Of a stretch of 64,000 nt of DNA, positions 1 through 64,000 are shown piece by piece (position 1 is the stretch's first letter; the number at the start of each line of letters is the position of its first letter). A program made the position numbers and the translations under genes. Location of the stretch: contig OY968768.1 of assembly GCA_963695215.1 (NCBI GenBank), forward strand, positions 1,824,922 through 1,888,921, given 5' to 3'. The notes beneath the pieces are model-generated. The model was not told the DNA's origin, did not search any database, and saw only the letters and a list, made by a program, of their open reading frames with translations. This DNA comes from an uncultured bacterium. GTDB lineage: Bacteria > Actinomycetota > Thermoleophilia > Solirubrobacterales > 70-9.

Positions 1-78
1 GAACTCGAAGTCGAGTCGATCGAGATCTCGCGACAGAGGCCGCCCCCAGCCGCAAACCCACTGAAAGGAGACGCCTGA
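1..78 (+). CDS. hypA: HypA-like hydrogenase nickel-insertion protein, last 25 codons only (gene begins upstream of window)
   Basis: Frame 1 is open from base 1 and reads ELEVESIEISRQRPPPAANPLKGDA*. TGA 76-78 overlaps the hypB ATG (TGATG), and a GAAAGGAG RBS sits at 63-70. Identity rests on position in front of hypB, not on motifs. Confidence 0.35.
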   Translation, partial: ELEVESIEISRQRPPPAANPLKGDA

Positions 79-760
79 TGCACCGCACAAAGATCAAGGT
101 TGCAGAGGACGCGCTTGACGCCAACCAGACGATCGCGCGGGCCAACCGCGACGACTTCGACCGCGAATGCGGTGCGCGTCGTGAACCTGATGAGCGCTCC
201 GGGCGCCGGCAAGACGACGCTGCTCGAGGCCTCGCTTCGCGATCTCACGACCTTCGGGTCGGAGTGCTCGAGGGCGATGTCCAGGGCTCCATGGACGCGG
301 ATCGGATCGCCCACCTCCACATCCCGGTCGTGCAGCTGAACACCGGCAACGGCTTCGGGGGCGAGTGCCACCTCGACGCCAACATGGTCCGCTCGGCGAT
401 CCCCGACCTCGACCTGTCGGCGATCGACCTGCTCGTGATCGAGAACGTCGGCAACCTGGTCTGCCCGGCCGAGTTCCGGGTCGGCGAGGATGTCCGCGCG
501 ATGATCACCTCGGTCACCGAGGGCGAGGACAAGCCGCTCAAGTACCCGCTCATGTTCCGCGCCTGCGAGCTGGTCGTGATCAACAAGGTCGACCTCCTGC
601 CGCACCTCGACTTCGATGTCGACCGCCTGCTCGCGAACATCGAGACGGTCAACCCCGGCGCGCCAGACGATGCTGGTCTCGGCCAAGACCGGCGAGGGCG
701 TCGACCAGTTCCGCGACTGGCTGCTCGGGCGTCCCGCAGCGCGCCGGGGCGGTCGCCTGA
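78..760 (+). pseudogene. hypB: HypB hydrogenase nickel-incorporation GTPase, reading frame interrupted as sequenced (at least 3 frame changes)
   Basis: HypB signatures are split over three frames. The N-terminus MHRTKIKVAEDALDANQTIARANRDDFDR is in the frame of 78. The P-loop VVNLMSAPGAGKTTLLEASLRDL is in the frame of ORF 100-339. The core RVGVLEGDVQGSMDADRI..LLVIENVGNLVCPAEF..ELVVINKVDLLPH is back in the frame of 78. The C-terminus MLVSAKTGEGVDQFRDWLL is in the frame of ORF 616. The stop position is uncertain. Confidence 0.8.
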
Positions 761-775
761 CGCGCGCCAGCACCG

Positions 776-2007
776 GCGCTCGCCGAGCGCCTGGACGAGC
801 TGACCGGGCTGCGGACCCAGGCCAACCAGGCGTTCTTCGACGCGCAAGCCGAGCCGCATCGCGCGCTGCTGCCATCGCATGGCGGAGCGCTTTGCGCGCG
901 GCGGCCGCCTGGTCGCCTTCGGGGCGACGCCCGTCTGCGCGCTCGGACGCCCGCCACGTCGCCGTCGAGTTCGTCCACCCGGTGATCGTCGGCAAGCGGG
1001 CGCTCCCGGCGATCGGCCTCGCGTCCGAGGGCGGCGACACTGGTTGCCGCAGGCGCGTGCCGTCTGCGAGCCGGACGACATCGCGATCGCGTTCGGCTGC
1101 GACGACCCCGTTGGAGCAGATGAAGCCCGTGAAGCGCTGGCGCGTTGCACGGGAAGTCGGTGCCCTGACAATCGCCTTCGGACGAGGACTCGGGCGCCGA
1201 GTGGGAGTTCGTGCCACCCGCTGGGGCTCGACCCGTTCGCCCGCCAGGAGCTTGTCGAGACTCACTACCACCTCCTGTGGGAGCTGGTTCACGTCTTCTT
1301 CGACCACCGCGGGCTCCTGGAGGGCCGCGAAGCACGCCAGGTCCACGACCCCGGAGCAGTCGAGCTTTCTGTACCCGTTTCTCTCCGAGTCTCAGACCGA
1401 CCTCGAGTCCGTGGTCGCCGACGTCCGCTCGTCGGTGCTCCTGAAGGCGGAGGAGATCGGCCAGCTCAGAGAGCAGACGCTCGCCGACAACCGCGACGCG
1501 CTCCTGGCGGCCGCCGTGGCTCTCAGGGGAGCCTTCGGCTCGGGCGGCCGCCTCCTCGCGTTCGGGAACGGCGGATCAGCCACCGACGCGATGGACGCGG
1601 CGGCCGACTTTCGCGCCTTGCTCCCCGATGGGTCGGGCGAACCGCGCCGCGCGATCGACCTCACCGAGGACACATCGATCATCACCGCGATCGCGAACGA
1701 CGTCGGCGTGGAGGAGATCTTCCAGCGCCAGGTGATCGCTCACGGGCGCGCGGGCGACGCCGCCCTCGCTCTGTCGACCAGCGGCAACTCGCTCAACATC
1801 ATCGACGCCCTCGCCGAGGCTCGGCGTCGTGACATGCTCACGATCGCCATGGTTGGCTACGACGGCGGCCGCATCGCTCAAGACTCGCTTGCCGACCACG
1901 TGATCGTGACTCGCTCTCAGCACATCCCGCGGATTCAGGAAGCGCAGGCCTGGGCGTACCACGTGCTCCGAGAGCTGGTCGAGGCGCCGGAGCTCGCCCC
2001 GACGTGA
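776..2007 (+). pseudogene. tandem SIS-domain (GmhA/phosphosugar-isomerase-like) protein of the hyp cluster, first module frameshifted
   Basis: First module fragments MAERFARGGRLVAFG, HVAVEFVHPVIVGKRALPAIGL and HLLWELVHVFFDH lie in different frames between about 870 and 1330. The second module is intact (GGRLLAFGNGGSATDAMDAAADF..ALSTSGNSLNIIDAL..MVGYDGG). TGA 2005-2007 overlaps the hypF GTG (GTGA). The start is not resolved. Confidence 0.65.
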
Positions 2008-4307
2008 GCGCGCCCGTGCGCCGGGTGAGGATCAGGGTCACCGGGGTCGTTCAGGGAGTTGGCTTTCGGCCGTTCGTCTACCGGGAGGCGCTCGACCTCG
2101 GGCTGGCCGGCTTTGTCCTGAACGACGAGCACGGCGTGGTCGTGGAAGCGGAGGGCGACGTCTCCGACGTGGGGGAGCTGGTTCGGAGACTCGAAGCGCA
2201 CGCTCCACCCCTGGCCGAGGTTGAGTCGGTGTGCGCGCGATCGGCGGAGGTCGTGGGCGAGACGGGCTTCCGCATCGAGAAGTCCGAGATCGGAGATCCC
2301 CCTGACGCGCTGGTCTCACCCGACATGGCGACCTGCGACGCGTGCCTGGCGGAGCTCTCCGATCCGGACAACCGGCGGTATCGGTACCCGTTCATCAATT
2401 GCACTGACTGCGGCCCGCGCTTTTCGATCATCAGGGGAGTGCCGTACGACCGGCCGCTCACGACGATGGCCGGATTCGAGATGTGCAGCGCTTGCCAGGC
2501 CGAGTACGAGGACCCGCTCGACCGGCGCTTTCACGCGCAGCCGAATGCATGCCCGGATTGCGGTCCGCAAGCTCGGCTCATCCGCCCTGACGGCAGCGAG
2601 GTGGAAGGCGACGGCGATGCTGTGGCGCTGGCTGCGGTCTTGCTGCAGGCGGGCCAGATCGTGGCGGTCAAGGGAATCGGCGGGTACCACCTGGCCTGTG
2701 ACGCGGCAAGCGAGCGGGCGGTCGAGACCCTGCGGGCGCGAAAGGTGCGCGAGGACAAGCCGTTCGCACTGATGGCGCCCGACCTGCAAACGACCCAAGC
2801 GCTTGCCGAGCTGACCGATACCGAGCTGGAGATCATGTGCGGGATGGAGCGTCCGATCGTGATCGCGAGGCGCGCTGCGGATGCGCCAGTCGCTGGCGCG
2901 GTCGCTCCCGGGTCGGCTGACATCGGGGTGATGCTCCCTTACGCGCCTCTCCAGCACATCCTGTTGAAGGACTTCGGCAGCACCCTCGTCATGACGTCCG
3001 CAAACCTGTCTGACGAGCCGATCGCGTACGTCGACGAAGACGCGCGACATCGCGTCGGAGGCATCGCCGACGCCCTCCTTGTCCACGATCGCCCGATTCA
3101 CATGCGCACCGATGACTCGGTATTGCGATCGCTCGCATCCGGTTCGCCCCTGACGCTGCGTCGATCTCGCGGCTACGTCCCGCGCTCCGTGGCGCTCACC
3201 GGAGAGGTGGCGCCCGTGCTCGCGTGCGGCGCAGAGCTCAAGAGCGTGTTCTGCGTCGCCAAAGGCCATCGGGCCTGGCCCTCACATCACGTCGGCGATC
3301 TCAAGAACTGGGAGACGCTCGAGTCGTTCCGGGCCGGTGTCGATCACTTCGAGCGGGTCTTCGCGGTCGAGCCCGAGCTCATCGTGCACGACCTCCATCC
3401 CGACTACCTCTCGACGCGCTACGCGATGGAGCGTGCGGAGCAGGAGGGGCTTCCGCTGCTCGGCGTTCAGCACCACCACGCGCACTTTGCGGCCTGCCTG
3501 TCCGAGCACGCGGAAACGGGCCGGGCGCTGGGTGCGATCTTCGACGGCACGGGCTACGGGCCCGACGGAACGGTCTGGGGCGGTGAGTTCCTGGCGGGGA
3601 CAATGGCGAACGCAGATCGCGTGGGAATGCTGATGCCGGTGCGTCTACCGGGCGGCGATCGCGCGGTGCTTGAACCGTGGCGCATGGCCGCTTCATGGCT
3701 CACGCACGCGTTCGATGCCGATCACCCCCCGATCCCGGTGGCGCTTCGCTCGTCGGTTGCGTTGAAAGAGTGGGAGGCCGTTTGCGGGATTGTCCAGACG
3801 GGCGCGGCCTCGCCGCTTACGACCAGCGTGGGCCGCCTCTTCGACGCCGTGTCCGCGCTGTGCGGCATCCGGGGGCGCGTCAACTACGAAGGCCAGGCAG
3901 CCGCCGAGCTCGAGGGTGTGGCCGACCAGAGCGAAGGCGGCGCGTACAGAGTCGATATCGAAGGGGGAGGCGATGCGCCCCTTCTCATCGATCCCCGTGC
4001 GGCAGTCCGCGAGCTCACCGCCGAACTCGAATCTGGCGTCTCGCCTGGAGTGGTGAGCGCGCGGTTCCACAACGGCTTCGCTGAGGCGACCGCCAAGGCG
4101 TGCGAGCGGGCGTGCGCGGAACTCGGCCTCGGCACGGTCGCGCTGGCCGGTGGCGTGTTCCAGAACCGCCTACTCGCGGAAGCGACCTCGGATGGCCTTG
4201 GGCAAGCCGGCCTGCGGGTCCTCACCCCGGTGGCAATGCCTCCGAACGACGGTGCGATTTCGTACGGACAGGTTGCGGTGGCGGCGGCTCGAGGCCGTGA
4301 GGAATAG
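2004..4307 (+). CDS. hypF: HypF carbamoyltransferase (hydrogenase maturation)
   Basis: Intact 767-aa ORF. It has an acylphosphatase-like N-terminus (VRIRVTGVVQGVGFRPFV) and two zinc-finger pairs (CDACLAEL..CTDCGPRF and CSACQAEY..CPDCGPQ). It also has a YrdC-like segment (VKGIGGYHLACDA) and a long Kae1-like C-terminal domain. Confidence 0.95.
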   Translation: MSAPVRRVRIRVTGVVQGVGFRPFVYREALDLGLAGFVLNDEHGVVVEAEGDVSDVGELVRRLEAHAPPLAEVESVCARSAEVVGETGFRIEKSEIGDPPDALVSPDMATCDACLAELSDPDNRRYRYPFINCTDCGPRFSIIRGVPYDRPLTTMAGFEMCSACQAEYEDPLDRRFHAQPNACPDCGPQARLIRPDGSEVEGDGDAVALAAVLLQAGQIVAVKGIGGYHLACDAASERAVETLRARKVREDKPFALMAPDLQTTQALAELTDTELEIMCGMERPIVIARRAADAPVAGAVAPGSADIGVMLPYAPLQHILLKDFGSTLVMTSANLSDEPIAYVDEDARHRVGGIADALLVHDRPIHMRTDDSVLRSLASGSPLTLRRSRGYVPRSVALTGEVAPVLACGAELKSVFCVAKGHRAWPSHHVGDLKNWETLESFRAGVDHFERVFAVEPELIVHDLHPDYLSTRYAMERAEQEGLPLLGVQHHHAHFAACLSEHAETGRALGAIFDGTGYGPDGTVWGGEFLAGTMANADRVGMLMPVRLPGGDRAVLEPWRMAASWLTHAFDADHPPIPVALRSSVALKEWEAVCGIVQTGAASPLTTSVGRLFDAVSALCGIRGRVNYEGQAAAELEGVADQSEGGAYRVDIEGGGDAPLLIDPRAAVRELTAELESGVSPGVVSARFHNGFAEATAKACERACAELGLGTVALAGGVFQNRLLAEATSDGLGQAGLRVLTPVAMPPNDGAISYGQVAVAAARGREE

Positions 4308-4313
4308 CTCGCG

Positions 4314-5054
4314 TCAGGTAAGCCCGGCGTACCAGAGGCCGAAGACCATCCCAAACACCCCGAGGGCGGGAATCAGAACCGAACGGAAGACCGGCTCCAC
4401 CATCGGCCGGGTGAGAACCCAGGCGAAGACTGCGGTGCACGCGGCCATCGAGAGCACCGACATCGGCGCGAAGACCGCGAGGGCGGCGGCCGCTTCGAGC
4501 TGGCCTGGTAGCGCCGCGATCAGCAGGAGGACGATCGCCCCCGTGCCCGCCAGGCCGTGGAGAACGCCGATCATGAATGCCTGACGAGGGGTCCTCGGGC
4601 GGTCGTGGGGATGAGTTCCACCCTCGTGGAGGTGGCGGTGTGAGCGCGTCCCGTCCTCGTGAACGTGAGAGGTGGCCCGGTAGTCGCCCCGCGTCCACTT
4701 CAGGAGAACTCGCAACGCGAGAATCAGAATGACCACTCCAACGGCCTTCTCCGCTCCCGACTCCAGCCAGGCCGGAAGGCTGCCTTTGAGGGCGATGAGC
4801 GGTAGGCCGATCACGAGAAGCGTCGACGCGTGGCCCGCCCCCCACCACGCGCCAAGGCGAGCGGCTGCCCGCGTGTCGGGATCGTCGGCGGCGACAAGCG
4901 AAGTAACCGCAACCAGGTGATCGGGATCCGAGGCGTGGCGCAGGCCCAGGAGAAAGGCGATTCCCAGCGCGACGAGGAGAGGTGCGCCCTCGAAGAGATG
5001 GGTAAGTGACTCGTCGAGCTGCTCAAACGGGGAATAGAGGAAGTCGAAGCTCAC
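4314..5054 (-). CDS. NicO/HoxN-type nickel/cobalt transporter
   Basis: Polytopic membrane protein with LGLRHASDPDHLVAV (the H-x4-DH transporter signature) and a His-rich loop HVHEDGTRSHRHLHEGGTHPH. I place the start at GTG 5054 because it forms a GTGA overlap with the Fur-family stop. The longest ORF would start at 5084. Confidence 0.7.
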   Translation of the reverse strand: MSFDFLYSPFEQLDESLTHLFEGAPLLVALGIAFLLGLRHASDPDHLVAVTSLVAADDPDTRAAARLGAWWGAGHASTLLVIGLPLIALKGSLPAWLESGAEKAVGVVILILALRVLLKWTRGDYRATSHVHEDGTRSHRHLHEGGTHPHDRPRTPRQAFMIGVLHGLAGTGAIVLLLIAALPGQLEAAAALAVFAPMSVLSMAACTAVFAWVLTRPMVEPVFRSVLIPALGVFGMVFGLWYAGLT

Positions 5055-5512
5055 GGTCGATGCGCGTTCGAGCACTCGGGGCACAGGCCCACGATCGGGA
5101 AGTGGGAGAAGGCCGCTTCGAACCCGAACCGCTCCCGAACTACCGAGCGCACCGCCTCGAGCTGGTCCGAGTCAGCGGCCACGCGGTTGCCGCACTGGTC
5201 GCATACGACGTAGCCGTCGGCAAACGAGCCGGCGAGTGCGTACAGGCCAGGGCCGTGGCCGAGGTGGACGTGCCGGACGAGGCCGATCGCTTCAAGCCGT
5301 TCGAGGTTGCGGTAGACGGACGCGACATCCGTCCCGGCCCCCTCGTGCTCGGCTGCCAGCTCCTCCGCCGTACGAGGTCCGTCCGCCGAGAACAACGCTT
5401 CGAGGAGAAGCCGCCGAGCGGAGGAGAGCCGCATCCCGTGCTCCCTGACGGCTGCCTTTGCTTCGGCGAGGTCGCGGGCGACGAGGGGCGGCGCGGGGTG
5501 GCTTGAAGTCAC
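5051..5512 (-). CDS. Fur-family metalloregulator (Nur-like by context)
   Basis: Winged-helix segment RLSSARRLLLEALFSADGPRTAEELAAE..VASVYRNLERLEAIGLV, then HVHLGHG, then Cys pairs CDQCG and CPEC. GTG 5512 is preferred as the start (GAAGGA lies 12 nt upstream and it leaves an AT-richer leader). TTG 5581 is the alternative. Confidence 0.8.
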   Translation of the reverse strand: MTSSHPAPPLVARDLAEAKAAVREHGMRLSSARRLLLEALFSADGPRTAEELAAEHEGAGTDVASVYRNLERLEAIGLVRHVHLGHGPGLYALAGSFADGYVVCDQCGNRVAADSDQLEAVRSVVRERFGFEAAFSHFPIVGLCPECSNAHRP

Positions 5513-5532
5513 GTGTTGCGTGTGTCCTTCAA

Positions 5533-5549
5533 CTGCGACTTCATTGCAA
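5533..5549 (-). promoter_or_regulatory. candidate Nur/Fur-type operator CTGCGA-N5-TTGCAA
   Basis: The plus strand reads aaCTGCGActtcaTTGCAAttgaca in the AT-richer leader of the Fur-family gene. It resembles the TTGCAA-N5-TTGCAA Nur box as I recall it (4/6 + 6/6). It counts as a leader site only if the regulator starts at 5512. Confidence 0.3.
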
Positions 5550-5557
5550 TTGACACT

Positions 5558-5572
5558 ATCCCTGGCAGGGAT
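5558..5572. repeat. perfect 15-bp palindrome ATCCCTG-G-CAGGGAT
   Basis: Read directly from the sequence. It lies 6 nt downstream of the stop of ORF 5578-5880 and upstream of the Fur-family gene. It could be an operator or a short terminator stem. Confidence 0.4.
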
Positions 5573-5577
5573 CCGAG

Positions 5578-5880
5578 TCAACCCCTGACGCCCTCGACCA
5601 TCCCTTCAGGGGGAGGGATCACCCAGAGGCGCTCCGCATAGGTGAGGATCGTCTCGGGTTCGAGGTCCCGCACCGCTGTCGCCTCGGCCCGTTCCATCTC
5701 GGCGATCAGGAGCTTCCAGGCGTACGCGACCTTCGCGACGCGCTGAAGGGGCCCCCACGTTCCAACATCCGAAAGACGCTCCGCCTGCACCTGGGCATTC
5801 TCGACGGTCACGTCGCCGAATGGGATTCCAGAACCGCCGATGTCGACCTTGGAGGCGAGTGCCCGGTCCAGCCGCGCCAT
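5578..5880 (-). CDS. hypothetical protein (100 aa)
   Basis: Open frame MARLDRALASKVDIGGSGIPFGDVTVENAQVQAERLSDVGTWGPLQRVAKVAYAWKLLIAEMERAEATAVRDLEPETILTYAERLWVIPPPEGMVEGVRG between purN and the Fur-family gene. No motif recognised. The start is taken as ATG 5880 because the longer ORF would overlap purN. Confidence 0.45.
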   Translation of the reverse strand: MARLDRALASKVDIGGSGIPFGDVTVENAQVQAERLSDVGTWGPLQRVAKVAYAWKLLIAEMERAEATAVRDLEPETILTYAERLWVIPPPEGMVEGVRG

Positions 5881-5890
5881 ATCGGGCTTC

Positions 5891-6520
5891 TCACTCACCG
5901 GCGACGAGGACGACTCGCGGGTTGGCGGGATCGACGGAGATCCTGCCTGCGCCAAGCATGCGGATCGCTTCCGGTAGCAGGGCGTGTTCGGTCCTGTGGA
6001 TCGCATCCTCGAGCGCCGCTCGGTCTCGGTTCGGCGGAATCGGCACTGGCCGCTGCAGAATCACGGGGCCGGTGTCAACCCCGTCGTCGACGAAGTGCAC
6101 GGTCACGCCGGTGATCTGGACGCCGTGGTCGAGCGCCTGGCCGATCGCGTCGAGTCCCGGGAAGGAGGGGAGCAGCGCCGGATGGACGTTGATGATCCGG
6201 TTCGGCCACCGGGCGATGAACTCGGGCGAGAGCAGCTGCATGTATCCCGCGAGGACCACGAGATCGACGCTCAGCTCCTCGAGCCAGTCGCCGACGGCGG
6301 CGTCCCTCGAAGCACGGTTGTCGAATCCGTCGCGGGGGAAGCACTCGGCCGCGATTCCCGCGTCAGTTGCGCGGTCGAGCGCCATGGCGCCGGGCTTGTC
6401 CGACGCGACCGCGACGACCTCGATTCCATCTCGGCCGTGGACGGTGTCGAGAATCGCCTGGAGGTTGGTGCCGGTGCCTGAAGCAAGGACCGCAACTCGG
6501 AAGGGCTTCATCGGACTCAT
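5891..6520 (-). CDS. purN: phosphoribosylglycinamide formyltransferase
   Basis: MSPMKPFRVAVLASGTGTNLQAIL..LVVLAGYMQLLSPEF..RIINVHPALLPSFPGLDA..GVTVHFVDDGVDTGPVI. ATG 6520 lies 1 nt after the recQ stop. The upstream part of ORF 5891-7096 is an out-of-frame overlap with recQ. Confidence 0.92.
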   Translation of the reverse strand: MSPMKPFRVAVLASGTGTNLQAILDTVHGRDGIEVVAVASDKPGAMALDRATDAGIAAECFPRDGFDNRASRDAAVGDWLEELSVDLVVLAGYMQLLSPEFIARWPNRIINVHPALLPSFPGLDAIGQALDHGVQITGVTVHFVDDGVDTGPVILQRPVPIPPNRDRAALEDAIHRTEHALLPEAIRMLGAGRISVDPANPRVVLVAGE

Positions 6521-6521
6521 T

Positions 6522-8051
6522 TCAAGCGGCGAGCTCGAGCTTCGGGAACTTGCCGCCGGTGGATCGCAAGGTGCCGGCGGCGAGTAGCGCGTCGACCTCG
6601 CCCAGGATCTCGTCGGCACGCCAGTCGTTGAAGTCGCCGTAGCCGGGAAGCTCGTCGTAGGCGTATTTGGCCACGACCTTTGAGCGCCCGCCGCGCAGGA
6701 TCTCGACGGCGCGAGTGCGCCCGACCGATGGGGACGCCTCCTCCACGACGCGCAGGATCGCGTCACGTACATCGCCGCCACCCTCGGATCGCGAGCCCGC
6801 ATGCGCCGGTTGGCGGGCGGCTGTGCCAAGCGACGCGAGTACATCGAGCGGCCCATCGCAAACGTCGCAACAGCGACCGCTCGACACGGCCTCCGTCCGG
6901 TCGCCGAAGTGACGGAGGATCGCGACGCGCCGGCAGCCCTCGCCCTCGACGAACCCCCACACGGCTCTGTATTGAGCCCAGCGATTCGATTTCGCCTCGT
7001 CGCCGTCGGTCTGGTTGATGAAGAACACGTGGAGTCCCTTGTCCTGCCCCGAGGCGAGAAGAACGCACCGGGAGGGCAAGCCGTCGCGACCGGCACGCCC
7101 TGCCTCCTGGTAATACGCCTCGAGCGAGGAGGGCACCGCCTCGTGGATCACGGTTCGCACGTCGGCCTTGTCGACGCCCATGCCGAATGCATTTGTCGCG
7201 ACCACTACCGGCGCCTCGCCCGACATGAACGAGCGCTGCGCCTCGGCGCGCTCCTCGCGTTCCATTCCCGCGTGGTAGGAGGGGACGTGGCGCCCCAGTT
7301 CTTGCGAGAGTCGCTTCGCGGTGGCGTCCGTGCGCTTGCGCGTGCCCGAGTACACGATCGCGGGTAGCGCATCGGGCTCAGACAGGAGAGCGGACACCGC
7401 GCGATCGCGTGCCCGCTCGCCCTGGATCGGGACCACGTCGTAGGAGAGGTTCGGGCGCTCGAAGCCGGTGGCGATCCGGACGGGGTCACGCAGCCCGAGC
7501 CGGCCGATGATGTCGAGGGCAACGCGCGGCGTCGCCGTGGCTGTCGCGGCGAATATCGACCGAACCCCGAGACGCTCGGCGATCTCCCCGAGGCGAAAGT
7601 ACTCGGGGCGGAAGTCATGGCCCCACTGGCTCACGCAGTGGGCCTCGTCGACGACGAAGAGGCCGACCTGTCCTTTCAGTTTCTCGCCTATGCCCGGCGC
7701 CCAGAAACGCTCAGGAGCGACGTAGAGCATCTTTGCTTCGCCTGCGAGGGCGCGCCGGAGCGACTCCGAGTTCTCCGCGCTGGTCCGCTGGGCGTTGATC
7801 AGCTCGGCGCGATCGCCCAGTCCATCAACCTGGTCCTGCATCAGCGACACGAGGGGCGAGACGACGACCGTCAGCTTCTCGTCGTCCTCCAGCGCGGGGA
7901 GCTGGTAGCAGAGCGACTTGCCGGCACCCGTGGGCATGACAACCAGGGCGTCCTTCCCGGCCATCGCCGCTTCTACCGCCGCCTGCTGGCCGCGGCGAAA
8001 GCCGGGATGGCCGAAGTGGCGGTGAAGTGCTTCGTTGGCTGAGTCCGTCAC
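6522..8051 (-). CDS. recQ: RecQ-family ATP-dependent DNA helicase
   Basis: Intact 509-aa ORF with FGHPGFRRGQQAAVEA, Walker A VVMPTGAGKSLCYQLPAL, DEAH box VVDEAHCVSQWGHDFRPEY, and helicase C motifs (ATNAFGMGVDKADVRTVIH, QEAGRAGRDG). Confidence 0.9.
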   Translation of the reverse strand: MTDSANEALHRHFGHPGFRRGQQAAVEAAMAGKDALVVMPTGAGKSLCYQLPALEDDEKLTVVVSPLVSLMQDQVDGLGDRAELINAQRTSAENSESLRRALAGEAKMLYVAPERFWAPGIGEKLKGQVGLFVVDEAHCVSQWGHDFRPEYFRLGEIAERLGVRSIFAATATATPRVALDIIGRLGLRDPVRIATGFERPNLSYDVVPIQGERARDRAVSALLSEPDALPAIVYSGTRKRTDATAKRLSQELGRHVPSYHAGMEREERAEAQRSFMSGEAPVVVATNAFGMGVDKADVRTVIHEAVPSSLEAYYQEAGRAGRDGLPSRCVLLASGQDKGLHVFFINQTDGDEAKSNRWAQYRAVWGFVEGEGCRRVAILRHFGDRTEAVSSGRCCDVCDGPLDVLASLGTAARQPAHAGSRSEGGGDVRDAILRVVEEASPSVGRTRAVEILRGGRSKVVAKYAYDELPGYGDFNDWRADEILGEVDALLAAGTLRSTGGKFPKLELAA

Positions 8052-8092
8052 CCCATGATCATGGCCGACCGGCCGGCGATTCGCCCCACCGG

Positions 8093-9553
8093 CTACGACG
8101 CGACTACCGGCAGTTCTTCGAGCGCGAACTTGCCGTTCGCGCCGCCGGGGGCGCCGAGTGGGTATTCACCCGTGAAGCACGCATCACAATGAGATTCTCG
8201 CGGTGTGCCGACCGCCTCGTACACGCCGTCGAGGGACAGATAGGCAAGCGAGTCGGCTTGGAGCTCCTCGGCGATCTCGGCCTCTGTGCGGTTGTGGGCG
8301 ATCATCTCTTCGCGCGTGGACATGTCGACGCCGTAGTGGCAGGGGTTGCGGATCGGTGGCGCCGAGATGCGGAGATGAACCTCGGTGGCCCCGGCGTCGC
8401 GAAGCATGCCGACGATCTGGCGGGTCGTGTTGCCGCGGACGATCGAGTCGTCCACCACCACGACGCGCTTGCCGGAGAGGATCTCCGGAAGGGGGTTGAA
8501 CTTCATGCGCAGGCCGTGCTTTCGGAGCTCCTGTCCCGGTTGGATGAAGGTTCGCTGGACGTAGCGGTTCTTGATCAGACCGTCGTCTTTCGGGAGCCCG
8601 GCGGCGCGGGCAAAACCGGTGGCAGCAGGATTTCCGGAGTCGGGCACCGAGATGACCAGATCGGCCTCGACAGGCGCCTCGCGCCAGAGGATTTCGCCCA
8701 TCTTGCCTCGCACCTCCTGGAGCACCTGGCCCTCGAGCCGGGTGTCCGGACGGGAGAAGTAGATGTGTTCGAAAACGCAGTGGGCGCGCCGCTTGGGCTC
8801 GATGACCTGCCGCGTCTCAAGCCCGCGCTCGCCGATCGAAACCAGCTCGCCGGGCTCGATCTCACGCTCCAGCGTGGCGCCGATGATGTCGAAGGCGCAG
8901 CTCTCCGATGCGACGCACCAGCTGTCGCCGAGCTTGCCGAGCGAGAGGGGGCGCACTCCGTGCGGGTCGCGGAAGGCCACAACGGCTCGTTTGGTCATGA
9001 TCACCGTTGAGAACGCTCCGCGGAGTCTCGGCATGACGGCTTCTACGGCGTTCTCGATCGGGCGCTCCTCGGCGACAGACAGAAGTGCACAGATGATCTC
9101 TGAGTCAGACGTGCCCCTGAAGTGAAGCCCCCTTGCGGTCAGCTCGTTGTAGAGCTCGACCGCGTTGGTGAGATTGCCGTTGTGAGCGAGGGCGATCTCG
9201 CGGCCATCGTCTCGCCACACCGGCTGGGTGTTGTCCCATGACCCCCCGCCCGTTGTCGAGTAACGGACGTGACCGATCGCCATGTCTCCGTCGAGCGCGC
9301 GGAGTTTCTCCTCGTCGAAGACCTGAGACACAAGGCCGGTATCGCGGAGGGTGGTGATGTGACCGCCCTCGCACGTGGCGATGCCGGCCGACTCCTGGCC
9401 TCGGTGTTGAAGGGCGTACAACGCGAAGTAGGCGAGCTTGGCGACCTCCGAGTCCGGCGAGTAGACGCCGAACACCCCGCATTCGTCGCGGGGGCCATCC
9501 CGGTCGGGAACGGCTGATGAAGCCCCCTCGGGGGCACGTCCAGAAGAGCTCAT
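8093..9553 (-). CDS. purF: amidophosphoribosyltransferase
   Basis: Intact 486-aa ORF with the Ntn nucleophile context DECGVFGVYSP, then ALQHRGQESAGIA, and the PRTase motif RVVVVDDSIVRGNTTRQIV. Confidence 0.95.
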   Translation of the reverse strand: MSSSGRAPEGASSAVPDRDGPRDECGVFGVYSPDSEVAKLAYFALYALQHRGQESAGIATCEGGHITTLRDTGLVSQVFDEEKLRALDGDMAIGHVRYSTTGGGSWDNTQPVWRDDGREIALAHNGNLTNAVELYNELTARGLHFRGTSDSEIICALLSVAEERPIENAVEAVMPRLRGAFSTVIMTKRAVVAFRDPHGVRPLSLGKLGDSWCVASESCAFDIIGATLEREIEPGELVSIGERGLETRQVIEPKRRAHCVFEHIYFSRPDTRLEGQVLQEVRGKMGEILWREAPVEADLVISVPDSGNPAATGFARAAGLPKDDGLIKNRYVQRTFIQPGQELRKHGLRMKFNPLPEILSGKRVVVVDDSIVRGNTTRQIVGMLRDAGATEVHLRISAPPIRNPCHYGVDMSTREEMIAHNRTEAEIAEELQADSLAYLSLDGVYEAVGTPRESHCDACFTGEYPLGAPGGANGKFALEELPVVAS

Positions 9554-9711
9554 GAGGTGCTTCGCTTCGGTCTGATGGGGACTCGAGGAGCGGGCTTACG
9601 CCTTACCCGGTAAGGGTAGCGAGCGGGGCGGATCAGAAGCCGGGCGGCCCTCCTACCGGCGAGCGCCTACTTATGCCGGCTCTATCCAACTTTCTGGGCG
9701 CTCGCGGGGCC

Positions 9712-12000
9712 TCAGGCGACTGGTTCGGCGAAGCGCTCGGCGAGCGAACGCCACGCCGCCGCGGCCTCGGCGACGGGCACGCTCGGTTCCATCCATTCGG
9801 AGGAGATCTCGACTCGATCTCCGGCCGCGGAGCCGATCACCCAGGCGTCGACTCCGGCGTTCTTAGCGGCTCCCTGAAGATCGCGAATCCGCTCCTCGGG
9901 CCCAGCGGCGAGAAAGCCACCGGGCCCTTCGCCGAATAACGCGGATTCCGGGTCGCAGTTGCGGGTGCGGATCAGTGCATCGAGGTCGACCCGCGCGCCC
10001 ACCTCGCCCGCGATCGCCATTTCGGCCAGAGCGCAGGCCAGACCGCCGTCTGAGATGTCATGGACCGCGATGCCCCCCTCGCGAACCTGCCCGCGAACGA
10101 ACCCGAGCGCGGCAGCGTGCGTATCGGTGTCGATCTCCGGGAGGCCCTGGTCGAGCTCGCCGCGGCGCTTGGCCAGTTCCGAGCCCGCCAGGGCAGGAGA
10201 GAACGGTCCGACCAGGGCGATCGAATCTCCGCCTGTGAGGGCCAGGCCGCCCGCCTTTCCGACGTCCGGCAGCTCGCCGACCAGCGCGACAACCGGCGTG
10301 GGGTAGATCGGCCCGCGGTCGGTCTCGTTGTAGAGGGAGACATTGCCGCCGACGACTGGGATCGTGAGCGCGTTGCAGATATCGGCAAGGCCCTGTGTCG
10401 CGCGGTCGAGTTGCCAGGCGACGGTGGGCTTTTCGGGGTTGCCGAAATTGAGACAGTTGGTGAGGCCCAGCGGTTCGGCGCCGACGCAGGCGAGGTTCTG
10501 GGCGCATTCCAGAACGCCCTCGATGACCCCGACATAGGGATCGCAGGCGACACGCCGGCCGTTGCCATCGATTGAGACCCCGACGGCAGTGCCGGTCTCC
10601 GGAAGGTTGAGGACCGCGGCGTCCGCCGACTCGGGCCGGCGAACGGTGCGCGAACCCACGATCGAGTCGTACTGCTCGAACGCCCAGCGCTTGGAGGCGA
10701 TCGACGGAGACCCAAGAAGCGCAAGCAGTATCTCCCCGGGATCGTCCGTCTCGAGCGTCACCTCGTTGCCGTAGATCCACTCACCCGGGTCGGCGGGCTC
10801 GAGGTCGTAGAGCGGACAGCCGTCGACGAGCGCCTCCACCGGCATCTCGCCGGTCACCTCGTCACCACGAAGGACGCGGAAGAGCCCTGAGTCCGTCACC
10901 TCGCCCACGACCGCGGGAGCCGCCTGCCACTTGCGGCAGATCCCGAGCACCTCGTCGACCTTTCCGGGCTCGACGACCGCGAGCATGCGCTCCTGCGATT
11001 CGGAGACCATGATCTCGAACGGCTCCATGTCGGCCTCGCGAAGCGGCACCCGCCCGACGTCGATGTCGATACCGACGCCGCCCGCGGAAGCCATTTCGGC
11101 AGCGGACGACGTGAGGCCGGCCGCGCCGAGATCCTGGAGAGACACGAGAAGGCCCTTGTCGAGGAGCTCGAGACAACACTCGACGAGCTTCGACTCCTCG
11201 AAGGGATCGCCGATCTGCACCGTGGGCCGCTTCGACTCGTCAGCCTCGTCCAGCTCGGCCGACGCGAGAACCGACGCGCCGCCGATCCCGTCGCGGCCCG
11301 TCGATGCGCCCATCAGCACCACCTGGTTCCCGACGCCGGCGGCGGCGGCGCGAACCATCGCATCAGTTTTGGCAAACCCCACGCACATCGCGTTCACCAG
11401 GCAGTTCTGCTCGTAGGGCGGTTCGAAGTAGACCTCCCCGCCGACCGTTGGCACCCCGATCGAGTTGCCGTAATGCCCGATTCCGGCGACGACGTGGTCG
11501 AAGAGATAGCGCGAGCGCTCTGACGTCAGCTCGCCGAAACGCAGCGAGTCGAGGATCGCGATCGGCCGGGCCCCGAGCGCAAAGACATCACGAAGGATGC
11601 CGCCGACGCCGGTGGCCGCCCCCTGGAACGGCTCGACCGCCGACGGATGGTTGTGGGACTCGACCTTGAAGGCGACCGAGTAGCCGGAGCCGACGTCGAC
11701 GGCGCCGGCGTTCTCGCCCGGCCCCATCACGACGCGCGGGCCGTCGGTCGGCAGGCGGCCGAGGAGCTTTCGCGAGTGCTTATACGCGCAATGCTCGGAC
11801 CAGAGCAGCGAGAACATCGCGAGCTCGACGTCGTTCGGCGCGCGGCCGAGCTTCTCGTTGATCAGCTCGAACTCGGAGTCGGTGAGTCCGAGGTCACGGT
11901 GCTTTGCGGTGGTGGGTTCGCTCACGGAAGGGGCGACTCTACCCGCGGGGGTGGCCGCACTTCCCTTCGATAATCGAACTTCTTGGCGGTACCCACTCAC
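9712..12000 (-). CDS. purL: phosphoribosylformylglycinamidine synthase subunit PurL
   Basis: Intact 762-aa ORF: HRDLGLTDSEFELINEKLGRAPNDVELAMFSLLWSEHCAYKHS..VESHNHPSAVEPFQGAATGVGGILRD. Both candidate starts are GTG (12000 or 11925) and neither has a clear RBS. Confidence 0.93.
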   Translation of the reverse strand: MSGYRQEVRLSKGSAATPAGRVAPSVSEPTTAKHRDLGLTDSEFELINEKLGRAPNDVELAMFSLLWSEHCAYKHSRKLLGRLPTDGPRVVMGPGENAGAVDVGSGYSVAFKVESHNHPSAVEPFQGAATGVGGILRDVFALGARPIAILDSLRFGELTSERSRYLFDHVVAGIGHYGNSIGVPTVGGEVYFEPPYEQNCLVNAMCVGFAKTDAMVRAAAAGVGNQVVLMGASTGRDGIGGASVLASAELDEADESKRPTVQIGDPFEESKLVECCLELLDKGLLVSLQDLGAAGLTSSAAEMASAGGVGIDIDVGRVPLREADMEPFEIMVSESQERMLAVVEPGKVDEVLGICRKWQAAPAVVGEVTDSGLFRVLRGDEVTGEMPVEALVDGCPLYDLEPADPGEWIYGNEVTLETDDPGEILLALLGSPSIASKRWAFEQYDSIVGSRTVRRPESADAAVLNLPETGTAVGVSIDGNGRRVACDPYVGVIEGVLECAQNLACVGAEPLGLTNCLNFGNPEKPTVAWQLDRATQGLADICNALTIPVVGGNVSLYNETDRGPIYPTPVVALVGELPDVGKAGGLALTGGDSIALVGPFSPALAGSELAKRRGELDQGLPEIDTDTHAAALGFVRGQVREGGIAVHDISDGGLACALAEMAIAGEVGARVDLDALIRTRNCDPESALFGEGPGGFLAAGPEERIRDLQGAAKNAGVDAWVIGSAAGDRVEISSEWMEPSVPVAEAAAAWRSLAERFAEPVA

Positions 12001-12016
12001 CGCAAGGGTGAGTCAT

Positions 12017-12974
12017 CTATGACGAGAGCTCGTAGCCCAGTTCCTCGAGCATCGGCCCTGCGATGCGCTCGTAGGACGCGATCTCTTCCTCGGTCATCTT
12101 GTGGCGCCACGCCTCGAGGCGGTCCTCCCGGGGCGGCTCCTTCGCGAGCCTGTGCGACTCCATCCGAGCCTCGGCGGGCTGGGTAGGACCATGGCGGCGC
12201 ACGAGATCGACGTTCTTCTCCTGCAGGCGCTCTTCCGCGCGCTCGTGGTAATTGAGCATCGCCGGGTCGAAGTCGAGGTCGATGAGGCCGCAGACCTTGC
12301 GAAGGGTTCCCTCGGTGTCGCGGACGAGATCCTCGAATTTGACCTCGTGGTAGTGCTCGACCTTCGGCGCGATTCGCCGCGCCTTGCCGATGCGATCGGA
12401 CCAGAGCTGCGCAGACTCCTCGTAGGTCTCGGGACCCCAGTTCATTCGCATGTGGGAGAGGGAGACATCGCGGCCGTCGCGGATGATGTGGATGAAGCGC
12501 GCTTCGGGCAGGGTGCGCTGGATTCGCACCATGTCCTTGATGTAGCCGGGGGTCTTGTCGCCGTAGCGGGTCTTGCCCTCGCGCTCCGCGTAGAGCCTGA
12601 TAGAAGGCGCGGATCGCTTCGGTTGCGTTGCCGCGTTCTATGTGCCGCAGAGCGCTCGCGAAGCGCGTCTGCGTCGAGGTGAAACTCCTGCCAGCGCTTG
12701 GAGCCGATGACCAGATCTCGCGAGTTCGTCCGGCTTCAGCCGGTGCTGTTCGAGACGCCGGATCATCTTCGGAACCCAGTGCGTCTCGCCGGGGATGGCC
12801 ATGTCCGGATGCGAGTCGAGCATCAGGCGGATGAGCGTCGTGCCCGAGCGCGTGACCCCGCAAACGAACGGCGCCGGGGGCGGCACCGGTGCGTCGCTGA
12901 CCAGCCGCCGCTTGGCGACGATGATGCGGGCGCGCTTCTCTCAGCTTCCGGTACCTGCTCACGAGCGCGGCCAT
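12017..12974 (-). pseudogene. sulfotransferase ST1 (TPST/RaxST-like, Sulfotransfer_3-type), at least 4 frame changes as sequenced
   Basis: Pieces lie in different frames. They read MAALVSRYRKLRE / KRARIIVAKRRLVSDAPVPPPAPFVCGVTRSGTTLIRLMLDSHPDMAIPGETHW / SKRWQEFHLDADALRE / GNATEAIRAFYQ / MVRIQRTLPEARFIHIIRDGRDV..EVKFEDLVRDTEGTLRKVCGLIDLDFDPAMLNYHE..LEAWRHKMTEEEIASYERIAGPMLEELGYELSS. Confidence 0.8.
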
Positions 12975-12976
12975 TT

Positions 12977-14110
12977 CTAGCAGCGCCTCGAAGCCGCGAA
13001 CGGTGTGCTCCCACGCGCGCTCGCCGTCGCGAGAGCTCGAGCGCGCCGGCGCTCAGCCTCGCTCGCAGCTCGTCGTCTTCGGCCAGCCGGTCGATCGCCG
13101 CGGCCATCGCGGGGGTGTCGAAGGCGTGCGCGGGGATGCCCGAGCTTGGCCTCGCCGACGGGAATCGACGGAATCGTCAGGCCGTTCTTCCCATCGAGCG
13201 TGATTTCGTTCATCGGTGCGACGGCATTGGTGATCGCGGGCTGGCCGAAAGCCACTGCCTCGTAGAGGGGAAGGCCAAGACCCTCCCAGCGTGCGGGCGA
13301 CAGCGTTACGTCGGCGGCCGCGACCGTCTCCAGGTGCTGGCGTGTCGGCTCGTCGGCGATCCGCAGTTCGATTCGCGGGTCCTCGGCAGCGGCACGCTCG
13401 GCGTCGGCAAGGCGTTCGCGCTCAACCTGCGCCTTCACGATCAGCCGGGCCTTGTCGGACTGCACGTTCTGCCACGCCTCCAGCACCGGCTCGAGCGGCT
13501 TTCGCCTGCCGAGGAAACCGCCTGTGAACACGAACGTGACCAGCCCTTCCGAAGAGGGCGTCCCACGCTGCCCCGCATAGGGATCAGTGTGGGACGCACT
13601 TCGCCGTTCGGCGACCGACTCGGCTACGTCGATCAGCTCGGGATGACAACCCCACGGCACGTATGGAGTCTCGAGCCCCATCTCGCGATAGCGCTCCTGC
13701 TCGGCGCGGGTCATCGAGAAGACGACGTCGTACGCGTTGCGGGCTCCTTCGAGGTGGTCCGATGTGAAGTGCTCCCAGACGAAACGGCCGATCACCTTGA
13801 CGCCGCGGGAGCGCAGCTCGGCGAGCTCTGAGAAGCCGTAGTTCTGGTCGCACAGGATCGTCTCGATGCCCTCGCGCTCGACCCACTCGGTGTAGTCGGC
13901 GAGCGGGATGTCGTACTGCGAAGCCTCGGTCACCCCAGGCTGGTCCCAGACGTCGTCGCGCGAGAGCGCGCCTGGCTGGGGCCCGCGCTCCTTCTTCGGC
14001 CGGGCGAGCACGAATGTCTCGTGCCCAAGCGCGTCGATTGCCGAGCGCGTGTGCCGGCCCACCACGGGCTGCCCGCGGTTGAACCACTTGGTGACGACTC
14101 CGATTCGCAC
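12977..14110 (-). CDS. GT4/GT1-like glycosyltransferase, paralogue GT-a (C-terminal about 60 codons out of frame relative to paralogues)
   Basis: VRIGVVTKWFNRGQPVVGRHTRSAIDALGHETFVLAR..RWEGLGLPLYEAVAFGQPAITNAVAPMNE. The conserved tail (AAIDRLAEDDELRARL.. then WEHTVRGFEALLE) lies in two other frames. GTG 14110 overlaps the GT-b TAG stop. Confidence 0.75.
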   Translation of the reverse strand: MRIGVVTKWFNRGQPVVGRHTRSAIDALGHETFVLARPKKERGPQPGALSRDDVWDQPGVTEASQYDIPLADYTEWVEREGIETILCDQNYGFSELAELRSRGVKVIGRFVWEHFTSDHLEGARNAYDVVFSMTRAEQERYREMGLETPYVPWGCHPELIDVAESVAERRSASHTDPYAGQRGTPSSEGLVTFVFTGGFLGRRKPLEPVLEAWQNVQSDKARLIVKAQVERERLADAERAAAEDPRIELRIADEPTRQHLETVAAADVTLSPARWEGLGLPLYEAVAFGQPAITNAVAPMNEITLDGKNGLTIPSIPVGEAKLGHPRARLRHPRDGRGDRPAGRRRRAASEAERRRARALATASARGSTPFAASRRC

Positions 14111-15193
14111 TACGAGACGAGTCTCATGAGCTCGCCGTAACCCTCGACGGTGCGCGCCCATGAACGCTCGCCCTCGCGCAGCTCGCGGGCGCCGGCTGCC
14201 AGCTCGGCGCGGTTCTCGTCGTCGGCGATGCGGTCGATGGCCTGGGTGAGCTCTCCGGGATCCGGGCTCCACGAGGTGATTCCCGAACGCGCCGTGCCCT
14301 CGACCGTCGCGCTAACGAGGTAACCATTTTCGCCGTCGATCACGGCCTCGTTCATCGGCGCGTTGTCGTTGGTGATCGCCGGTTGGCCGAAGGCGATCGC
14401 CTCGTAGAGCGGGAGACCAAGGCCCTCCCAGCGGGTGGGGGTGAGGCAGACGTCGCATCCGGCGACGAAGCTGAGGTGCTGGTCGGTCGGCTGATCTTCG
14501 ATCAGGACCTGGATGCGCTCGTCGGCGTCCGCCGCCTTCTGCGAGCTTGCCCTCCTTGCGCGCCGTCTGGCCCTTGATGATCAGCCGCAGGCGCTCGTCC
14601 TTGGTCGCCATGAACCCCTCGAGCATCTCGTCGAGCGGCTTGCGGCGTCCCATGAAGCTTCCGGGCACGAGCAGACGTACGAGGCCGTCGTCTGAGCGCT
14701 GCGGCTCGACGGCGAGAAGCTCGGGGTGGCAGCCCCAGGTGACGTAAGGGCTGTCGATTCCCATCTTGCGGTAGCGCTCCTGCTCGCCGCGGTGGAGCGA
14801 GTAGACGACGTCAAGAGCTTCCTGCGCTCCCGCAACGTGCTCGTCGTCGAAATGCTCCCAGACGAAGCGGCCGATGGTCTTGACGCCGTCGGCGCGAAGC
14901 GCCGCAAGCTCATCGAACTGGTAGAGGTTGTCCGTCATGACGACGTCGAGCGAGTTGTCTGCGACCCACTGGCGATAGGTCTCGAGCGGCACGTCGGACT
15001 CGCCCGTCTCGGTCACGCCCGGCTGGTCCCAGATGGGATCGGGCACGTCGGTTTCAATCCCGGAGCGGGGGCCTGTTCCTTCACGGGCGAGGATGAAGGT
15101 CTCGTGACCGAGCTCGTCGAGCGCCGAGCGCACGTAGCGCGAGACCACTGCCTGGCCTGACGCGAACCACTTGGTGACGATGCCGACCCGCAT
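14110..15193 (-). pseudogene. GT4/GT1-like glycosyltransferase, paralogue GT-b (one apparent 1-nt insertion near 14537)
   Basis: MRVGIVTKWFASGQAVVSRYVRSALDELGHETFILAR..RLIIKGQTARKEGKLAE, then a frame change, then ADADERIQVLIEDQPTDQHLSFVAGCDVCLTPTRWEGLGLPLYEAIAFGQPAITNDNAPMNEAVIDGENGYL. The length is 3n+1. Confidence 0.8.
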
Positions 15194-16181
15194 CAACCCG
15201 CACGGCACATGCGCTTTGCCCTAAGGTGCTCATCAAGCATCCGACTGCGCGCGTCGACCGGCTCGCCGACCGGATAGCCCAGCTCTTCGAGGAGGTCGCC
15301 CGCGACCTCTTCGAACTCCTGGCGCTGCTCCTCGGTCATCTGCTTTCGCCAGCGCTGGACGCGATCTGCGCTCGGGCGGCTTTGTCGTCATCTCGTGGGT
15401 CTTCAGGCGCCGCTCGACCGAAAGCTCCTTCGACTTGCCGCCGCCGGGGAGCGCGCGAGCCATCTCCTGAAGGCGGTCGGCGGAGCGCTCGTGGTAGGTG
15501 AGGAGCTCGTCCTGCCACGGAAGCTCGAAGAAATCGCAGACGCTGCGAAGGACCGGCTCGGTGTCGAGGATCAGGTCCTCGTAGCGGATCTCCATGTAGT
15601 GCTCGAGCTGCGGGGGAGTCCTCGCGAGCCTTCGTGACCTTCTTCTGCCAGCGCTTGGCGACGTCGCCGGCGGTCAGGTCGCGAACGGTGCGGTCAAGAC
15701 CGAAAGCGCAACGTCGCGCCCGTCGCGGATCACGTGGCAGAAGCGCGCCTCGGGAAGGGCGCGCTGAATCAGCTTCATCTTCTGGACGTAGGTGGGAGTC
15801 TTCTCGCCGTAGCGCGGCTTGCCCTGACGCTCGGCGTAGATCTCGTAGAACGAGCGGACCGCGGGGCCCGGCCTTCAGCTTGGGAAGCGCGTTGAAGTGG
15901 CCGAGCATCTCCTCGTCGGAGATCTCGAAGTCGCCCCACTCGCGGTGCGCCTTCATGGCCTCGAGCACGCTCTCGGGCGTGGAGCCGTCGGCCTTTGCCG
16001 CTTTGATCATGTCCGGCACGAAGTGGGTCTCGGGCGGGATCGTGAGGTCCGTATGGGCGTCGAGCATCATGCGCAGGAGCGTCGTGCCCGAGCGGTTCAT
16101 GCCGACGACGAAGGGGAATGGAGCGCGGCTGGTGCCGCGCCGAAGGAAGGATGGGACCAGGACTGCCATAGCGGCTGCCAA
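15193..16181 (-). pseudogene. sulfotransferase ST2 (TPST-like), several frame changes
   Basis: PFPFVVGMNRSGTTLLRMMLDAHTDLTIPPETHF..HREWGDFEISDEEML.. / EIRYEDLILDTEPVLRSVCDFFELPWQDELLTYHE.. / ADRVQRWRKQMTEEQRQEFEEVAGDLLEELGYPVGE. TGA 15193-15195 overlaps the GT-b ATG (ATGA). Confidence 0.8.
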
Positions 16182-16184
16182 AGC

Positions 16185-17146
16185 CTACGAGGACGAAGCT
16201 CGGGCGTAGCCGAGATCGTCCAGAAGCTCGCCCGCCACCTCCTCGAACTCCGCCTGGTCCACGGCGCTCATGTCCTCGCGCCAGACCTCGATCCGCTCCT
16301 TGGTCGGCGGCTTGGTGGCCAGCGCGTGGGCCTTGAGGCGCTCGCCCGCGTCGCGCTCGGGCCGGCCGTCCTGGCGGGCATGGCGCCCGCCATCTCCGAG
16401 AGGCGGTCGGCAGCAGTCTCGTGGTAGCGGAGCATCCTGCGGCTCGAAGTCGATCTCGATGAAATCGCAGACCTTCCGCAAGGTCGGCTCGGTGTCGGCG
16501 ACGAGGTCCTCGTAGCGGATCTCCAGGTAGCTCGCCGAGCTTGGGGCCGTCGGCGCGAGCCTTCTCGATCCGGTTGCGCCAGCGCCGGGCCGAGCGCGCG
16601 GCCGGCAGCGGGTCGCGGTGGCCGCGCTCGGCGATGCGCCTGTTGTTCGAAAGCGTCACGTCGCGCCCGTCGCGGATCACGTGGATGAACCGCGCCTCGG
16701 GCAAGACGCGGTCGATCCGGCGCATCGCTTTACGTAGTCGGGCGTCTTGTCGCCCCACCGCGGCTTGCCCTGCTTCTCGGCGTAGAGCTCGTAGAACGCG
16801 CGAAGCGCATCCGAGGTGTTGAAGCGTGGGATCGCCTCGAAGCGGTCGAGCAGCTCGTCCTGTTCAAGTCCGAAGTCGTTCCAGCGCCGGTGCTCGTCCT
16901 CGACGATCGCGTCAAGCGCAAGGCGCGGGTTGAACCGAAGGCGCCCCGACGTGTCGTGGAGGCTCTGGAAGAAGTGGGTCTCCGGCGGCATGGCGACCTC
17001 TGAGGCCGGCGTCGAGCATCAGGCGCAAAAGCGTCGTGCCGGAGCGGCCGACGCCGACGATGAACGGGCGCGGGAGCGCCAGGCTCGGCGCTGCCGCGAA
17101 GCCGCCGCGGGCGCAGGCGCTTCGCGATGGCGGAGTCGTTCGCCAT
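16185..17146 (-). pseudogene. sulfotransferase ST3 (TPST-like), several frame changes
   Basis: MANDSAIAKRLRPRRL / LPRPFIVGVGRSGTTLLRLMLDA / PPETHFFQSL..HRRWNDFGLEQDELLDRF..FYELYAEKQGKPRWGDKTPDY / RRIDRVLPEARFIHVIRDGRDVTLS / RKVCDFIEIDFEP / KERIEVWREDMSAVDQAEFEEVAGELLDDLGYA, spread over three frames. Confidence 0.75.
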
Positions 17147-17189
17147 GGGCCGGGAAAGGCTAGCCCCGGCTCGCGGCCAGCGAGGCGAT

Positions 17190-18929
17190 TCAGGTGCTCG
17201 TCGAAGGTGTGCCGGTAGACGATTCCCTCGAACACAGCCCTCCCACTTGGCCGAGCCTTCGCCGGCGCGAAGTTCGCGCCAGGCGGCCTTCGCCTCGTCG
17301 GCACGGTAGATCTCGGTCCAAGCGCCGCCAGCTCGCGAGGATCTCCTCGAACACCGCGCGCGTCCCGTTCGATCTCCCAAGGCCGGTCGCGCCGGATCGG
17401 CGGCACTTCCGGGTGGGGGCCTCGAAGAAGGGCTGGTCCGTCCACTCGGGCACGAGCCGGCAGATCAGATCGAGATGGAGCCGATCCGTCGGTCCGGTCC
17501 TCGGGCTCGAGCGCAAATGATGCGCTTGATGAATCCCGGCGTTGCGAAGACCGAAATGCGCTCGGAGTCGGTCGCGAGCCCGGAGCGATGGGCGAAGCGG
17601 TCGACGAGGTAGAACCAGTCGAGGAGCACTGGTCCCTCGAGCCCGGCTCCGCGCCCCGGCGTCGAGCGATTGCGAGACGACCGGCGCGGCTTCCTCATAC
17701 GCCTCAGGCTGCGCAGCTTCGTGATCCTTTGCGAAGAACCGCATGATCCGCTCGGGGACCCGCTTCTTTCGCCGGGAGATCCTTCTTCAGCTGCTTCGAG
17801 TTCTTGTAGAAAAAGCCGTGGGCGATCTCGCCGCCGTGGCCCGACGAAGGTGGCGTCTTAGGACGGGGGCGCGGAAGGGTCATCTTGCCCCGGAGCTTTT
17901 GCGGGTGACGCACGCCGTCGTGAAGGAGGTGGAGGTTCGACGCTCGTTCGAGGAGGCCCGTGCTGGGCGTCGCGGTGCCTTCCTTCGGTCTTGGCTGATG
18001 CGATGTGGGGGGCCTTGGCGCGGCGTCGATCAAGCGCCGGGCGACGTCGGCTTCGCCAGGCGTCGCGTCCGAGGTGAGGAAGGTGGCCTCGGTGCCGGCG
18101 GCAACGACTGCGGCGGCGGAAAGCCTCGAGTCTCGGCCACCCGAGAGGTCGACGCTGGCCTCGCCCGGCCAGAGCTCCGCCGCGCTCGACGCCTGCGCCC
18201 TGGCGTGCTCGTCGGCCTCGCCGGTCAGCTCCTGGACAGCTCCCACTCGGCTTGACCCAGTCGCCTAGCGCACCGGTCCGTCGCGAGCTCACACCTTCAC
18301 TCGATGCCACGATCAACGGTGCCGCCCGGCAACCTGCGCATGCCTTCGATCGGCACTGTGTCAGCCAGGAACCACGACGCGGCTGCCAGCACCAGCCATG
18401 AGCGGGTATCCGCTCGTGCGTCGAGCCCGAGGAAGAGAACCAAGGCACCAGGGCGGTTCGACCATGCGGTTACGCCTTCCGCCTCCGCTTCGAAAAAGCG
18501 AGCGGCGCCGAGGGCGTCGTTCATCACGGTTAGTCGCTCGGAACGCTTGTCGAGCACGGCGGTCGCGGCCGGAGCGTTGAGCAGGCGGCTTGCGTCGTCC
18601 GGACGCTCGCTGAGCTTTCGGGCAAGGGCGAGCGGCGCCTCTAGGATCTCACTTTCATCCGCGATCCGCTGCCAACCCGTTGGGACATATGCGGTCGCGA
18701 TCGCCACATCATCGCCCACGGCAAAGTGGGGCCATCGGCAATGCGGCTCGGCGTCACCGATCGTGGCGACGCCACACGCGCCGGCGACTTCGCTCTTGAC
18801 GACCGTCGCGTAGTCGACGAGCTGCGCATAGTGCCGACGCACCCGTTCGAGCCGATCGCCGGCCCATTCGGATCGCGCACCCCCACGGGTTGCCCAGCAA
18901 AGCCAGGTCGGGTCGATGTTCTCGCCCAT
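17190..18929 (-). pseudogene. asparagine-synthase-like PP-loop ATP-pyrophosphatase family protein, heavily frameshifted; 3' end uncertain
   Basis: About 210-aa N-terminal domain (MGENIDPTWLCW..FAVGDDVAIATAYVPTGW..) without an N-terminal Cys nucleophile, then the PP-loop VDLSGGRDSRLSAAAVVAAG. Later pieces (LLDWFYLVDRFAHRSGLATDSERISVFATPGFIKRII, DLICRLVPEWTDQPFFE, AVFEGIVYRHTFDEHLNRLAG) lie in other frames. Confidence 0.55.
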
Positions 18930-18979
18930 TGCCCGCGAGGCTATCCGCGAGGGTTGCTCAACCGAGTAGAAAATGGGGC

Positions 18980-19336
18980 ATGTCAGATCAACCCGACCCG
19001 TCAGGCCGCCGCGGTCACGGCACCGAAGCGTTTGGTGGAACGCCTGTCGGCAATCGCATCGCACTCCCCTCCGGAGCAGAGGAGCCGATCAACGTCTACG
19101 TCAACGGCGTGAAGCAGGTTAGGGGCGAGGACTACCTGGTCGAGGGCAAGCACATCCACTTCCGTGAGCCGATCTACAAGGAAGAGCTGAAGAAGCTCAG
19201 CCCACTTCGCAAGTTCGGTCTCGGACTGGGCCTTTTCGGTTGGTACGAGCGAAACGAGACAGTCGACATCGAGTATCGAAGCGGCGGCAAGACGAAGCTG
19301 ATCTCGAACGCGCCCGTTCTGTCGGATCGAGACTAG
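18980..19336 (+). CDS. hypothetical small protein (118 aa), Tyr in acidic contexts
   Basis: ATG 18980 is in frame with ORF 18890-19336. Sequence: MSDQPDPSGRRGHGTEAFGG..INVYVNGVKQVRGEDYLVEGKHIHFREPIYKEELKKLSPLRKFGLGLGLFGWYERNETVDIEYRSGGKTKLISNAPVLSDRD. It looks lower in GC than its neighbours. No family recognised. Confidence 0.5.
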   Translation: MSDQPDPSGRRGHGTEAFGGTPVGNRIALPSGAEEPINVYVNGVKQVRGEDYLVEGKHIHFREPIYKEELKKLSPLRKFGLGLGLFGWYERNETVDIEYRSGGKTKLISNAPVLSDRD

Positions 19337-19399
19337 AGCCGAACTACCCATAGGGGGCAATATGTGCCTCCAAATGGCAACGCGTCCCGCCGCTGAGCG

Positions 19400-20065
<666 letters not shown>

Positions 20066-20069
<4 letters not shown>

Positions 20070-20290
20070 TCGATCTCCTGGATCTCGTAGTCCTCGATCA
20101 GCGGATTGGCGAGGAGCTTCTCGCAGAGCTCATTGAGGTGGCCTGCGTCGTCGGCTTCAAGTTCGACAAGCCGGCCGACCCGCACGTCGCGCACATCGTC
20201 GAAACCGAGCGCGGGAAGGGCGCGCTCGACCGCTTTGCCCTGCGGGTCGAGGATGCCTTCCTTGGGGCGGATGAGGACTCGTGCCTTCAC
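20066..20290 (-). CDS. purS: phosphoribosylformylglycinamidine synthase subunit PurS
   Basis: 74 aa from GTG 20290: VKARVLIRPKEGILDPQGKAVERALPALGFDDVRDVRVGRLVELEADDAGHLNELCEKLLANPLIEDYEIQEIE. The upstream part of ORF 20066-20560 is not PurS-like. Confidence 0.88.
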
Positions 20291-20304
20291 GGATGAGAAA
20301 GCTA

Positions 20305-21334
20305 CTAACGGCCTCGGCCGGTCGCCCGATCGACCGCGCGGCGGGCGCGGTTGACGGCGAGGTCGAGGCGTGATCTCGACTCCGCCTCCGGCGGCGCGAG
20401 GCGAACCGGCGACGCCTGCGGGGAGGCGAGATCCATCACCTGGCTGTAGCCCGCATCGCCAAGGGCGTCCTCCATCCCCAAGAGTTGCGCGGCCTCGGCC
20501 CACCGCGGATCGTCGCCGTAGGGGATATCTGCGTCGCGCTTCACGTGCTCGGCTGCCCAAGTCTTGACTCCCTCGGGCGTAACGCGCCCGATCGCGTCGT
20601 AGATGCGGTGAAGCTCGCCGGCTGGATCCACCCGAAGGTCTTCGAGGCGAACGAGCACGTAGCGGTCGCCGAACAGGCGCCGCCCGTCACCTCGAGTGCC
20701 ATCCCAGGCCGTCTTCCAGACAGTGAGCGGGCGCATGAAGTCCGGCACGCCGCGCTTGAGCTCGGGGTAGTCGCCCGCAGCGAGCACATCCCCTGCGATA
20801 TCGCGCGACGACCAGAGCTTGCGCCGGGTCCAAGCATCGAAGAACGCGTCCGCGTCGGCGAACCGCGGCGCGTGCCTACGTCCACGGCCGAGCATCATCG
20901 ACCCCGCGACGGCCCGCGGGTCACGCACGATGTGGATGAGAGTGGCGTCCGGATCGATGCTGTGAAGATCGGCCACCTTGCGAAAGAGGCGCACCTCCTT
21001 CACCAACACCTGCGGCGCCTGGCCGAGAAGGTGGCGCAGGAACGCGGAACCCCACTCCGGCAGCGACGGGTGTAGCTCCAGCCCAGGCGCCCTCGGACCG
21101 CCGTGATTGAAGAGCTCGAGGGGAACCTCGGGGTGCTCGTCGCGCTGGAACGCGCGGCGCAACTCGCGCGTCTCGGCGAACAGGTCCTCGGCGCGCGCGC
21201 CGGAGCCACCGCCGAGGCGTCTCGTCCTCCTCGCGGAAGGGCTCGTAGAAGCGGCGAAGGTCCGGGTCCTCGGCAAAGGCGTCATAGAGGATCGTCGTCC
21301 CCGACCGCCGCATGCCCTGGATGAAGACGTTCAC
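20305..21334 (-). pseudogene. divergent sulfotransferase ST4, one frame change near 21215-21225
   Basis: MNVFIQGMRRSGTTILYDAFAEDPDLRRFYEPFREEDE, then a frame change, then ..VKEVRLFRKVADLHSIDPDATLIHIVRDPRAVAGS..YVLVRLEDLRVDPAGELHRIYDAIG. It has the 5'-PSB-like RRSGTT and 3'-PB-like IVRDPR motifs. The length is 3n+1. Confidence 0.7.
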
Positions 21335-21361
21335 ACGACGGACGCTACCCGCGTCTGTGTT

Positions 21362-22215
21362 TTAAAAGCTGCGGTCAGTAATTCGCTCGTACGCCTCGAC
21401 GTACTTCGCGCGGGTGCCGTCCACGATCTCGTCGGGCAGATCGGGGCCGGGCGGCGAGTGGTCCCAGCCCGCCTCGTCGAGCCAGTCACGGACGTACTGC
21501 TTGTCGAACGAGGACTGGCCGCGGCCGTCCTCGTAAGTCGTCGGCCGGCCAGAAGCGCGAGGAGTCGGGGGTGAGCACCTCGTCGCCAAGGACGATCTCG
21601 GCGCCTGGCGAGGAGCCGAACTCGAACTTGGTGTCGGCGATGATGATCCCGCTGCTCCAGCGCGTGCTTCGCCGCGTGCTCGTAGAGCGCGATCGACGTG
21701 TCGCGAAGGTTCTCCATCAGCGCCCGGTCGCCGATGACCTCGACGGCGCGCTCGAACGACGATGTTCTCGTCGTGGTCGCCGACCTCGGCCTTGGTCGCC
21801 GGCGTGAAGATCGGCTCGGGAAGCTTCTGCGACTTCGACAGCCCGTCGGGGAGCGGGATGCCGCAGACCTCGCCGGAACTCTTGTACTCCTTCCAGCCCG
21901 AGCCCGTGATGTAGCCGCGCACGACGCACTCGATCGGGTACATGTCGAGCTTTTAACGCGGAGGCCGCGCCCTCGGCTTCGGCGGGCACGTCATCAGTGA
22001 GCATGTGGTTCGGGCAGATGTCGCTCCGTCGTCTCGAACCAGAACACCGACATGCGCGTAAGAACGGCGCCCTTGTCGGGGATCGGGGTGGGGAGGACCA
22101 CGTCGTAGGCGGAGATTCGGTCGGAGGCGACCATCAGGAGGTCGTCACCGATCTCGTACATCTCGCGCACCTTGCCGGAGGCGACGAGGTTCAGGTCAGA
22201 GAGTGATTCGTTCAT
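21362..22215 (-). pseudogene. purC: SAICAR synthetase, at least 3 frame changes
   Basis: [61 protein letters not shown] / [60 protein letters not shown] / [48 protein letters not shown], lying in different frames. Confidence 0.9.
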
Positions 22216-22245
22216 CACGGCGCGCGACTCTAACATCCGGCCCGT

Positions 22246-23579
22246 ATGGTTTTCCTCGCCGCCCCGAGCGTCCCGCTCCCGAAAACGCTCCAAACTGCGC
22301 GATTTCTCGTTCGGCCGATCTCGTTTTTGGAACGCTGGCGCAAGGAGCTCGGCGAGACGTTCCACGCGTCGCTCTTCGGCCCGGGCGAGGTTGTGCTCGT
22401 TTCCGACGCGCCGTCGATGAAGGCGCTCTACGGTGCCGATCGCATCAACACGATTGCTCCCGGCCGGAACGTCGCGCTGAGGCCGATGGTGGGCGCCAGC
22501 TCGCTTCTTCTCCAGGAGGATCAGGAGCACCTGCGCCGGCGCAAGCTGATGCTCCCGCCCTTCCACGGCGAGCGCATGCGCGCCTATGAAGAGATGATCG
22601 TCGAGGCGACCGAAGACGTGGTCGCGAGCTGGCCCGCGGGTGAAGCGTTCGCGGTCCATCCGGGCATGCAGGCGATCACCCTCGAGGTGATCCTGCGGGC
22701 CGTGTTCGGCGTGACCGACCAGGAGCGGCGCTCGAAGCTGAGCAGTGCCCTGGTGGAAGCTCTTGCGGTGAGCGCGTCACCCCGCGCGATCGGCTTCATC
22801 GTGCCCGGCCTCTCGAAAGTGCCGCCGTTTCGCAACCTCGAAGCGCTCCGAGACCACATCGATGTGCTCCTCTTTGCCGAGATCGCCGAGCGCCGGGTGG
22901 ACCCGGATCTGGAGGAACGCAAAGACATCCTTTCGATGCTCGTCTCAGCGCGATTCGAAGATGGATCGCAAATGGAGGACCGCGAGCTTCGCGACCAGCT
23001 CATGACTCTTCTCCTCGCCGGTCACGAGACGACCGCGACGGCATTGGCGTGGGCGATCGACCTCCTCCTTCACCACCCCGCGAAGCTCGAGCGGCTCACG
23101 GACGAAGTCAACACCTCCGACGGCAGCGGGTACATGGATGCGGTGATCGACGAGACACTTCGGGTGCGTCCGGTCGTTCCATTCACAGGCCGGCAGCTGC
23201 GCCAGGACTCCGAACTTCGGCGGGTACGACCTGCCGAGCGGCACCGTCGTCCTCGCCGCCGATCTACATGACTCACACCCGCGAGGACCTCTACCCGAAC
23301 CCGTATGCGTTCGAGCCCGAGCGCTTCCTCGAAGGGTCGCCCGAGACCTTTTCGTGGGTTCCCTTCGGAGGCGGGACGCGCCGGTGCATCGGCGCCGCGT
23401 TCGCCGAGCTCGAAATGAAGGTCGCGCTGCGAACGATCCTCTCCGAGTGCGAGCTGGTGCCCGCTTCCGAGAAGCTTGAGCGGCCCGCGAGGCGCAACGT
23501 GACGATGTCGCCCGCGACAGGCACGAGAGTCGTTCTCAAGCGGAGGGTCGCACCGCCGTCTGCGAAGCTGGCCGCTTGA
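22246..23579 (+). pseudogene. cytochrome P450, two apparent 1-nt insertions (about 23228 and about 23270)
   Basis: ETTATALAWAIDLLLHHP (I-helix), ETLRVRPV (ExxR), and the heme loop FGGGTRRCIGAAFAELEM. Reading DSELGGYDLPSGTVVLAAIYMTHTREDLYPNPYAFEPERF requires two +1 shifts. The length is 3n+2. Confidence 0.88.
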
Positions 23580-24484
23580 AGTTGAGACGACGAAACAGGG
23601 TGCGAGCCTCCGCCGGCTCGGAGGCTCCGGCGCCGTTCATCGTGGGCGTCGGGCGCTCCGGGACGACGCTCCTGCGGTTGATGCTGGACGCGCATCCGGA
23701 GCTGGCGATCCCGCCCGAGACGCACTTTGCCGTGCGTCTGGTCAAGCGCTTCGAAGACGGCTCCCCTGGAGCTGAAGAGACCGCGCGCTGGCTTGCGGAG
23801 CGCAACCGCTGGGGCGACTTCGGGATCGAGGCTGCGGCGCTCGAGGAACGACTGGCCGCGCATCGCCGGCTCACCGCGGGCGACACGCTTCGCGACTTTT
23901 TCGCGCTCTACGCCGAGCGCCACGACAAGGCGCGCTGGGGCGACAAGACGCCGATCTACGTGCGCAACATGCGCCGGCTCGAGCGGGCAGTTCCCGAGGC
24001 GCACTTCATCCACATGATCCGCGACGGGCGCGACGTCGCCTTATCGGTCTGGGACCGCGTCGGCCGGGAAAAGGACGCGACGCGCATGGCTCGCCTGTGG
24101 AAGCGGCGGATCCGCAAGGCCCGCCGCCAGGCGGAACAGCTTGGCCACTACATGGAGGCTCGCTACGAGGATCTGATCCTTGACACTGAGCCCGTGCTGC
24201 GGAAGGTCGCAGGTTTCGTCGAGCTCGACTGGGACCCGGTGATGCTCGACTACCACGAGAAGTCGGCGGAGCGAATGGCCGAGATGGACCGGGACCTGCC
24301 GGCTCTTTCGAGCGGCCGCGAGCGTCCGGCAGAGCGCCGGCTCGGCGCGTTCAAGCTCACTTCCGAGCCTCCGCAGAAGAGTCGCGTCGAGCGCTGGCGC
24401 GAGCAGATGTCAGACGAGGACCGGGCCGCCTTCGAGGAAACCGCCGGTGATCTACTCGCCGAGCTCGGGTACGAGGTGGGCTGA
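23576..24484 (+). CDS. sulfotransferase ST5 (TPST-like), intact
   Basis: APAPFIVGVGRSGTTLLRLMLDAHPELAIPPETHF..RWGDKTPIY..AHFIHMIRDGRDVALS..RYEDLILDTEPVLRKVAGFVELDWDPVMLDYHE..RVERWREQMSDEDRAAFEETAGDLLAELGYEVG. TTG 23576 overlaps the P450 TGA (TTGA). Confidence 0.88.
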   Translation: MKLRRRNRVRASAGSEAPAPFIVGVGRSGTTLLRLMLDAHPELAIPPETHFAVRLVKRFEDGSPGAEETARWLAERNRWGDFGIEAAALEERLAAHRRLTAGDTLRDFFALYAERHDKARWGDKTPIYVRNMRRLERAVPEAHFIHMIRDGRDVALSVWDRVGREKDATRMARLWKRRIRKARRQAEQLGHYMEARYEDLILDTEPVLRKVAGFVELDWDPVMLDYHEKSAERMAEMDRDLPALSSGRERPAERRLGAFKLTSEPPQKSRVERWREQMSDEDRAAFEETAGDLLAELGYEVG

Positions 24485-25458
24485 TGGCCCATCCGATCAA
24501 GACCCTTCGCAAGAAGCGCAATCAGCGCCGAAAGCAGAAGCGAAAAGAGGCGAGGAAGGCCACCGGACGCGCGCCGGTTCCCTTCGTGGTGGGCGTCAAC
24601 CGCTCCGGTACGACGCTCCTGCGGATGATGCTCGACGCGCACCCGCAGCTCGCGATGCCGCCGGAGACGCATTTCATCCCTGCGCTCAACAAGGAGATGA
24701 CCGCCTCGAAGAAGGAGGGCGCTCGCTGGGACGCCGCCCAGACCGTTGAGTTTCTCGTCGCCCACCGCCGCTGGGGCGACTTCGGGATCGACTCCGCCGA
24801 ACTCGAAGCGCGACTTGCCAAGCAGGGCAACCTGCACCCCAAGAAGGTCCTGCGCGAGTTCTACGGGTTGTACGCCGAGGGGCAGGGAAAGAAGCGCTAC
24901 GGCGACAAGACGCCCGGCTACGTCAAACAGATGGGAATGATCCAGCGCTCACTGCCGGAGGCTCGCTTCGTCCACCTGATCCGCGACGGCCGCGATGTGG
25001 CTCTTTCGCGTGATGACCGAAGCGACAGCGAAGAGCTCACCGTCGACCGTCTCGCGAAGATCTGGAAGCGCCGCATCAACCGGGCTCGCGGTCAGAAGGA
25101 TCGGCTCAATCACTACATGGAGGTCCGATTCGAGGACCTCGTGGCAGACCCCGAACCGTCGCTCCGAAGAGTGTGCGAGTTCATCGACCTGCCCTACGAC
25201 GCGGCGATGCTCAGCTACCACGAGCGTTCGGGTGAGCGCCTTCAGGAGATGGACCGCGACCTCACCGACGACGACGGCGGTGCCCTTCGGCCAGCCGAGG
25301 ATCGCCTCGAAGCGCACGCGCTGGTCACCGAGGCGCCGCGCTCGGATCGAGTGGAGCGCTGGCGCGAGGCGATGAGCGCTGAGGACCTGGCCGCGTTCGA
25401 AGAGGTCGCGGGGGATCTCCTCGCCGAGCTGGGGTACCCGCTGTCGAGCGAGTCGTAG
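24484..25458 (+). CDS. sulfotransferase ST6 (TPST-like), intact
   Basis: Lys/Arg-rich tail MAHPIKTLRKKRNQRRKQKRKEARK, then VPFVVGVNRSGTTLLRMMLDAHPQLAMPPETHF..RYGDKTPGY..ARFVHLIRDGRDVALS..RFEDLVADPEPSLRRVCEFIDLPYDAAMLSYHE..LLAELGYPL. The ATG overlaps the ST5 TGA (TGATG). Confidence 0.88.
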   Translation: MAHPIKTLRKKRNQRRKQKRKEARKATGRAPVPFVVGVNRSGTTLLRMMLDAHPQLAMPPETHFIPALNKEMTASKKEGARWDAAQTVEFLVAHRRWGDFGIDSAELEARLAKQGNLHPKKVLREFYGLYAEGQGKKRYGDKTPGYVKQMGMIQRSLPEARFVHLIRDGRDVALSRDDRSDSEELTVDRLAKIWKRRINRARGQKDRLNHYMEVRFEDLVADPEPSLRRVCEFIDLPYDAAMLSYHERSGERLQEMDRDLTDDDGGALRPAEDRLEAHALVTEAPRSDRVERWREAMSAEDLAAFEEVAGDLLAELGYPLSSES

Positions 25459-25484
25459 TACCCAACTCCCGCGCAGGCTGGCCG

Positions 25485-26114
25485 CTAAGGGCAGCCGTCC
25501 ACGCCCGAGGGTGTGCAGCGGAAAGTGATACCGCTCATCGAAATCCACTGCTTGACGCTCCCGCCGGTAGCCGGTGGCAGGGCGAAAACATCTCCGTTTC
25601 CACGGACATCGATACGCCCCGGAGCCCCATCTGACAACGTGGCGAAAACCTCGTTTCCTTCCGGGCGATAGCCGACGGGGAGGGTGAAAATTTTGCCGTC
25701 GATGAATGCCCCTGAGATGTCGCAGACGTCGTCAAATGGCTTCCCTGCCCTCACCAAGCCCCTTAAATGTACGAAGCCGGAGGCATCCCTGACGAAGGCG
25801 CCAGAAGTAAAACCTGAGCCAAAGTTGCTCCAAGAGCATTCGGATCCGTTGTCAAACGAAGGGTTACCGGGTGTGTTGAGCACACGCCAGGGCTCAGCAC
25901 CAAGGGCGAGTGTCCCTTCGTCAACGTCGGCCCCAGTCAGGCCGTTGTCGGCGACGTCAGCAGATTTGACTTGGCCGTTGACGATGTGCTTCGACTTGAC
26001 GCTGTTGCGATCGATCTGGGTGACCGCGTATGCGGTGCCTCCACCAAGAACGAGAAACAGCGCCAAGACACCCGCCCACTGGTTTCGAAGATGCGAGCCG
26101 AGCTTGCGCAGCAT
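25485..26114 (-). CDS. secreted or membrane-anchored hypothetical protein, lower-GC gene
   Basis: N-terminal hydrophobic segment WAGVLALFLVLGGGTAYAV, then a Gly/Asp/Asn-rich body (..VKSADVADNGLTGADVDEGTLALG..FVHLRGLV..IDVRGNGDVFALP..) that ends with Cys residues. It is visibly less GC-rich than the flanking sulfotransferase genes. Confidence 0.6.
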   Translation of the reverse strand: MLRKLGSHLRNQWAGVLALFLVLGGGTAYAVTQIDRNSVKSKHIVNGQVKSADVADNGLTGADVDEGTLALGAEPWRVLNTPGNPSFDNGSECSWSNFGSGFTSGAFVRDASGFVHLRGLVRAGKPFDDVCDISGAFIDGKIFTLPVGYRPEGNEVFATLSDGAPGRIDVRGNGDVFALPPATGGSVKQWISMSGITFRCTPSGVDGCP

Positions 26115-26260
26115 GAGAACTCCCTGTAGTTCAGGCGACGCTTACCCCCTCAGGTCCCCGCCGCGGTTCAAAGACAGACTAGACGCCAGATGCCACTCTG
26201 TCTACTGCCACAGTGAGCGGTGTCCGCTGAGGGATAGGCCCTTTCCATGCGAAGCGCATG

Positions 26261-27115
26261 TCAGCTACTCAGCTCGTAGCCCAGTTCCGCCAGCAGGGCG
26301 CCCGCGGTCTGCTCGAACTCCTGGGCGTCGGCTGGCTCCATCTGCGTTCGCCATTTGCCCAGGCGGGACGGGTCCGGCGGGCCTGACGTTGCCGAGTGCA
26401 TCTCGGCTCGGTAGCCGGCTGGGAGGCTTTGTTTGTCCTCGCCTCCCTCGAGCTCGCCCGACATCTCGCCGAGCCGTTCGGCCGCTCGCTCGTGGTAGTT
26501 CAGCATCGCCGCGTCGAACGGAAGCTCGCACGATTCGCAGACCTTGCGGAGCGTCGCTTCGGTTTCGGCGATGAGGTCCTCGTAGCGGATCTCGAGGTAG
26601 TGGGCGACCTTCGCGCCCTGCTTGCGTGTTCGCTTGATCCGGCGCTTCCAGCGCTTCGCGAGCTCTTCGATCGTCCGCTCCTTGAGACCTCGCTCCATCA
26701 CCGACAGGGCGACATCGCGGCCGTCGCGAATGATGTGGACGAACCGGGCCTCGGGCAGAACGCTCTCGATGGCGCGCATGCTGCCGGAGTAGCCGGGCGT
26801 CTTGTCGCCCGCTCGCGTCTTGCCGTGGCGTGAGGCGTAGGAGCCATAGAACGCGCGCAGTGCGTCGCCCGCTGTGTTGGGAGCCGCCGCCATCGCCGCT
26901 TCCAGGTGCGCCGCCGGCAGTCCGAAGTCGGCGAACTCCGGCTGCCCGGTGATCGCCGCAAGCGCGTCCTTGCGCGTCGGGTCAGCCTGGTCGAAGAGCT
27001 CGATCAGGTTCGGAACGAAAAACGTCTCGGGCGGGATCGCGAGCTCCGGATGCGCGTCCAGCATCAGGCGCAGGAGGGTGGTGCCCGAGCGGTTCGCTCC
27101 GACGACGAACGGCAT
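26261..27115 (-). CDS. sulfotransferase ST7 (TPST-like), intact
   Basis: MPFVVGANRSGTTLLRLMLDAHPELAIPPETFF..RAGDKTPGY..ARFVHIIRDGRDVALS..RYEDLIAETEATLRKVCESCELPFDAAMLNYHE..LGKWRTQMEPADAQEFEQTAGALLAELGYELSS. Confidence 0.88.
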   Translation of the reverse strand: MPFVVGANRSGTTLLRLMLDAHPELAIPPETFFVPNLIELFDQADPTRKDALAAITGQPEFADFGLPAAHLEAAMAAAPNTAGDALRAFYGSYASRHGKTRAGDKTPGYSGSMRAIESVLPEARFVHIIRDGRDVALSVMERGLKERTIEELAKRWKRRIKRTRKQGAKVAHYLEIRYEDLIAETEATLRKVCESCELPFDAAMLNYHERAAERLGEMSGELEGGEDKQSLPAGYRAEMHSATSGPPDPSRLGKWRTQMEPADAQEFEQTAGALLAELGYELSS

Positions 27116-27168
27116 CGGGCCTTCGGGCGATACCGCTGGGGATCAGTCGGGGAGCCCATGCCCGCCTA

Positions 27169-28115
27169 TCATGCCGCGCGTGTCGCTTGCGGTGGTTGCC
27201 TGTGTCGAGGCCGGTCCACTCGAGGAGCAGGGGATCCTGCTTGTTCGAGTCCGTTCGGCGCTGGGCTGGTGCGTACTCGGACGCCCGATTGGTGAGCGTG
27301 GAGCCGCGCGGCGAGAGCGGGCTCGACCCCGCGACGCTCGCTGCATTCGAGCGCTTTGGAGTCGAGCGCCACGTCGAAAACCTGAACGTCGAGTTCGCCG
27401 ACAACCCCATGGCCAACCGCCTCTTTGCAGGCGCCTGGGCCGAGCAGGCACTCGGCGACGAGTCGATCGCGCTCGTCGATACCGACACCGTGTTCTTCAA
27501 CCCGCCCGACGACCTCGTCGACCTCGGGGACGCGGTCGCCGTGCGCCCGTCGGCCAGAAGAAGCGCGGTTCATCGGGCGCCGACGATCCCAAGGACCGCT
27601 ACTGGCGAGAAGATGTACAAGCTGTGCGGCACGCCCGAGGATGGGCCATGGGTCGAGACCGTGTGGACCGGCGATCGCATCCGCGGCTACTGGAGCGCCG
27701 GCGTGGTCGCGGCGCCGCCAGGGCGCGGCGTTTTTGGCATGCTGGCTCGAGAACTTCCGCACTCTCATCCGCGAGGACCACATCCCCAAGGCCGGGCCCG
27801 CGGAACATGGACCAGCTCTCGCTCGCCGCGACCCTTCCGCACGGTGACGTCAGAACGCTGGACGGGCGCTACAACTACCTCGTCCGCCGTCGGCCGAAGC
27901 TGCCGGCAGACCTTCAGGCGCTGGGCCTCGAGGAGATCGTCCATCTTCACTATCGCCACTGGTTTCATCAGCCGGGCTTCCTCGACCAGCTCGAGCCGCC
28001 CTTCCCGGCCTCGGAGCAGCTCGACTGGTTGACCGAGCGCCTGCCCCTCGTCCACCCAGGCGGCGAGGACGCGGGTCACGAGGGCAGCCGCTTCGCCCCC
28101 GACGCCGACCTCTAG
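27169..28115 (+). pseudogene. putative GT-A-fold (DxD) nucleotide-sugar transferase-like protein, at least 3 frame changes
   Basis: MPRVSLAVVACVEAGPLEEQGILLV / ..SIALVDTDTVFFNPPDDLVDLGDAVAVRP / GADDPKDRYW / EKMYKLCGTPEDGPWVETVWTGDRIRGYWSAGVVAAP / WLENFRTLIREDHIPKAG / MDQLSLAATLPHGDVRTLDGRYNYLV..VHLHYRHWFH. The family call rests only on the VDTD (DxD-like) context. Confidence 0.45.
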
Positions 28116-28121
28116 GCAGGC

Positions 28122-29147
28122 CTACTCGGTCCCCTCGGAGGGCTCGGGAGCCTCGGAATCTGCCTCGGGCGGCGGTGCCGGCGCAGCCTCCAGGCGCTTC
28201 TCGTAGGTCGCGCGGACGATTGGCGCCGAGCTGACACCGTCCCGCTCGAAGCCCTCAATCACTTCCACGTAGCGGGCCTCGATCTTCCGGTGCTTGCGCT
28301 CCGACAGGCCCTGTTTCCAGCGCGCGGTGTTCGCGTTGTAGTGGTCCATTTGCGCGAAGAAATAGCGCCGCATCCGGCGTCCGAAGCGAACCCCGACAAA
28401 GCGGGTCACCTCACGCGCGTCGTCATGTCGCGGCGGCGTGAGAATTCCCTCGAGGCTCACCTGCATCAACCGGTCCTTGGGGATGTGCCGGGCACCCTCC
28501 TCGATTCGGCGCATGCGCTTGTCGTACCAGCGGATTCCCTGCATCCGGGTTCGCGGGTAGACACGCCCCTTGGTCTGAGAGACGCGCGAGGCCGACGAGT
28601 CGCGCCCGTCGCGGATGACGTGGACGAACCTCGCTTCCGGAAACAGGCGAAGGAGGGTGGGCGCCGCGGCGATCGTGTCGCAGCTCTGCTCGATCAGGCC
28701 GCTCGCCTGCTTCTCGATCGCCCGGGGCCAGAGAAGGTCGATGAAGAGCTCGCGGCACGCGGCCTCGGGCGACTCGGGATCGAACGCAGCGTCGAACTTG
28801 GCAACGGCCTCTTCGAAGCGGTCCTCCGGGACGAACCTGAACATGCCGCGATCGCGGCCGTTGATGTTTCCCCGCCACCAGAAACCGCGGAGCCTCTTCA
28901 GAAACTGCTCCTTCGTCACACTGCCGTCGAGAAGGCCGGGGAAGCCCTTGTCCTCGACGTGGAAGCGGCATTCAACTCCGATCGCCGTCAGGCGCTTGTG
29001 CCGGCCGAGGAACTTGGCGACCACGTGAGTGCCGCTTCTGCCGGTGCCGCCGACGAAGATGATCGGGGTGATGTGCTGGGCAGGCCGGTCCGCGACGCCG
29101 TAGACGAGGCCCTCGGTGTGCCGGCGCCGGTTTGGGTCGAGCGTCAT
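28122..29147 (-). CDS. divergent sulfotransferase ST8, intact
   Basis: IFVGGTGRSGTHVVAKFLGRH (5'-PSB-like), ARFVHVIRDGRDSSASRVSQ (3'-PB-like), and an acidic C-terminal tail. ATG 29147 overlaps the ST9 TGA (ATGA). Confidence 0.8.
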   Translation of the reverse strand: MTLDPNRRRHTEGLVYGVADRPAQHITPIIFVGGTGRSGTHVVAKFLGRHKRLTAIGVECRFHVEDKGFPGLLDGSVTKEQFLKRLRGFWWRGNINGRDRGMFRFVPEDRFEEAVAKFDAAFDPESPEAACRELFIDLLWPRAIEKQASGLIEQSCDTIAAAPTLLRLFPEARFVHVIRDGRDSSASRVSQTKGRVYPRTRMQGIRWYDKRMRRIEEGARHIPKDRLMQVSLEGILTPPRHDDAREVTRFVGVRFGRRMRRYFFAQMDHYNANTARWKQGLSERKHRKIEARYVEVIEGFERDGVSSAPIVRATYEKRLEAAPAPPPEADSEAPEPSEGTE

Positions 29148-30085
29148 GCCTTGGAGCCAACGGGGTAGCCGAGCTCTGCGAGCAGGTCTCCTGCGACCTC
29201 CTCGTAGGCCGCCACATCCGCCTCAGGCATCTCCTCGCGCCAGCGCCCGGCGTTGGAGGCTTGAGGAGGCTGCTTGGCGAGAGCGTGCGCGCGAAGCCGC
29301 TCGGCGCCGGGTCGAAGGGGCCGACCGTCGGCTTCGGGCAGGTCCCGTGCCATCTCGCCGAGGCGCTCGCCGGCGCGCTCGTGATAGCTGGTCATCGCCG
29401 GGTCGAAGCCGAGGTCGATCGCCGAGCACACCTCCATCAGGATGCGCTCGGGCTCGGCGACGAGATCCTCGTAGCGGACCTCCCGGTACGCGGGCAGCTC
29501 GGCGCTGAGCCGGCGTCCGCGCAAGATCAGGCGCTGCCAGCGCTTCGCAAGCTTCGCGGGAGGCGGCGGCTCGCGTGGTGGATCCATTCCGCGCAGGCGC
29601 TTCGAATAGGAGAGCGCCACGTCGCGGCCGTCGCGGATCATGTGAATGAAGCTGGCCTCCGGAAGCGCAGAGTGGATGCGGTCCATGCGCTTGAGGTAGA
29701 GCGGCGTCTTGTCGCCCCAGCGCGTCGCTCCGTGTTTCTCGGCGTATAGCTCGTAGAAGGCTCGGAGCGCCTGACCGGGCACGGGCTTCTCGATCGCCTC
29801 GAGACGCCCGAGTAGCTCTCTCTCCTCGAGGCCGAAGTCCCCCCAGCGGTGGTGATCGTCAGTTGTGATCGCGTGCAACAGCGACTCGGCCGGCGCTGGA
29901 CGCTCGCGCCGAGCCGTACGGATCAGGGAGGGCACGAAGTAGGTCTCGGGTGGGATCGCCATGTCGGGATGCGCGTCGAGCATGAGCCGCAGCAGGGTCG
30001 TGCCCGAGCGGCCGACGCCGACGATGAAGGGGGCCGGCGCGCGCTCCGGGGCTCGGCGCTTGGGAAATCTCGGCAAGGGTGCCAT
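29144..30085 (-). CDS. sulfotransferase ST9 (TPST-like), intact
   Basis: APAPFIVGVGRSGTTLLRLMLDAHPDMAIPPETYF..HHRWGDFGLEEREL..RWGDKTPLY..ASFIHMIRDGRDVALS..RYEDLVAEPERILMEVCSAIDLGFDPAMTSYHE..AGRWREEMPEADVAAYEEVAGDLLAELGYPVGS. Confidence 0.88.
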   Translation of the reverse strand: MAPLPRFPKRRAPERAPAPFIVGVGRSGTTLLRLMLDAHPDMAIPPETYFVPSLIRTARRERPAPAESLLHAITTDDHHRWGDFGLEERELLGRLEAIEKPVPGQALRAFYELYAEKHGATRWGDKTPLYLKRMDRIHSALPEASFIHMIRDGRDVALSYSKRLRGMDPPREPPPPAKLAKRWQRLILRGRRLSAELPAYREVRYEDLVAEPERILMEVCSAIDLGFDPAMTSYHERAGERLGEMARDLPEADGRPLRPGAERLRAHALAKQPPQASNAGRWREEMPEADVAAYEEVAGDLLAELGYPVGSKA

Positions 30086-30216
30086 CGGCGAAAACCCTAA
30101 CCAGAGGGCTTTGAGTTCCGGCCCGATGCGTCGCCGGCGACCGCAAGAATTCTTTACGTCACATTTGTTTGGCGCGGAAGAAGTGAAGTCGCGACATCGA
30201 GCGTGTGAGATGCGCG

Positions 30217-30255
30217 GAAGGGTCAGACCCTTCTCATGAACGGGGTCTGACCCCC
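30217..30255. repeat. inverted pair of the GGGTC(A/T)GACCC palindromic element straddling the purB stop
   Basis: GAAGGGTCAGACCCTTC (30217-30233) and GGGGTCTGACCCCC (30242-30255). The 11-mers GGGTCAGACCC and GGGTCTGACCC are exact reverse complements 11 nt apart. The purB stop (30234-30236) lies between them. Confidence 0.7.
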
Positions 30256-31526
30256 ATCTTCTCCAGTCTCGCCATCACTCCGGGCACCTCGCCGAGGTAG
30301 GCGTTGTAGTCGAGGACGGCGTCGAGATCGAGGTTTGGCGCCGCCCTACCGAGAAGGTCGCGGAACGGAGTTGCGGTGTCCCAGGCCTCCTGGGCGGCTG
30401 CCTGGACCGTCCGGTAGGCGTCGTCGCGCGTCATGCCCGAGTCGACGAGCGCGGTCAGGGCGCGCTGGGAGAAGATCGCGCCGTGCGTCAACTCGAGGTT
30501 GGCCCTCATCCGGTCGGTGTGGACGACCATGCCCGAGGCGACCCGCGTTGCCAGGTGCTGCATGTAGTCGAGGCCGATCGTCGCGTCGGGCAGGATGACC
30601 CGCTCGGCGCCTGAGTGAGAGATGTCGCGCTCGTGCCAGAGCGCCACGTTCTCGAGCCCCGTCTGGGCGTAGCCGCGCAGGACTCGTGCGAGGCCGGTGA
30701 TCCGCTCGCACGTGATCGGGTTGCGCTTGTGCGGCATCGCAGAGGAGCCCTTCTGCCCTTCCCGAACGGCTCTTCGGCCTCGCGGATCTCGGTGCGCTGC
30801 AGGTTTCGCATCTCGGTCGCGAAGCGCTCGAGCCCCGCGCCGGCGAGAGCGATCGCGGAAAGGAGCGCCGCGTGGCGGTCGCGCGGCACGACCTGGGTCG
30901 AGATGTCCTCGGAGCGGATGCCCAGCGACTCGCAGACGCGCCGCTCGATCGCAGGGCGGGACGGAGGCGTAGGTGCCGACCGCGCCAGAGATCGCGCCGA
31001 CGGCCGCGTCGGCGAACGTCGCCTCGAGCCGTTTCAGGTTGCGGTCGGCCTCGAACGCGAAGCCGGCCAGGCGGAGGCCGAACGTGGTCGGCTCGGCGTG
31101 GACGCCGTGGGTGCGCCCGACGCACAGGGTCTCGGCGTGGCTCGAGGGCACGGTCGCGCAGCGCGTCGCGGTAGGCGCGGGCGCCGGCGACGACGATCTC
31201 GCCCGCGTCGCGGATCTGCAGTGCGAGCGCGGTGTCGAGAACGTCGGAGGACGTCAGGCCGTAATGGATCCAGCGTCCGGCGTCTCCGCCGACCGAGTCG
31301 GCGACGACGTCCACGAATGCCGCGACGTCGTGGTTGGTGGTGCGTTCGCGCTCGGCGACCGCTTCGACTTCGAACGCGGCCTTCTGGCGCGCCCCGCGTC
31401 GCGGCCTCCTGCGGGCACGACGCCCTCGGCCGCCCACGCTTCGGTCGCCGCCAGCTCGACGGCGAGCCAGCCTTCCATCTTTCGGCGGTCGGTCCAGACC
31501 GCGCCGATCTCCGCGTGAGGGATCAA
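30234..31526 (-). pseudogene. purB: adenylosuccinate lyase, at least 4 frame changes
   Basis: MIPHAEIGAVWTDRRKMEGWLAVELAATEAWAAEGVVP / ..TNHDVAAFVDVVADSVG..WIHYGLTSSDVLDTALALQI.. / ..GVHAEPTTFGLRLAGFAFE.. / SSAMPHKRNPITCERITGLARVLRGY..LWHERDISHSGAERVILPD, lying in three frames. Confidence 0.9.
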
Positions 31527-31566
31527 GTGAGGCCTTTAGGTCCGAAATCACCGTGCGTTGGACCGA

Positions 31567-32088
31567 TCAGCAGTTGATGATCCGCGCGGCCAGGACTCCC
31601 GCGTTCTTCGAGCCGTCGATGGCGACACAGGCGACCGGGATTCCCGGAGGCATCTGCACCGCGGAGAGCAGGGCGTCGAGCCCGCCCAGCGACTTGCCCA
31701 TGATCGGCACGCCGATGACAGGCAGGTCGGTGTGTGCGGCGGCGACTCCGGGAAGCGCGGCCGACATGCCAGCTCCGGCGATGATCACTTTCAGCCCGCG
31801 CATCTGTGCGTTGTGGCAGTACTCGCGGACCTTCTCGGGGTCGCGGTGGGCGCTCATCACGCGGACCTCGTAGCGGATGCCCGCATCCTGCAGTGCCTGG
31901 CCGGCGGCCTGCATTTTCGGCTTGTCGTTCTTCGAGCCCATGATGATCCCGACGCGTGGAGCGTCGACTTCGATCTCCTCGAATGCGGACTCGACGTCCG
32001 GCATCGGCTCAGTCGGCGTCTTCTGTTCCGCAGTCTCGGCCGTTCCGGTCTGCGTTTCGGGCCGGCCGGGGGGGTCGGCAGCTTCCAT
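31567..32088 (-). CDS. purE: N5-carboxyaminoimidazole ribonucleotide mutase
   Basis: From ATG 32088, after an acidic/Pro-rich leader: PRVGIIMGSKNDKPKMQAAGQALQDAGIRYEVRVMSAHRDPEKV..GLKVIIAGAGMSAALPGVAAAHTDLPVIGVP..LLSAVQMPPGIPVACVAIDG. Confidence 0.9.
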   Translation of the reverse strand: MEAADPPGRPETQTGTAETAEQKTPTEPMPDVESAFEEIEVDAPRVGIIMGSKNDKPKMQAAGQALQDAGIRYEVRVMSAHRDPEKVREYCHNAQMRGLKVIIAGAGMSAALPGVAAAHTDLPVIGVPIMGKSLGGLDALLSAVQMPPGIPVACVAIDGSKNAGVLAARIINC

Positions 32089-32111
32089 TTTCTTCCTTCC
32101 TTTCTTCCGGC

Positions 32112-33395
32112 TTAGCCGGGGACTCGCTCGGTCGCCCTTGCGGCGATGTCGGTGCGCACTTGCATACCTTCGAAGCTGATTAGAGCGGCCGCCTCGTAGG
32201 CGCGGTCGCGTGCGTCGGCCGGGCTTGCCCCGAGCGCGGTTACGTTGAGAACGCGGCCTCCCGCGGTGACGACGCCGCCCTCGCTGTCGAGGGCGGTACC
32301 TGCGTGTGTGAGTTCGATTCCGTCGAGCGCGGCCGCCTCGTCGAGACCGGCGATCACGTCGCCCTTCGAAGAGGCGTCGGGATACCCGGCCGACGCGAGG
32401 ACGAGGGTCACGGCCCAGTCGTCGGCGAATTCCGCTCGGATCCCGGCCAGTCCGCCGCGCTCCCGGCTCGCGAGGCAGAGGTCGGCGAGATCGGATTGGA
32501 GCCGCGGCAGGACTGCCTGGGTCTCCGGGTCGCCGAAGCGCGCGTTGAACTCGAGGACCTTCGGCCCGGCCGATCCGATCATGAGCCCGGCGTAGAGGAC
32601 CCCGTGGAAGGGCGTGCCGCGATCGGCCATGAGCTCGAACGACGGGGCGATGGACGAGGTCGGCCAGTTGGTCCACCCTCTCAGCGTCTACGTCCGGGAC
32701 GGGCGAGTAGCTGCCCATGCCGCCGGTGTTCGGCCCCTCGTCGCCGTCGAAGATCCGCTTGTAGTCCTGCGCGGGAGCGAGCGGCACGACGTTCTCGCCG
32801 TCGCAGAGGGCCAGGAGGGACAGCTCCTCGCCGTCGAGGAAGTCCTCAAGCACTACCTCGGTCTGGCCAAAGCGCTGCTGGCCGAAGAACACGTCCACCG
32901 CTTCGCGCGCTTCGGATTCGTCCTGACAGATGATCACGCCCTTACCTGCGGCCAGGCCGTCGGCTTTGAGGACCACCGGGTAATCGGTGCTCGCCACAGC
33001 GTCCAGAGCCTCCTCCGAGCTGCGAAGGACCACGTGGCCTGCAGTGGGCACTCCGGCAGCGTCCATCAACTCCTTTGCGTGGACCTTGGACCCCTCGAGT
33101 CTTCGCGGCCTCGGCGCTGGGGCCGAAAGCCGGGATGCCCGAGGCCTCGAGCGAATCGACGGCCCCTTCACGAGCGGCGCCTCTGGCCCGACGACCACGA
33201 GGTCGACGCTTTCTGAGGTTGCCGCGGCGACGATCGCTTCTACGTCCTCGGCGCTCGACGTCGAGAAGGCGCGCGTCAGCCGCTATGCCCGCGTTGCCCG
33301 GCGCGCAGAGCACCTCCGGGCTACGGGCGCGAACGCCGGAGCGCGCGCACGATCGCATGCTCACGACCCCCGCCTCCTACGACAAGGATTTTCAC
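32112..33395 (-). pseudogene. purD: phosphoribosylamine-glycine ligase, at least 4 frame changes
   Basis: VKILVVGGGGREHAIVRAL / RSPEVLCAPGNAGIA / ..VVGPEAPLV..KELMDAAGVPTA..YPVVLKADGLAAGKGV..GPNTGGMGSYSPVP / ..FHGVLYAGLMIGSAGPKVLEFNARFGDPETQAVL..VLASAGYP..GGRVLNVTALG, lying in different frames. Confidence 0.9.
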
Positions 33396-33435
33396 GCGTG
33401 GCTTTCCGTTGGGGCCGGGGTCAGCGCGTCTCGCT

Positions 33436-33717
33436 TCAGATCGCGTCCGCGAACTTGTCGGCTGGGATCGCGACCAGGGTCTCAGAGGTCATCGTGCCGC
33501 GCGAGCCGAGCTCGACCGACACCTTGGCCATCGTCTCCGAGTCGGGGGCTTCGACGATGGTGACGAAGTCGTAGCGGCCGAGGACCGCGTACTGATCGAT
33601 CACCTTGGCGCCGAGCGCCTCGACTTCCTTGTTGACCTCACCAACGCGGCTCGGGTTCGACTTGAGGGTCTTCACTCCGTCCGCGGTCAGGTTCGTAAGC
33701 ATTACGTAGGTCGGCAT
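33436..33717 (-). CDS. GYD-domain protein
   Basis: MPTYVMLTNLTADGVKTLKSNPSRVGEVNKEVEALGAKVIDQYAVLGRYDFVTIVEAPDSETMAKVSVELGSRGTMTSETLVAIP. A GGGAGAG RBS lies directly upstream of ATG 33717. Confidence 0.8.
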   Translation of the reverse strand: MPTYVMLTNLTADGVKTLKSNPSRVGEVNKEVEALGAKVIDQYAVLGRYDFVTIVEAPDSETMAKVSVELGSRGTMTSETLVAIPADKFADAI

Positions 33718-33746
33718 CTCTCTCCCTTCGGGGTGGGAGATCCACA

Positions 33747-34202
33747 CTATCCGCTGATGAGCTTCTTCACCGCGTCGCGCCGGTAGTCGAAGATCCGCTC
33801 GAGGTCACGAGCCACGAACAGGCCGTGCGCAATTTCTCCAAATGGCCCGAAACCGACCCTGTAGCGGACGCGGTCGGAGGCCATCGTGCCTCCTTCGACT
33901 TCCTGAAAGGTGTGGGTGTGGTGCCAGAGCGCGTAGGGGCTCTTGAGCGCCATGTCGGTGAAGCGGTAGGGCGGCTCCCAGGTCTCGATTTCGGTGCGCC
34001 AGCGGACCGGTATTCCGTGGACGCGAAGGCGATATTCGATAAGCGCGCCCTCGCACATCTCGATCGGAAGCTGGGAGGTGATCCGGAAGTGGAGCCACGG
34101 CGGCGTGATCGCCTGGAGGTTTCCCGCGTCGGCGAACGGAGCGAAAACGTCCTCGACCGGGTGCGGGAAGAACTGCTCGCGCTCGAGCAGCCGGTCGGTC
34201 AC
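33747..34202 (-). CDS. SRPBCC (START/Bet v1-like) ligand-binding family protein
   Basis: VTDRLLEREQFFPHPVEDVFAPFADAGNLQAITPPWLHFRI..YRLRVHGIPVRWRTEIETWEPPYRFTDMALKSPYALWHHTHTFQEV. GTG 34202 overlaps the GT-c TGA (GTGA). Confidence 0.65.
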   Translation of the reverse strand: MTDRLLEREQFFPHPVEDVFAPFADAGNLQAITPPWLHFRITSQLPIEMCEGALIEYRLRVHGIPVRWRTEIETWEPPYRFTDMALKSPYALWHHTHTFQEVEGGTMASDRVRYRVGFGPFGEIAHGLFVARDLERIFDYRRDAVKKLISG

Positions 34203-35278
34203 CCGCCGACTTCGAGAAGTTGCCCAAGCGCTTCGACCGTGCGGCTCCACGAGAGCTCCTCGCGCCGTTCGAGTGCCCCTGCCTCGAGCGTGGAGCGCAA
34301 CTCGGAGTCGCGCAGCCGTTCGATCGCCCTCGTCAACGCGCGGCGGTCGGGGTCGAACGAGCCGATATCCGACCTCGGGCGCTGCTTCGAAGGCTTACCG
34401 GGAACCAAGAGGCCGTTGCGACCGTCCTCGACCACCTCGTTCATCGGCGGATTGTCGTTGGTGACTATCGGTAGGCCGAGTGCGGTTGCCTCGAAGAGGT
34501 GGAGGCCGAGGCCTTCCCAGCGGCTTGGTGCGAGGCAGACATCTGCCGAGGCGAAGAGGCGAAGGTGCTCGTCGGTCGGCAGGTCTTCGGCGATCACCTC
34601 GATGCGCTCATCCTTGCGTGCTGCGTCGCGCACGTCGCCGACCCCGCGCTCGACCTGCGCCTTCACGACGAGGCGGAGCTCAGGCCCCTTCGCCTTGCGA
34701 AATGCCTTGAGCGTCTCGCCAAGCGGTTTTCGCTTGGACATGAATCCGCCGGGAAAGAACAGGCGCACGACACCCTCCTCGCCCGGAGCCGGCTCCCGGA
34801 CCAGCTCGGGGTGGATGCCCCACGGAACCCGCGGCGTGTCGAGCCCGAGGGCCAGGTAGCGCTCGACCTCACACGCCGTCACCGAATAGACGGACGTCAG
34901 TGCGCGGCGTGCCGGCTCGACGTGCTCGGCGCCGAAGTGCTCCCAGACGAACCGGCCGTAGGTCCGCACGCCGGACTCGCGAAGCGCCTGGATCTCCTCG
35001 AACTGGTAGTTCTGGTCGAAGAGGGCGACGTCGAGCCGGTTGTCGCGTCCCCAGGCCAGCATCTCGTCGGCGGGGATCCGGTAGCTCGAAGCGATCGTCA
35101 CGCCCTCCTGGTCCCAGACCCCGTCCGAGTCGACGAACGACGGCTTGATGTTCGTGTCGCGGGTCGGACGGGCAAGAACGAACGTCTCGTGGCCGAGCGT
35201 CTCGAGCGCAGAGCGCAGCTGGCGGCCCACCACGCCCTGCCCGCGGTTGAACCAGTACGAGGAGACGCCGACGCGCAC
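34199..35278 (-). CDS. GT4/GT1-like glycosyltransferase, paralogue GT-c, intact
   Basis: MRVGVSSYWFNRGQGVVGRQLRSALETLGHETFVLAR..RFVWEHFGAEH..PSRWEGLGLHLFEATALGLPIVTNDNPPMNEVVEDGRNGLLV. It is collinear with GT-a and GT-b. The start lies 2 nt after the ST10 stop. Confidence 0.85.
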   Translation of the reverse strand: MRVGVSSYWFNRGQGVVGRQLRSALETLGHETFVLARPTRDTNIKPSFVDSDGVWDQEGVTIASSYRIPADEMLAWGRDNRLDVALFDQNYQFEEIQALRESGVRTYGRFVWEHFGAEHVEPARRALTSVYSVTACEVERYLALGLDTPRVPWGIHPELVREPAPGEEGVVRLFFPGGFMSKRKPLGETLKAFRKAKGPELRLVVKAQVERGVGDVRDAARKDERIEVIAEDLPTDEHLRLFASADVCLAPSRWEGLGLHLFEATALGLPIVTNDNPPMNEVVEDGRNGLLVPGKPSKQRPRSDIGSFDPDRRALTRAIERLRDSELRSTLEAGALERREELSWSRTVEALGQLLEVGG

Positions 35279-35280
35279 CG

Positions 35281-36171
35281 TCAGCTCCCGACCGGATAGC
35301 CGAGCTCGGCAAGAAGTTCGCCCGCGACCCCCTCGTAGTCAGCGATCTCGGTTGGCGTCAGATCGGTGCGCCACCGCTCGATGCGCTCGCTGGTCGGAGG
35401 TTCTGAGGTCAGAGCGTGAGCGGCGATCCGCTCTGAGCTCGGGCGGACCTGGCCGCCCTTGCCGGGTAGGTCGGAAAGTTCCTGCAGCCGCTGAGATGCA
35501 CCCTGGTGGTATTCGAGCATGGCCGGATCGAACTCGAGGTCGATCGCGGCGCATACCCTCCGAAGCGTCCCCTCCGGGTCGGCGATCAGGTCCTCGTAGC
35601 GAACCTCGTCGTAGTGCGCAACTGAGCGAGCCTGCTCACGTGCACCATCGATCCGGCGCTTCCAGGTCTCTGCCTCCTTCGCCGCGGGAGTCGGCTCGCG
35701 GCCTCGCTTCGCGGCACGAGCACGCCGGGAAACGGCGACATCGCGGCCGTCACGGATGAGGTGAATGAAGCGGGCCTGTTCGCCGAGCACGGAGCCGATC
35801 TGTGTAATCGCCTCGATATAGACCGGGGTCTTGTCACCCCACCGGGCCTTGCCGTGGCGGGCGGCGTAGGCGGCGTAGAAAGCGCGGATCGCACCTGCCC
35901 CGGCACCAGGTACCGTCGCGTTGAAGATCCCGGCCAGCTCCGCCTCCGAGAAGCCGAAATCCCGCCAGCCCGCGTGGGACTTGGCCGCGGCGACGAGCCT
36001 CGCTTCGCTGGGCTCGTCGCCTTCCGCGTACACCTCGATCAGCTTCGGCAGGAAGTGCGTCTCGGGTGGGATCGCCAGCTCCGGATGCGCGTCAAGCATC
36101 AGCCGCAAGAGGGTTGTGCCCGAGCGCCCGACGCCGACGACGAAGGGCGCCGGCTTCAGCGCGTCGCTCAC
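35281..36171 (-). CDS. sulfotransferase ST10 (TPST-like), intact
   Basis: KPAPFVVGVGRSGTTLLRLMLDAHPELAIPPETHF..RWGDKTPVY..ARFIHLIRDGRDVAVS..RYEDLIADPEGTLRRVCAAIDLEFDPAMLEYHQ..RIERWRTDLTPTEIADYEGVAGELLAELGYPVGS. GTG 36171 is chosen so the gene does not overlap clpB. The ORF stays open to 36264. Confidence 0.85.
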   Translation of the reverse strand: MSDALKPAPFVVGVGRSGTTLLRLMLDAHPELAIPPETHFLPKLIEVYAEGDEPSEARLVAAAKSHAGWRDFGFSEAELAGIFNATVPGAGAGAIRAFYAAYAARHGKARWGDKTPVYIEAITQIGSVLGEQARFIHLIRDGRDVAVSRRARAAKRGREPTPAAKEAETWKRRIDGAREQARSVAHYDEVRYEDLIADPEGTLRRVCAAIDLEFDPAMLEYHQGASQRLQELSDLPGKGGQVRPSSERIAAHALTSEPPTSERIERWRTDLTPTEIADYEGVAGELLAELGYPVGS

Positions 36172-36181
36172 GGCGAGGAGT

Positions 36182-38776
<2,595 letters not shown>

Positions 38777-38819
38777 CGTGCGTTGAGGATAGCGAATTGA
38801 GCCGTGTTTATAAAGAAAT

Positions 38820-38838
38820 CTAAGTGACTCATACTTAG
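38820..38838. promoter_or_regulatory. HAIR-like inverted repeat CTAAGT-N7-ACTTAG upstream of clpB (candidate HspR operator)
   Basis: Perfect 6+6 inverted repeat with a 7-nt spacer in an AT-rich patch, 44-62 nt upstream of the clpB ATG. It has the same geometry as the Streptomyces HAIR consensus CTTGAGT-N7-ACTCAAG. hspR is present in this window. Confidence 0.45.
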
Positions 38839-38875
38839 GTATGCGTTGGGCTCCTCAGTCCTCTACGCTCGCGCC

Positions 38876-40084
38876 ATGACCGACCACGACGAACGTCTCA
38901 AGCGCTACGCCCGCCTCGTGGTGGGCGCGGGGGTAAATATCCAAGAGGGGCAGCACCTTCTGGTCAACGCCGAGTTAACGCACGCTCCGCTCGTGCAGGC
39001 GATCGCCAAGGACGCCTATGCCCACGGTGCGTCGTTCGTCGACGTTCTCTACAGCGATCCGTGGGTCCACCGCGCGTTCGTCGCGGGCGCGCCCGACGAA
39101 ACCATTTCTACATCGCCTCCGTGGCAGATGCGTCGGCTTGTCGATGCGGTTGACAAGAAGGGAGCTGCGATCCGTATTGCCGGCGCAGCGCACGCCGAGA
39201 TTTTCGAAGGACTGGACCCGCAGCGGCTGACGGATGCCCGCATGCCCGAGCTTCGGCAGCGGTGGCTCGAGGCTGTGCGTGATTCGGAGCTCTCGTGGAG
39301 CATCGTCGCCTACCCCGACGAGGAGTGGGCGAAGGAGGCTCTCGGTGAGCCGGATGTCGAGCGGCTCTGGGAAGCGCTGGAGATCGCGCTTCGCCTTGAT
39401 CAGTCCGATCCCGCCGCGGCCTGGCACGAGCGCGCCGACGAGCTCATCGAGCGCTGTGCACTCCTGAATGAGCGGAACTTCGACGCGCTCCGCTATCGCG
39501 GACCCGGCACCGAGCTCGAGATCGGCCTGATCAGCGGCGCCAGGTTTCTCGGCGGGCGCGAGGAGACGTCATGGGGCCAGCAACACATGGCGAACATTCC
39601 GACGGAGGAGGTGTTCACCAGCCCGGATCGCACCCGCGCCGATGGCGTTGTGCGGTCGACCAAGCCGCTCGCGCTGAGCGGAAGTGTCGTCGAGGGGCTC
39701 GAGGTCACGTTCTCAGGCGGGGAGATCAAAGAGGTGCGCGCGGATCGCGGCGCAGACGTCGTCAAGGCGGAGCTTGCAAGCGACCCGGCGGCGAAGCACC
39801 TGGGAGAGATCGCCCTCGTCGACACGTCCTCGCGAGTCGAGAAGGCCGGCCTCGTCTTCTTCAACACGCTCTTCGACGAGAACGCGGTTTCCCATATCGC
39901 CTACGGGGCCGGGTTCACCTGGACTGTCGATCACATGCCGGAAGACGCTCCCGAGCGCACTCTCGTGAACGAGTCCAGGGTCCACACCGACTTCATGATC
40001 GGCGGCTCCGAAGTTGAGATCGACGGGGTGGATGCCGACGGAGATGCGGTCCCACTCCTCTACGGAGGCGAGTGGCAGCTGTAG
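38876..40084 (+). CDS. M29-family aminopeptidase (PepS/AmpS-like)
   Basis: MTDHDERLKRYARLVVGAGVNIQEGQHLLVNAELTHAPLVQAIAKDAYAHGASFVDVLY..NIPTEEVFTSP..ENAVSHIAYG..VHTDFMIG. The ORF is open from TTG 38846, but ATG 38876 is preferred. Confidence 0.8.
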   Translation: MTDHDERLKRYARLVVGAGVNIQEGQHLLVNAELTHAPLVQAIAKDAYAHGASFVDVLYSDPWVHRAFVAGAPDETISTSPPWQMRRLVDAVDKKGAAIRIAGAAHAEIFEGLDPQRLTDARMPELRQRWLEAVRDSELSWSIVAYPDEEWAKEALGEPDVERLWEALEIALRLDQSDPAAAWHERADELIERCALLNERNFDALRYRGPGTELEIGLISGARFLGGREETSWGQQHMANIPTEEVFTSPDRTRADGVVRSTKPLALSGSVVEGLEVTFSGGEIKEVRADRGADVVKAELASDPAAKHLGEIALVDTSSRVEKAGLVFFNTLFDENAVSHIAYGAGFTWTVDHMPEDAPERTLVNESRVHTDFMIGGSEVEIDGVDADGDAVPLLYGGEWQL

Positions 40085-40090
40085 GCGCGC

Positions 40091-40489
40091 TCAGCGGCTG
40101 AGTCGCCGAGTGAGCCAGGCGCCGGCCAGGGTCGCGGGCCCTGCTGTCGCAACGCCGTGAAGGCCAGCCTTGGCGTTCTCGCCGCCGCCACTGGCGAGCA
40201 GTGCGAACGTAAGCGCGTCCCCCGCGTCGCAGGCGGTGAGCGCCGCGGCCGGTACGGCGGGACTTCCGCCCTCCTTCAGCTCAGCCGCGAGCCAGATGCC
40301 GAGGATTACGTCCCGAGTCGCCGCAAGGCGAGCGAGCGCAAGCCCCTCACCCTCGAACCGCCGAAGGCCGAGGCCCTTGGCTGCGAGTGACGGCACCGCC
40401 CAGATGCCCAGCCCGATTGCGATGCGGCCCGCAGCCAGGCCAGATCCGACCAGCCGGTCGAGTGGGTCGATCTGGGGGCGGCGTCTCAT
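40091..40489 (-). CDS. hypothetical membrane protein
   Basis: MRRRPQIDPLDRLVGSGLAAGRIAIGLGIWAVPSLAAKGL..ATRDVILGIWLAAEL..GVATAGPATLAGAWLTRRL, with several hydrophobic segments. ATG 40489 avoids overlap with the hspR stop (40497). Confidence 0.5.
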   Translation of the reverse strand: MRRRPQIDPLDRLVGSGLAAGRIAIGLGIWAVPSLAAKGLGLRRFEGEGLALARLAATRDVILGIWLAAELKEGGSPAVPAAALTACDAGDALTFALLASGGGENAKAGLHGVATAGPATLAGAWLTRRLSR

Positions 40490-40496
40490 GAAAGGT

Positions 40497-40947
40497 TCAG
40501 GACCCGGGGCGTTTGACGGAGATCCTGACCGGCTCGATCCCCTCAGACTCATACTTGCCGTAGGGCACGATCTCGGCGCGGGCGTGTTCGACGCGCCTCT
40601 CGCCTAGTTCGACCTGCTTCTCGAGCTCGGCTGCGCGCTTCTTGAGATCCGCGAGCTCGGCTTTCGAGCGTTCGAGCTCGGCCTCCATCTCCAGCACCGT
40701 CTCGACGCCAGCGAGGTTGAGGCCCTCCTCGGCCGTCATTTGCTGGATGCGGCGCAGGCGCTCGACGTCGTCCTGGGAGTAAAGCCGGGTGTTCTTGGGC
40801 GAGCGCTTTGGGGTGATCAGGCCGCGCGCCTCGTACATGCGAAGCGTCTGCGGGATGCATCTCCGCCAGCTCGGCGGCGACCGAGATCATGAAGACGCCT
40901 CGGCTGGACGAGACGGTGACAGTGGTGTGTCGGCGAGCGGGAGTCAT
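40497..40947 (-). pseudogene. hspR: HspR (MerR-family heat-shock repressor), one extra base in a C/G run at 40842-40844
   Basis: MTPARRHTTVTVSSSRGVFMISVAAELAEMHP, then a frame change, then (QTLR)MYEARGLITPKRSPKNTRLYSQDDVERLRRIQQMTAEEGLNLAGVETVLEM. Removing one C from CATCCCGCAGACG restores HPQTLRMYEARGLI. The ATG overlaps the dnaJ TGA (ATGA). Confidence 0.85.
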
Positions 40948-42035
40948 GACCCCATCTTCTCCCTCGCGCCGGTCGACTTCCGCAGGATCCGCTCGCGCGG
41001 GTCGTGGCCGTTCATCGCCTTGGCGAGGTCGTCGACCGCTCGCTTGCCGGCGCGGGAGAGATCGGAGGGAACCTCGAGCTCGAGGCGATAGTGGATGTCG
41101 CGCCGGCCGCGGCCACCGGGGCGCGGCGGGCCCTCGCCGCGAAGGCGCTGAACGGTGCCGTGCTGTGTGCCGGCGGGCACGCGGATGCGCTTGGTGCCGT
41201 CCAGCGTGGGCACCTCCACGGTCGCGCCGTTGATCGCCTCCGGGATGGTGATCGGAACCCGTACCTCCAGGTTGCCATCGGAGCGACGGGCGAAGATCGG
41301 GGAGGGCGCGACGCGCACCTTCACGTAGAGGTCTCCGGCAGGCCCACCCATCGGGCTTTCCTCGCCCTTGCCGGCGACGCGAATCCGGCTGCCGTCGTGA
41401 ACGCCCGCCGGAACGTTCACCCGGTAGCGCTTGCGCTGCATCGTCACGCCCGAGCCCTGGCAGGTGGGGCACGGGTCGTCGACGACCTCGCCGCGGCCGC
41501 CGCACGCGGGGCAGGGCTGGTTGATCGAAAAGAAGCCCTGGCTCTGCGAGTCGACGCCGCGCCCCTGGCAGCGCGGGCAGGTGTGAGCCGTCGTGCCCGG
41601 CTTCGCGCCCGAGCCGCCGCACGTGGTGCAGCCGGCCTGCTTGGGGACGGTGACGGTGATCTCCGTGCCCTGCATGGCCTGGTCGAAGGTGAGCGATACC
41701 TCGGTCTCGAGATCGTGCCCGGGCGCCTGCCCGCCGCCGCGGCCGCGCGTGAAGAATGAAAAGATGTCGCCCAGGTTCTGGCCTGCGCCGCCCGCGAAGT
41801 TCCGCGGGTCGAAGCCGAACGCGCCGCCCGAGTCGTACTCGCGGCGCTTCTCGGGGCTCGACAGCGTGTCGTAGGCGCCCTGGATCTCCTTGAAGCGATC
41901 TTCCGCCGCGGGATCGTCGGGGTTGCGATCCGGGTGGTTCTCCCTGGCAAGCTTCCGGTATGCCTTCTTGATCTCGTCGTCGGTGGCCTTCTTGTCGACT
42001 CCGAGCACCTGGTAGAGATCGCGTTGTGGTGCCAT
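40944..42035 (-). CDS. dnaJ: molecular chaperone DnaJ
   Basis: Intact 363-aa ORF with a J domain (DLYQVLGVDKKATDDEIKKAYRKLARENHPDRNP), a G/F region, and four CxxCxGxG repeats (CTTCGGSG, CPRCQGRG, CPACGGRG, CPTCQGSG). Confidence 0.95.
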   Translation of the reverse strand: MAPQRDLYQVLGVDKKATDDEIKKAYRKLARENHPDRNPDDPAAEDRFKEIQGAYDTLSSPEKRREYDSGGAFGFDPRNFAGGAGQNLGDIFSFFTRGRGGGQAPGHDLETEVSLTFDQAMQGTEITVTVPKQAGCTTCGGSGAKPGTTAHTCPRCQGRGVDSQSQGFFSINQPCPACGGRGEVVDDPCPTCQGSGVTMQRKRYRVNVPAGVHDGSRIRVAGKGEESPMGGPAGDLYVKVRVAPSPIFARRSDGNLEVRVPITIPEAINGATVEVPTLDGTKRIRVPAGTQHGTVQRLRGEGPPRPGGRGRRDIHYRLELEVPSDLSRAGKRAVDDLAKAMNGHDPRERILRKSTGAREKMGS

Positions 42036-42044
42036 CGGCGCTCC

Positions 42045-42679
42045 TTATGAGGTGACGACTACCCGCGCCGGGCGAATGAGGACCTCGCCCAGCGAGTAGC
42101 CGCGCTGGAGCGTCTCGGCGACTGATGCCTGGTTCCTCGCCGTCGGCGGCGGGTCGTGCCGAGAGCGCCTCGTGGAGGCTTGGGTCGAACCGCTCGCCGA
42201 CGGGGTCGAACGACTCGACTCCGGCTGAGCGCAGAGCGCCGACGATCTCGCCGTGGACCAGCGCCACTCCGGCGGCAAGCGCCTCGTGCGCCGAAACCTC
42301 ACGGCTCTCGGGTCTGGAGACTCGGCCATCGGTTGGATCGAGGTTCACGCCGGCCGACTGGAGAGCGCGCTCCAGGCTGTCGACGGCGGGCACGAGGCCG
42401 CGGGCCACGTGGGCCCGGCCGCGGACGCTCGGCGCTCTGGGAGTCGCGAGCCGAGCGCTTGCGGAAGTTCTCGAGCTCCGCGCGCGTGCGCTGCGCGAGG
42501 TCGAGGTACTCGTCGCGCTCGCGCTCGAGCTCGACAAGCGCGAGCCTCCTCCGAGACCTCTGCCGGCTCGGGGGCGGCGTCGCCGCTTCCGGGTACACCG
42601 GGATCCCTCGGCGGAGGCGGACTCAGCCGCCTCCGCGTTGGGTCAGCCCGCGTTCGGTTTTCAGCTGCCGCTTCGCCAT
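42045..42679 (-). pseudogene. grpE: nucleotide exchange factor GrpE, at least 3 frame changes
   Basis: ATG 42679, then LVELERERDEYLDLAQRTRAELENFRKRS / ARGLVPAVDSLERALQSAG..GVALVHGEIVGALRSAGVESFDPVGERFDPSLHEAL / SVAETLQRGYSLGEVLIRPARVVVTS, lying in three frames. The ATG overlaps the dnaK TGA (ATGA). Confidence 0.88.
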
Positions 42680-44594
42680 CAGGCGCGGTCCTCGTCCACT
42701 ACCTCGGCGTCGACGACCTCCTCCTCGGCCTCGGCCGGTCGCGCCGTTGGTCACCGGTGGCGTCGGCGCCGTTCGGCGCCTGCCCTCGGCCGCGGCGGAC
42801 TGGTAGATCCGCTCGGAGATCGCCGTGGAACGCGGCCTGAAGCGCCTCGGTCTTCGCGGTCAGGTCGGCAGCGTCACCTGAGTCGAGCGACTCGCGGATC
42901 GCGGCGATCTTCGTCTTCGATCTCGGTCTTCTCCGACGTCCTCGATCTGGTCGCCAAGCTCGCCAACCTGCTTCTCGGCCTGGTACGCGGCGTTCTCGGC
43001 CACGTTTCTTGCCTCGGCGAGCTCGCGCTGCTTGCGGTCGTCGTCGGCGTGAGCCTCGGCGTCCTTGATCATCTGCTCGACCTCGGAGTCGTCGAGTCCG
43101 GAGCCGCCCTTGATCTCGATCTTCTGCTCCTTGCCGGTGCCGAGGTCCTTGGCCGAGACGCTGAGGATGCCGTTCGCGTCGATGTCGAATGCGACCTCGA
43201 TCTGCGGCATGCCCCGCGGGCGCCGGCGGGATGCCGGCGAGCTGGAACTTGCCGAGCGACTTGTTGTAGGCGGCCATCTCGCGCTCGCCCTGGAGCACGT
43301 GGATCTCGACCTCGGGCTGGTTGTCCTGCGCGGTCGAGAACGTCTCGGCCTTGCGCGACGGGATCGTCGTGTTGCGCTCGATCAGCTTCGTCATCACGCC
43401 GCCCTTGGTCTCGATGCCGAGGGTGAGCGGGGTGACGTCGAGCAGGAGGACGTCCTTGACGTCGTCGCGACAGGACGCCGGCCTGGATCGCTGCGCCGAC
43501 GGCGACGACCTCGTCGGGGTTCACGCCCTGATGCGGGGTCTTGCCGGTCAGCTCCTGCACCTTCTCCTGGACGGCGGGCATGCGCGTCATGCCGCCGACG
43601 AGGACGACGTGGTCGATCTCGGCCGCCGACGCATCGGACATCGCCTGCTTGACGGGCGCGACGACGCGCTCGAGCAGATCAGACGGTGAGCTCGGCGAGC
43701 TTGGCGCGCGAGAGGCGCATCTCGAGGTGGCGCGGCTGGTTGTCGACCGCCGTGATGAACGGGATCGAGATCTGCGTCTCCTGCGTGGAGCTCAGCTCGA
43801 TCTTCGCCTTCTCGGCCTGCTCGTAGAGTCGCTGGAGGGAGTTCTTGTCCTGCGAGAGATCGACTCCCTGGTCCTTCTTGAACTCGGACGACCATCCACT
43901 CGACGATCGCCTTGTCCCAGTTGTCGCCACCGAGGTGGTTGTCGCCCGCGGTGGAGAGGACCTTGAAGACGCCGTCGCCGATCTCGAGGATCGAGACGTC
44001 GAAGGTGCCGCCGCCGAGGTCGAAAACGAGGACGTTCTGGTCCTCGGCCGACTTGTCGATGCCGTACGCGAGCGCCGCGGCGGTCGGCTCGTTGATGATG
44101 CGCTTGACCTCGAGGCCCGCGACCTTGCCGGCGTCCTTGGTCGCCTGGCGCTGGTCGTCGTTGAAGTAGGCGGGGACGGTGATAACTGCGGAGTCGACCG
44201 TCTCGCCAAGCTTGGCCTCCGCGTCGGCCTTCAGCTTCTGGAGGATCATCGCGGAGATCTCGGGCGGCGAATACTGCTTGCCGCGGGCGTCCACACGCAC
44301 ATCGCCGCCGGGGCCGGCCTCGACCTTGTACGGGACGATCGTCTCCTCTTCCTTGACCTCGGCCTCCTTGCGGCCCATGAAGCGCTTGATCGAGAAGATC
44401 GTGTTCTCGGGGTTCATGACGGCCTGGCGCTTGGCGACGGTGCCGACGAGGCGGTCGCCACCCTCGGTGAACGCGACGACGGACGGAGTGGTGCGCCCGC
44501 CCTCGGAGTTCTCGAGAACCGTGGGCTCGCCGCCTTCGAAGACGGCGACGCACGAATTGGTCGTTCCGAGGTCGATTCCGATTGTCTTTGCCAT
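42679..44594 (-). pseudogene. dnaK: molecular chaperone DnaK, at least 5 frame changes in the C-terminal two thirds
   Basis: The first ~240 aa or so are intact ([58 protein letters not shown]). Later pieces follow in other frames: [103 protein letters not shown]. The tail is [12 protein letters not shown]. Confidence 0.93.
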
Positions 44595-44620
44595 AGGTGT
44601 TCAGCTCCTGGTCATAGGCA

Positions 44621-44643
44621 GGTTTAAGTAAAAAATCTAAGCG
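44621..44643. promoter_or_regulatory. AT-rich box upstream of dnaK shared with the clpB upstream region
   Basis: GGTTTAAGTAAAAAATCTAAGCG (27-49 nt upstream of the dnaK ATG) aligns with GTGTTTATAAAGAAATCTAAGTG at 38803-38825, upstream of clpB. Both are rare AT-rich patches in this GC-rich DNA. Confidence 0.35.
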
Positions 44644-44779
44644 TGAGGCTAGCAGATATGTGACAGGGGCACGAACGATGCCAAACCGGCGCACAGCGCA
44701 CGACGAGCGACGCAGGTGCTACCGGAAACGCGCGGATCTGTGACACACGGACGCGTTCAGGCGTCGCTGGAAGATGGGA

Positions 44780-44791
44780 GGGGTCTGACCC
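44780..44791. repeat. single copy of the GGGTC(A/T)GACCC element just 3' of the cytochrome c stop
   Basis: GGGGTCTGACCC lies 5 nt downstream of the stop at 44796-44798. Its flank AGATGGGAGGGGTCTGACCCTTCGTCA matches the minus-strand purB copy AGATGGGGGTCAGACCCCGTTCATGA. Confidence 0.6.
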
Positions 44792-44795
44792 TTCG

Positions 44796-45266
44796 TCAGT
44801 TGCCGTTGCAGGATTCCGGGGCCGGCGCCCGCGGAGCTTCTTCTGGATCGTCCGTGTCGACCAGCGGCTTGGCGTCGTTGCCGTCCTGGCCCGCGTAGGC
44901 GCCGACGAACGCCGCGACCTCCTTGGCGTTGTCGCCCTGGACAATCCCGGCGGGCATCCGGCCGCCGCCGAAGCCGCACGTAATCGCCTGGAGAGCCCGG
45001 CCGTAGCTTCCCGCGTAGTTGGCAGTACCGCCCGGTGCGAGGAGCTGGTCGAGGTTGGGGCCGACGATGCCGTCGGCGCCCGCGGCGGCCAGCGTGTGGC
45101 ACGGGCCGCAGTTGGTGGCAAACAGGGCCTTGCCGTCTTCGTCCTGCTTCTCGACCACGACGGCAGCCGCTTCTTCGCCGCCGGTACCTGTGATCGCCCA
45201 GATGGGGATCACCAGCACGCACAGCGCGGCGACGGCGAGGAAGACGAAGAACGGGCCCCGGTTCAC
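44796..45266 (-). CDS. membrane-anchored class I c-type cytochrome
   Basis: N-terminal TM segment FFVFLAVAALCVLVIPIWAI, a single heme motif CGPCH, a downstream Met (GGGRMPAG), and an acidic/Pro-rich tail. Confidence 0.8.
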   Translation of the reverse strand: MNRGPFFVFLAVAALCVLVIPIWAITGTGGEEAAAVVVEKQDEDGKALFATNCGPCHTLAAAGADGIVGPNLDQLLAPGGTANYAGSYGRALQAITCGFGGGRMPAGIVQGDNAKEVAAFVGAYAGQDGNDAKPLVDTDDPEEAPRAPAPESCNGN

Positions 45267-45313
45267 GGGCGCGAGTCTATATGCCGGGCGTGCGGACCGG
45301 ACCGCAGATCGCG

Positions 45314-45348
45314 CAAGGGCGGGCGCCCCTCAGAGGCACCCGCCCTTG
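45314..45348 (-). terminator. stem-loop downstream of the EEP-family gene
   Basis: CAAGGGCGGG (45314-45323) pairs perfectly with CCCGCCCTTG (45339-45348), giving a 10-bp GC-rich stem. It lies 21 nt after the stop at 45369. There is no U-tract, so function as an intrinsic terminator is uncertain. Confidence 0.45.
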
Positions 45349-45368
45349 GCGTCAGATACTGCGAGCCG

Positions 45369-46541
45369 TCAGCCGACCTTCAGCTGAGCGACAACTCCGC
45401 CGTGGTCGGTCGGCCAGAGGTTGGTCCCGGAGCGGTTGTCGGGATCGATTCCGATCAGGTCGGCAGCTGAGCCGGTCCACGACGCCCTTGCCAAGGACGT
45501 GATCGATCCGCTGTCGAACATCGGCGCCGCGTCGCGGATGTCCTCGCCAAAGCAGCACGTGTTGGTGCCGCTCGGTAGACCAAGGTCCGTGAACCCGCCC
45601 GCGATGACGGCTTCATAGGCGTCGTTGTTATCTGTCGGAATTCCCACCGAATCCACCGACGGGTCATCTGGATCCGAGTTGAGATCTCCAACGAGAACGA
45701 TCGGGCCGTCTCCAGCGGTCACGCCGCTACCACCCACGAGTTCCTGCGCTTGCGCCTTGCGGAAGTAAGCGCTGAACGACTCCAGGTGCGTGTTCACGAA
45801 CCGGAACGTTGTGCCCTTCGCCCGTTTCCTGTCGATCCGCACATCTGCCCACGTGTAGCCACGCAGCACCGTGACGGTGCCGAACGCCGCCGTGTTGACG
45901 AACGCGTTGCTTGAGTAGTTGTCACTGCCCGTGTCCTTTACCTTGATTCCGTCTTTGACCAGGATCACGTCGCGCATTGTCAGACGGCCGTCGAAATCAG
46001 GCACGCCGTCTGGCGCATCGTCCGTTGTGGCGCCGTGCGTGTCAGCAGGGAACTCCAGGTCGGCCTCCTGCTGAATCACAGCCGGCGTGTAGTGAAGGCC
46101 GCGCCTCTCCAGCTCGTCTGTCAGCAGCTCGAGGTAGTCGTAGACGATCTCGGTTGCGGGGGTCGCCGGACCATCCGGTGCACCGATCTGACCACGCCTC
46201 CAGAGGGCGACCTCCTGCAGCCCGATGAGGTCCGGATTCTTCGCCTCGATCTCGTTGGCCAAGAGCTTCGCGCGGACGTTGAAGTTGAGATCCTGCACGT
46301 GCTTGTAGATGTCGCCGACCGCTGTGTAGGCAGCGGCGGGAGTTGGCGCGACGATCGCCGGTGTCAGATCCGCCCCGAGATACAGGTTGCGCGTCATCAC
46401 CGTCGGTTTCGACGGCTTGATCGGCCTCGGCTTTGCATCAGCGACAGCGGGAAAGAGCACGGCTCCGATACCGATCGCGGTTGCGATCGCCAGCGCCCCA
46501 AACCGACCCTTCGCGCGACCGCGCGTGGATGTTGTGTTCAA
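45369..46541 (-). CDS. secreted endonuclease/exonuclease/phosphatase (EEP) family protein
   Basis: Signal-like N-terminus GALAIATAIGIGAVLFPAVADA, then EEP-type motifs: MTRNLYLGADL, IGLQEVALW, FVNTHLES, VLVGDLNSDP, LWPTDHGGVVAQL. Confidence 0.75.
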   Translation of the reverse strand: MNTTSTRGRAKGRFGALAIATAIGIGAVLFPAVADAKPRPIKPSKPTVMTRNLYLGADLTPAIVAPTPAAAYTAVGDIYKHVQDLNFNVRAKLLANEIEAKNPDLIGLQEVALWRRGQIGAPDGPATPATEIVYDYLELLTDELERRGLHYTPAVIQQEADLEFPADTHGATTDDAPDGVPDFDGRLTMRDVILVKDGIKVKDTGSDNYSSNAFVNTAAFGTVTVLRGYTWADVRIDRKRAKGTTFRFVNTHLESFSAYFRKAQAQELVGGSGVTAGDGPIVLVGDLNSDPDDPSVDSVGIPTDNNDAYEAVIAGGFTDLGLPSGTNTCCFGEDIRDAAPMFDSGSITSLARASWTGSAADLIGIDPDNRSGTNLWPTDHGGVVAQLKVG

Positions 46542-46683
46542 GATGACTCCTCTGGTAGGCGGGCGTGGTGCCCTCGTTCTTCCTGCCCTCGGAAGCTTGA
46601 AGATGCTTCAGGCGTTGCGCATCCGTACTAATCCGCAGTTGTCTGACACGTTGCCGAACGGCAACACGAGAAGCGGGAGCCGC

Positions 46684-47370
46684 TCAGGCCTTCTTGCCGT
46701 ACGGGCACATCCTCAGTAAGGCGCACTGATCGCACTTCGGCCGGGCGGGCCGGCAGAGCGCCCGCCCGTGGTAGATCAGGTTCATATGGAACTCGTACGC
46801 GTCCTCAGGCGGCGTGATGCGCCGCATCTCGTCGTGCGCCTCTTCGAACGAGGCCTTGGCACGGAACAGGCCGAGGCGCCCGCCGACTCGGTGGACGTGT
46901 GTGTCGACAGGGATCTCCGGGCGGTCGAAGGAGAAGATCATCACGCAGGCAGCCGTCTTTCTGCCCACGCCCGGAAGGGCCGTGAGATAGCCAAGCGCCT
47001 CGTCGCGGTCCGCGGTGCGGATCCAGTCGAGGTCGATCGGGTCGCCGAGCTCGCGGAGCACCGCTTGGATGCGCGGCGCCTTCGTGGGCGCAAGGCCGCC
47101 GCGCCGGATTGATTCCTCGAGCTCGGAGGTTTCGGCGTCTCGCACCTCTGGCCACGAGTCGAAGCGTGCCCTGAGCCCCGCATAGGCGACGTCGCGGTTG
47201 GTGTCCGACGTGTTTTGGGACAGGATCGTCAGGACAAGCTCGTGAACCGGATCCGCGTGAGGATCGTTGACCGGCCGGCCGTACATCTCGCGCAGCCGGT
47301 CGCGGATCGCGATCACGCGCCGGCGCGGTGGCCGCTTCCAGCCCGCCCTTGCGTTTTCCCGGGTCGCCAC
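46684..47370 (-). CDS. nth: endonuclease III
   Basis: HhH-GPD core (LTALPGVGRKTAACVMIF..VDTHVHRV) and a C-terminal 4Fe-4S cluster loop CRPARPKCDQCALLRMC. Confidence 0.88.
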   Translation of the reverse strand: MATRENARAGWKRPPRRRVIAIRDRLREMYGRPVNDPHADPVHELVLTILSQNTSDTNRDVAYAGLRARFDSWPEVRDAETSELEESIRRGGLAPTKAPRIQAVLRELGDPIDLDWIRTADRDEALGYLTALPGVGRKTAACVMIFSFDRPEIPVDTHVHRVGGRLGLFRAKASFEEAHDEMRRITPPEDAYEFHMNLIYHGRALCRPARPKCDQCALLRMCPYGKKA

Positions 47371-47394
47371 GCCCGCAGCTTAGGATCCGCCGCT

Positions 47395-48225
47395 GTGGGC
47401 GCGTACTCCGAGCAGATCGTCAGCGTCGACGGAATCGATACGTGGGTGCGCCGTAAGCCGGGGGAGGGAGTACCGATTCTCTTCTGGCATGGCAATCCGA
47501 CTGACGCCGACGATTGGCTGCCGTTCTTCGAAAGGGCAACCGCTCCCTGCATCGCCGCCGACATGCCGGGTTTCGGGCGATCCGCGAGGCCGCACCCGCG
47601 AGACTTCGCCTACACGATGGATTCTTACGCCCGATGGGGGGCGAGCCTCGTGCGGGAGCTCGGCCTGGACGTCTACGACTCGGTTGTCCACGATTGGGGC
47701 TCCATCGGCCTCCTCGCCGCAATCGACGATCCCGCCCGGCTTCGGCGCCTCGTGATCTTCAATTGTGTTCCCTTCGGCGTCGGCTATCGCTGGCATCCGG
47801 TCGCCAGGATCTGGCGCGCTCGAGGCTTGGGCGATCTCACCAGCGCACGTGCGGCGCCGCGGCTAGCGGAGGAGATCGCACTACGCCCCGCTCGCCCTGG
47901 CTGGCAGCCGATGCCGGCCGACTTCACCGAGCGATACCGGCGCAACTTGCGAAGGCGAGAGACCCGCGACGCGGTGGTGCGCCTCTATCGCTCGGCGGAT
48001 CCGGCCAAGCTCGACGAGGCCGGCGAGGGGCTCGCCTCGATCTCGGCACCGGCGCTCCTTCTCTGGGCTGCAGATGATCCGTATATACCTGCGCGTTACG
48101 GCCCGCGCTTGGCCCGCCGGTTCACGAGCGCTGAGCTCGTCCAAATCGAGAACGCCGGACACTGGCCATGGCTCGATCGCCCAGGGCTTGTCGATTCCGC
48201 ACTCGACTTCGCAGAAACCGAGTGA
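47395..48225 (+). CDS. alpha/beta-fold hydrolase (haloalkane dehalogenase/epoxide hydrolase-like)
   Basis: ILFWHGNPTDADDW, the nucleophile elbow VVHDWGSIG, and C-terminal NAGHWPW. GTG 47395 is chosen because the longer ORF (from 47215) would overlap nth. Confidence 0.7.
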   Translation: MGAYSEQIVSVDGIDTWVRRKPGEGVPILFWHGNPTDADDWLPFFERATAPCIAADMPGFGRSARPHPRDFAYTMDSYARWGASLVRELGLDVYDSVVHDWGSIGLLAAIDDPARLRRLVIFNCVPFGVGYRWHPVARIWRARGLGDLTSARAAPRLAEEIALRPARPGWQPMPADFTERYRRNLRRRETRDAVVRLYRSADPAKLDEAGEGLASISAPALLLWAADDPYIPARYGPRLARRFTSAELVQIENAGHWPWLDRPGLVDSALDFAETE

Positions 48226-48271
48226 CAATCGTTCCAAACTGCCAGTGGCCTTTTACAATTCCGCAATCTCC

Positions 48272-49042
48272 ATGCGGAATCTCGGAACGAAGATCAAGGA
48301 CTTCGCACCGCGAGGATGGCTCGACGCTGGGCTCCAGCTCGGACTCTTCTTCCTGGTGTACAACGGCTATCAGGTCGTTCGCGGGATCGTGGACGGAAAG
48401 GAAGCGCTTGCGATTGCCAACGCAGACCGCATCGTGGACTTCGAGCGCGCGACCGGAACGTTCTTCGAGCCCAACCTCCAGGCGTCGCTGATCCATCACA
48501 CCCGCTGGCTGATCGACTTCGCGAACTTCTGGTACGTCAATTCGCACTTCGTCATCACCACTCTGTTTTTGAGCTGGCTCTACTTCCGGCGCAACGAGCA
48601 CTTCTATTTCGTGCGCAACATGTTCATGGTCGCGATGCTCACCGCGCTCGTCCTCTACACCGTCTATCCGACCGCCCCGCCCCGCCTACTGAGCGGCTAC
48701 GGGTTCGTCGACACGATCGATGTATTCACCGGCTTGCCGCAGGACTCGGAAACCGCAGGGGCGCTCGTGAACCGCTACGCGGCGGTGCCGAGCATGCACA
48801 TCGCCTTCGCGCTGATGATCGCGGTGCCGGGTGTGGCATTGTCGCGACATGCCCTTGCGCGAGCGTGGTGGTCCGCATATCCCGTGGTGGTGTTTTTCGT
48901 GATCGTCAGCACGGGCAATCACTACTGGTTCGATGCCGCCGCCGGTGCGGCAGTCGCGTGCTTCGCAGCATTCTGCGCCCGCCAGCTCGCTCGTGCCCGA
49001 CCAGACCACTGGGCCTGGGAACCCGCACAGGTCACGGCTTGA
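48272..49042 (+). CDS. PAP2_3 / Aur1-like (inositol-phosphoryl-transferase-like) membrane protein
   Basis: Polytopic membrane protein with ..YTVYPTAPPRL..AAVPSMHIAFALM..STGNHYWFDAAAG (PSxH and NHYxxD motifs). It looks lower in GC. TGA 49040-49042 overlaps the next gene's TTG (TTGA). Confidence 0.6.
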   Translation: MRNLGTKIKDFAPRGWLDAGLQLGLFFLVYNGYQVVRGIVDGKEALAIANADRIVDFERATGTFFEPNLQASLIHHTRWLIDFANFWYVNSHFVITTLFLSWLYFRRNEHFYFVRNMFMVAMLTALVLYTVYPTAPPRLLSGYGFVDTIDVFTGLPQDSETAGALVNRYAAVPSMHIAFALMIAVPGVALSRHALARAWWSAYPVVVFFVIVSTGNHYWFDAAAGAAVACFAAFCARQLARARPDHWAWEPAQVTA

Positions 49043-49651
49043 GTCGCGCGGACGAGCGCAGCTCGCAAGCTTGGCGTTCTTATGCAAAGAGCCGACTGAT
49101 CGAGTCGCGCTTGACGCCGAATGCGATCTCGATGACGGGCCTTGCCGGGAACCTCCTGGCCGCAGGGCTCGATCTTTGGCGACCTGATCTTCCTCGGCGG
49201 GGTGGCCTTCATCCTCGGGTCGATCATGGACACGCTGGACGGCCGCTACTCGCGGATGTCTGGCAAGGGCACGCTCTTCGGTGCGTTTCTCGACTCGACC
49301 CTCGACCGGATCGAGGAGGGGATCGTCCTCACCGCAGTCGCCTGGCAGTTCGCCGAAGCAGGCGATTCGGACGCCGCGGCAGCGTGCGTCTTCGTTGTCC
49401 TCGGTTCGCTGATGGTCTCCTACACGCGGGCTCGTGCCGAGGCGCTCGGGGTCGAATGCAAAGTTGGCGTTGCCACCAGACCTGTACGCGTGGTGATTCT
49501 CTCGATCGGACTCGTGTTCGGAGCGGGCGAGATCATCGCCGACGTCGACCTTCTGCCCGCCTCGATCTACGTCATGGCGGCGCTCACCACCTTCACGGTG
49601 TTCCAGCGCGTCTGGCACGTGCGAGGCGAGCTAAAAGCTCAAGAGATGTAA
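49039..49651 (+). pseudogene. CDP-alcohol phosphatidyltransferase (PIP-synthase/PgsA-like), one frame change near 49160
   Basis: N-terminus SRLIESRLTPNAISMTGLAGNLLAAGL in one frame. Then FILGSIMDTLDGRYSRMSGKGTLFGAFLDSTLDRIEE, which is the D-x2-DG-x2-(A/S)R-x8-G-x3-D-x3-D motif, in the next frame. The length is 3n+1. Confidence 0.82.
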
Positions 49652-49776
49652 CTCAGGTGTAACCGGGCAGTGGGAGTGGCGTACATTCACTTCGCTACCC
49701 GCACCGCGAAAGCGCGCCTGTGCGCGCTTGAAGCCCGGCGTCAGAAGACCCGGCCGATCCAGGAGGATTTCGACGT

Positions 49777-50973
49777 ATGAGCACTAGCAACGGCGCGCCT
49801 GAGACGAACGGCGCCTCAAAGAACGGCACGCATTCCGACGACGGCAAGGTCCGTGTCGCGATTGTCGGCGTAGGCAACTGCGCAAACAGCTTCATCCAGG
49901 GCGTCGAGTACTACAAGAACGCCGACCCCAACGAGCAGGTTCCGGGCCTGATGCACGTCGATCTCGGCGGGTATCACGTCTCTGACATCGAGTTCGTGGC
50001 AGCCTTCGACATCGATTCTGAAAAGGTCGGCAAAGACCTCTCCGAGGCGATCTGGTCCGGCCAGAACAACACGATCAAGTTTGCCGACGTGCCCGAGATG
50101 GGCATCAAGGTCCAGCGCGGGATGACTCACGATGGCCTTGGCAAGTACCTGAAGCAGAAGATCACCAAGGCTCCGGGCGAGACCGCCGACATCATCGGCA
50201 CCCTCAAGCAGACCAAGGCGGACGTCCTGGTCTGCTACCTGCCCGTCGGTTCCGAAGCTGCCACCAAGTGGTACGTGGAGCAGGCGCTCCAGGCCGGCGT
50301 CGGCTTCGTCAACTGTCTGCCGGTCTTCATCGCCCGGCAGGACGACTGGGACAACCGCTTCAAGGAAGCCGGTCTTCCGATCATCGGCGACGACATCAAG
50401 TCGCAGGTCGGCGCGACCATCGTTCACCGTCAGCTCGCCAGGCTCTTCCATGAGCGTGGAGTCGAGCTTCAGCACACGTCGCAACTCAACGTAGGCGGGA
50501 ACATGGACTTCTTCAACATGCTCGAGCGCGAGCGCCTCGACTCGAAGAAGATCTCGAAGACCAACGCGGTCACCTCGGTCATGGGCACAGAGCTTCCCGC
50601 GGATGACGTCCACGTCGGTCCCTCGGACTACGTGCCGTGGCTGACCGACCGCAAATGGGCGCACATCCGCCTCGAGGGCAAGTCCTTCGGCGACGTGCCG
50701 CTGACGGTCGAGCTGAAGCTCGAGGTCTGGGACTCGCCGAACTCGGCGGGTGTCGTCATCGACGCTGTGCGTCTGATCAAGCTGGCGCTCAACAACGGCA
50801 TCGCCGGCCAGCTCGACGGCCCCTCTTCGTACCTCATGAAGTCGCCGCACACGCAGCGCCCCGATGATCAGGCACGCCTGCACACGGAGGAGTTCATCGC
50901 CGCGAACGCGCGTACGGCCGACGCCGCCAAGGCCGCGGAGGCCGCCGCGGCTGCAGTTGCCGCCGAGTCCTGA
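49777..50973 (+). CDS. ino1: myo-inositol-1-phosphate (inositol-3-phosphate) synthase
   Basis: Intact 398-aa ORF: [81 protein letters not shown]. An AGGAGGA RBS lies upstream. Confidence 0.93.
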
Positions 50974-51018
50974 GCTTCGCCGGCTTGCCGGCATCCAACT
51001 CAGCGGGTAGCTGAGCCG

Positions 51019-51043
51019 AGAGCCCGCCATCGTGGCGGGCTCT
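51019..51043 (+). terminator. rho-independent-type terminator after ino1
   Basis: AGAGCCCGCC-atcgt-GGCGGGCTCT forms a perfect 10-bp stem with a 5-nt loop, followed by TTG. It begins 46 nt after the ino1 stop. Confidence 0.6.
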
Positions 51044-51069
51044 TTGCGTCCGGCTCCTATGCTGCGCGG

Positions 51070-52986
51070 GTGGGCAAGACCGCCGACCGCCTCAAGATCG
51101 CTCAGGTAACACCGCTCTCGTGGGGGCAGCGCCACGAGATCAACGAGTTCGTCGAGCGCACCTCAGCAGAACTGGCGGAGCGCGGCCATAAGGTGGTGAT
51201 AGCAGCGCCATCCAGCGCCCGCGGAGGCACCCGGGAGGCAAAGCGCCTCATCGAGTCCGCACGCGAGCGTCCCGAGGCTCTCTTCAACGGCGCCTGGCGT
51301 GGGGAGCGTGCGGGCGGCGGAGGCCCGCCCGTCCTCCCGGTTGGAACGGGCCTGGCCATGCCACGCGGCCCCCGGCCACGAGGCGCACCCATTCCGCTCG
51401 ACGTTTCGAAGGCGCTCGACTCGCTCCTCGGCGGGGTGAACTTCGACATCGTCCATGTGCACGATCCGTTCGCACCCAGCGCCGCTTCTGTGGCGCTTCG
51501 GCACTCGCGGTCCCTGAACGTCGGAAGTTTCCACGAGCCGTCCGAGCGGGTCCTCTCGACCCAGGTTGCTAGACCTCTCGTCGAGGTGTTCTTCGGCCGC
51601 CTCGATGCGCGGACGGCGAGCTGCGGCGAAACGGCGGCTCTGATGCGGCGGTTCTTCCCAGGCGGCTACGAGCTGGTTGCGCCGGGCGTCCGCGAGGTGC
51701 AGAGCTGGTGGCCCACGTCCGGGCGACCCGACGGCACGAGGCCCTTTCGCATCGCTTTCTGCCTCGAGGAGGAGCGTGGCGCACTGCGCCTGTTCATGCG
51801 AGCCCTGCGGCGCCTGCCCGAGGAGCTTGACTGGGAGGCCGCGGTCTGGATGCCCGATGGCGGTGACGTGCGGATGTCGAAGCGCATGCGCGAGCGAGTG
51901 CATCTCGTCGGCCCGCGCACCGTCGAGCCGGAGGCGCTGGTTGCCGGTGCGGATGCCATGTGTGTGGCGTCGGGCGGCCCCGACGTCGCGCCTGGCCTGG
52001 TCCGCGCGGCGCTTGGGTCGGGAACCGTGCCGGTGGCTTCGCAGCTGCCTCTTTACGACGAACTGGTTCGGGAGGGCGAGCTCGGCCTGCTCTTCCCGCC
52101 CGGTGACGCGATCACCCTCGCCGGCCAGCTCCAGCGCCTGATCGAGACGAATGGATTGCGGGACGGTTTTGCCGGGAACGCGCGCGGCACCAGCCGCGAC
52201 TGGGGCGCCGTTACCGATCAGATCGAGGAGATCTACGCGCGTCTCGCCGCACGCCGGCGCGATCCGCGGGGAGACCCCGCGGTGCGAAAGCGCATATCGC
52301 GCCGCAAGCAGATCGGCGTGGACCTTCACATGCATACGGACCATTCGCCCGACTGCGCCACACCCGTGCGCACCCTTCTGGAGACGGCGAGGGACCAGGG
52401 GCTTGGCGCCATCGCGATCACCGATCACAACGTTGTCTCCGGCGCGCTCGAGGCACGTGAGATCGCCGACGATGTGGGAATCAAGGTGATCGTCGCCGAA
52501 GAGGTCAAGACCGCTGAGCAGGGCGAGGTGATCGGGCTTTTCCTGGAGGAGAAGATCGAGCGCGGGATGACGATGGCGGAGACGATCTCCGAGATTCGCC
52601 GCCAAGGCGGTCTCGTCTACGTGCCGCACCCGTTCGACCGTCTCCACTCGGTCCCTGACTACGAGCACCTCTTGGACATGGTCGACGAGATCGACATCCT
52701 GGAGGTCTTCAATCCGCGCGTGACTCTCACGGCGTTCAACGAAGAGGCGGAGCGGTTCGCCACCAAGTACAGAATTGTTCCCGGCGCCGGGTCTGACTCG
52801 CACGTTGCGCAGGGGCTCGGCAGCGTGATGACCCGCGTCCATGACTTCGATGGCCCCGCCGAGTTTCTCGAGGCGATGCGGGACGCGGACATCGTCCGCA
52901 AGCACAAGAACCTCGTCTATGTCCAGGCGCTCAAGTTCATCCAGACCTCGGGCGGGCGAGGCGGAAAGAGTCTCGGCAAGGCCTGA
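51070..52986 (+). CDS. PimA-like GT4 glycosyltransferase fused to a C-terminal PHP phosphoesterase domain
   Basis: The N-terminal ~410 aa or so run parallel to PimA (LKIAQVTPLSW..GHKVVIAAPS..FDIVHVHDPFAPSAASVAL..VGSFHE..). The C-terminal ~220 aa or so are a PHP domain (VDLHMHTDHSPDC..AIAITDHNVVSGA..VIVAEEVKT..VYVPHPFD..GAGSDSH). It is an intact 638-aa ORF starting at GTG. Confidence 0.75.
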   Translation: MGKTADRLKIAQVTPLSWGQRHEINEFVERTSAELAERGHKVVIAAPSSARGGTREAKRLIESARERPEALFNGAWRGERAGGGGPPVLPVGTGLAMPRGPRPRGAPIPLDVSKALDSLLGGVNFDIVHVHDPFAPSAASVALRHSRSLNVGSFHEPSERVLSTQVARPLVEVFFGRLDARTASCGETAALMRRFFPGGYELVAPGVREVQSWWPTSGRPDGTRPFRIAFCLEEERGALRLFMRALRRLPEELDWEAAVWMPDGGDVRMSKRMRERVHLVGPRTVEPEALVAGADAMCVASGGPDVAPGLVRAALGSGTVPVASQLPLYDELVREGELGLLFPPGDAITLAGQLQRLIETNGLRDGFAGNARGTSRDWGAVTDQIEEIYARLAARRRDPRGDPAVRKRISRRKQIGVDLHMHTDHSPDCATPVRTLLETARDQGLGAIAITDHNVVSGALEAREIADDVGIKVIVAEEVKTAEQGEVIGLFLEEKIERGMTMAETISEIRRQGGLVYVPHPFDRLHSVPDYEHLLDMVDEIDILEVFNPRVTLTAFNEEAERFATKYRIVPGAGSDSHVAQGLGSVMTRVHDFDGPAEFLEAMRDADIVRKHKNLVYVQALKFIQTSGGRGGKSLGKA

Positions 52987-53644
52987 TGCAGGAAGGGGCT
53001 CCGGCAGGAGGCGGGCTGCCGTCCAAGAATCCCCCGGCAGTGCCCGTGACCGACGACGAGATTCAGGAGAAGTACCTTGAGCGCGCGATCCGCGAGCTGA
53101 ATGCGCTTACGCGCAGGCTCCAGGAGTGCTCCCACTGCCCGCGCGGCAACCTGATGCCCGTGCTGGGATCCGGTCATCCCCAGGCAGACGTGATGATGCT
53201 CAAGTACTCGCCGACGTCGGCTGAGATCGAAGAGGGCGTCGCCTTCTACGGTCGCGCGGGCAACGCGCTGATGAAGAGCTTCAAGCGGCTGGGCGTCGAT
53301 CCACTCACCGTTTACGGGACCCTTTGCGTCAAGTGCCCGATCTCCGACCCCGCGCTCGCCTCGGCGGAGTGCGTGGAGCGGATCGTCGAGGAGATCGCGA
53401 TCGTCGGACCCAGGCTGATCGTGGTGATGGGAGCGGAGGCTCTCGACGCCCTCAACGAGGTGGGAGTTCCGCTTGCGCGCCCACTCGAGAGAAGCCGGGC
53501 CAGATCCAGCCGTTCACGCCCACGATCGAGGCTCTCTACGTGCCGGATATCGACAACTCGATGGACTCAGAAGAGTCGAAGCGCGAGTTCTGGAAAGCGT
53601 TCCGCCAGCTGGGCGACTGGTACGCGGACCTTCCGCCGTACTGA
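52986..53644 (+). pseudogene. family-4-type uracil-DNA glycosylase, frame change near 53485
   Basis: CSHCPRGNLMPVLGSGHPQADVMMLKYSPT..GVAFYGRAGNALMKSFKRLG..TLCVKCP..IVVMGAEAL, then a frame change, then EKPGQIQPFTPTIEALYVPDID..FWKAFRQLGDWY. The ATG overlaps the upstream TGA (TGATG). Confidence 0.75.
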
Positions 53645-53654
53645 GCCACGCGGC

Positions 53655-53684
53655 GTGCCAGGCACCACGCCTGGAGCCTGGCAC
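53655..53684. terminator. stem-loop between convergent genes
   Basis: GTGCCAGG (53655-53662) pairs with CCTGGCAC (53677-53684). It lies between the UDG stop (53644) and the GH5 stop (53689). Confidence 0.35.
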
Positions 53685-53688
53685 CGGG

Positions 53689-55184
53689 TTACGGTGGCGT
53701 GACAGTGACGCTGACTTGCGTCGCGCTCTTGTCTCGTTTCAGCTTCAGGACGTGCGCTTTTCGCCGTGAGACGACCTTGGCGCCGGTTGCTTTGACCCCG
53801 TAGCCCTTCCGGTATTGGATCTTCGGAAGGAAGACCTCGGTGAGCTTTCTCCGGGGGACGGTCTGGCCCGCCGGATCGTTGACGCCGTAGGTGAGGTCGA
53901 AGGTTTTCGGTGTCGAGGTCGAAGCCGTAGGAGGTGGGGGTGCCCGCCACGGCGCGCGGATACGGGCGCGCGACGACCTTCAGCTTCTTGCGGTTCACGT
54001 TGTCGCCCTTGCGGAGCCTTCGTCGCATCGATGACGATGGATTGGACGCCCTCGGCGGCCTGGGTCGTGGGGTCGTCGCACTCGCAGTAGTGCCAGATCT
54101 GCCAGCCGACCATCTCGTCGTCGGCCATGCTCGACCAGGCGGTCGTTGGTCGCCTCGTCGTTGGTGGCGCTGAACTCGGTGAGCAGCGATGTGTCGCCGG
54201 TGGCGGCGATGTGGTCCTCCGCGTTCTGGAAAGGCAGACCTTCCTCGACACCGCACGCGTCGCCCTGCGCGGGAAGCGTTCCCGCGCCGAGGCCACCGGG
54301 CAGGCAGTAGTCGTGAAAGCTCAACCCGGCGTTTGGGTCGCCCGTGTCCGCCAGGGCGGTGTCGGCGCCAAAGTCGAAGACCACCCACGGCTCGTAGAAG
54401 GCAAGGGTGGTCTGGTCGACGCGCCGGATCTGATCGATGACCCTGAGATTGAAGGGGTCGAGGAGTTGCGCGTCGGCCACGGGACACCCCCCGGGGTTGG
54501 CACAGGTCGGCCCAAGGCGTGCCAGGGAATGGCTCGTTCAGGAGGTCGTAACCCATCACGTGGCGACGGTTGCGGAAGCGTTTTGCGACGGTACGTCCAC
54601 GCCTTCGCGTAGTGATCCTGAAGGCCGACGCCGTCAGGAGCCGGGTCGTTGGCCCAGAAGTGGTCGTAGGCGCGCCACAGGGCAATCATCGCGAAGTAGT
54701 TTGCGGGGAACCCGTTCTGCGGGGTCGCCGGCAGGCCGTCATCCTGCGACGGCCCAGTCCGGCCACCCCTCGCCCTGGAAGCGCTCGTTGTAGAGGTCCT
54801 GATGGAAGTCGAGCATCGAGAAGATGCCGTTTCGGGCGAGCACCGCTCTCTGAGACGGGCGATGCTGTCGAGGTACGGCTGGCTGATCTTGCCGGGCTTC
54901 GGCTCAACGCCCGCGTAGATGAGCCCGAGCCGGACGGTGTTGAAACCGGCTCGCTTCATGAAGCGAGCGTCCTCGGGGCCAAGGCCAGCATCCTCTGGCC
55001 GGTAGCTACCGACCTTCGAGACGAAGTTGACGCCGTGCAGGATCACCACCCGGCCCGAGCGATCGGTGATCCACCTGCCCTCGTGGGATAGCGGCCCACG
55101 CGGAACCGCGTGGGCCGCGGGCGCCAGCGCGAGCGCGGCAAGGAGAACGAGCGGGGCGGCGAACCTGCGCATCCGCGATTGCAC
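53689..55184 (-). pseudogene. GH5 endoglycoceramidase-like glycoside hydrolase, secreted, at least 4 frame changes
   Basis: Signal FAAPLVLLAALALAPAAHA, then RWITDRSGRVVILHGVNFVSK..GFNTVRLGLIYAGVEPKPG / DFHQDLYNERF.. / LWRAYDHFWANDPAPDGVGLQDHYAKAW / VMGYDLLNEPFPG / SLLTEFSATNDE / VVARPYPRAVAGTPTSYGFD / tail ..KLKRDKSATQVSVTVTPP*. Confidence 0.7.
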
Positions 55185-55186
55185 CG

Positions 55187-55971
55187 CTACGGGGCGGCCG
55201 CTTCGGCCAGGGCCGACATCGACTCGAGGTTCGCGCTTGCGAGCCCACGGCAGACGGTGACGTCGAGGGCATCGAAGGCGGCAAGCTCCGCCTGGGCCGA
55301 GGTCCGGTCGGCCTCGGCAACTCCGACGGTGCCCTCAGGCTCGCCGAGCCGATCGAAGTGATTTCGGTAGCCGGCGTGGAGGTCGCGGTAGAAGGATTCC
55401 TCCTTGGCGAGCCGCTCCTTTGCGTCATCGCCCACCGCCGTGCGCACGTAGCCCATCACGGGCGGCGCTTCGCGCCCCGCCTCTTGCGCTCCACGCTCGA
55501 CGTGCACACGCGCACCGGCGGCGAAACCCGGGGTCATCCAGTTGAAGAAGACGCCGTCGAACTCGGCGCCGGCAAGGCGCACATCTTTGGGCCCATCGCG
55601 GCCAGCACCAAACGGATGCCGGGGAGCGCCTCGCGCAAAGCGGGGAGGCCCTCCTTCATCGCCGTCAGCGGCTTTTTCGAAAAGCCGGCGCCGACGCCAA
55701 GCCACAGGCGCTCACGTGGGAGGCCGAGCGCCTCAACCTTGGCGGCGATCTCGTTCGGCTCATGGCGGTCGAGGGCGATGACGGCGACGCCGAGATCCAC
55801 GGAGTCGGCGCCTTCAGCGAAAGCGGCGAGCGTTTCCAGGCCGCTGGCCATCGGCGTGTCGTTGGACCACACCGAGCCGTACCCAAGCTCTTGGCAGCGT
55901 GCGGCGAGCGAACTTGCGATCTCCGGGTCGAGGCCTGCCGCGACGCCGAACGCTCTCGTCTTCTCCGCCAT
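55187..55971 (-). pseudogene. LLM-class (luciferase-like) F420-dependent oxidoreductase, frame change near 55590
   Basis: MAEKTRAFGVAAGLDPEIASSLAARCQELGYGSVWSNDTP..DLGVAVIALDRHEP..LWLGVGAGFSKKPL, then a frame change, then GAEFDGVFFNWMTPGFAAGARVHVE..GYVRTAVGDDAKERL. The length is 3n+2. Confidence 0.65.
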
Positions 55972-55981
55972 TGACCCGACC

Positions 55982-57335
55982 CTAACTGTCAACGCGCTCG
56001 AGGAGCGCCACGCACTCGACATGGGGCGTTTGCGGGAACATGTCGACAGGCCGGATGCGCTTCAGCCCGTACCCGGCTTCGACGAGCTGAGCTGCGTTCG
56101 GCGCGAGCGTCGTCGGGTTGCAGGAGACGTAGACGATGCGCTGCGCCTCGGCCTCGATGAGGCGGCGGACGATCTTCTTCGACAGGCCGGCCCGTGGCGG
56201 ATCGACCACGATCACACTCGGGCTTGCCGGCCTGCTCGACGAGCGGCCGGATGCCGAGCCGGGCGTCCGCCGCGACGAAGCGTGCGTTGCTGGATTCCGT
56301 TTCGCTTCGCGTTTCGCTCGGCGTCGACGATTGCCTCTGGCACCGACTCGATGCCCCACACCTCGCCGGCGCTGGATGCGAGCGAGAGGCCGATGGTGCC
56401 GATGCCGCAGTAGAGATCCCAAAGCTTTTCCGAGCCGGTGAGCTCGGCGTATTCGCCAGCGATGCCGTAGAGATTCTCGGCCATGTTCGTGTTGGTCTGG
56501 AAGAACGCGGGGTGAGAGATCTGGAAGCGGAGCCCGCCGAGCTCCTCCTCCAGGTACTCCTCGCCGAGAACTCCGGTTGGGCCGTCGGTGTTGCCGGACG
56601 GCCCATCGATCACGGTGTGGAGGTCGACCGGAGGGCGGGGAAACTCGGCCGCTGTGGTGACGAGCCGCGTCTGGACCTGGCCTGTCCGGACTCCTTCACG
56701 CACTACGAGATTGCGAAGAACGCCTCGCTCGTCGCCCTGCTCGTACGGCGGCAGGCCATTCTCGCGTGCCCAGGCTCGGACCTCGTTTCGCGCGGCGTTG
56801 TTGCGCTCGCTCGCCAGGTGGCAGTCGTCGACGTCCACAACCCGTTGCCAGTCGCCGCGGCGATGGAAGCCAAGCGCGGTCTCTCCGTCGGCGTCGCCGA
56901 ACGAGTACTCGAGCTTGTTGCGGTAGCGCCATTCTTCCTGCGCGGGGACGATCGGCTCCGTTTCGAAGCCGTCGAGGCCGCCCAGGCGGCGGAGCGCCTC
57001 GTCGACCTGTTCGGACTTCAGCTCCAGCTGGCGCTCGTACGGGAGTGCCCTGCCACGGAGCGCCGGGGCAGGGCTCGCCATCGTGGACGCAGGTGTCTGG
57101 GATGCGCTCCGCGCTGGGCTCGACGAGCTCAACCGTGGTCGCCTCGGCGTAGCCGCGCTTTGAGCGCGCGACGCGTGCTCGCACCGTGTCGCCGGGCAGG
57201 CCGCCGTTGACGAACACGACGAACCCGTCATCGCGCCGGGCGATGCCGCGACCGCCCTGGGCGATCGATTCGACAGTGAGAGTCGAGCTCCTCGCCCTTG
57301 TGGGGGCGAGCGCTTCGTGGGGCGGCGGTCGACAC
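55982..57335 (-). pseudogene. RumA/TrmA-family RNA (uracil-5-)-methyltransferase, at least 3 frame changes; start approximate
   Basis: TRAM-like N-terminus LTVESIAQGGRGIARRDDGFVVFVNGGLPGDTVRARV. SAM-MTase core EKLWDLYCGIGTIGLSLA..VWGIESVPEAIVDAERNAKRNGI. C-terminus VIVVDPPRAGLSKKIV..IVYVSCNPTTLAPNA..RIRPVDMFPQTPHVECVALLE. The pieces lie in different frames. Confidence 0.75.
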
Positions 57336-57354
57336 AGGCTTATGGTGGCACGGG

Positions 57355-57434
57355 GGCGTCAGACCGCCCACGAGCATGAGGGGTCAGACCCCGAGATTGC
57401 CCCGTGATTTGGGCCGATCGAGGGGGTCAGACCC
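57355..57434. repeat. three direct copies (one degenerate) of the GGGTCAGACCC element
   Basis: GGCGTCAGACCGCC (57355-57368, degenerate), GGGGTCAGACCCC (57380-57392) and GGGGGTCAGACCC (57422-57434). They lie in the gap between the stop at 57442 and the RumA-like start. Confidence 0.65.
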
Positions 57435-57441
57435 GCGGGCG

Positions 57442-58067
57442 TTATTTGGCGAGCCGCTTTTCGATGTCGTCGAGGATGCCCTTGCGCGCCTTGCCGCGCT
57501 TTTCCTGGGTCCTCACCTTGCGCAGGTCGGCCTTTCGCATGTCCTTCAGACGGGCCTTCACCTGGGCAGCTGACAGCCCCTCGTACCCGGAGATCGGGCT
57601 GGACCCGGCAACGCCGGCGCGACGGCGCAGGCGGTCGGCCTCTACGAGTGCGGGCTCGGCAGTGGTGCGGGCACGCTTCACGGCGCGGCTTGCGGCCTTC
57701 TCGGCGCGCTTGCGAGCGGGCGCGACGCGGGCCTCGACGCCGGAGACACGTGTCTCGATCTGCTTGCGTGCCTGTGTCGAGAAGCTTTTCGAGCTCGGCT
57801 ACCAGCTCGTCGGTCTGCTGCGCGGCCCTTCGACACGAGCGTGGAGACGGTCTTCTCCGCATCGGCACGGGTTATGCGCCCGCGCTTGACGGCGTCGTCC
57901 ATCACTTCCTGGATCCGGTCGCGGCTGAGAGTGACGCTCTTTTCGAGCGCGTCGCGAAACGCCTCGACGCTCTTGTCGCCTCGGGCGGCGGATGCCGTAC
58001 GTGCCGAGGACTTCTTCGCGGCCGGCTTTGTCTTCTTGGACTTGGCGGCCTTCTTGGTCTGCGCCAT
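57442..58067 (-). pseudogene. Lys/Ala-rich phasin-like protein with HeH/Rho_N-like C-terminal motif, frame change(s) near 57690-57860
   Basis: MAQTKKAAKSKKTKPAAKKSSARTASAARGDKSVEAFRDALEKSVTLSRDRIQEVMDDAVKRGRITRADAEKTVSTLVSKGR / AAQQTDELVAELEKLLDTGTQA / VKRARTTAEPALVEADRL..ISGYEGLSAAQVKARLKDMRKADLRKVRTQEKRGKARKGILDDIEKRLAK. Confidence 0.5.
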
Positions 58068-58107
58068 GCGCTCTCCGATCTAAGTTTGCGGGACTCTCCG
58101 GCGCACC

Positions 58108-58938
58108 CTACCCCGCGGGAGCGGCAAAGACAGCCTTGACGGGTGAGTGGTCGGAAAGTCGCACGCGAACGTCGCCGCCCCACGCCACTTCGCGAGCCTC
58201 CGGCGGCAAGGCGGCTGGGTGCTCGATCGTGTCGAGGCCGTGCACGAGCAGATGGTCGATTGAGTTGTCGTCCGTCGTCCCGGCGAGGCCGTATCGGCTG
58301 GCAACGTCGTCGAACACCCGCGTCTGGCGTGGCCTCAGGTTGAGGTCGCCTCCGAGAATGAGGGGTGAGTCGCCGGCCCACTCGAGACTCGTCTCAGAGG
58401 CTTGGCGCAGCTCAGCTTCCGCATGCGCGCGAAGAGCCGCCCCGGCGCTCAGGTGGCCGTTCGCCACACAGAGCCCGTTGGCGCAGCGCGTGAGGGCGAG
58501 GGCGCGACGCTCGGGCTTGGGGCCGGGCGCGACGACGATCTCGCGGCGCTCCGTGATGCGACCCCGCACCAGGGTGACGTTGGATCCGCCGTCGTTCGAG
58601 CCCAGGAGGTCGGGGTTGACGAGGGCGGCTAGGCGCCGGAGCGGAGCGAGGGAATTGCGCGAGGTCAGAACGAGCTGCGACTCGGCGCCAAGCCGTTCGG
58701 CAACCTCCGGGTGCCAGCGCGGGGGGAACTCCTGAAATAGCGCGATGTCCCACTCGATGCTCGCGATCACCGCGACGAACTCGTCGAGGAGGTTTCGGTT
58801 CACCTGCGCATGGGCCGCATTGCGTTCGGTGATCCGCAGGAGCTTTGAGCGCTTCGTAAACAGCGCGGGGTCCGGGGGAAAATCTCGGCCGTGAAAGAGG
58901 TTCCACGTAAGGACGCGGATGGGGTCGCCAGGGTTCAT
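58108..58938 (-). CDS. endonuclease/exonuclease/phosphatase (EEP) family protein
   Basis: 276 aa from ATG 58938: IRVLTWNLFHGRD..DIALFQEFPP..CVANGHLS..PLILGGDLNLRP..SIDHLLVHG..RLSDHSPVKAVF. The upstream 266 codons of ORF 58108-59739 are antisense to argF. Confidence 0.75.
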   Translation of the reverse strand: MNPGDPIRVLTWNLFHGRDFPPDPALFTKRSKLLRITERNAAHAQVNRNLLDEFVAVIASIEWDIALFQEFPPRWHPEVAERLGAESQLVLTSRNSLAPLRRLAALVNPDLLGSNDGGSNVTLVRGRITERREIVVAPGPKPERRALALTRCANGLCVANGHLSAGAALRAHAEAELRQASETSLEWAGDSPLILGGDLNLRPRQTRVFDDVASRYGLAGTTDDNSIDHLLVHGLDTIEHPAALPPEAREVAWGGDVRVRLSDHSPVKAVFAAPAG

Positions 58939-58962
58939 GGCTCTAGTATCGGCGCCTTTCCG

Positions 58963-59856
58963 ATGACGGCGCTCCGACACTTCCTCACCGGCACCGAGCT
59001 CGAGCCTGGCGAGTTGCTCGCGCTGATCGACCGCGGGATCGAGTTGAAGGCCGGACGCGACTCGGGCGTCGGGTCGGATTCGCTGGCCGGCAAGTCGATC
59101 GCAACCTACTTCGAGCAGCGCTCGACACGCACCCGGATCTCGTTCGGCGTTGGGATTGCGGAGCTCGGCGGCAACGCGATCTCGTTGCGAGAGGATGAGC
59201 TGCAGATCGGGCGCGGAGAGTCGATTGCCGATACGGCCCGGATGCTCTCCCGATTCGTTCACGGCGTGGTGATCCGAGCTGCGTCGCAGGCGATGGTCGA
59301 GGAGCTGGCGCAGGAGTCGGAGATCCCGGTGATCAACGGCCTGACGTCCGACCACCACCCCTGTCAGGCGATCGCCGACCTGATGACGCTCAAGGAGCGG
59401 TTCGGCGAGCTGGACGGGTTGCGCATCGCCTACGTGGGCGACGGCAACAACGTCGCCCGATCGCTCGCAGTCCTTGGCGGCATGGTGGGGGTGGATGTGG
59501 TCGTCGCCGCGCCGGAGGGCTATCAGCTGGAGGACGGCGTCGCGACCGTGCTCACCAGCGACCCGTTCGAGGCCGCCGACGGAGCGGATGCTCTCTATAC
59601 GGACGTCTGGGTAAGCCTCAACGACGACGAGGCCACGAAGGAGCGGAGGTTCGCCGCGCTCAAGCCGTACATGTTGCGAGAGGAGCTCTTGGACGCAGCG
59701 TCCGATCATGCAGTTGTGTTGCACTGCCTGCCGGCGCATCCAGGTGAGGAGATCACCGAGAGCCTCCTTTACGGGGATCGTTCAGCCGTCTGGGATCAGG
59801 CGGAGAACCGGCTTCACGCTCAGAAGTCTCTGCTTGAGCTCCTGATTCCGGCATAG
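58963..59856 (+). CDS. argF: ornithine carbamoyltransferase
   Basis: MTALRHFLTGTELEPGELLALID..YFEQRSTRTRISFGVG..VINGLTSDHHPCQAIADLMT..IAYVGDGNNVARSL..VLHCLPAHPGEEI. These include the STRTR, HPCQ and HCLP motifs. Confidence 0.92.
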   Translation: MTALRHFLTGTELEPGELLALIDRGIELKAGRDSGVGSDSLAGKSIATYFEQRSTRTRISFGVGIAELGGNAISLREDELQIGRGESIADTARMLSRFVHGVVIRAASQAMVEELAQESEIPVINGLTSDHHPCQAIADLMTLKERFGELDGLRIAYVGDGNNVARSLAVLGGMVGVDVVVAAPEGYQLEDGVATVLTSDPFEAADGADALYTDVWVSLNDDEATKERRFAALKPYMLREELLDAASDHAVVLHCLPAHPGEEITESLLYGDRSAVWDQAENRLHAQKSLLELLIPA

Positions 59857-59924
59857 GGACGCCGGACCTCCGGGTGAAGTACCGAAGTCGAAGACGGTCA
59901 CCCCCTCCTAAACTGGAGTCTCGC

Positions 59925-59996
59925 GGCCCCGTCGTCTAGTGGTTAAGACGCCAGGTTTTCATCCTGGTAACAGGGGTTCGATTCTCCTCGGGGCTA
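59925..59996 (+). tRNA. tRNA-Glu (anticodon TTC)
   Basis: Hand-folded cloverleaf. Acceptor GGCCCCG/CGGGGCT (one G-U pair), D-arm GTCT-AGTGGTTA-AGAC, anticodon stem CCAGG/CCTGG with loop TTTTCAT, T-arm AGGGG-TTCGATT-CTCCT. No CCA is encoded. Confidence 0.85.
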
Positions 59997-60018
59997 TGAA
60001 CGGTTCGATTCGACTTCC

Positions 60019-60809
60019 ATGCAGCCAGAGATCCACATCGGCCCCGTCACGCTCCAGACCTTCGGTCTGTGTTCGCGCTCGGGTTCATCGTCGCCGGTGC
60101 CGTGCTCGCGAAACGCTTCACTGAGCTGGGCAAGTCGCCCGACTGGGCGTACGAGATGGTCTTCGCTGGACTGGTTGGAGGGATGGTTGGCGCTCGGGTC
60201 GACTTCATCGCCCAGAACTGGGCCGAGGTGTCTGACGATCTGCTCGGCAACCTGTTTTCGGGCTCGGGCCTCGTGTGGTTCGGAGGCGCCATTGGCGGTG
60301 CGATCGGCGTGCTCGCGTGGGCGCGCTGGCGAAAGATTCCACTGTGGGAGATCTGCGACATCGCCGCCGTACCGCTTGCGCTGGGCTACGCGATCGGCCG
60401 CATCGGCTGTCAGCTCTCAGGTGACGGCGACTACGGAATCCCGTGGGACGGTCCGTGGGCAATGTCCTACCCGGACGGCACCGTCCCCACCACCCAGCAG
60501 GTGCACCCGACCCCCGTCTACGAGACGATTTTCGTGGGCATCATCGCCTACGGCCTCTGGCGCGTTCGCGACCGCTACAGCGTGGGCACTCTGTTCTCGA
60601 TCTACCTGGTCCTCACCGGCCTCGAGCGCCTGCTGGTCGAGTTCATCCGCCGCAACGAGAACGTGGCGTTCGGCCTCACCCAGCCTCAGCTGATCAGCGT
60701 CGCGATGATGATCTTCGGGCTCACGTGGATCGCCACCCGCGCAAGGCGAGGTGACCTGTACGCCAAGGGACAGCCCGCCGCTACGGATCGCCCGGCGCCG
60801 CAACCGTGA
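60019..60809 (+). pseudogene. lgt: prolipoprotein diacylglyceryl transferase, frame change near 60066
   Basis: MQPEIHIGPVTLQTFGL in one frame, then (V)FALGFIVAGAVLAKRF..GGAIGGAIGVLAW..ALGYAIGRIGCQLSGDGDYG..VHPTPVYETI..LTGLERLLVEFIRRNE in the next. The site looks like one missing G in CTG(G)TG. The intact part alone is 60069-60809. Confidence 0.85.
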
Positions 60810-61336
60810 GCGACGAGCCTGGGCCTCCCAATAACGAGGAGCCGGCGCCACCAGGACGGGAGCGCGTCATCTTTGCTGCCGTCGCAGCACTCGTCCTCGC
60901 TGCGATCGTGGGCGTGGTGGTAGTCACCGGCTCGTCCGGCACGGACGGTTCACAGGCTGAATCGTCGAACGCATGCATCCGGGCGTGGAACTCGGACCCG
61001 ATCGCGCCAACCCAGGACGGGATCCACGCGTACCGCTTCCACGGCTATCGCCAGACGCTCGTTACCCGCATCAACGCCGACGACCAGCTGATCGAAACCC
61101 CGGACGACTCGCTCGACCCCAACGACCCTGACGCCCGCTGCGTCGTCATCTTCGCCTCGCCGCAGCCCGACTCAGAGCTCGAGTTCGGCGTGCGCGTGTT
61201 CGAGAAGAAGCTGTGGGTCGGCCTGGCGGTCGCGGACAGGGTGCCCGTCGAGGCCATCGCCGCACTTCAGGCGCAGGCGGTCCCAACTGCGAACTCCACT
61301 CTTCAGGAGAACGGGACGATCGAGGACGACGGCTAG
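60806..61336 (+). CDS. hypothetical membrane-anchored protein
   Basis: The GTG start overlaps the lgt TGA (GTGA). It has one TM segment (VIFAAVAALVLAAIVGVVVV), then a soluble domain with two Cys residues. No family recognised. Confidence 0.5.
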   Translation: MSDEPGPPNNEEPAPPGRERVIFAAVAALVLAAIVGVVVVTGSSGTDGSQAESSNACIRAWNSDPIAPTQDGIHAYRFHGYRQTLVTRINADDQLIETPDDSLDPNDPDARCVVIFASPQPDSELEFGVRVFEKKLWVGLAVADRVPVEAIAALQAQAVPTANSTLQENGTIEDDG

Positions 61337-62088
61337 GACGAGCGCAGGAGGCCGCCGTCGATCGGGATCGTCGTTCCGGTGATGTAGGCGGCACGTTCGG
61401 AGCAGAGGAACGCGACCAGATCCCCGTACTCCTCCGGAGTGCCGAGACGGCCGGCAGGGACATCCCGCTCAGCCATCTCACGCGCCGCGTCCATCGAGCC
61501 CTGAAGCGTCGCCAGGCGATCCGTGCCGATCTTCCCCGTCGCGACGGTGTTGAGAGTCACGCCATCGCCCGCAACCTCGCGCGCGAGCGTCTTCATGTAG
61601 CCGATCGCGGCCATACGGTGGGTGTTCGAAAGGTTGAGACCCGGAATGGCCTCGATAGTCGAACTGGAGCCCACGTTCACGATTCGCCCCCAGCCGTGGG
61701 CGCGCATGTCCGGCAGCACCGCCTCGATCAGCGCCCTGGGCGCGAGCACCAGCGAGCGGTACGCGTGCTCCCACTCGTCGGTCGAGCGATCGAGAGCGCC
61801 TCCTGGCGGCGGCCCGCCCGTGTTGGTGACGAGAATCTCGACGCTGCCGCCGAACTTCTCCGAAACCTCGCCCGGGAGGCCGCCAAGACGAGCGAGATCC
61901 GAGGTGTCGGCCTCGAACGTCGCGGTCTCACCGGCGATCTCGCTCGCGGCGGCATCGAGCCGCTCGAGCGACCGGCTAGCCATCGCAACCTTGGCGCCTT
62001 CGGCGGCCAGCGAAGCCGCGATGCCTCTGCCAATTCCCTGACTCGCGCCCATCACGAGCGCGACGCGCCCCTCGATCCCGAGATCCAT
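61333..62088 (-). CDS. SDR-family oxidoreductase (FabG-like)
   Basis: MDLGIEGRVALVMGASQGIGRGIAASLAAEGAKV (TGxxxGxG-type NAD(P) site), NTGG, the catalytic region SSSTIEAIPGLNLSNTHRMAAIGYMKTLA, and a C-terminal ITGTTIPIDGG. Confidence 0.85.
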   Translation of the reverse strand: MDLGIEGRVALVMGASQGIGRGIAASLAAEGAKVAMASRSLERLDAAASEIAGETATFEADTSDLARLGGLPGEVSEKFGGSVEILVTNTGGPPPGGALDRSTDEWEHAYRSLVLAPRALIEAVLPDMRAHGWGRIVNVGSSSTIEAIPGLNLSNTHRMAAIGYMKTLAREVAGDGVTLNTVATGKIGTDRLATLQGSMDAAREMAERDVPAGRLGTPEEYGDLVAFLCSERAAYITGTTIPIDGGLLRSS

Positions 62089-62109
62089 GCGACCACAGTA
62101 CGCAAGGCA

Positions 62110-62142
62110 AAGGGCGGTCCGACTTCCTGTCGTACCGCCCTT
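62110..62142 (-). terminator. stem-loop downstream of tRNA-Val
   Basis: AAGGGCGG (62110-62117) pairs with CCGCCCTT (62135-62142), and an inner CGAC/GTCG helix is possible. It lies ~100 nt 3' of the tRNA on the minus strand. Its arms resemble the 45314-45348 hairpin. Confidence 0.35.
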
Positions 62143-62241
62143 GGCCCGAATCGCAGATCCTTGCCGGCCCCGGAGGGCGGGTCCGGCGAGGGTGACCTAT
62201 GTAACGCGCGACTTGCGAGGTTGGATCATCGAAGCGCAAAG

Positions 62242-62315
62242 TGGGCAGTGCCGGACTCGAACCGGCGACCCCCTGCGTGTAAAGCAGGTGCTCTAGCCAA
62301 CTGAGCTAACCGCCC
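62242..62315 (-). tRNA. tRNA-Val (anticodon TAC)
   Basis: The reverse complement reads GGGCGGTTAGCTCAGTTGGCTAGAGCACCTGCTTTACACGCAGGGGGTCGCCGGTTCGAGTCCGGCACTGCCCA. Acceptor GGGCGGT/ACTGCCC, anticodon stem CCTGC/GCAGG with loop TTTACAC, T-arm GCCGG-TTCGAGT-CCGGC. Confidence 0.88.
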
Positions 62316-62339
62316 ACCCGCATTGTGACGGGTGGGCGG
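62310..62339 (-). other. 10-bp perfect hairpin whose 3' arm (minus-strand sense) includes the first 6 nt of tRNA-Val
   Basis: CCGCCCACCC (62310-62319) pairs with GGGTGGGCGG (62330-62339) across a 10-nt loop. It lies 12 nt downstream of the lipoprotein gene stop (62351) and overlaps the tRNA 5' acceptor strand (62310-62315). Confidence 0.5.
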
Positions 62340-62350
62340 CTCGAGATCTC

Positions 62351-62974
62351 TCAGTCGAGCGGGACCTTCAGGTCCTTGCCGAGGTTGTCGACCGGGTCAT
62401 CGACGCACACGATGTCCGTCGTGGCGTCACCCTCGCCCACCGTCTTCGTGCTACGAGGATCGTTCGCGCACTGAACCTTGTCGATCGGCGCGCCGTTCAG
62501 GTAACCCACCACGGGGCGGTACCTAAACACCTTGCCCGCGTTGTCCGGAACGTCGAGCGTCAGCTTTACCTTGCCGTTGCTGGGGATTCCACCGGGGGGC
62601 GAGTTGGAGATGTATCCCAGCCAGTGCTGGCTCTTGTCCCTCGGAGCCTTGCGATCCATCTGCGACGAGTACGACCGAGACGGCTTGAACTTCACGTTCG
62701 GGACGTCGGTCGACGCGAACTTGTCGGGACCCCGGGTGCCATCCGGTACACGAAAGCCCAGCAGAAGCCTCGTCTCAGAGCTGCCACGTCGGGCCCTCAT
62801 CATCTGGTCCTGGCAGGCGCCCTGGTCGTAACAGAGGGCGAACTTAACCTTGACGCTCTTTCCATCGGGCGTCGCTTTGCTCTGAATCTCACCGTCGAAC
62901 GCGACGCACCCGCTGAGGCCCAAACCTCCTGCGCCGAGCGCTGCGCAAAGAATCAACTTCTGCTTCAACTTCAT
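62351..62974 (-). CDS. lipoprotein, function unknown
   Basis: MKLKQKLILCAALGAGGLGLSGC carries a lipobox (LSGC), followed by a Lys/Asp-rich mature part with six more Cys residues. It is visibly lower in GC. ATG 62974 overlaps the MBL gene TGA (ATGA). Confidence 0.7.
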   Translation of the reverse strand: MKLKQKLILCAALGAGGLGLSGCVAFDGEIQSKATPDGKSVKVKFALCYDQGACQDQMMRARRGSSETRLLLGFRVPDGTRGPDKFASTDVPNVKFKPSRSYSSQMDRKAPRDKSQHWLGYISNSPPGGIPSNGKVKLTLDVPDNAGKVFRYRPVVGYLNGAPIDKVQCANDPRSTKTVGEGDATTDIVCVDDPVDNLGKDLKVPLD

Positions 62975-63735
62975 CCCTCCTGTTTGATCTGGCTGCCTCC
63001 GACGACGGCATCCGAGCCATCGGGGAATCGCACCCATGCCTTGTTTCCACCATCGTAATCCGGGGCCCAGAGAACGAGGGTCGCCTCGTCTCGTTCCTCG
63101 GCGTCAGCAGGGCCAACCGAGACCGGCTCGGAACCCTCCTCGTCGAGACCCCGCCAGATCCGGATGAAGGGGTTCTCCTCCCACTCGGTTCCTATCGTTG
63201 TGGGCTGCTTGTGGCCGGGATGCACACGCGTCTCCGGCGGCAGCTTCATCAGCTTGTCCATGATCGAGCTCTTCAGATCCCCGAAGCCCGTCGCTCCTGG
63301 TGCCCGGGTGCCTCCGACCGTCCCCTTGAACAGGACATCGGCGGTGATCACGTCCGTGTCATCGATCTTGAGCGCGCAGTGGTCGGCGCAGTGACCCGGT
63401 GTCTCGATCACCTCGATCCGCAGATGACCCGATTCGATCACGTCTCCTTCGGTGAACGTCGTGCCGACCTTCCCCTCCAGCAGCGCCGCGGTCTTCTCGT
63501 GGCCGATGATGGGAACCCCGAAGCGCTTCGCCAGCTCCTCCATCTCAAAGACGTGGTCCCAATGGTGATGGGTTAGAACCAGGTGCGTGATCTCCGTGCC
63601 CTCGCGCTCGGCGCGCTCGGCCAGGGGGTCGGTGACGCCATTGGAGTCGACGAGCACGCCATGCCCGCCCGGCTCATCGATCACGAGGTACGCGTTGGAC
63701 AGCCACTCGGACTGTTCGACTCGCTGCAGAATCAA
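62971..63735 (-). CDS. MBL-fold metallo-hydrolase (glyoxalase II-like)
   Basis: NAYLVIDEPGGHGVLVDS, the metal motif LVLTHHHWDH, then ETPGHCADH and HPGH, with a C-terminal extension. Confidence 0.85.
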   Translation of the reverse strand: MILQRVEQSEWLSNAYLVIDEPGGHGVLVDSNGVTDPLAERAEREGTEITHLVLTHHHWDHVFEMEELAKRFGVPIIGHEKTAALLEGKVGTTFTEGDVIESGHLRIEVIETPGHCADHCALKIDDTDVITADVLFKGTVGGTRAPGATGFGDLKSSIMDKLMKLPPETRVHPGHKQPTTIGTEWEENPFIRIWRGLDEEGSEPVSVGPADAEERDEATLVLWAPDYDGGNKAWVRFPDGSDAVVGGSQIKQEG

Positions 63736-63749
63736 TATTCGGTTCCTTC

Positions 63750-64000
63750 CTAGTTGAACTCGATCACGCTGCGGATGCCGTCCTGGGCCTCCATCAGCCT
63801 GAAGCCCTTGTTGACTTCGTTCAGCGTGATTCGGTGAGAGATGAACGGATCGACGTCGATGTCGCCGGCGAGGTGCCGGTCGACGAGCGCAGGGACGCCG
63901 TCACGCCCCTTGACGCCCCCGAACGAGGAGCCGGCGACGCGGCGGCCGGTGATGAGGAAGCGCGGGATCACGTCGAGCGTTTCGCCTTTACCGGCCACAC
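63750..64000 (-). CDS. class III zinc alcohol dehydrogenase (S-(hydroxymethyl)mycothiol/glutathione dehydrogenase-like), C-terminal part only; continues beyond the window
   Basis: ..RFLITGRRVAGSSFGGVKGRDGVPALVDRHLAGDIDVDPFISHRITLNEVNKGFRLMEAQDGIRSVIEFN* is a typical class III ADH C-terminus. The frame is open to the window edge. Confidence 0.7.
   Translation of the reverse strand, partial: VAGKGETLDVIPRFLITGRRVAGSSFGGVKGRDGVPALVDRHLAGDIDVDPFISHRITLNEVNKGFRLMEAQDGIRSVIEFN

Follow-up and report, generated by a model that had tools for sequence, protein, structure and literature searches.

Among described bacterial sulfation systems, the synechan xss cluster combines two sulfotransferases (STs) with eight glycosyltransferases (GTs) (PMC8205485), the Actinoplanes wps-1 locus encodes two STs (PMC13390465), and in the mycobacterial cyp128-stf3 pathway CYP128A1 hydroxylates MK-9 before sulfation by Stf3 (PMC7404182). 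The 64,000-nucleotide stretch of DNA analyzed here (the window), from a soil actinobacterium of the order Solirubrobacterales, holds an array with ten ST genes and, beside them, four or five genes for sugar transferases. These are interleaved with eight purine-synthesis genes (purF, purL, purQ, purS, purC, purB, purE and purD) and a GYD-domain gene, a linkage that an earlier first-pass annotation of this DNA had overlooked. Our best reading, which we hold with moderate confidence, is that the STs of the array would act in the cytoplasm and O-sulfate, at several sites, a glycan or glycolipid made by the neighboring GT4 enzymes.

All ten ST homologues score above the Pfam gathering score for PF13469 (Sulfotransfer_3; 27 bits), and both PAPS-binding motifs, the 5'-PSB RSGTT and the 3'-PB RDGRD..S, are present in 10/10, in agreement with the first-pass annotation. 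As it had also proposed, eight core STs (118–135 bits, compared with 65 for ST8 and 43 for ST4) share one layout (PF[IV]VGxxRSGTT, PPET, GDKTP, IRDGRDV..S, YEDL, YHE, ..WR.., AGxLLxELGY), with 66 invariant columns and a pairwise identity of ~50%; its by-eye estimate that ST5 and ST10 match at about half of their positions corresponds to 49–50% identity. The basic N-terminal tail that it ascribed to this layout is marked in ST5, ST6 and ST9 but not in the other core copies. In all eight core STs, the PPET Glu and the GDKTP Lys line up with the two catalytic residues (Glu and Lys) of TPST1, and an AF2 model of ST6 (pLDDT 89) returned only sulfotransferases as top Foldseek matches, with human TPST1/2 closest (~1e-13 to 1e-12) and CurM/OLS sulfotransferase domains next. 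These results support the assignment of the window STs to the PAPS-type sulfotransferases, as a predicted TPST-like branch of Sulfotransfer_3; a placement outside that fold, which the first-pass annotation had named as fatal to its proposal, is contradicted by both the Pfam scores and the ST6 model. The STs contain no hydrophobic segment (19-residue hydropathy maximum ≤1.08), marking the predicted enzymes as soluble and cytoplasmic.

In window coordinates, and on the minus strand unless marked (+), the array is flanked by purF (amidophosphoribosyltransferase; 8093..9553; Pfam GATase_6/7 and Pribosyltran), which ends the same-strand run, and continues with purL (FGAM synthase II; 9712..12000; AIRS, AIRS_C and FGAR-AT_linker), whose start lies ~16 nt past the ST1 stop. 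The core TPST-like ST1 (12017..12974) scores 124 bits after stitching across three frame changes and an in-frame stop. It is followed by GT2, a GT4-family paralogue (12977..14110; 52% to GT4a of the related locus L002, with a frameshift near the 3' end), the GT4-family GT1 (14125..15193; 86% to the same GT4a, with one frameshift near 14536), the core genes ST2 (15193..16181; 123 bits, ~4 frame changes, 90% to L002) and ST3 (16185..17146; 130 bits, ~5 frame changes), and a frameshifted AsnB-superfamily PP-loop protein (17180..18929) that has an SGGRDS motif and lacks an N-terminal Cys. Next come purQ (FGAM synthase glutaminase subunit; 19400..20065; 89% to L002 purQ), purS (20072..20296; 95% to L002 purS), the divergent ST4 (20305..21346; 43 bits, with an L002 orthologue at 68 bits) and purC (SAICAR synthetase; 21365..22304; at least three frame changes). 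In nearly all relatives ST4 is likewise found between purC and purS; in this sequence, one frameshift near 21217 cuts its RSGTT motif off from the remaining protein.

The cytochrome P450 gene (22417..23546, +; Pfam p450 118 bits; one frameshift near 23200) opens a same-strand unit with the intact core genes ST5 (23576..24484, +; 119 bits; basic N-terminus) and ST6 (24484..25458, +; 135 bits; long Lys/Arg-rich N-terminal helix). A 209-aa ORF (25485..26114), which has lower GC3 and a membrane anchor at its N-terminus, lies between ST6 and ST7 in a slot of variable content, where L001 and L010 hold different genes, and is probably outside the sulfation system. Beyond it lie the intact core ST7 (26261..27115; 132 bits), which has an identical protein in a public collection, a 299-aa conserved partner (27223..28109, +; motifs NKxY, DSDTVF, YWNxG and VHxHYHxW; frameshifted at ~27550–27735), the intact divergent ST8 (28122..29147; 65 bits; GRSGTH, VEC and IRDGRDSSAS) and the intact core ST9 (29144..30085; 121 bits). 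A second purine block comprises purB (adenylosuccinate lyase; 30252..31511; several compensating frame changes), purE (31573..32088; 88%), purD (GAR synthetase; 32115..33395; three frame changes) and the GYD-domain gene (33439..33717; position conserved, 95%). It is followed by an SRPBCC/Polyketide_cyc-type ligand-binding protein (33753..34202; PF03364, 26 bits on the L002 orthologue), the intact GT4-family GT3 (34199..35278; 100% identical to the public protein P0241, 86% to its L002 orthologue) and the intact core ST10 (35281..36171; 124 bits), directly downstream of the flanking clpB (36182..38776), a conserved neighbor in closer relatives. Packing is operon-like, with gaps of 0–16 nt or overlaps at ST1/purL, ST4/purS, ST9/ST8, ST10/GT3 and ST5/ST6: the ST6 start overlaps the ST5 stop (ATGA), ST9 and ST8 overlap by 4 nt, and 2 nt separate ST10 from GT3. 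Of the neighbors listed by the first-pass annotation, the P450, the AsnB-like gene, the SRPBCC protein and all three GT4s are present.

The array is no isolated case: its pur-embedded ST/GT4 layout is shared by dozens of related genomes and is the rule in Solirubrobacterales/Thermoleophilia. We found pur genes in 65/74 related loci from these groups, and the purQ-purL block holds 3–8 STs and 1–4 GT4s in 33/33 loci spanning purQ to purL, the two counts correlating with r = 0.78 (33 loci; shared ancestry not corrected for). Each window ST has an orthologue group of its own, present at roughly one copy per genome; the most widespread is that of ST2 (59 of the 74 loci), compared with 56 for ST1 and 30 for ST3. 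Since each ST has its own positional orthologue (68–90% identity), the window STs are, judging by these alignments, old and individually maintained paralogues, and the age that the first-pass annotation had attributed to them stands. The relatives' arrays also contain a sulfatase with an SGSH_C domain (9 loci), O-methyltransferases (17–18 loci) and a GT2/GT92-like gene (13 loci). The locus is best explained as a purine-biosynthesis operon in its Solirubrobacterales form, into which a lineage-specific decoration system was inserted and kept. The first-pass annotation had regarded its proposal as undermined should the array prove both common and functionally assigned in relatives; the array is common and we found no published function for it, so that only half of this combination was encountered.

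Under the preferred reading of multi-site glycan sulfation, the three GT4 paralogues, probably with the 299-aa GT-A-like protein, would act in the cytoplasm to build a small glycan or glycolipid head group. Each of the ten soluble PAPS-dependent STs would then O-sulfate its own hydroxyl or its own intermediate, and the product would be a glycoconjugate with several sulfates and a strong negative charge. We infer that a sugar is the acceptor, with one site per paralogue, that the P450, SRPBCC and AsnB-like proteins may contribute to this pathway by hydroxylating or binding a lipid aglycone and by amidating a carboxylate, and that the genes for PAPS supply and export lie elsewhere. Weighing against this reading, Pfam sweeps found no priming (polyprenyl-phosphate) transferase, flippase, ABC exporter, NDP-sugar synthesis or PAPS-synthesis genes within the window, in line with the earlier remark that PAPS synthesis and an exporter are missing from it. 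If this reading is true, the array would make a heavily sulfated sugar compound that is so far undetected.

The domains fused to STs in close relatives favor a glycan as the putative acceptor, which the first-pass annotation had left open between glycan, lipid and tyrosine. Among the best 150 of 24,807 family representatives (E ≤ 1e-10), 42 long proteins remained after exclusion of tandem STs, and their partners were GT2 (15), Glyco_tranf_2_4 (13) and GT4 (6), together with GT92, GT9, GT21, WbsX, RgpF, GT-D-like, NKWYS (capsule) and Wzt-type ABC transporter domains. Peptide-related domains were found in 0/42. Some fusion proteins in the public set are read-through artefacts of adjacent genes, for which adjacency would still hold.

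The GT4s matched no characterized GT4 subfamily above threshold; the EX7E motif is intact in the L002 orthologue of GT3, and many GT3 homologues carry the automatic JGI name diacylglycerol glucosyltransferase. The 299-aa partner, without a Pfam or PDB match, appears GT-A/GT8-like by eye only, and its family occurs inside the ST arrays of 15 loci and fused to an ST in P0372. No Pfam match was obtained for the AsnB-like protein, while its homologue P0121 (AF2 pLDDT 95) matched TsnB9 in Foldseek (1.6e-18, TM 0.67), followed by beta-lactam synthetase and AsnB. Because the AsnB-like protein occurs without STs in Agilicoccus, and the P450 keeps its position between purB and purC in most relatives with no adjacent ST, the accessory genes may be bystanders.

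The same P450 lies at the center of an alternative in which the P450-ST5-ST6 unit would produce a sulfated, possibly glycosylated quinone or other lipid, with the SRPBCC protein serving to bind the lipid or quinone. The strand-matched unit, in which 30 nt separate the P450 from ST5 and ST5 overlaps ST6, the intact FGGGTRRCIG, AGHET and ETLR motifs of the L002 P450 orthologue, the affiliation of the SRPBCC protein with the lipid-transport family PF03364, the documented cyp128-stf3 precedent and the closeness of CurM/OLS sulfotransferases, enzymes with acyl-chain substrates, all fit such a route. It is nevertheless unlikely as an account of the locus: the P450 is mostly solitary in relatives and matches no characterized CYP family above the cut-off, ten STs are not needed for one hydroxylation, the family is fused to glycosyltransferases rather than lipid enzymes, and Stf1 and Stf9 are structurally remote. 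Lipid or isoprenoid sulfation could still hold for part of the array beside glycan sulfation.

An equally improbable explanation dispenses with a common pathway, taking the STs as tandem-expanded enzymes with unrelated acceptors, serving for instance in detoxification or on assorted metabolites, that settled in permissive gaps of a loosely organized actinobacterial pur cluster, with the GT4s and other neighbors as bystanders. Genomes do differ widely in how many STs and GTs they carry and in their accessory genes, the ST6-ST7 slot receives unrelated secreted proteins, no connection between pur genes and sulfation is known, and the family is very large and diverse. Such an origin is difficult to reconcile with single-copy positional orthologues in up to 59/74 loci, GT4s in every purQ-purL block examined, recurrent ST-GT fusions and overlapping, operon-like packing.

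Tyrosine O-sulfation of cytoplasmic or pre-export proteins, as by animal TPSTs and Xanthomonas RaxST, is disfavored and, in our view, quite improbable. TPST1/TPST2 are the top neighbors by family profile (95 bits) and by structure (Foldseek 2e-13), with the catalytic residues and both PAPS-binding motifs aligned to TPST1, so that the first-pass description as TPST-like is borne out as far as resemblance goes. The OLS ST domain is a near tie (CurM/OLS, 90 bits), and the profile alignment to TPST is limited to positions 13–229 of 311; because CurM/OLS domains are almost as close, the label says nothing about the acceptor. The window contains no precursor peptide, protease or peptide exporter, and the tight packing in relatives leaves no room for one to hide; the fused relatives, mostly joined to glycosyltransferases, and the lack of a TPST-like membrane anchor argue in the same direction.

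The ten genes of the first-pass annotation include six that are intact, while ST1–ST4 are not continuous ORFs in this sequence (1–5 frame changes each), and frameshifts also interrupt GT1, GT2, the P450 and the AsnB-like gene. Since housekeeping purB, purC, purD and dnaK are broken likewise, and since frame-corrected ST1–ST3 keep all 66 invariant residues with 70–90% identity to intact orthologues, the ST1–ST4 breaks are most likely assembly indels and not pseudogenes. That the array is a decaying, dead relic, with ST1–ST4, GT1, GT2 and the P450 as true pseudogenes, is very improbable despite the several frameshifts, the in-frame stop of ST1 and the location of the examined sites (ST4, GT1, P450 and purD) away from homopolymer runs, given this shared breakage of essential genes, the preserved residues, the place of ST1–ST3 within the most widely conserved orthologue groups, and the source, a 2.59 Mb single-contig metagenome-assembled genome (MAG), with split genes also seen in a related long-read MAG.

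Compared with known systems, the closest solved structures to the ST family are protein-tyrosine sulfotransferases, from which the window enzymes differ in being soluble and lacking a membrane anchor of the TPST type, and mycobacterial Stf1 and Stf9 are far more distant from the ST6 model than TPST is. The earlier remark that ten STs exceed any characterized bacterial sulfation locus is upheld: we found none in the literature with more than two, and the ten STs of this array contrast with two each in synechan xss and Actinoplanes wps-1.

Genes in the window, which has a G+C content of 67%, were called by third-position GC and homology, and the eight TPST-like (tyrosylprotein sulfotransferase-like) copies were recovered by tblastn with the intact ST6 gene (24484-25458) as the query. 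All ten sulfotransferases (ST1 to ST10; 12017-36171) score above the gathering threshold of 27 bits that we used to define membership of PF13469 (Sulfotransfer_3), with 118-135 bits for the core copies, 65 for ST8 and 43 for ST4; the intact orthologues of ST4 and ST8 in the related locus L002 reach 68 and 70 bits, respectively. Both PAPS-binding motifs, the 5'-PSB xRSGTT and the 3'-PB RDxR....S, are found in 10/10 copies, in ST4 after joining two frames, and the proteins are free-standing and 284-341 aa long. The first-pass annotation had counted ten sulfotransferases, eight of them sharing one full-length layout, and both statements hold: the eight core copies are alignable end to end, with 66 invariant columns, a pairwise identity of ~50% and the motifs quoted at the time. 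Judged from the alignment, this shared layout is far beyond chance.

The array is interleaved with a purine operon, which had previously gone unnoticed. In transcription order, a first minus-strand run comprises clpB, ST10, the GT4-family glycosyltransferase gene GT3, an SRPBCC gene, a GYD-domain gene, purD, purE, purB, ST9 and ST8. In the middle region, ST7 is on the minus strand, and the plus strand carries a gene for a conserved 299-aa protein (27223-28109), a P450 gene, ST5 and ST6. A second minus-strand run follows with purC, ST4, purS, purQ, an AsnB-like gene, ST3, ST2, GT1, GT2, ST1, purL and purF. Several gene junctions overlap or are spaced 0-16 nt, a packing too tight for us to expect hidden small ORFs. 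Pfam sweeps of the window detected no PAPS-synthesis genes, exporter, priming transferase, polymerase or precursor peptide, in agreement with the earlier statement that PAPS synthesis, an exporter and an obvious precursor are missing from it. The remaining window carries hydrogenase-maturation genes, recQ, hspR-dnaJ-dnaK, an inositol-lipid cluster and other housekeeping genes.

Some of these neighbors deserve separate mention. The inositol-lipid-type cluster (47867-52983, plus strand) encodes a PAP2_3 phosphatase, a CDP-alcohol phosphatidyltransferase and a myo-inositol-1-phosphate synthase, along with an unusual 670-aa protein in which a GT4 glycosyltransferase is fused to a PHP phosphoesterase domain; lying 12 kb from the array, it could be a source of a glycolipid scaffold. 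At 3-5605, genes for a HypB-like GTPase, HypF (hydrogenase maturation), a NicO-type nickel transporter and a Fur-family regulator fit a hydrogen-oxidizing soil lifestyle. The 209-aa ORF between ST6 and ST7 (25485-26114, minus strand) is without a Pfam match, is lower in GC3 and has a membrane anchor at its N-terminus. Since this slot is occupied by a 645-aa secreted CarboxypepD_reg-like protein in the related locus L001 and by a PD40 beta-propeller in L010, we regard it as a variable insertion point and set the ORF aside as a sulfotransferase substrate. The GYD-domain protein (33439-33717, minus strand) is 95% identical to its L002 copy, and its gene is placed without exception between GT3/SRPBCC and purD. 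A conserved Gly-Tyr-Asp in this protein looks like a tyrosine-sulfation site, a matter of resemblance alone, and the protein was likewise set aside as a substrate because GYD proteins are widespread outside the Solirubrobacterales lineage.

Homologues of ST6 number in the thousands, the closest being in MAGs of Solirubrobacterales and other Actinomycetota, and two orthologue contexts display the same pur/ST/GT4/P450/SRPBCC/GYD arrangement. A scan with one genome per species yielded 72 loci, exclusively from MAGs, nearly all of which belong to Solirubrobacterales, Thermoleophilia or Conexibacteraceae and stem from several independent studies; the two context loci were added to give 74, of which 65 contain pur genes. 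The purQ-to-purL block holds 3-8 sulfotransferases and 1-4 GT4s in 33/33 loci spanning both genes, and the two counts are correlated across these loci (r = 0.78, shared ancestry not removed). Relatives also carry a divergent sulfotransferase between purC and purS and a P450 gene opposite purC. When 386 sulfotransferase copies from the related loci were clustered with the window's ten, every window copy fell into an orthologue group of its own, and each of these groups has roughly a single member per genome; the groups of ST2, ST1 and ST3 are represented in 59/74, 56/74 and 30/74 loci, respectively, and those of ST5, ST7 and ST9 are restricted to the nearest relatives. These single-copy groups indicate that the paralogues are old, as had been proposed from one aligned pair, and individually maintained. 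Synteny with relatives thus shows the high copy number to be real and excludes an assembly artefact, but it also shows that the array is common rather than unique, the ten window copies being the upper end of a pattern with a maximum elsewhere of 9 per 20 kb. Full-text searches found no literature linking sulfotransferases to Solirubrobacterales or Thermoleophilia, and among the papers listed for Conexibacter, Solirubrobacter and Patulibacter none mentioned a sulfotransferase. As a side observation, clpB and the ST10 orthologue are separated in L002 by a RES toxin gene (18991-19875), which also occurs in L006 and L066, together with an adjacent 112-aa gene that is likely its antitoxin partner.

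We then compared the window proteins with known sulfotransferase classes. The best sequence matches of ST6 are the OLS sulfotransferase domain (5.5e-16) and TPST1 (2e-15), followed by TPST2 and the CurM sulfotransferase, and a 68-sequence family profile scores TPST1 at 95 bits, the OLS domain at 90, TPST2 at 84 and the CurM domain at 73. An AlphaFold model of ST6, the one copy of the ten that was modeled (pLDDT 89, pTM 0.85), returned sulfotransferases as all 50 Foldseek matches listed, of 63 at E<=1e-3. Nearest were TPST1/2 and a tick TPST (E about 1e-13 to 1e-12, TM 0.54-0.66), with the OLS and CurM domains next at 3e-10 and mycobacterial Stf9, Stf1 and cytosolic SULTs much further away. In the TPST1 alignment, the PPET Glu, the GDKTP Lys, the RSGTT Arg and both PAPS-binding motifs match catalytic residues; the C-terminal third (about 80 residues, profile positions 230-311) falls outside it, and with it the region bearing the catalytic C-terminal Ser, S285 in TPST2. 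Other searches were less informative: ST4-like and ST8-like proteins gave generic or sub-threshold matches only in NCBIfam and PDB sequence searches, ST7 was the sole match to Stf0 PF09037 at 20.6 bits, below the cut-off of 22, and the NoeE model NF052394 (cut-off 500 bits) gave a weak N-terminal match of 51 bits. Together, the Pfam assignments (10/10) and the ST6 model substantiate the PAPS-sulfotransferase fold. By sequence and model, TPST ranks first, not decisively, among the classes close to the window enzymes; 'TPST-like', as they were originally described, appears correct for fold and clade and is silent on the acceptor, because acyl-chain sulfotransferases are almost as close.

TPSTs are type II membrane proteins with a lumenal catalytic domain. 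No membrane segment was detected in any of the ten window sulfotransferases (maximum KD19 1.08 or less). Lys/Arg-rich N-terminal tails are present in ST5, ST6 and ST9, those of ST5 and ST9 being shorter. The N-terminus of ST6 (24484-24573) has 14 Lys/Arg among its first 30 residues and is modeled as one long helix over residues 4-26, with a block-mean pLDDT of 85-89 for residues 1-20 and 68 for residues 21-30. Possible binding partners of such tails are a membrane surface or a polyanionic product.

The glycosyltransferases GT1-GT3 were assigned to GT4 by PF00534/PF13692 matches of their orthologues and of P0241, a public protein 100% identical to GT3, and the EX7E motif is intact (EGLGLHLFE) in the L002 orthologue of GT3, which is 86% identical. 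They reached no cut-off for characterized subfamilies in NCBIfam, and both the GT4s and the P450 gave generic or sub-threshold matches only in NCBIfam and PDB sequence searches. The 299-aa partner lacks a Pfam match even at E<5 and a PDB match with a 15-sequence profile; motifs alone suggest a GT-A type. It occurs within the sulfotransferase arrays of 15 loci and is fused to a sulfotransferase in the public protein P0372. The SRPBCC protein belongs to a lipid-binding family by Pfam. The AsnB-like protein (17180-18929; 586 aa, about 145 homologues) has no Pfam domain, and the model of a homologue (pLDDT 95) is closest to the hydroxyamidotransferase TsnB9 (TM 0.67), then to beta-lactam synthetase, AsnB and carbapenam synthetase (CarA). 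SGGRDS is invariant, but the protein starts with MGEN and has no Cys at position 2, so that its earlier designation is apt for the fold and does not extend to a glutamine-dependent AsnB. We dropped it as an obligate partner, and consider its tie to the sulfotransferase system weak, because a distant Agilicoccus homologue has no adjoining sulfotransferases.

Relatives contribute further partner genes. A search with the sulfatase domain alone as query placed a sulfatase at the edge of the sulfotransferase array in 9/74 loci (L009 10419-11834; also L008, L016, L023, L043, L048, L060, L062 and L072); it is of the formylglycine type with PF00884 and SGSH_C (N-sulfoglucosamine-sulfohydrolase-type) and is absent from the window. 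Conexibacteraceae-type arrays include one or two methyltransferases, among them an O-methyltransferase (PF01596), in 17-18 loci (L021, L022 and 16 others), and a GT2/GT92-like transferase of another clade lies between purQ and the ST4-like gene in 13 loci (L008 and 12 others).

Domain fusions bear on the acceptor. An exhaustive family profile search retrieved 24,807 representative clusters at E<=1e-10, of which 3,424 pass the stricter limit of E<=1e-30. Among the best 150 representatives, 53 are at least 450 aa long; 11 of these consist of sulfotransferase domains in tandem, four of them in one protein, and in the remaining 42 the additional domains are of other kinds, most often GT2 (15), Glyco_tranf_2_4 (13) or GT4 (6), and also GT92, GT9, GT21, WbsX, RgpF, GT-D-like, capsular NKWYS and, in two distant family members, Wzt-type polysaccharide ABC-transporter ATPases. 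By Pfam, 0/42 of these long relatives have a peptide-, RiPP- or protease-related extra domain. Some glycosyltransferase fusions may be read-through artefacts, although even then they record gene adjacency. Homologues of 490-566 aa were rejected as informative fusions, being tandem sulfotransferase read-throughs, and public sets include chains that carry between two and four such domains (P0363, 1298 aa; P0364, P0003, P0013 and others), at least some of which are read-through across adjacent tandem genes.

Taken together, the glycosyltransferase and polysaccharide fusions, the array sulfatase, the O-methyltransferases, the GT2/GT92-like gene and the invariable GT4s make a sugar the best-supported acceptor on present sequence evidence. 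Soluble TPST-fold sulfotransferases would, in this scheme, work with the GT4 glycosyltransferases on a glycan or glycolipid. The first-pass annotation had proposed a poly-sulfation system with the acceptor left open; the pairing of sulfotransferases with GT4s stands, and the fusions and array partners sharpen the proposal to a glycan or glycolipid. The window belongs to a lineage-wide, pur-embedded system, and that this system acts on a glycan or glycolipid is in our judgment somewhat favored overall. We advance only tentatively the more specific idea that Solirubrobacterales routinely make a cytoplasmic, hyper-sulfated, heparin-like oligosaccharide or glycolipid by means of site-specific TPST-fold sulfotransferases co-transcribed with purine genes.

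Lipid or quinone sulfation is a less likely but still live alternative, be it through a lipid aglycone or as a separate lipid-sulfation branch. In its gene order, P450-ST5-ST6 is similar to cyp128-stf3, the sulfomenaquinone operon of mycobacteria (PMC7404182), and the SRPBCC protein is of a lipid-binding family, but in most relatives the P450 gene does not adjoin a sulfotransferase. We give similarly little weight to the possibility that individual sulfotransferases serve unrelated acceptors. Tyrosine sulfation is less probable still: TPST1 does rank first in both the profile (95 bits vs 90 for the OLS domain) and the Foldseek comparison (2e-13 vs 3e-10), yet the relatives are fused to glycosyltransferase and polysaccharide domains with no peptide-related partner among 42, Pfam sweeps of the window found neither precursor nor exporter, and a TPST-like membrane anchor is lacking in all ten proteins.

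Against the preferred reading of a maintained, glycan-directed array stands the state of several reading frames, in that ST1-ST4 are not intact as sequenced, which qualifies the original ten-gene observation even as family, motifs and layout are upheld. ST1, ST2 and ST3 each have three to five frame switches, ST1 also an in-frame stop, and in ST4 the RSGTT motif and the remainder of the protein lie in different frames. Frameshifts also affect GT1, GT2, the AsnB-like gene and the P450 gene, and purC (21365-22304), purB (30252-31511), purD (32115-33395) and dnaK (42990-44600) have several frame changes each. The indels are concentrated in patches, with purL (762 aa) and clpB (864 aa) unbroken, and no homopolymer runs that would explain them were seen at the four junctions inspected (ST4, GT1, P450 and purD). 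True decay of ST1-ST4 is nonetheless very improbable, because purB, purC, purD and dnaK are disrupted likewise, frame-corrected ST1-ST3 keep every family-invariant residue with 70-90% identity to intact orthologues and belong to the most widely conserved groups, and the source is a public metagenome-assembled genome whose contig spans 2.59 Mb, with similar split genes in a related long-read MAG.

Solirubrobacterales are among the most abundant soil bacterial orders and are poorly studied, and to our knowledge sulfated glycoconjugates are rare in bacteria. The authors of the synechan study noted that, among bacteria, reports of sulfated polysaccharides had been limited to cyanobacteria (PMC8205485). 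The retention of 6-10 individually conserved sulfotransferases beside glycosyltransferases across the order, even in genomes of about 2.5 Mb, would imply that an important and probably abundant sulfated molecule still awaits description. If found, it would represent an extra sink in the soil sulfur cycle and open up a set of regiospecific sugar sulfotransferases for the preparation of heparin-like compounds; if the reading is true, the TPST branch of the fold would not be limited to tyrosine and would gain a new acceptor class. Why the array is hard-wired into the purine operon is a puzzle of genome organization in its own right.

Among known systems, animal TPST1/TPST2 (PDB 5WRI/5WRJ, 3AP1) are also PF13469 members and give the best profile and fold matches, at about 22-25% identity and TM 0.54-0.66; they are membrane-anchored, whereas the window enzymes have no anchor and their context and fusions point towards glycans rather than peptides. 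Nearly as close are the CurM and OLS domains (PDB 4GBM, 4GOX; 73 and 90 bits, Foldseek 3e-10), in which the catalytic Glu lies within the same PPE(T/L)H stretch. These are PKS-module domains acting on beta-hydroxyacyl-ACP, in contrast to the free-standing window enzymes, and Pfam found no PKS, ACP or thioesterase genes or domains at the window locus. RaxST is a cytoplasmic bacterial Sulfotransfer_3-type enzyme, and the Xanthomonas system has one sulfotransferase compared to ten in the window, where Pfam sweeps detected neither a RaxX-like precursor nor a RaxA/RaxB peptidase-ABC exporter. NoeE and NodH (rhizobial Nod factor) and Stf0 (mycobacterial sulfolipid-1) perform PAPS-dependent sugar O-sulfation on glycolipid-type molecules, with a single sulfotransferase per modification, unlike the ten-gene array. 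In the actinobacterial cyp128-stf3 operon, a P450 gene directly precedes the sulfotransferase (PMC7404182); the likeness to P450-ST5-ST6 is one of gene order, and that operon has one sulfotransferase and no glycosyltransferases. The Synechocystis xss locus for synechan, on a megaplasmid, combines 2 sulfotransferases and 8 glycosyltransferases with Wzx/Wzy/PCP export genes (PMC8205485). It resembles the window in clustering sulfotransferases with many glycosyltransferases, there to make a sulfated glycan, but the window has 10 sulfotransferases, 3-4 glycosyltransferases and no export, polymerization or priming genes, all inside a chromosomal pur operon. The characterized bacterial sulfation loci that we found hold at most two sulfotransferases (PMC8205485, PMC13390465), so the earlier view that ten exceeds any such locus stands, and sulfotransferase multiplicity, missing export genes and the pur-operon context are what is new here.
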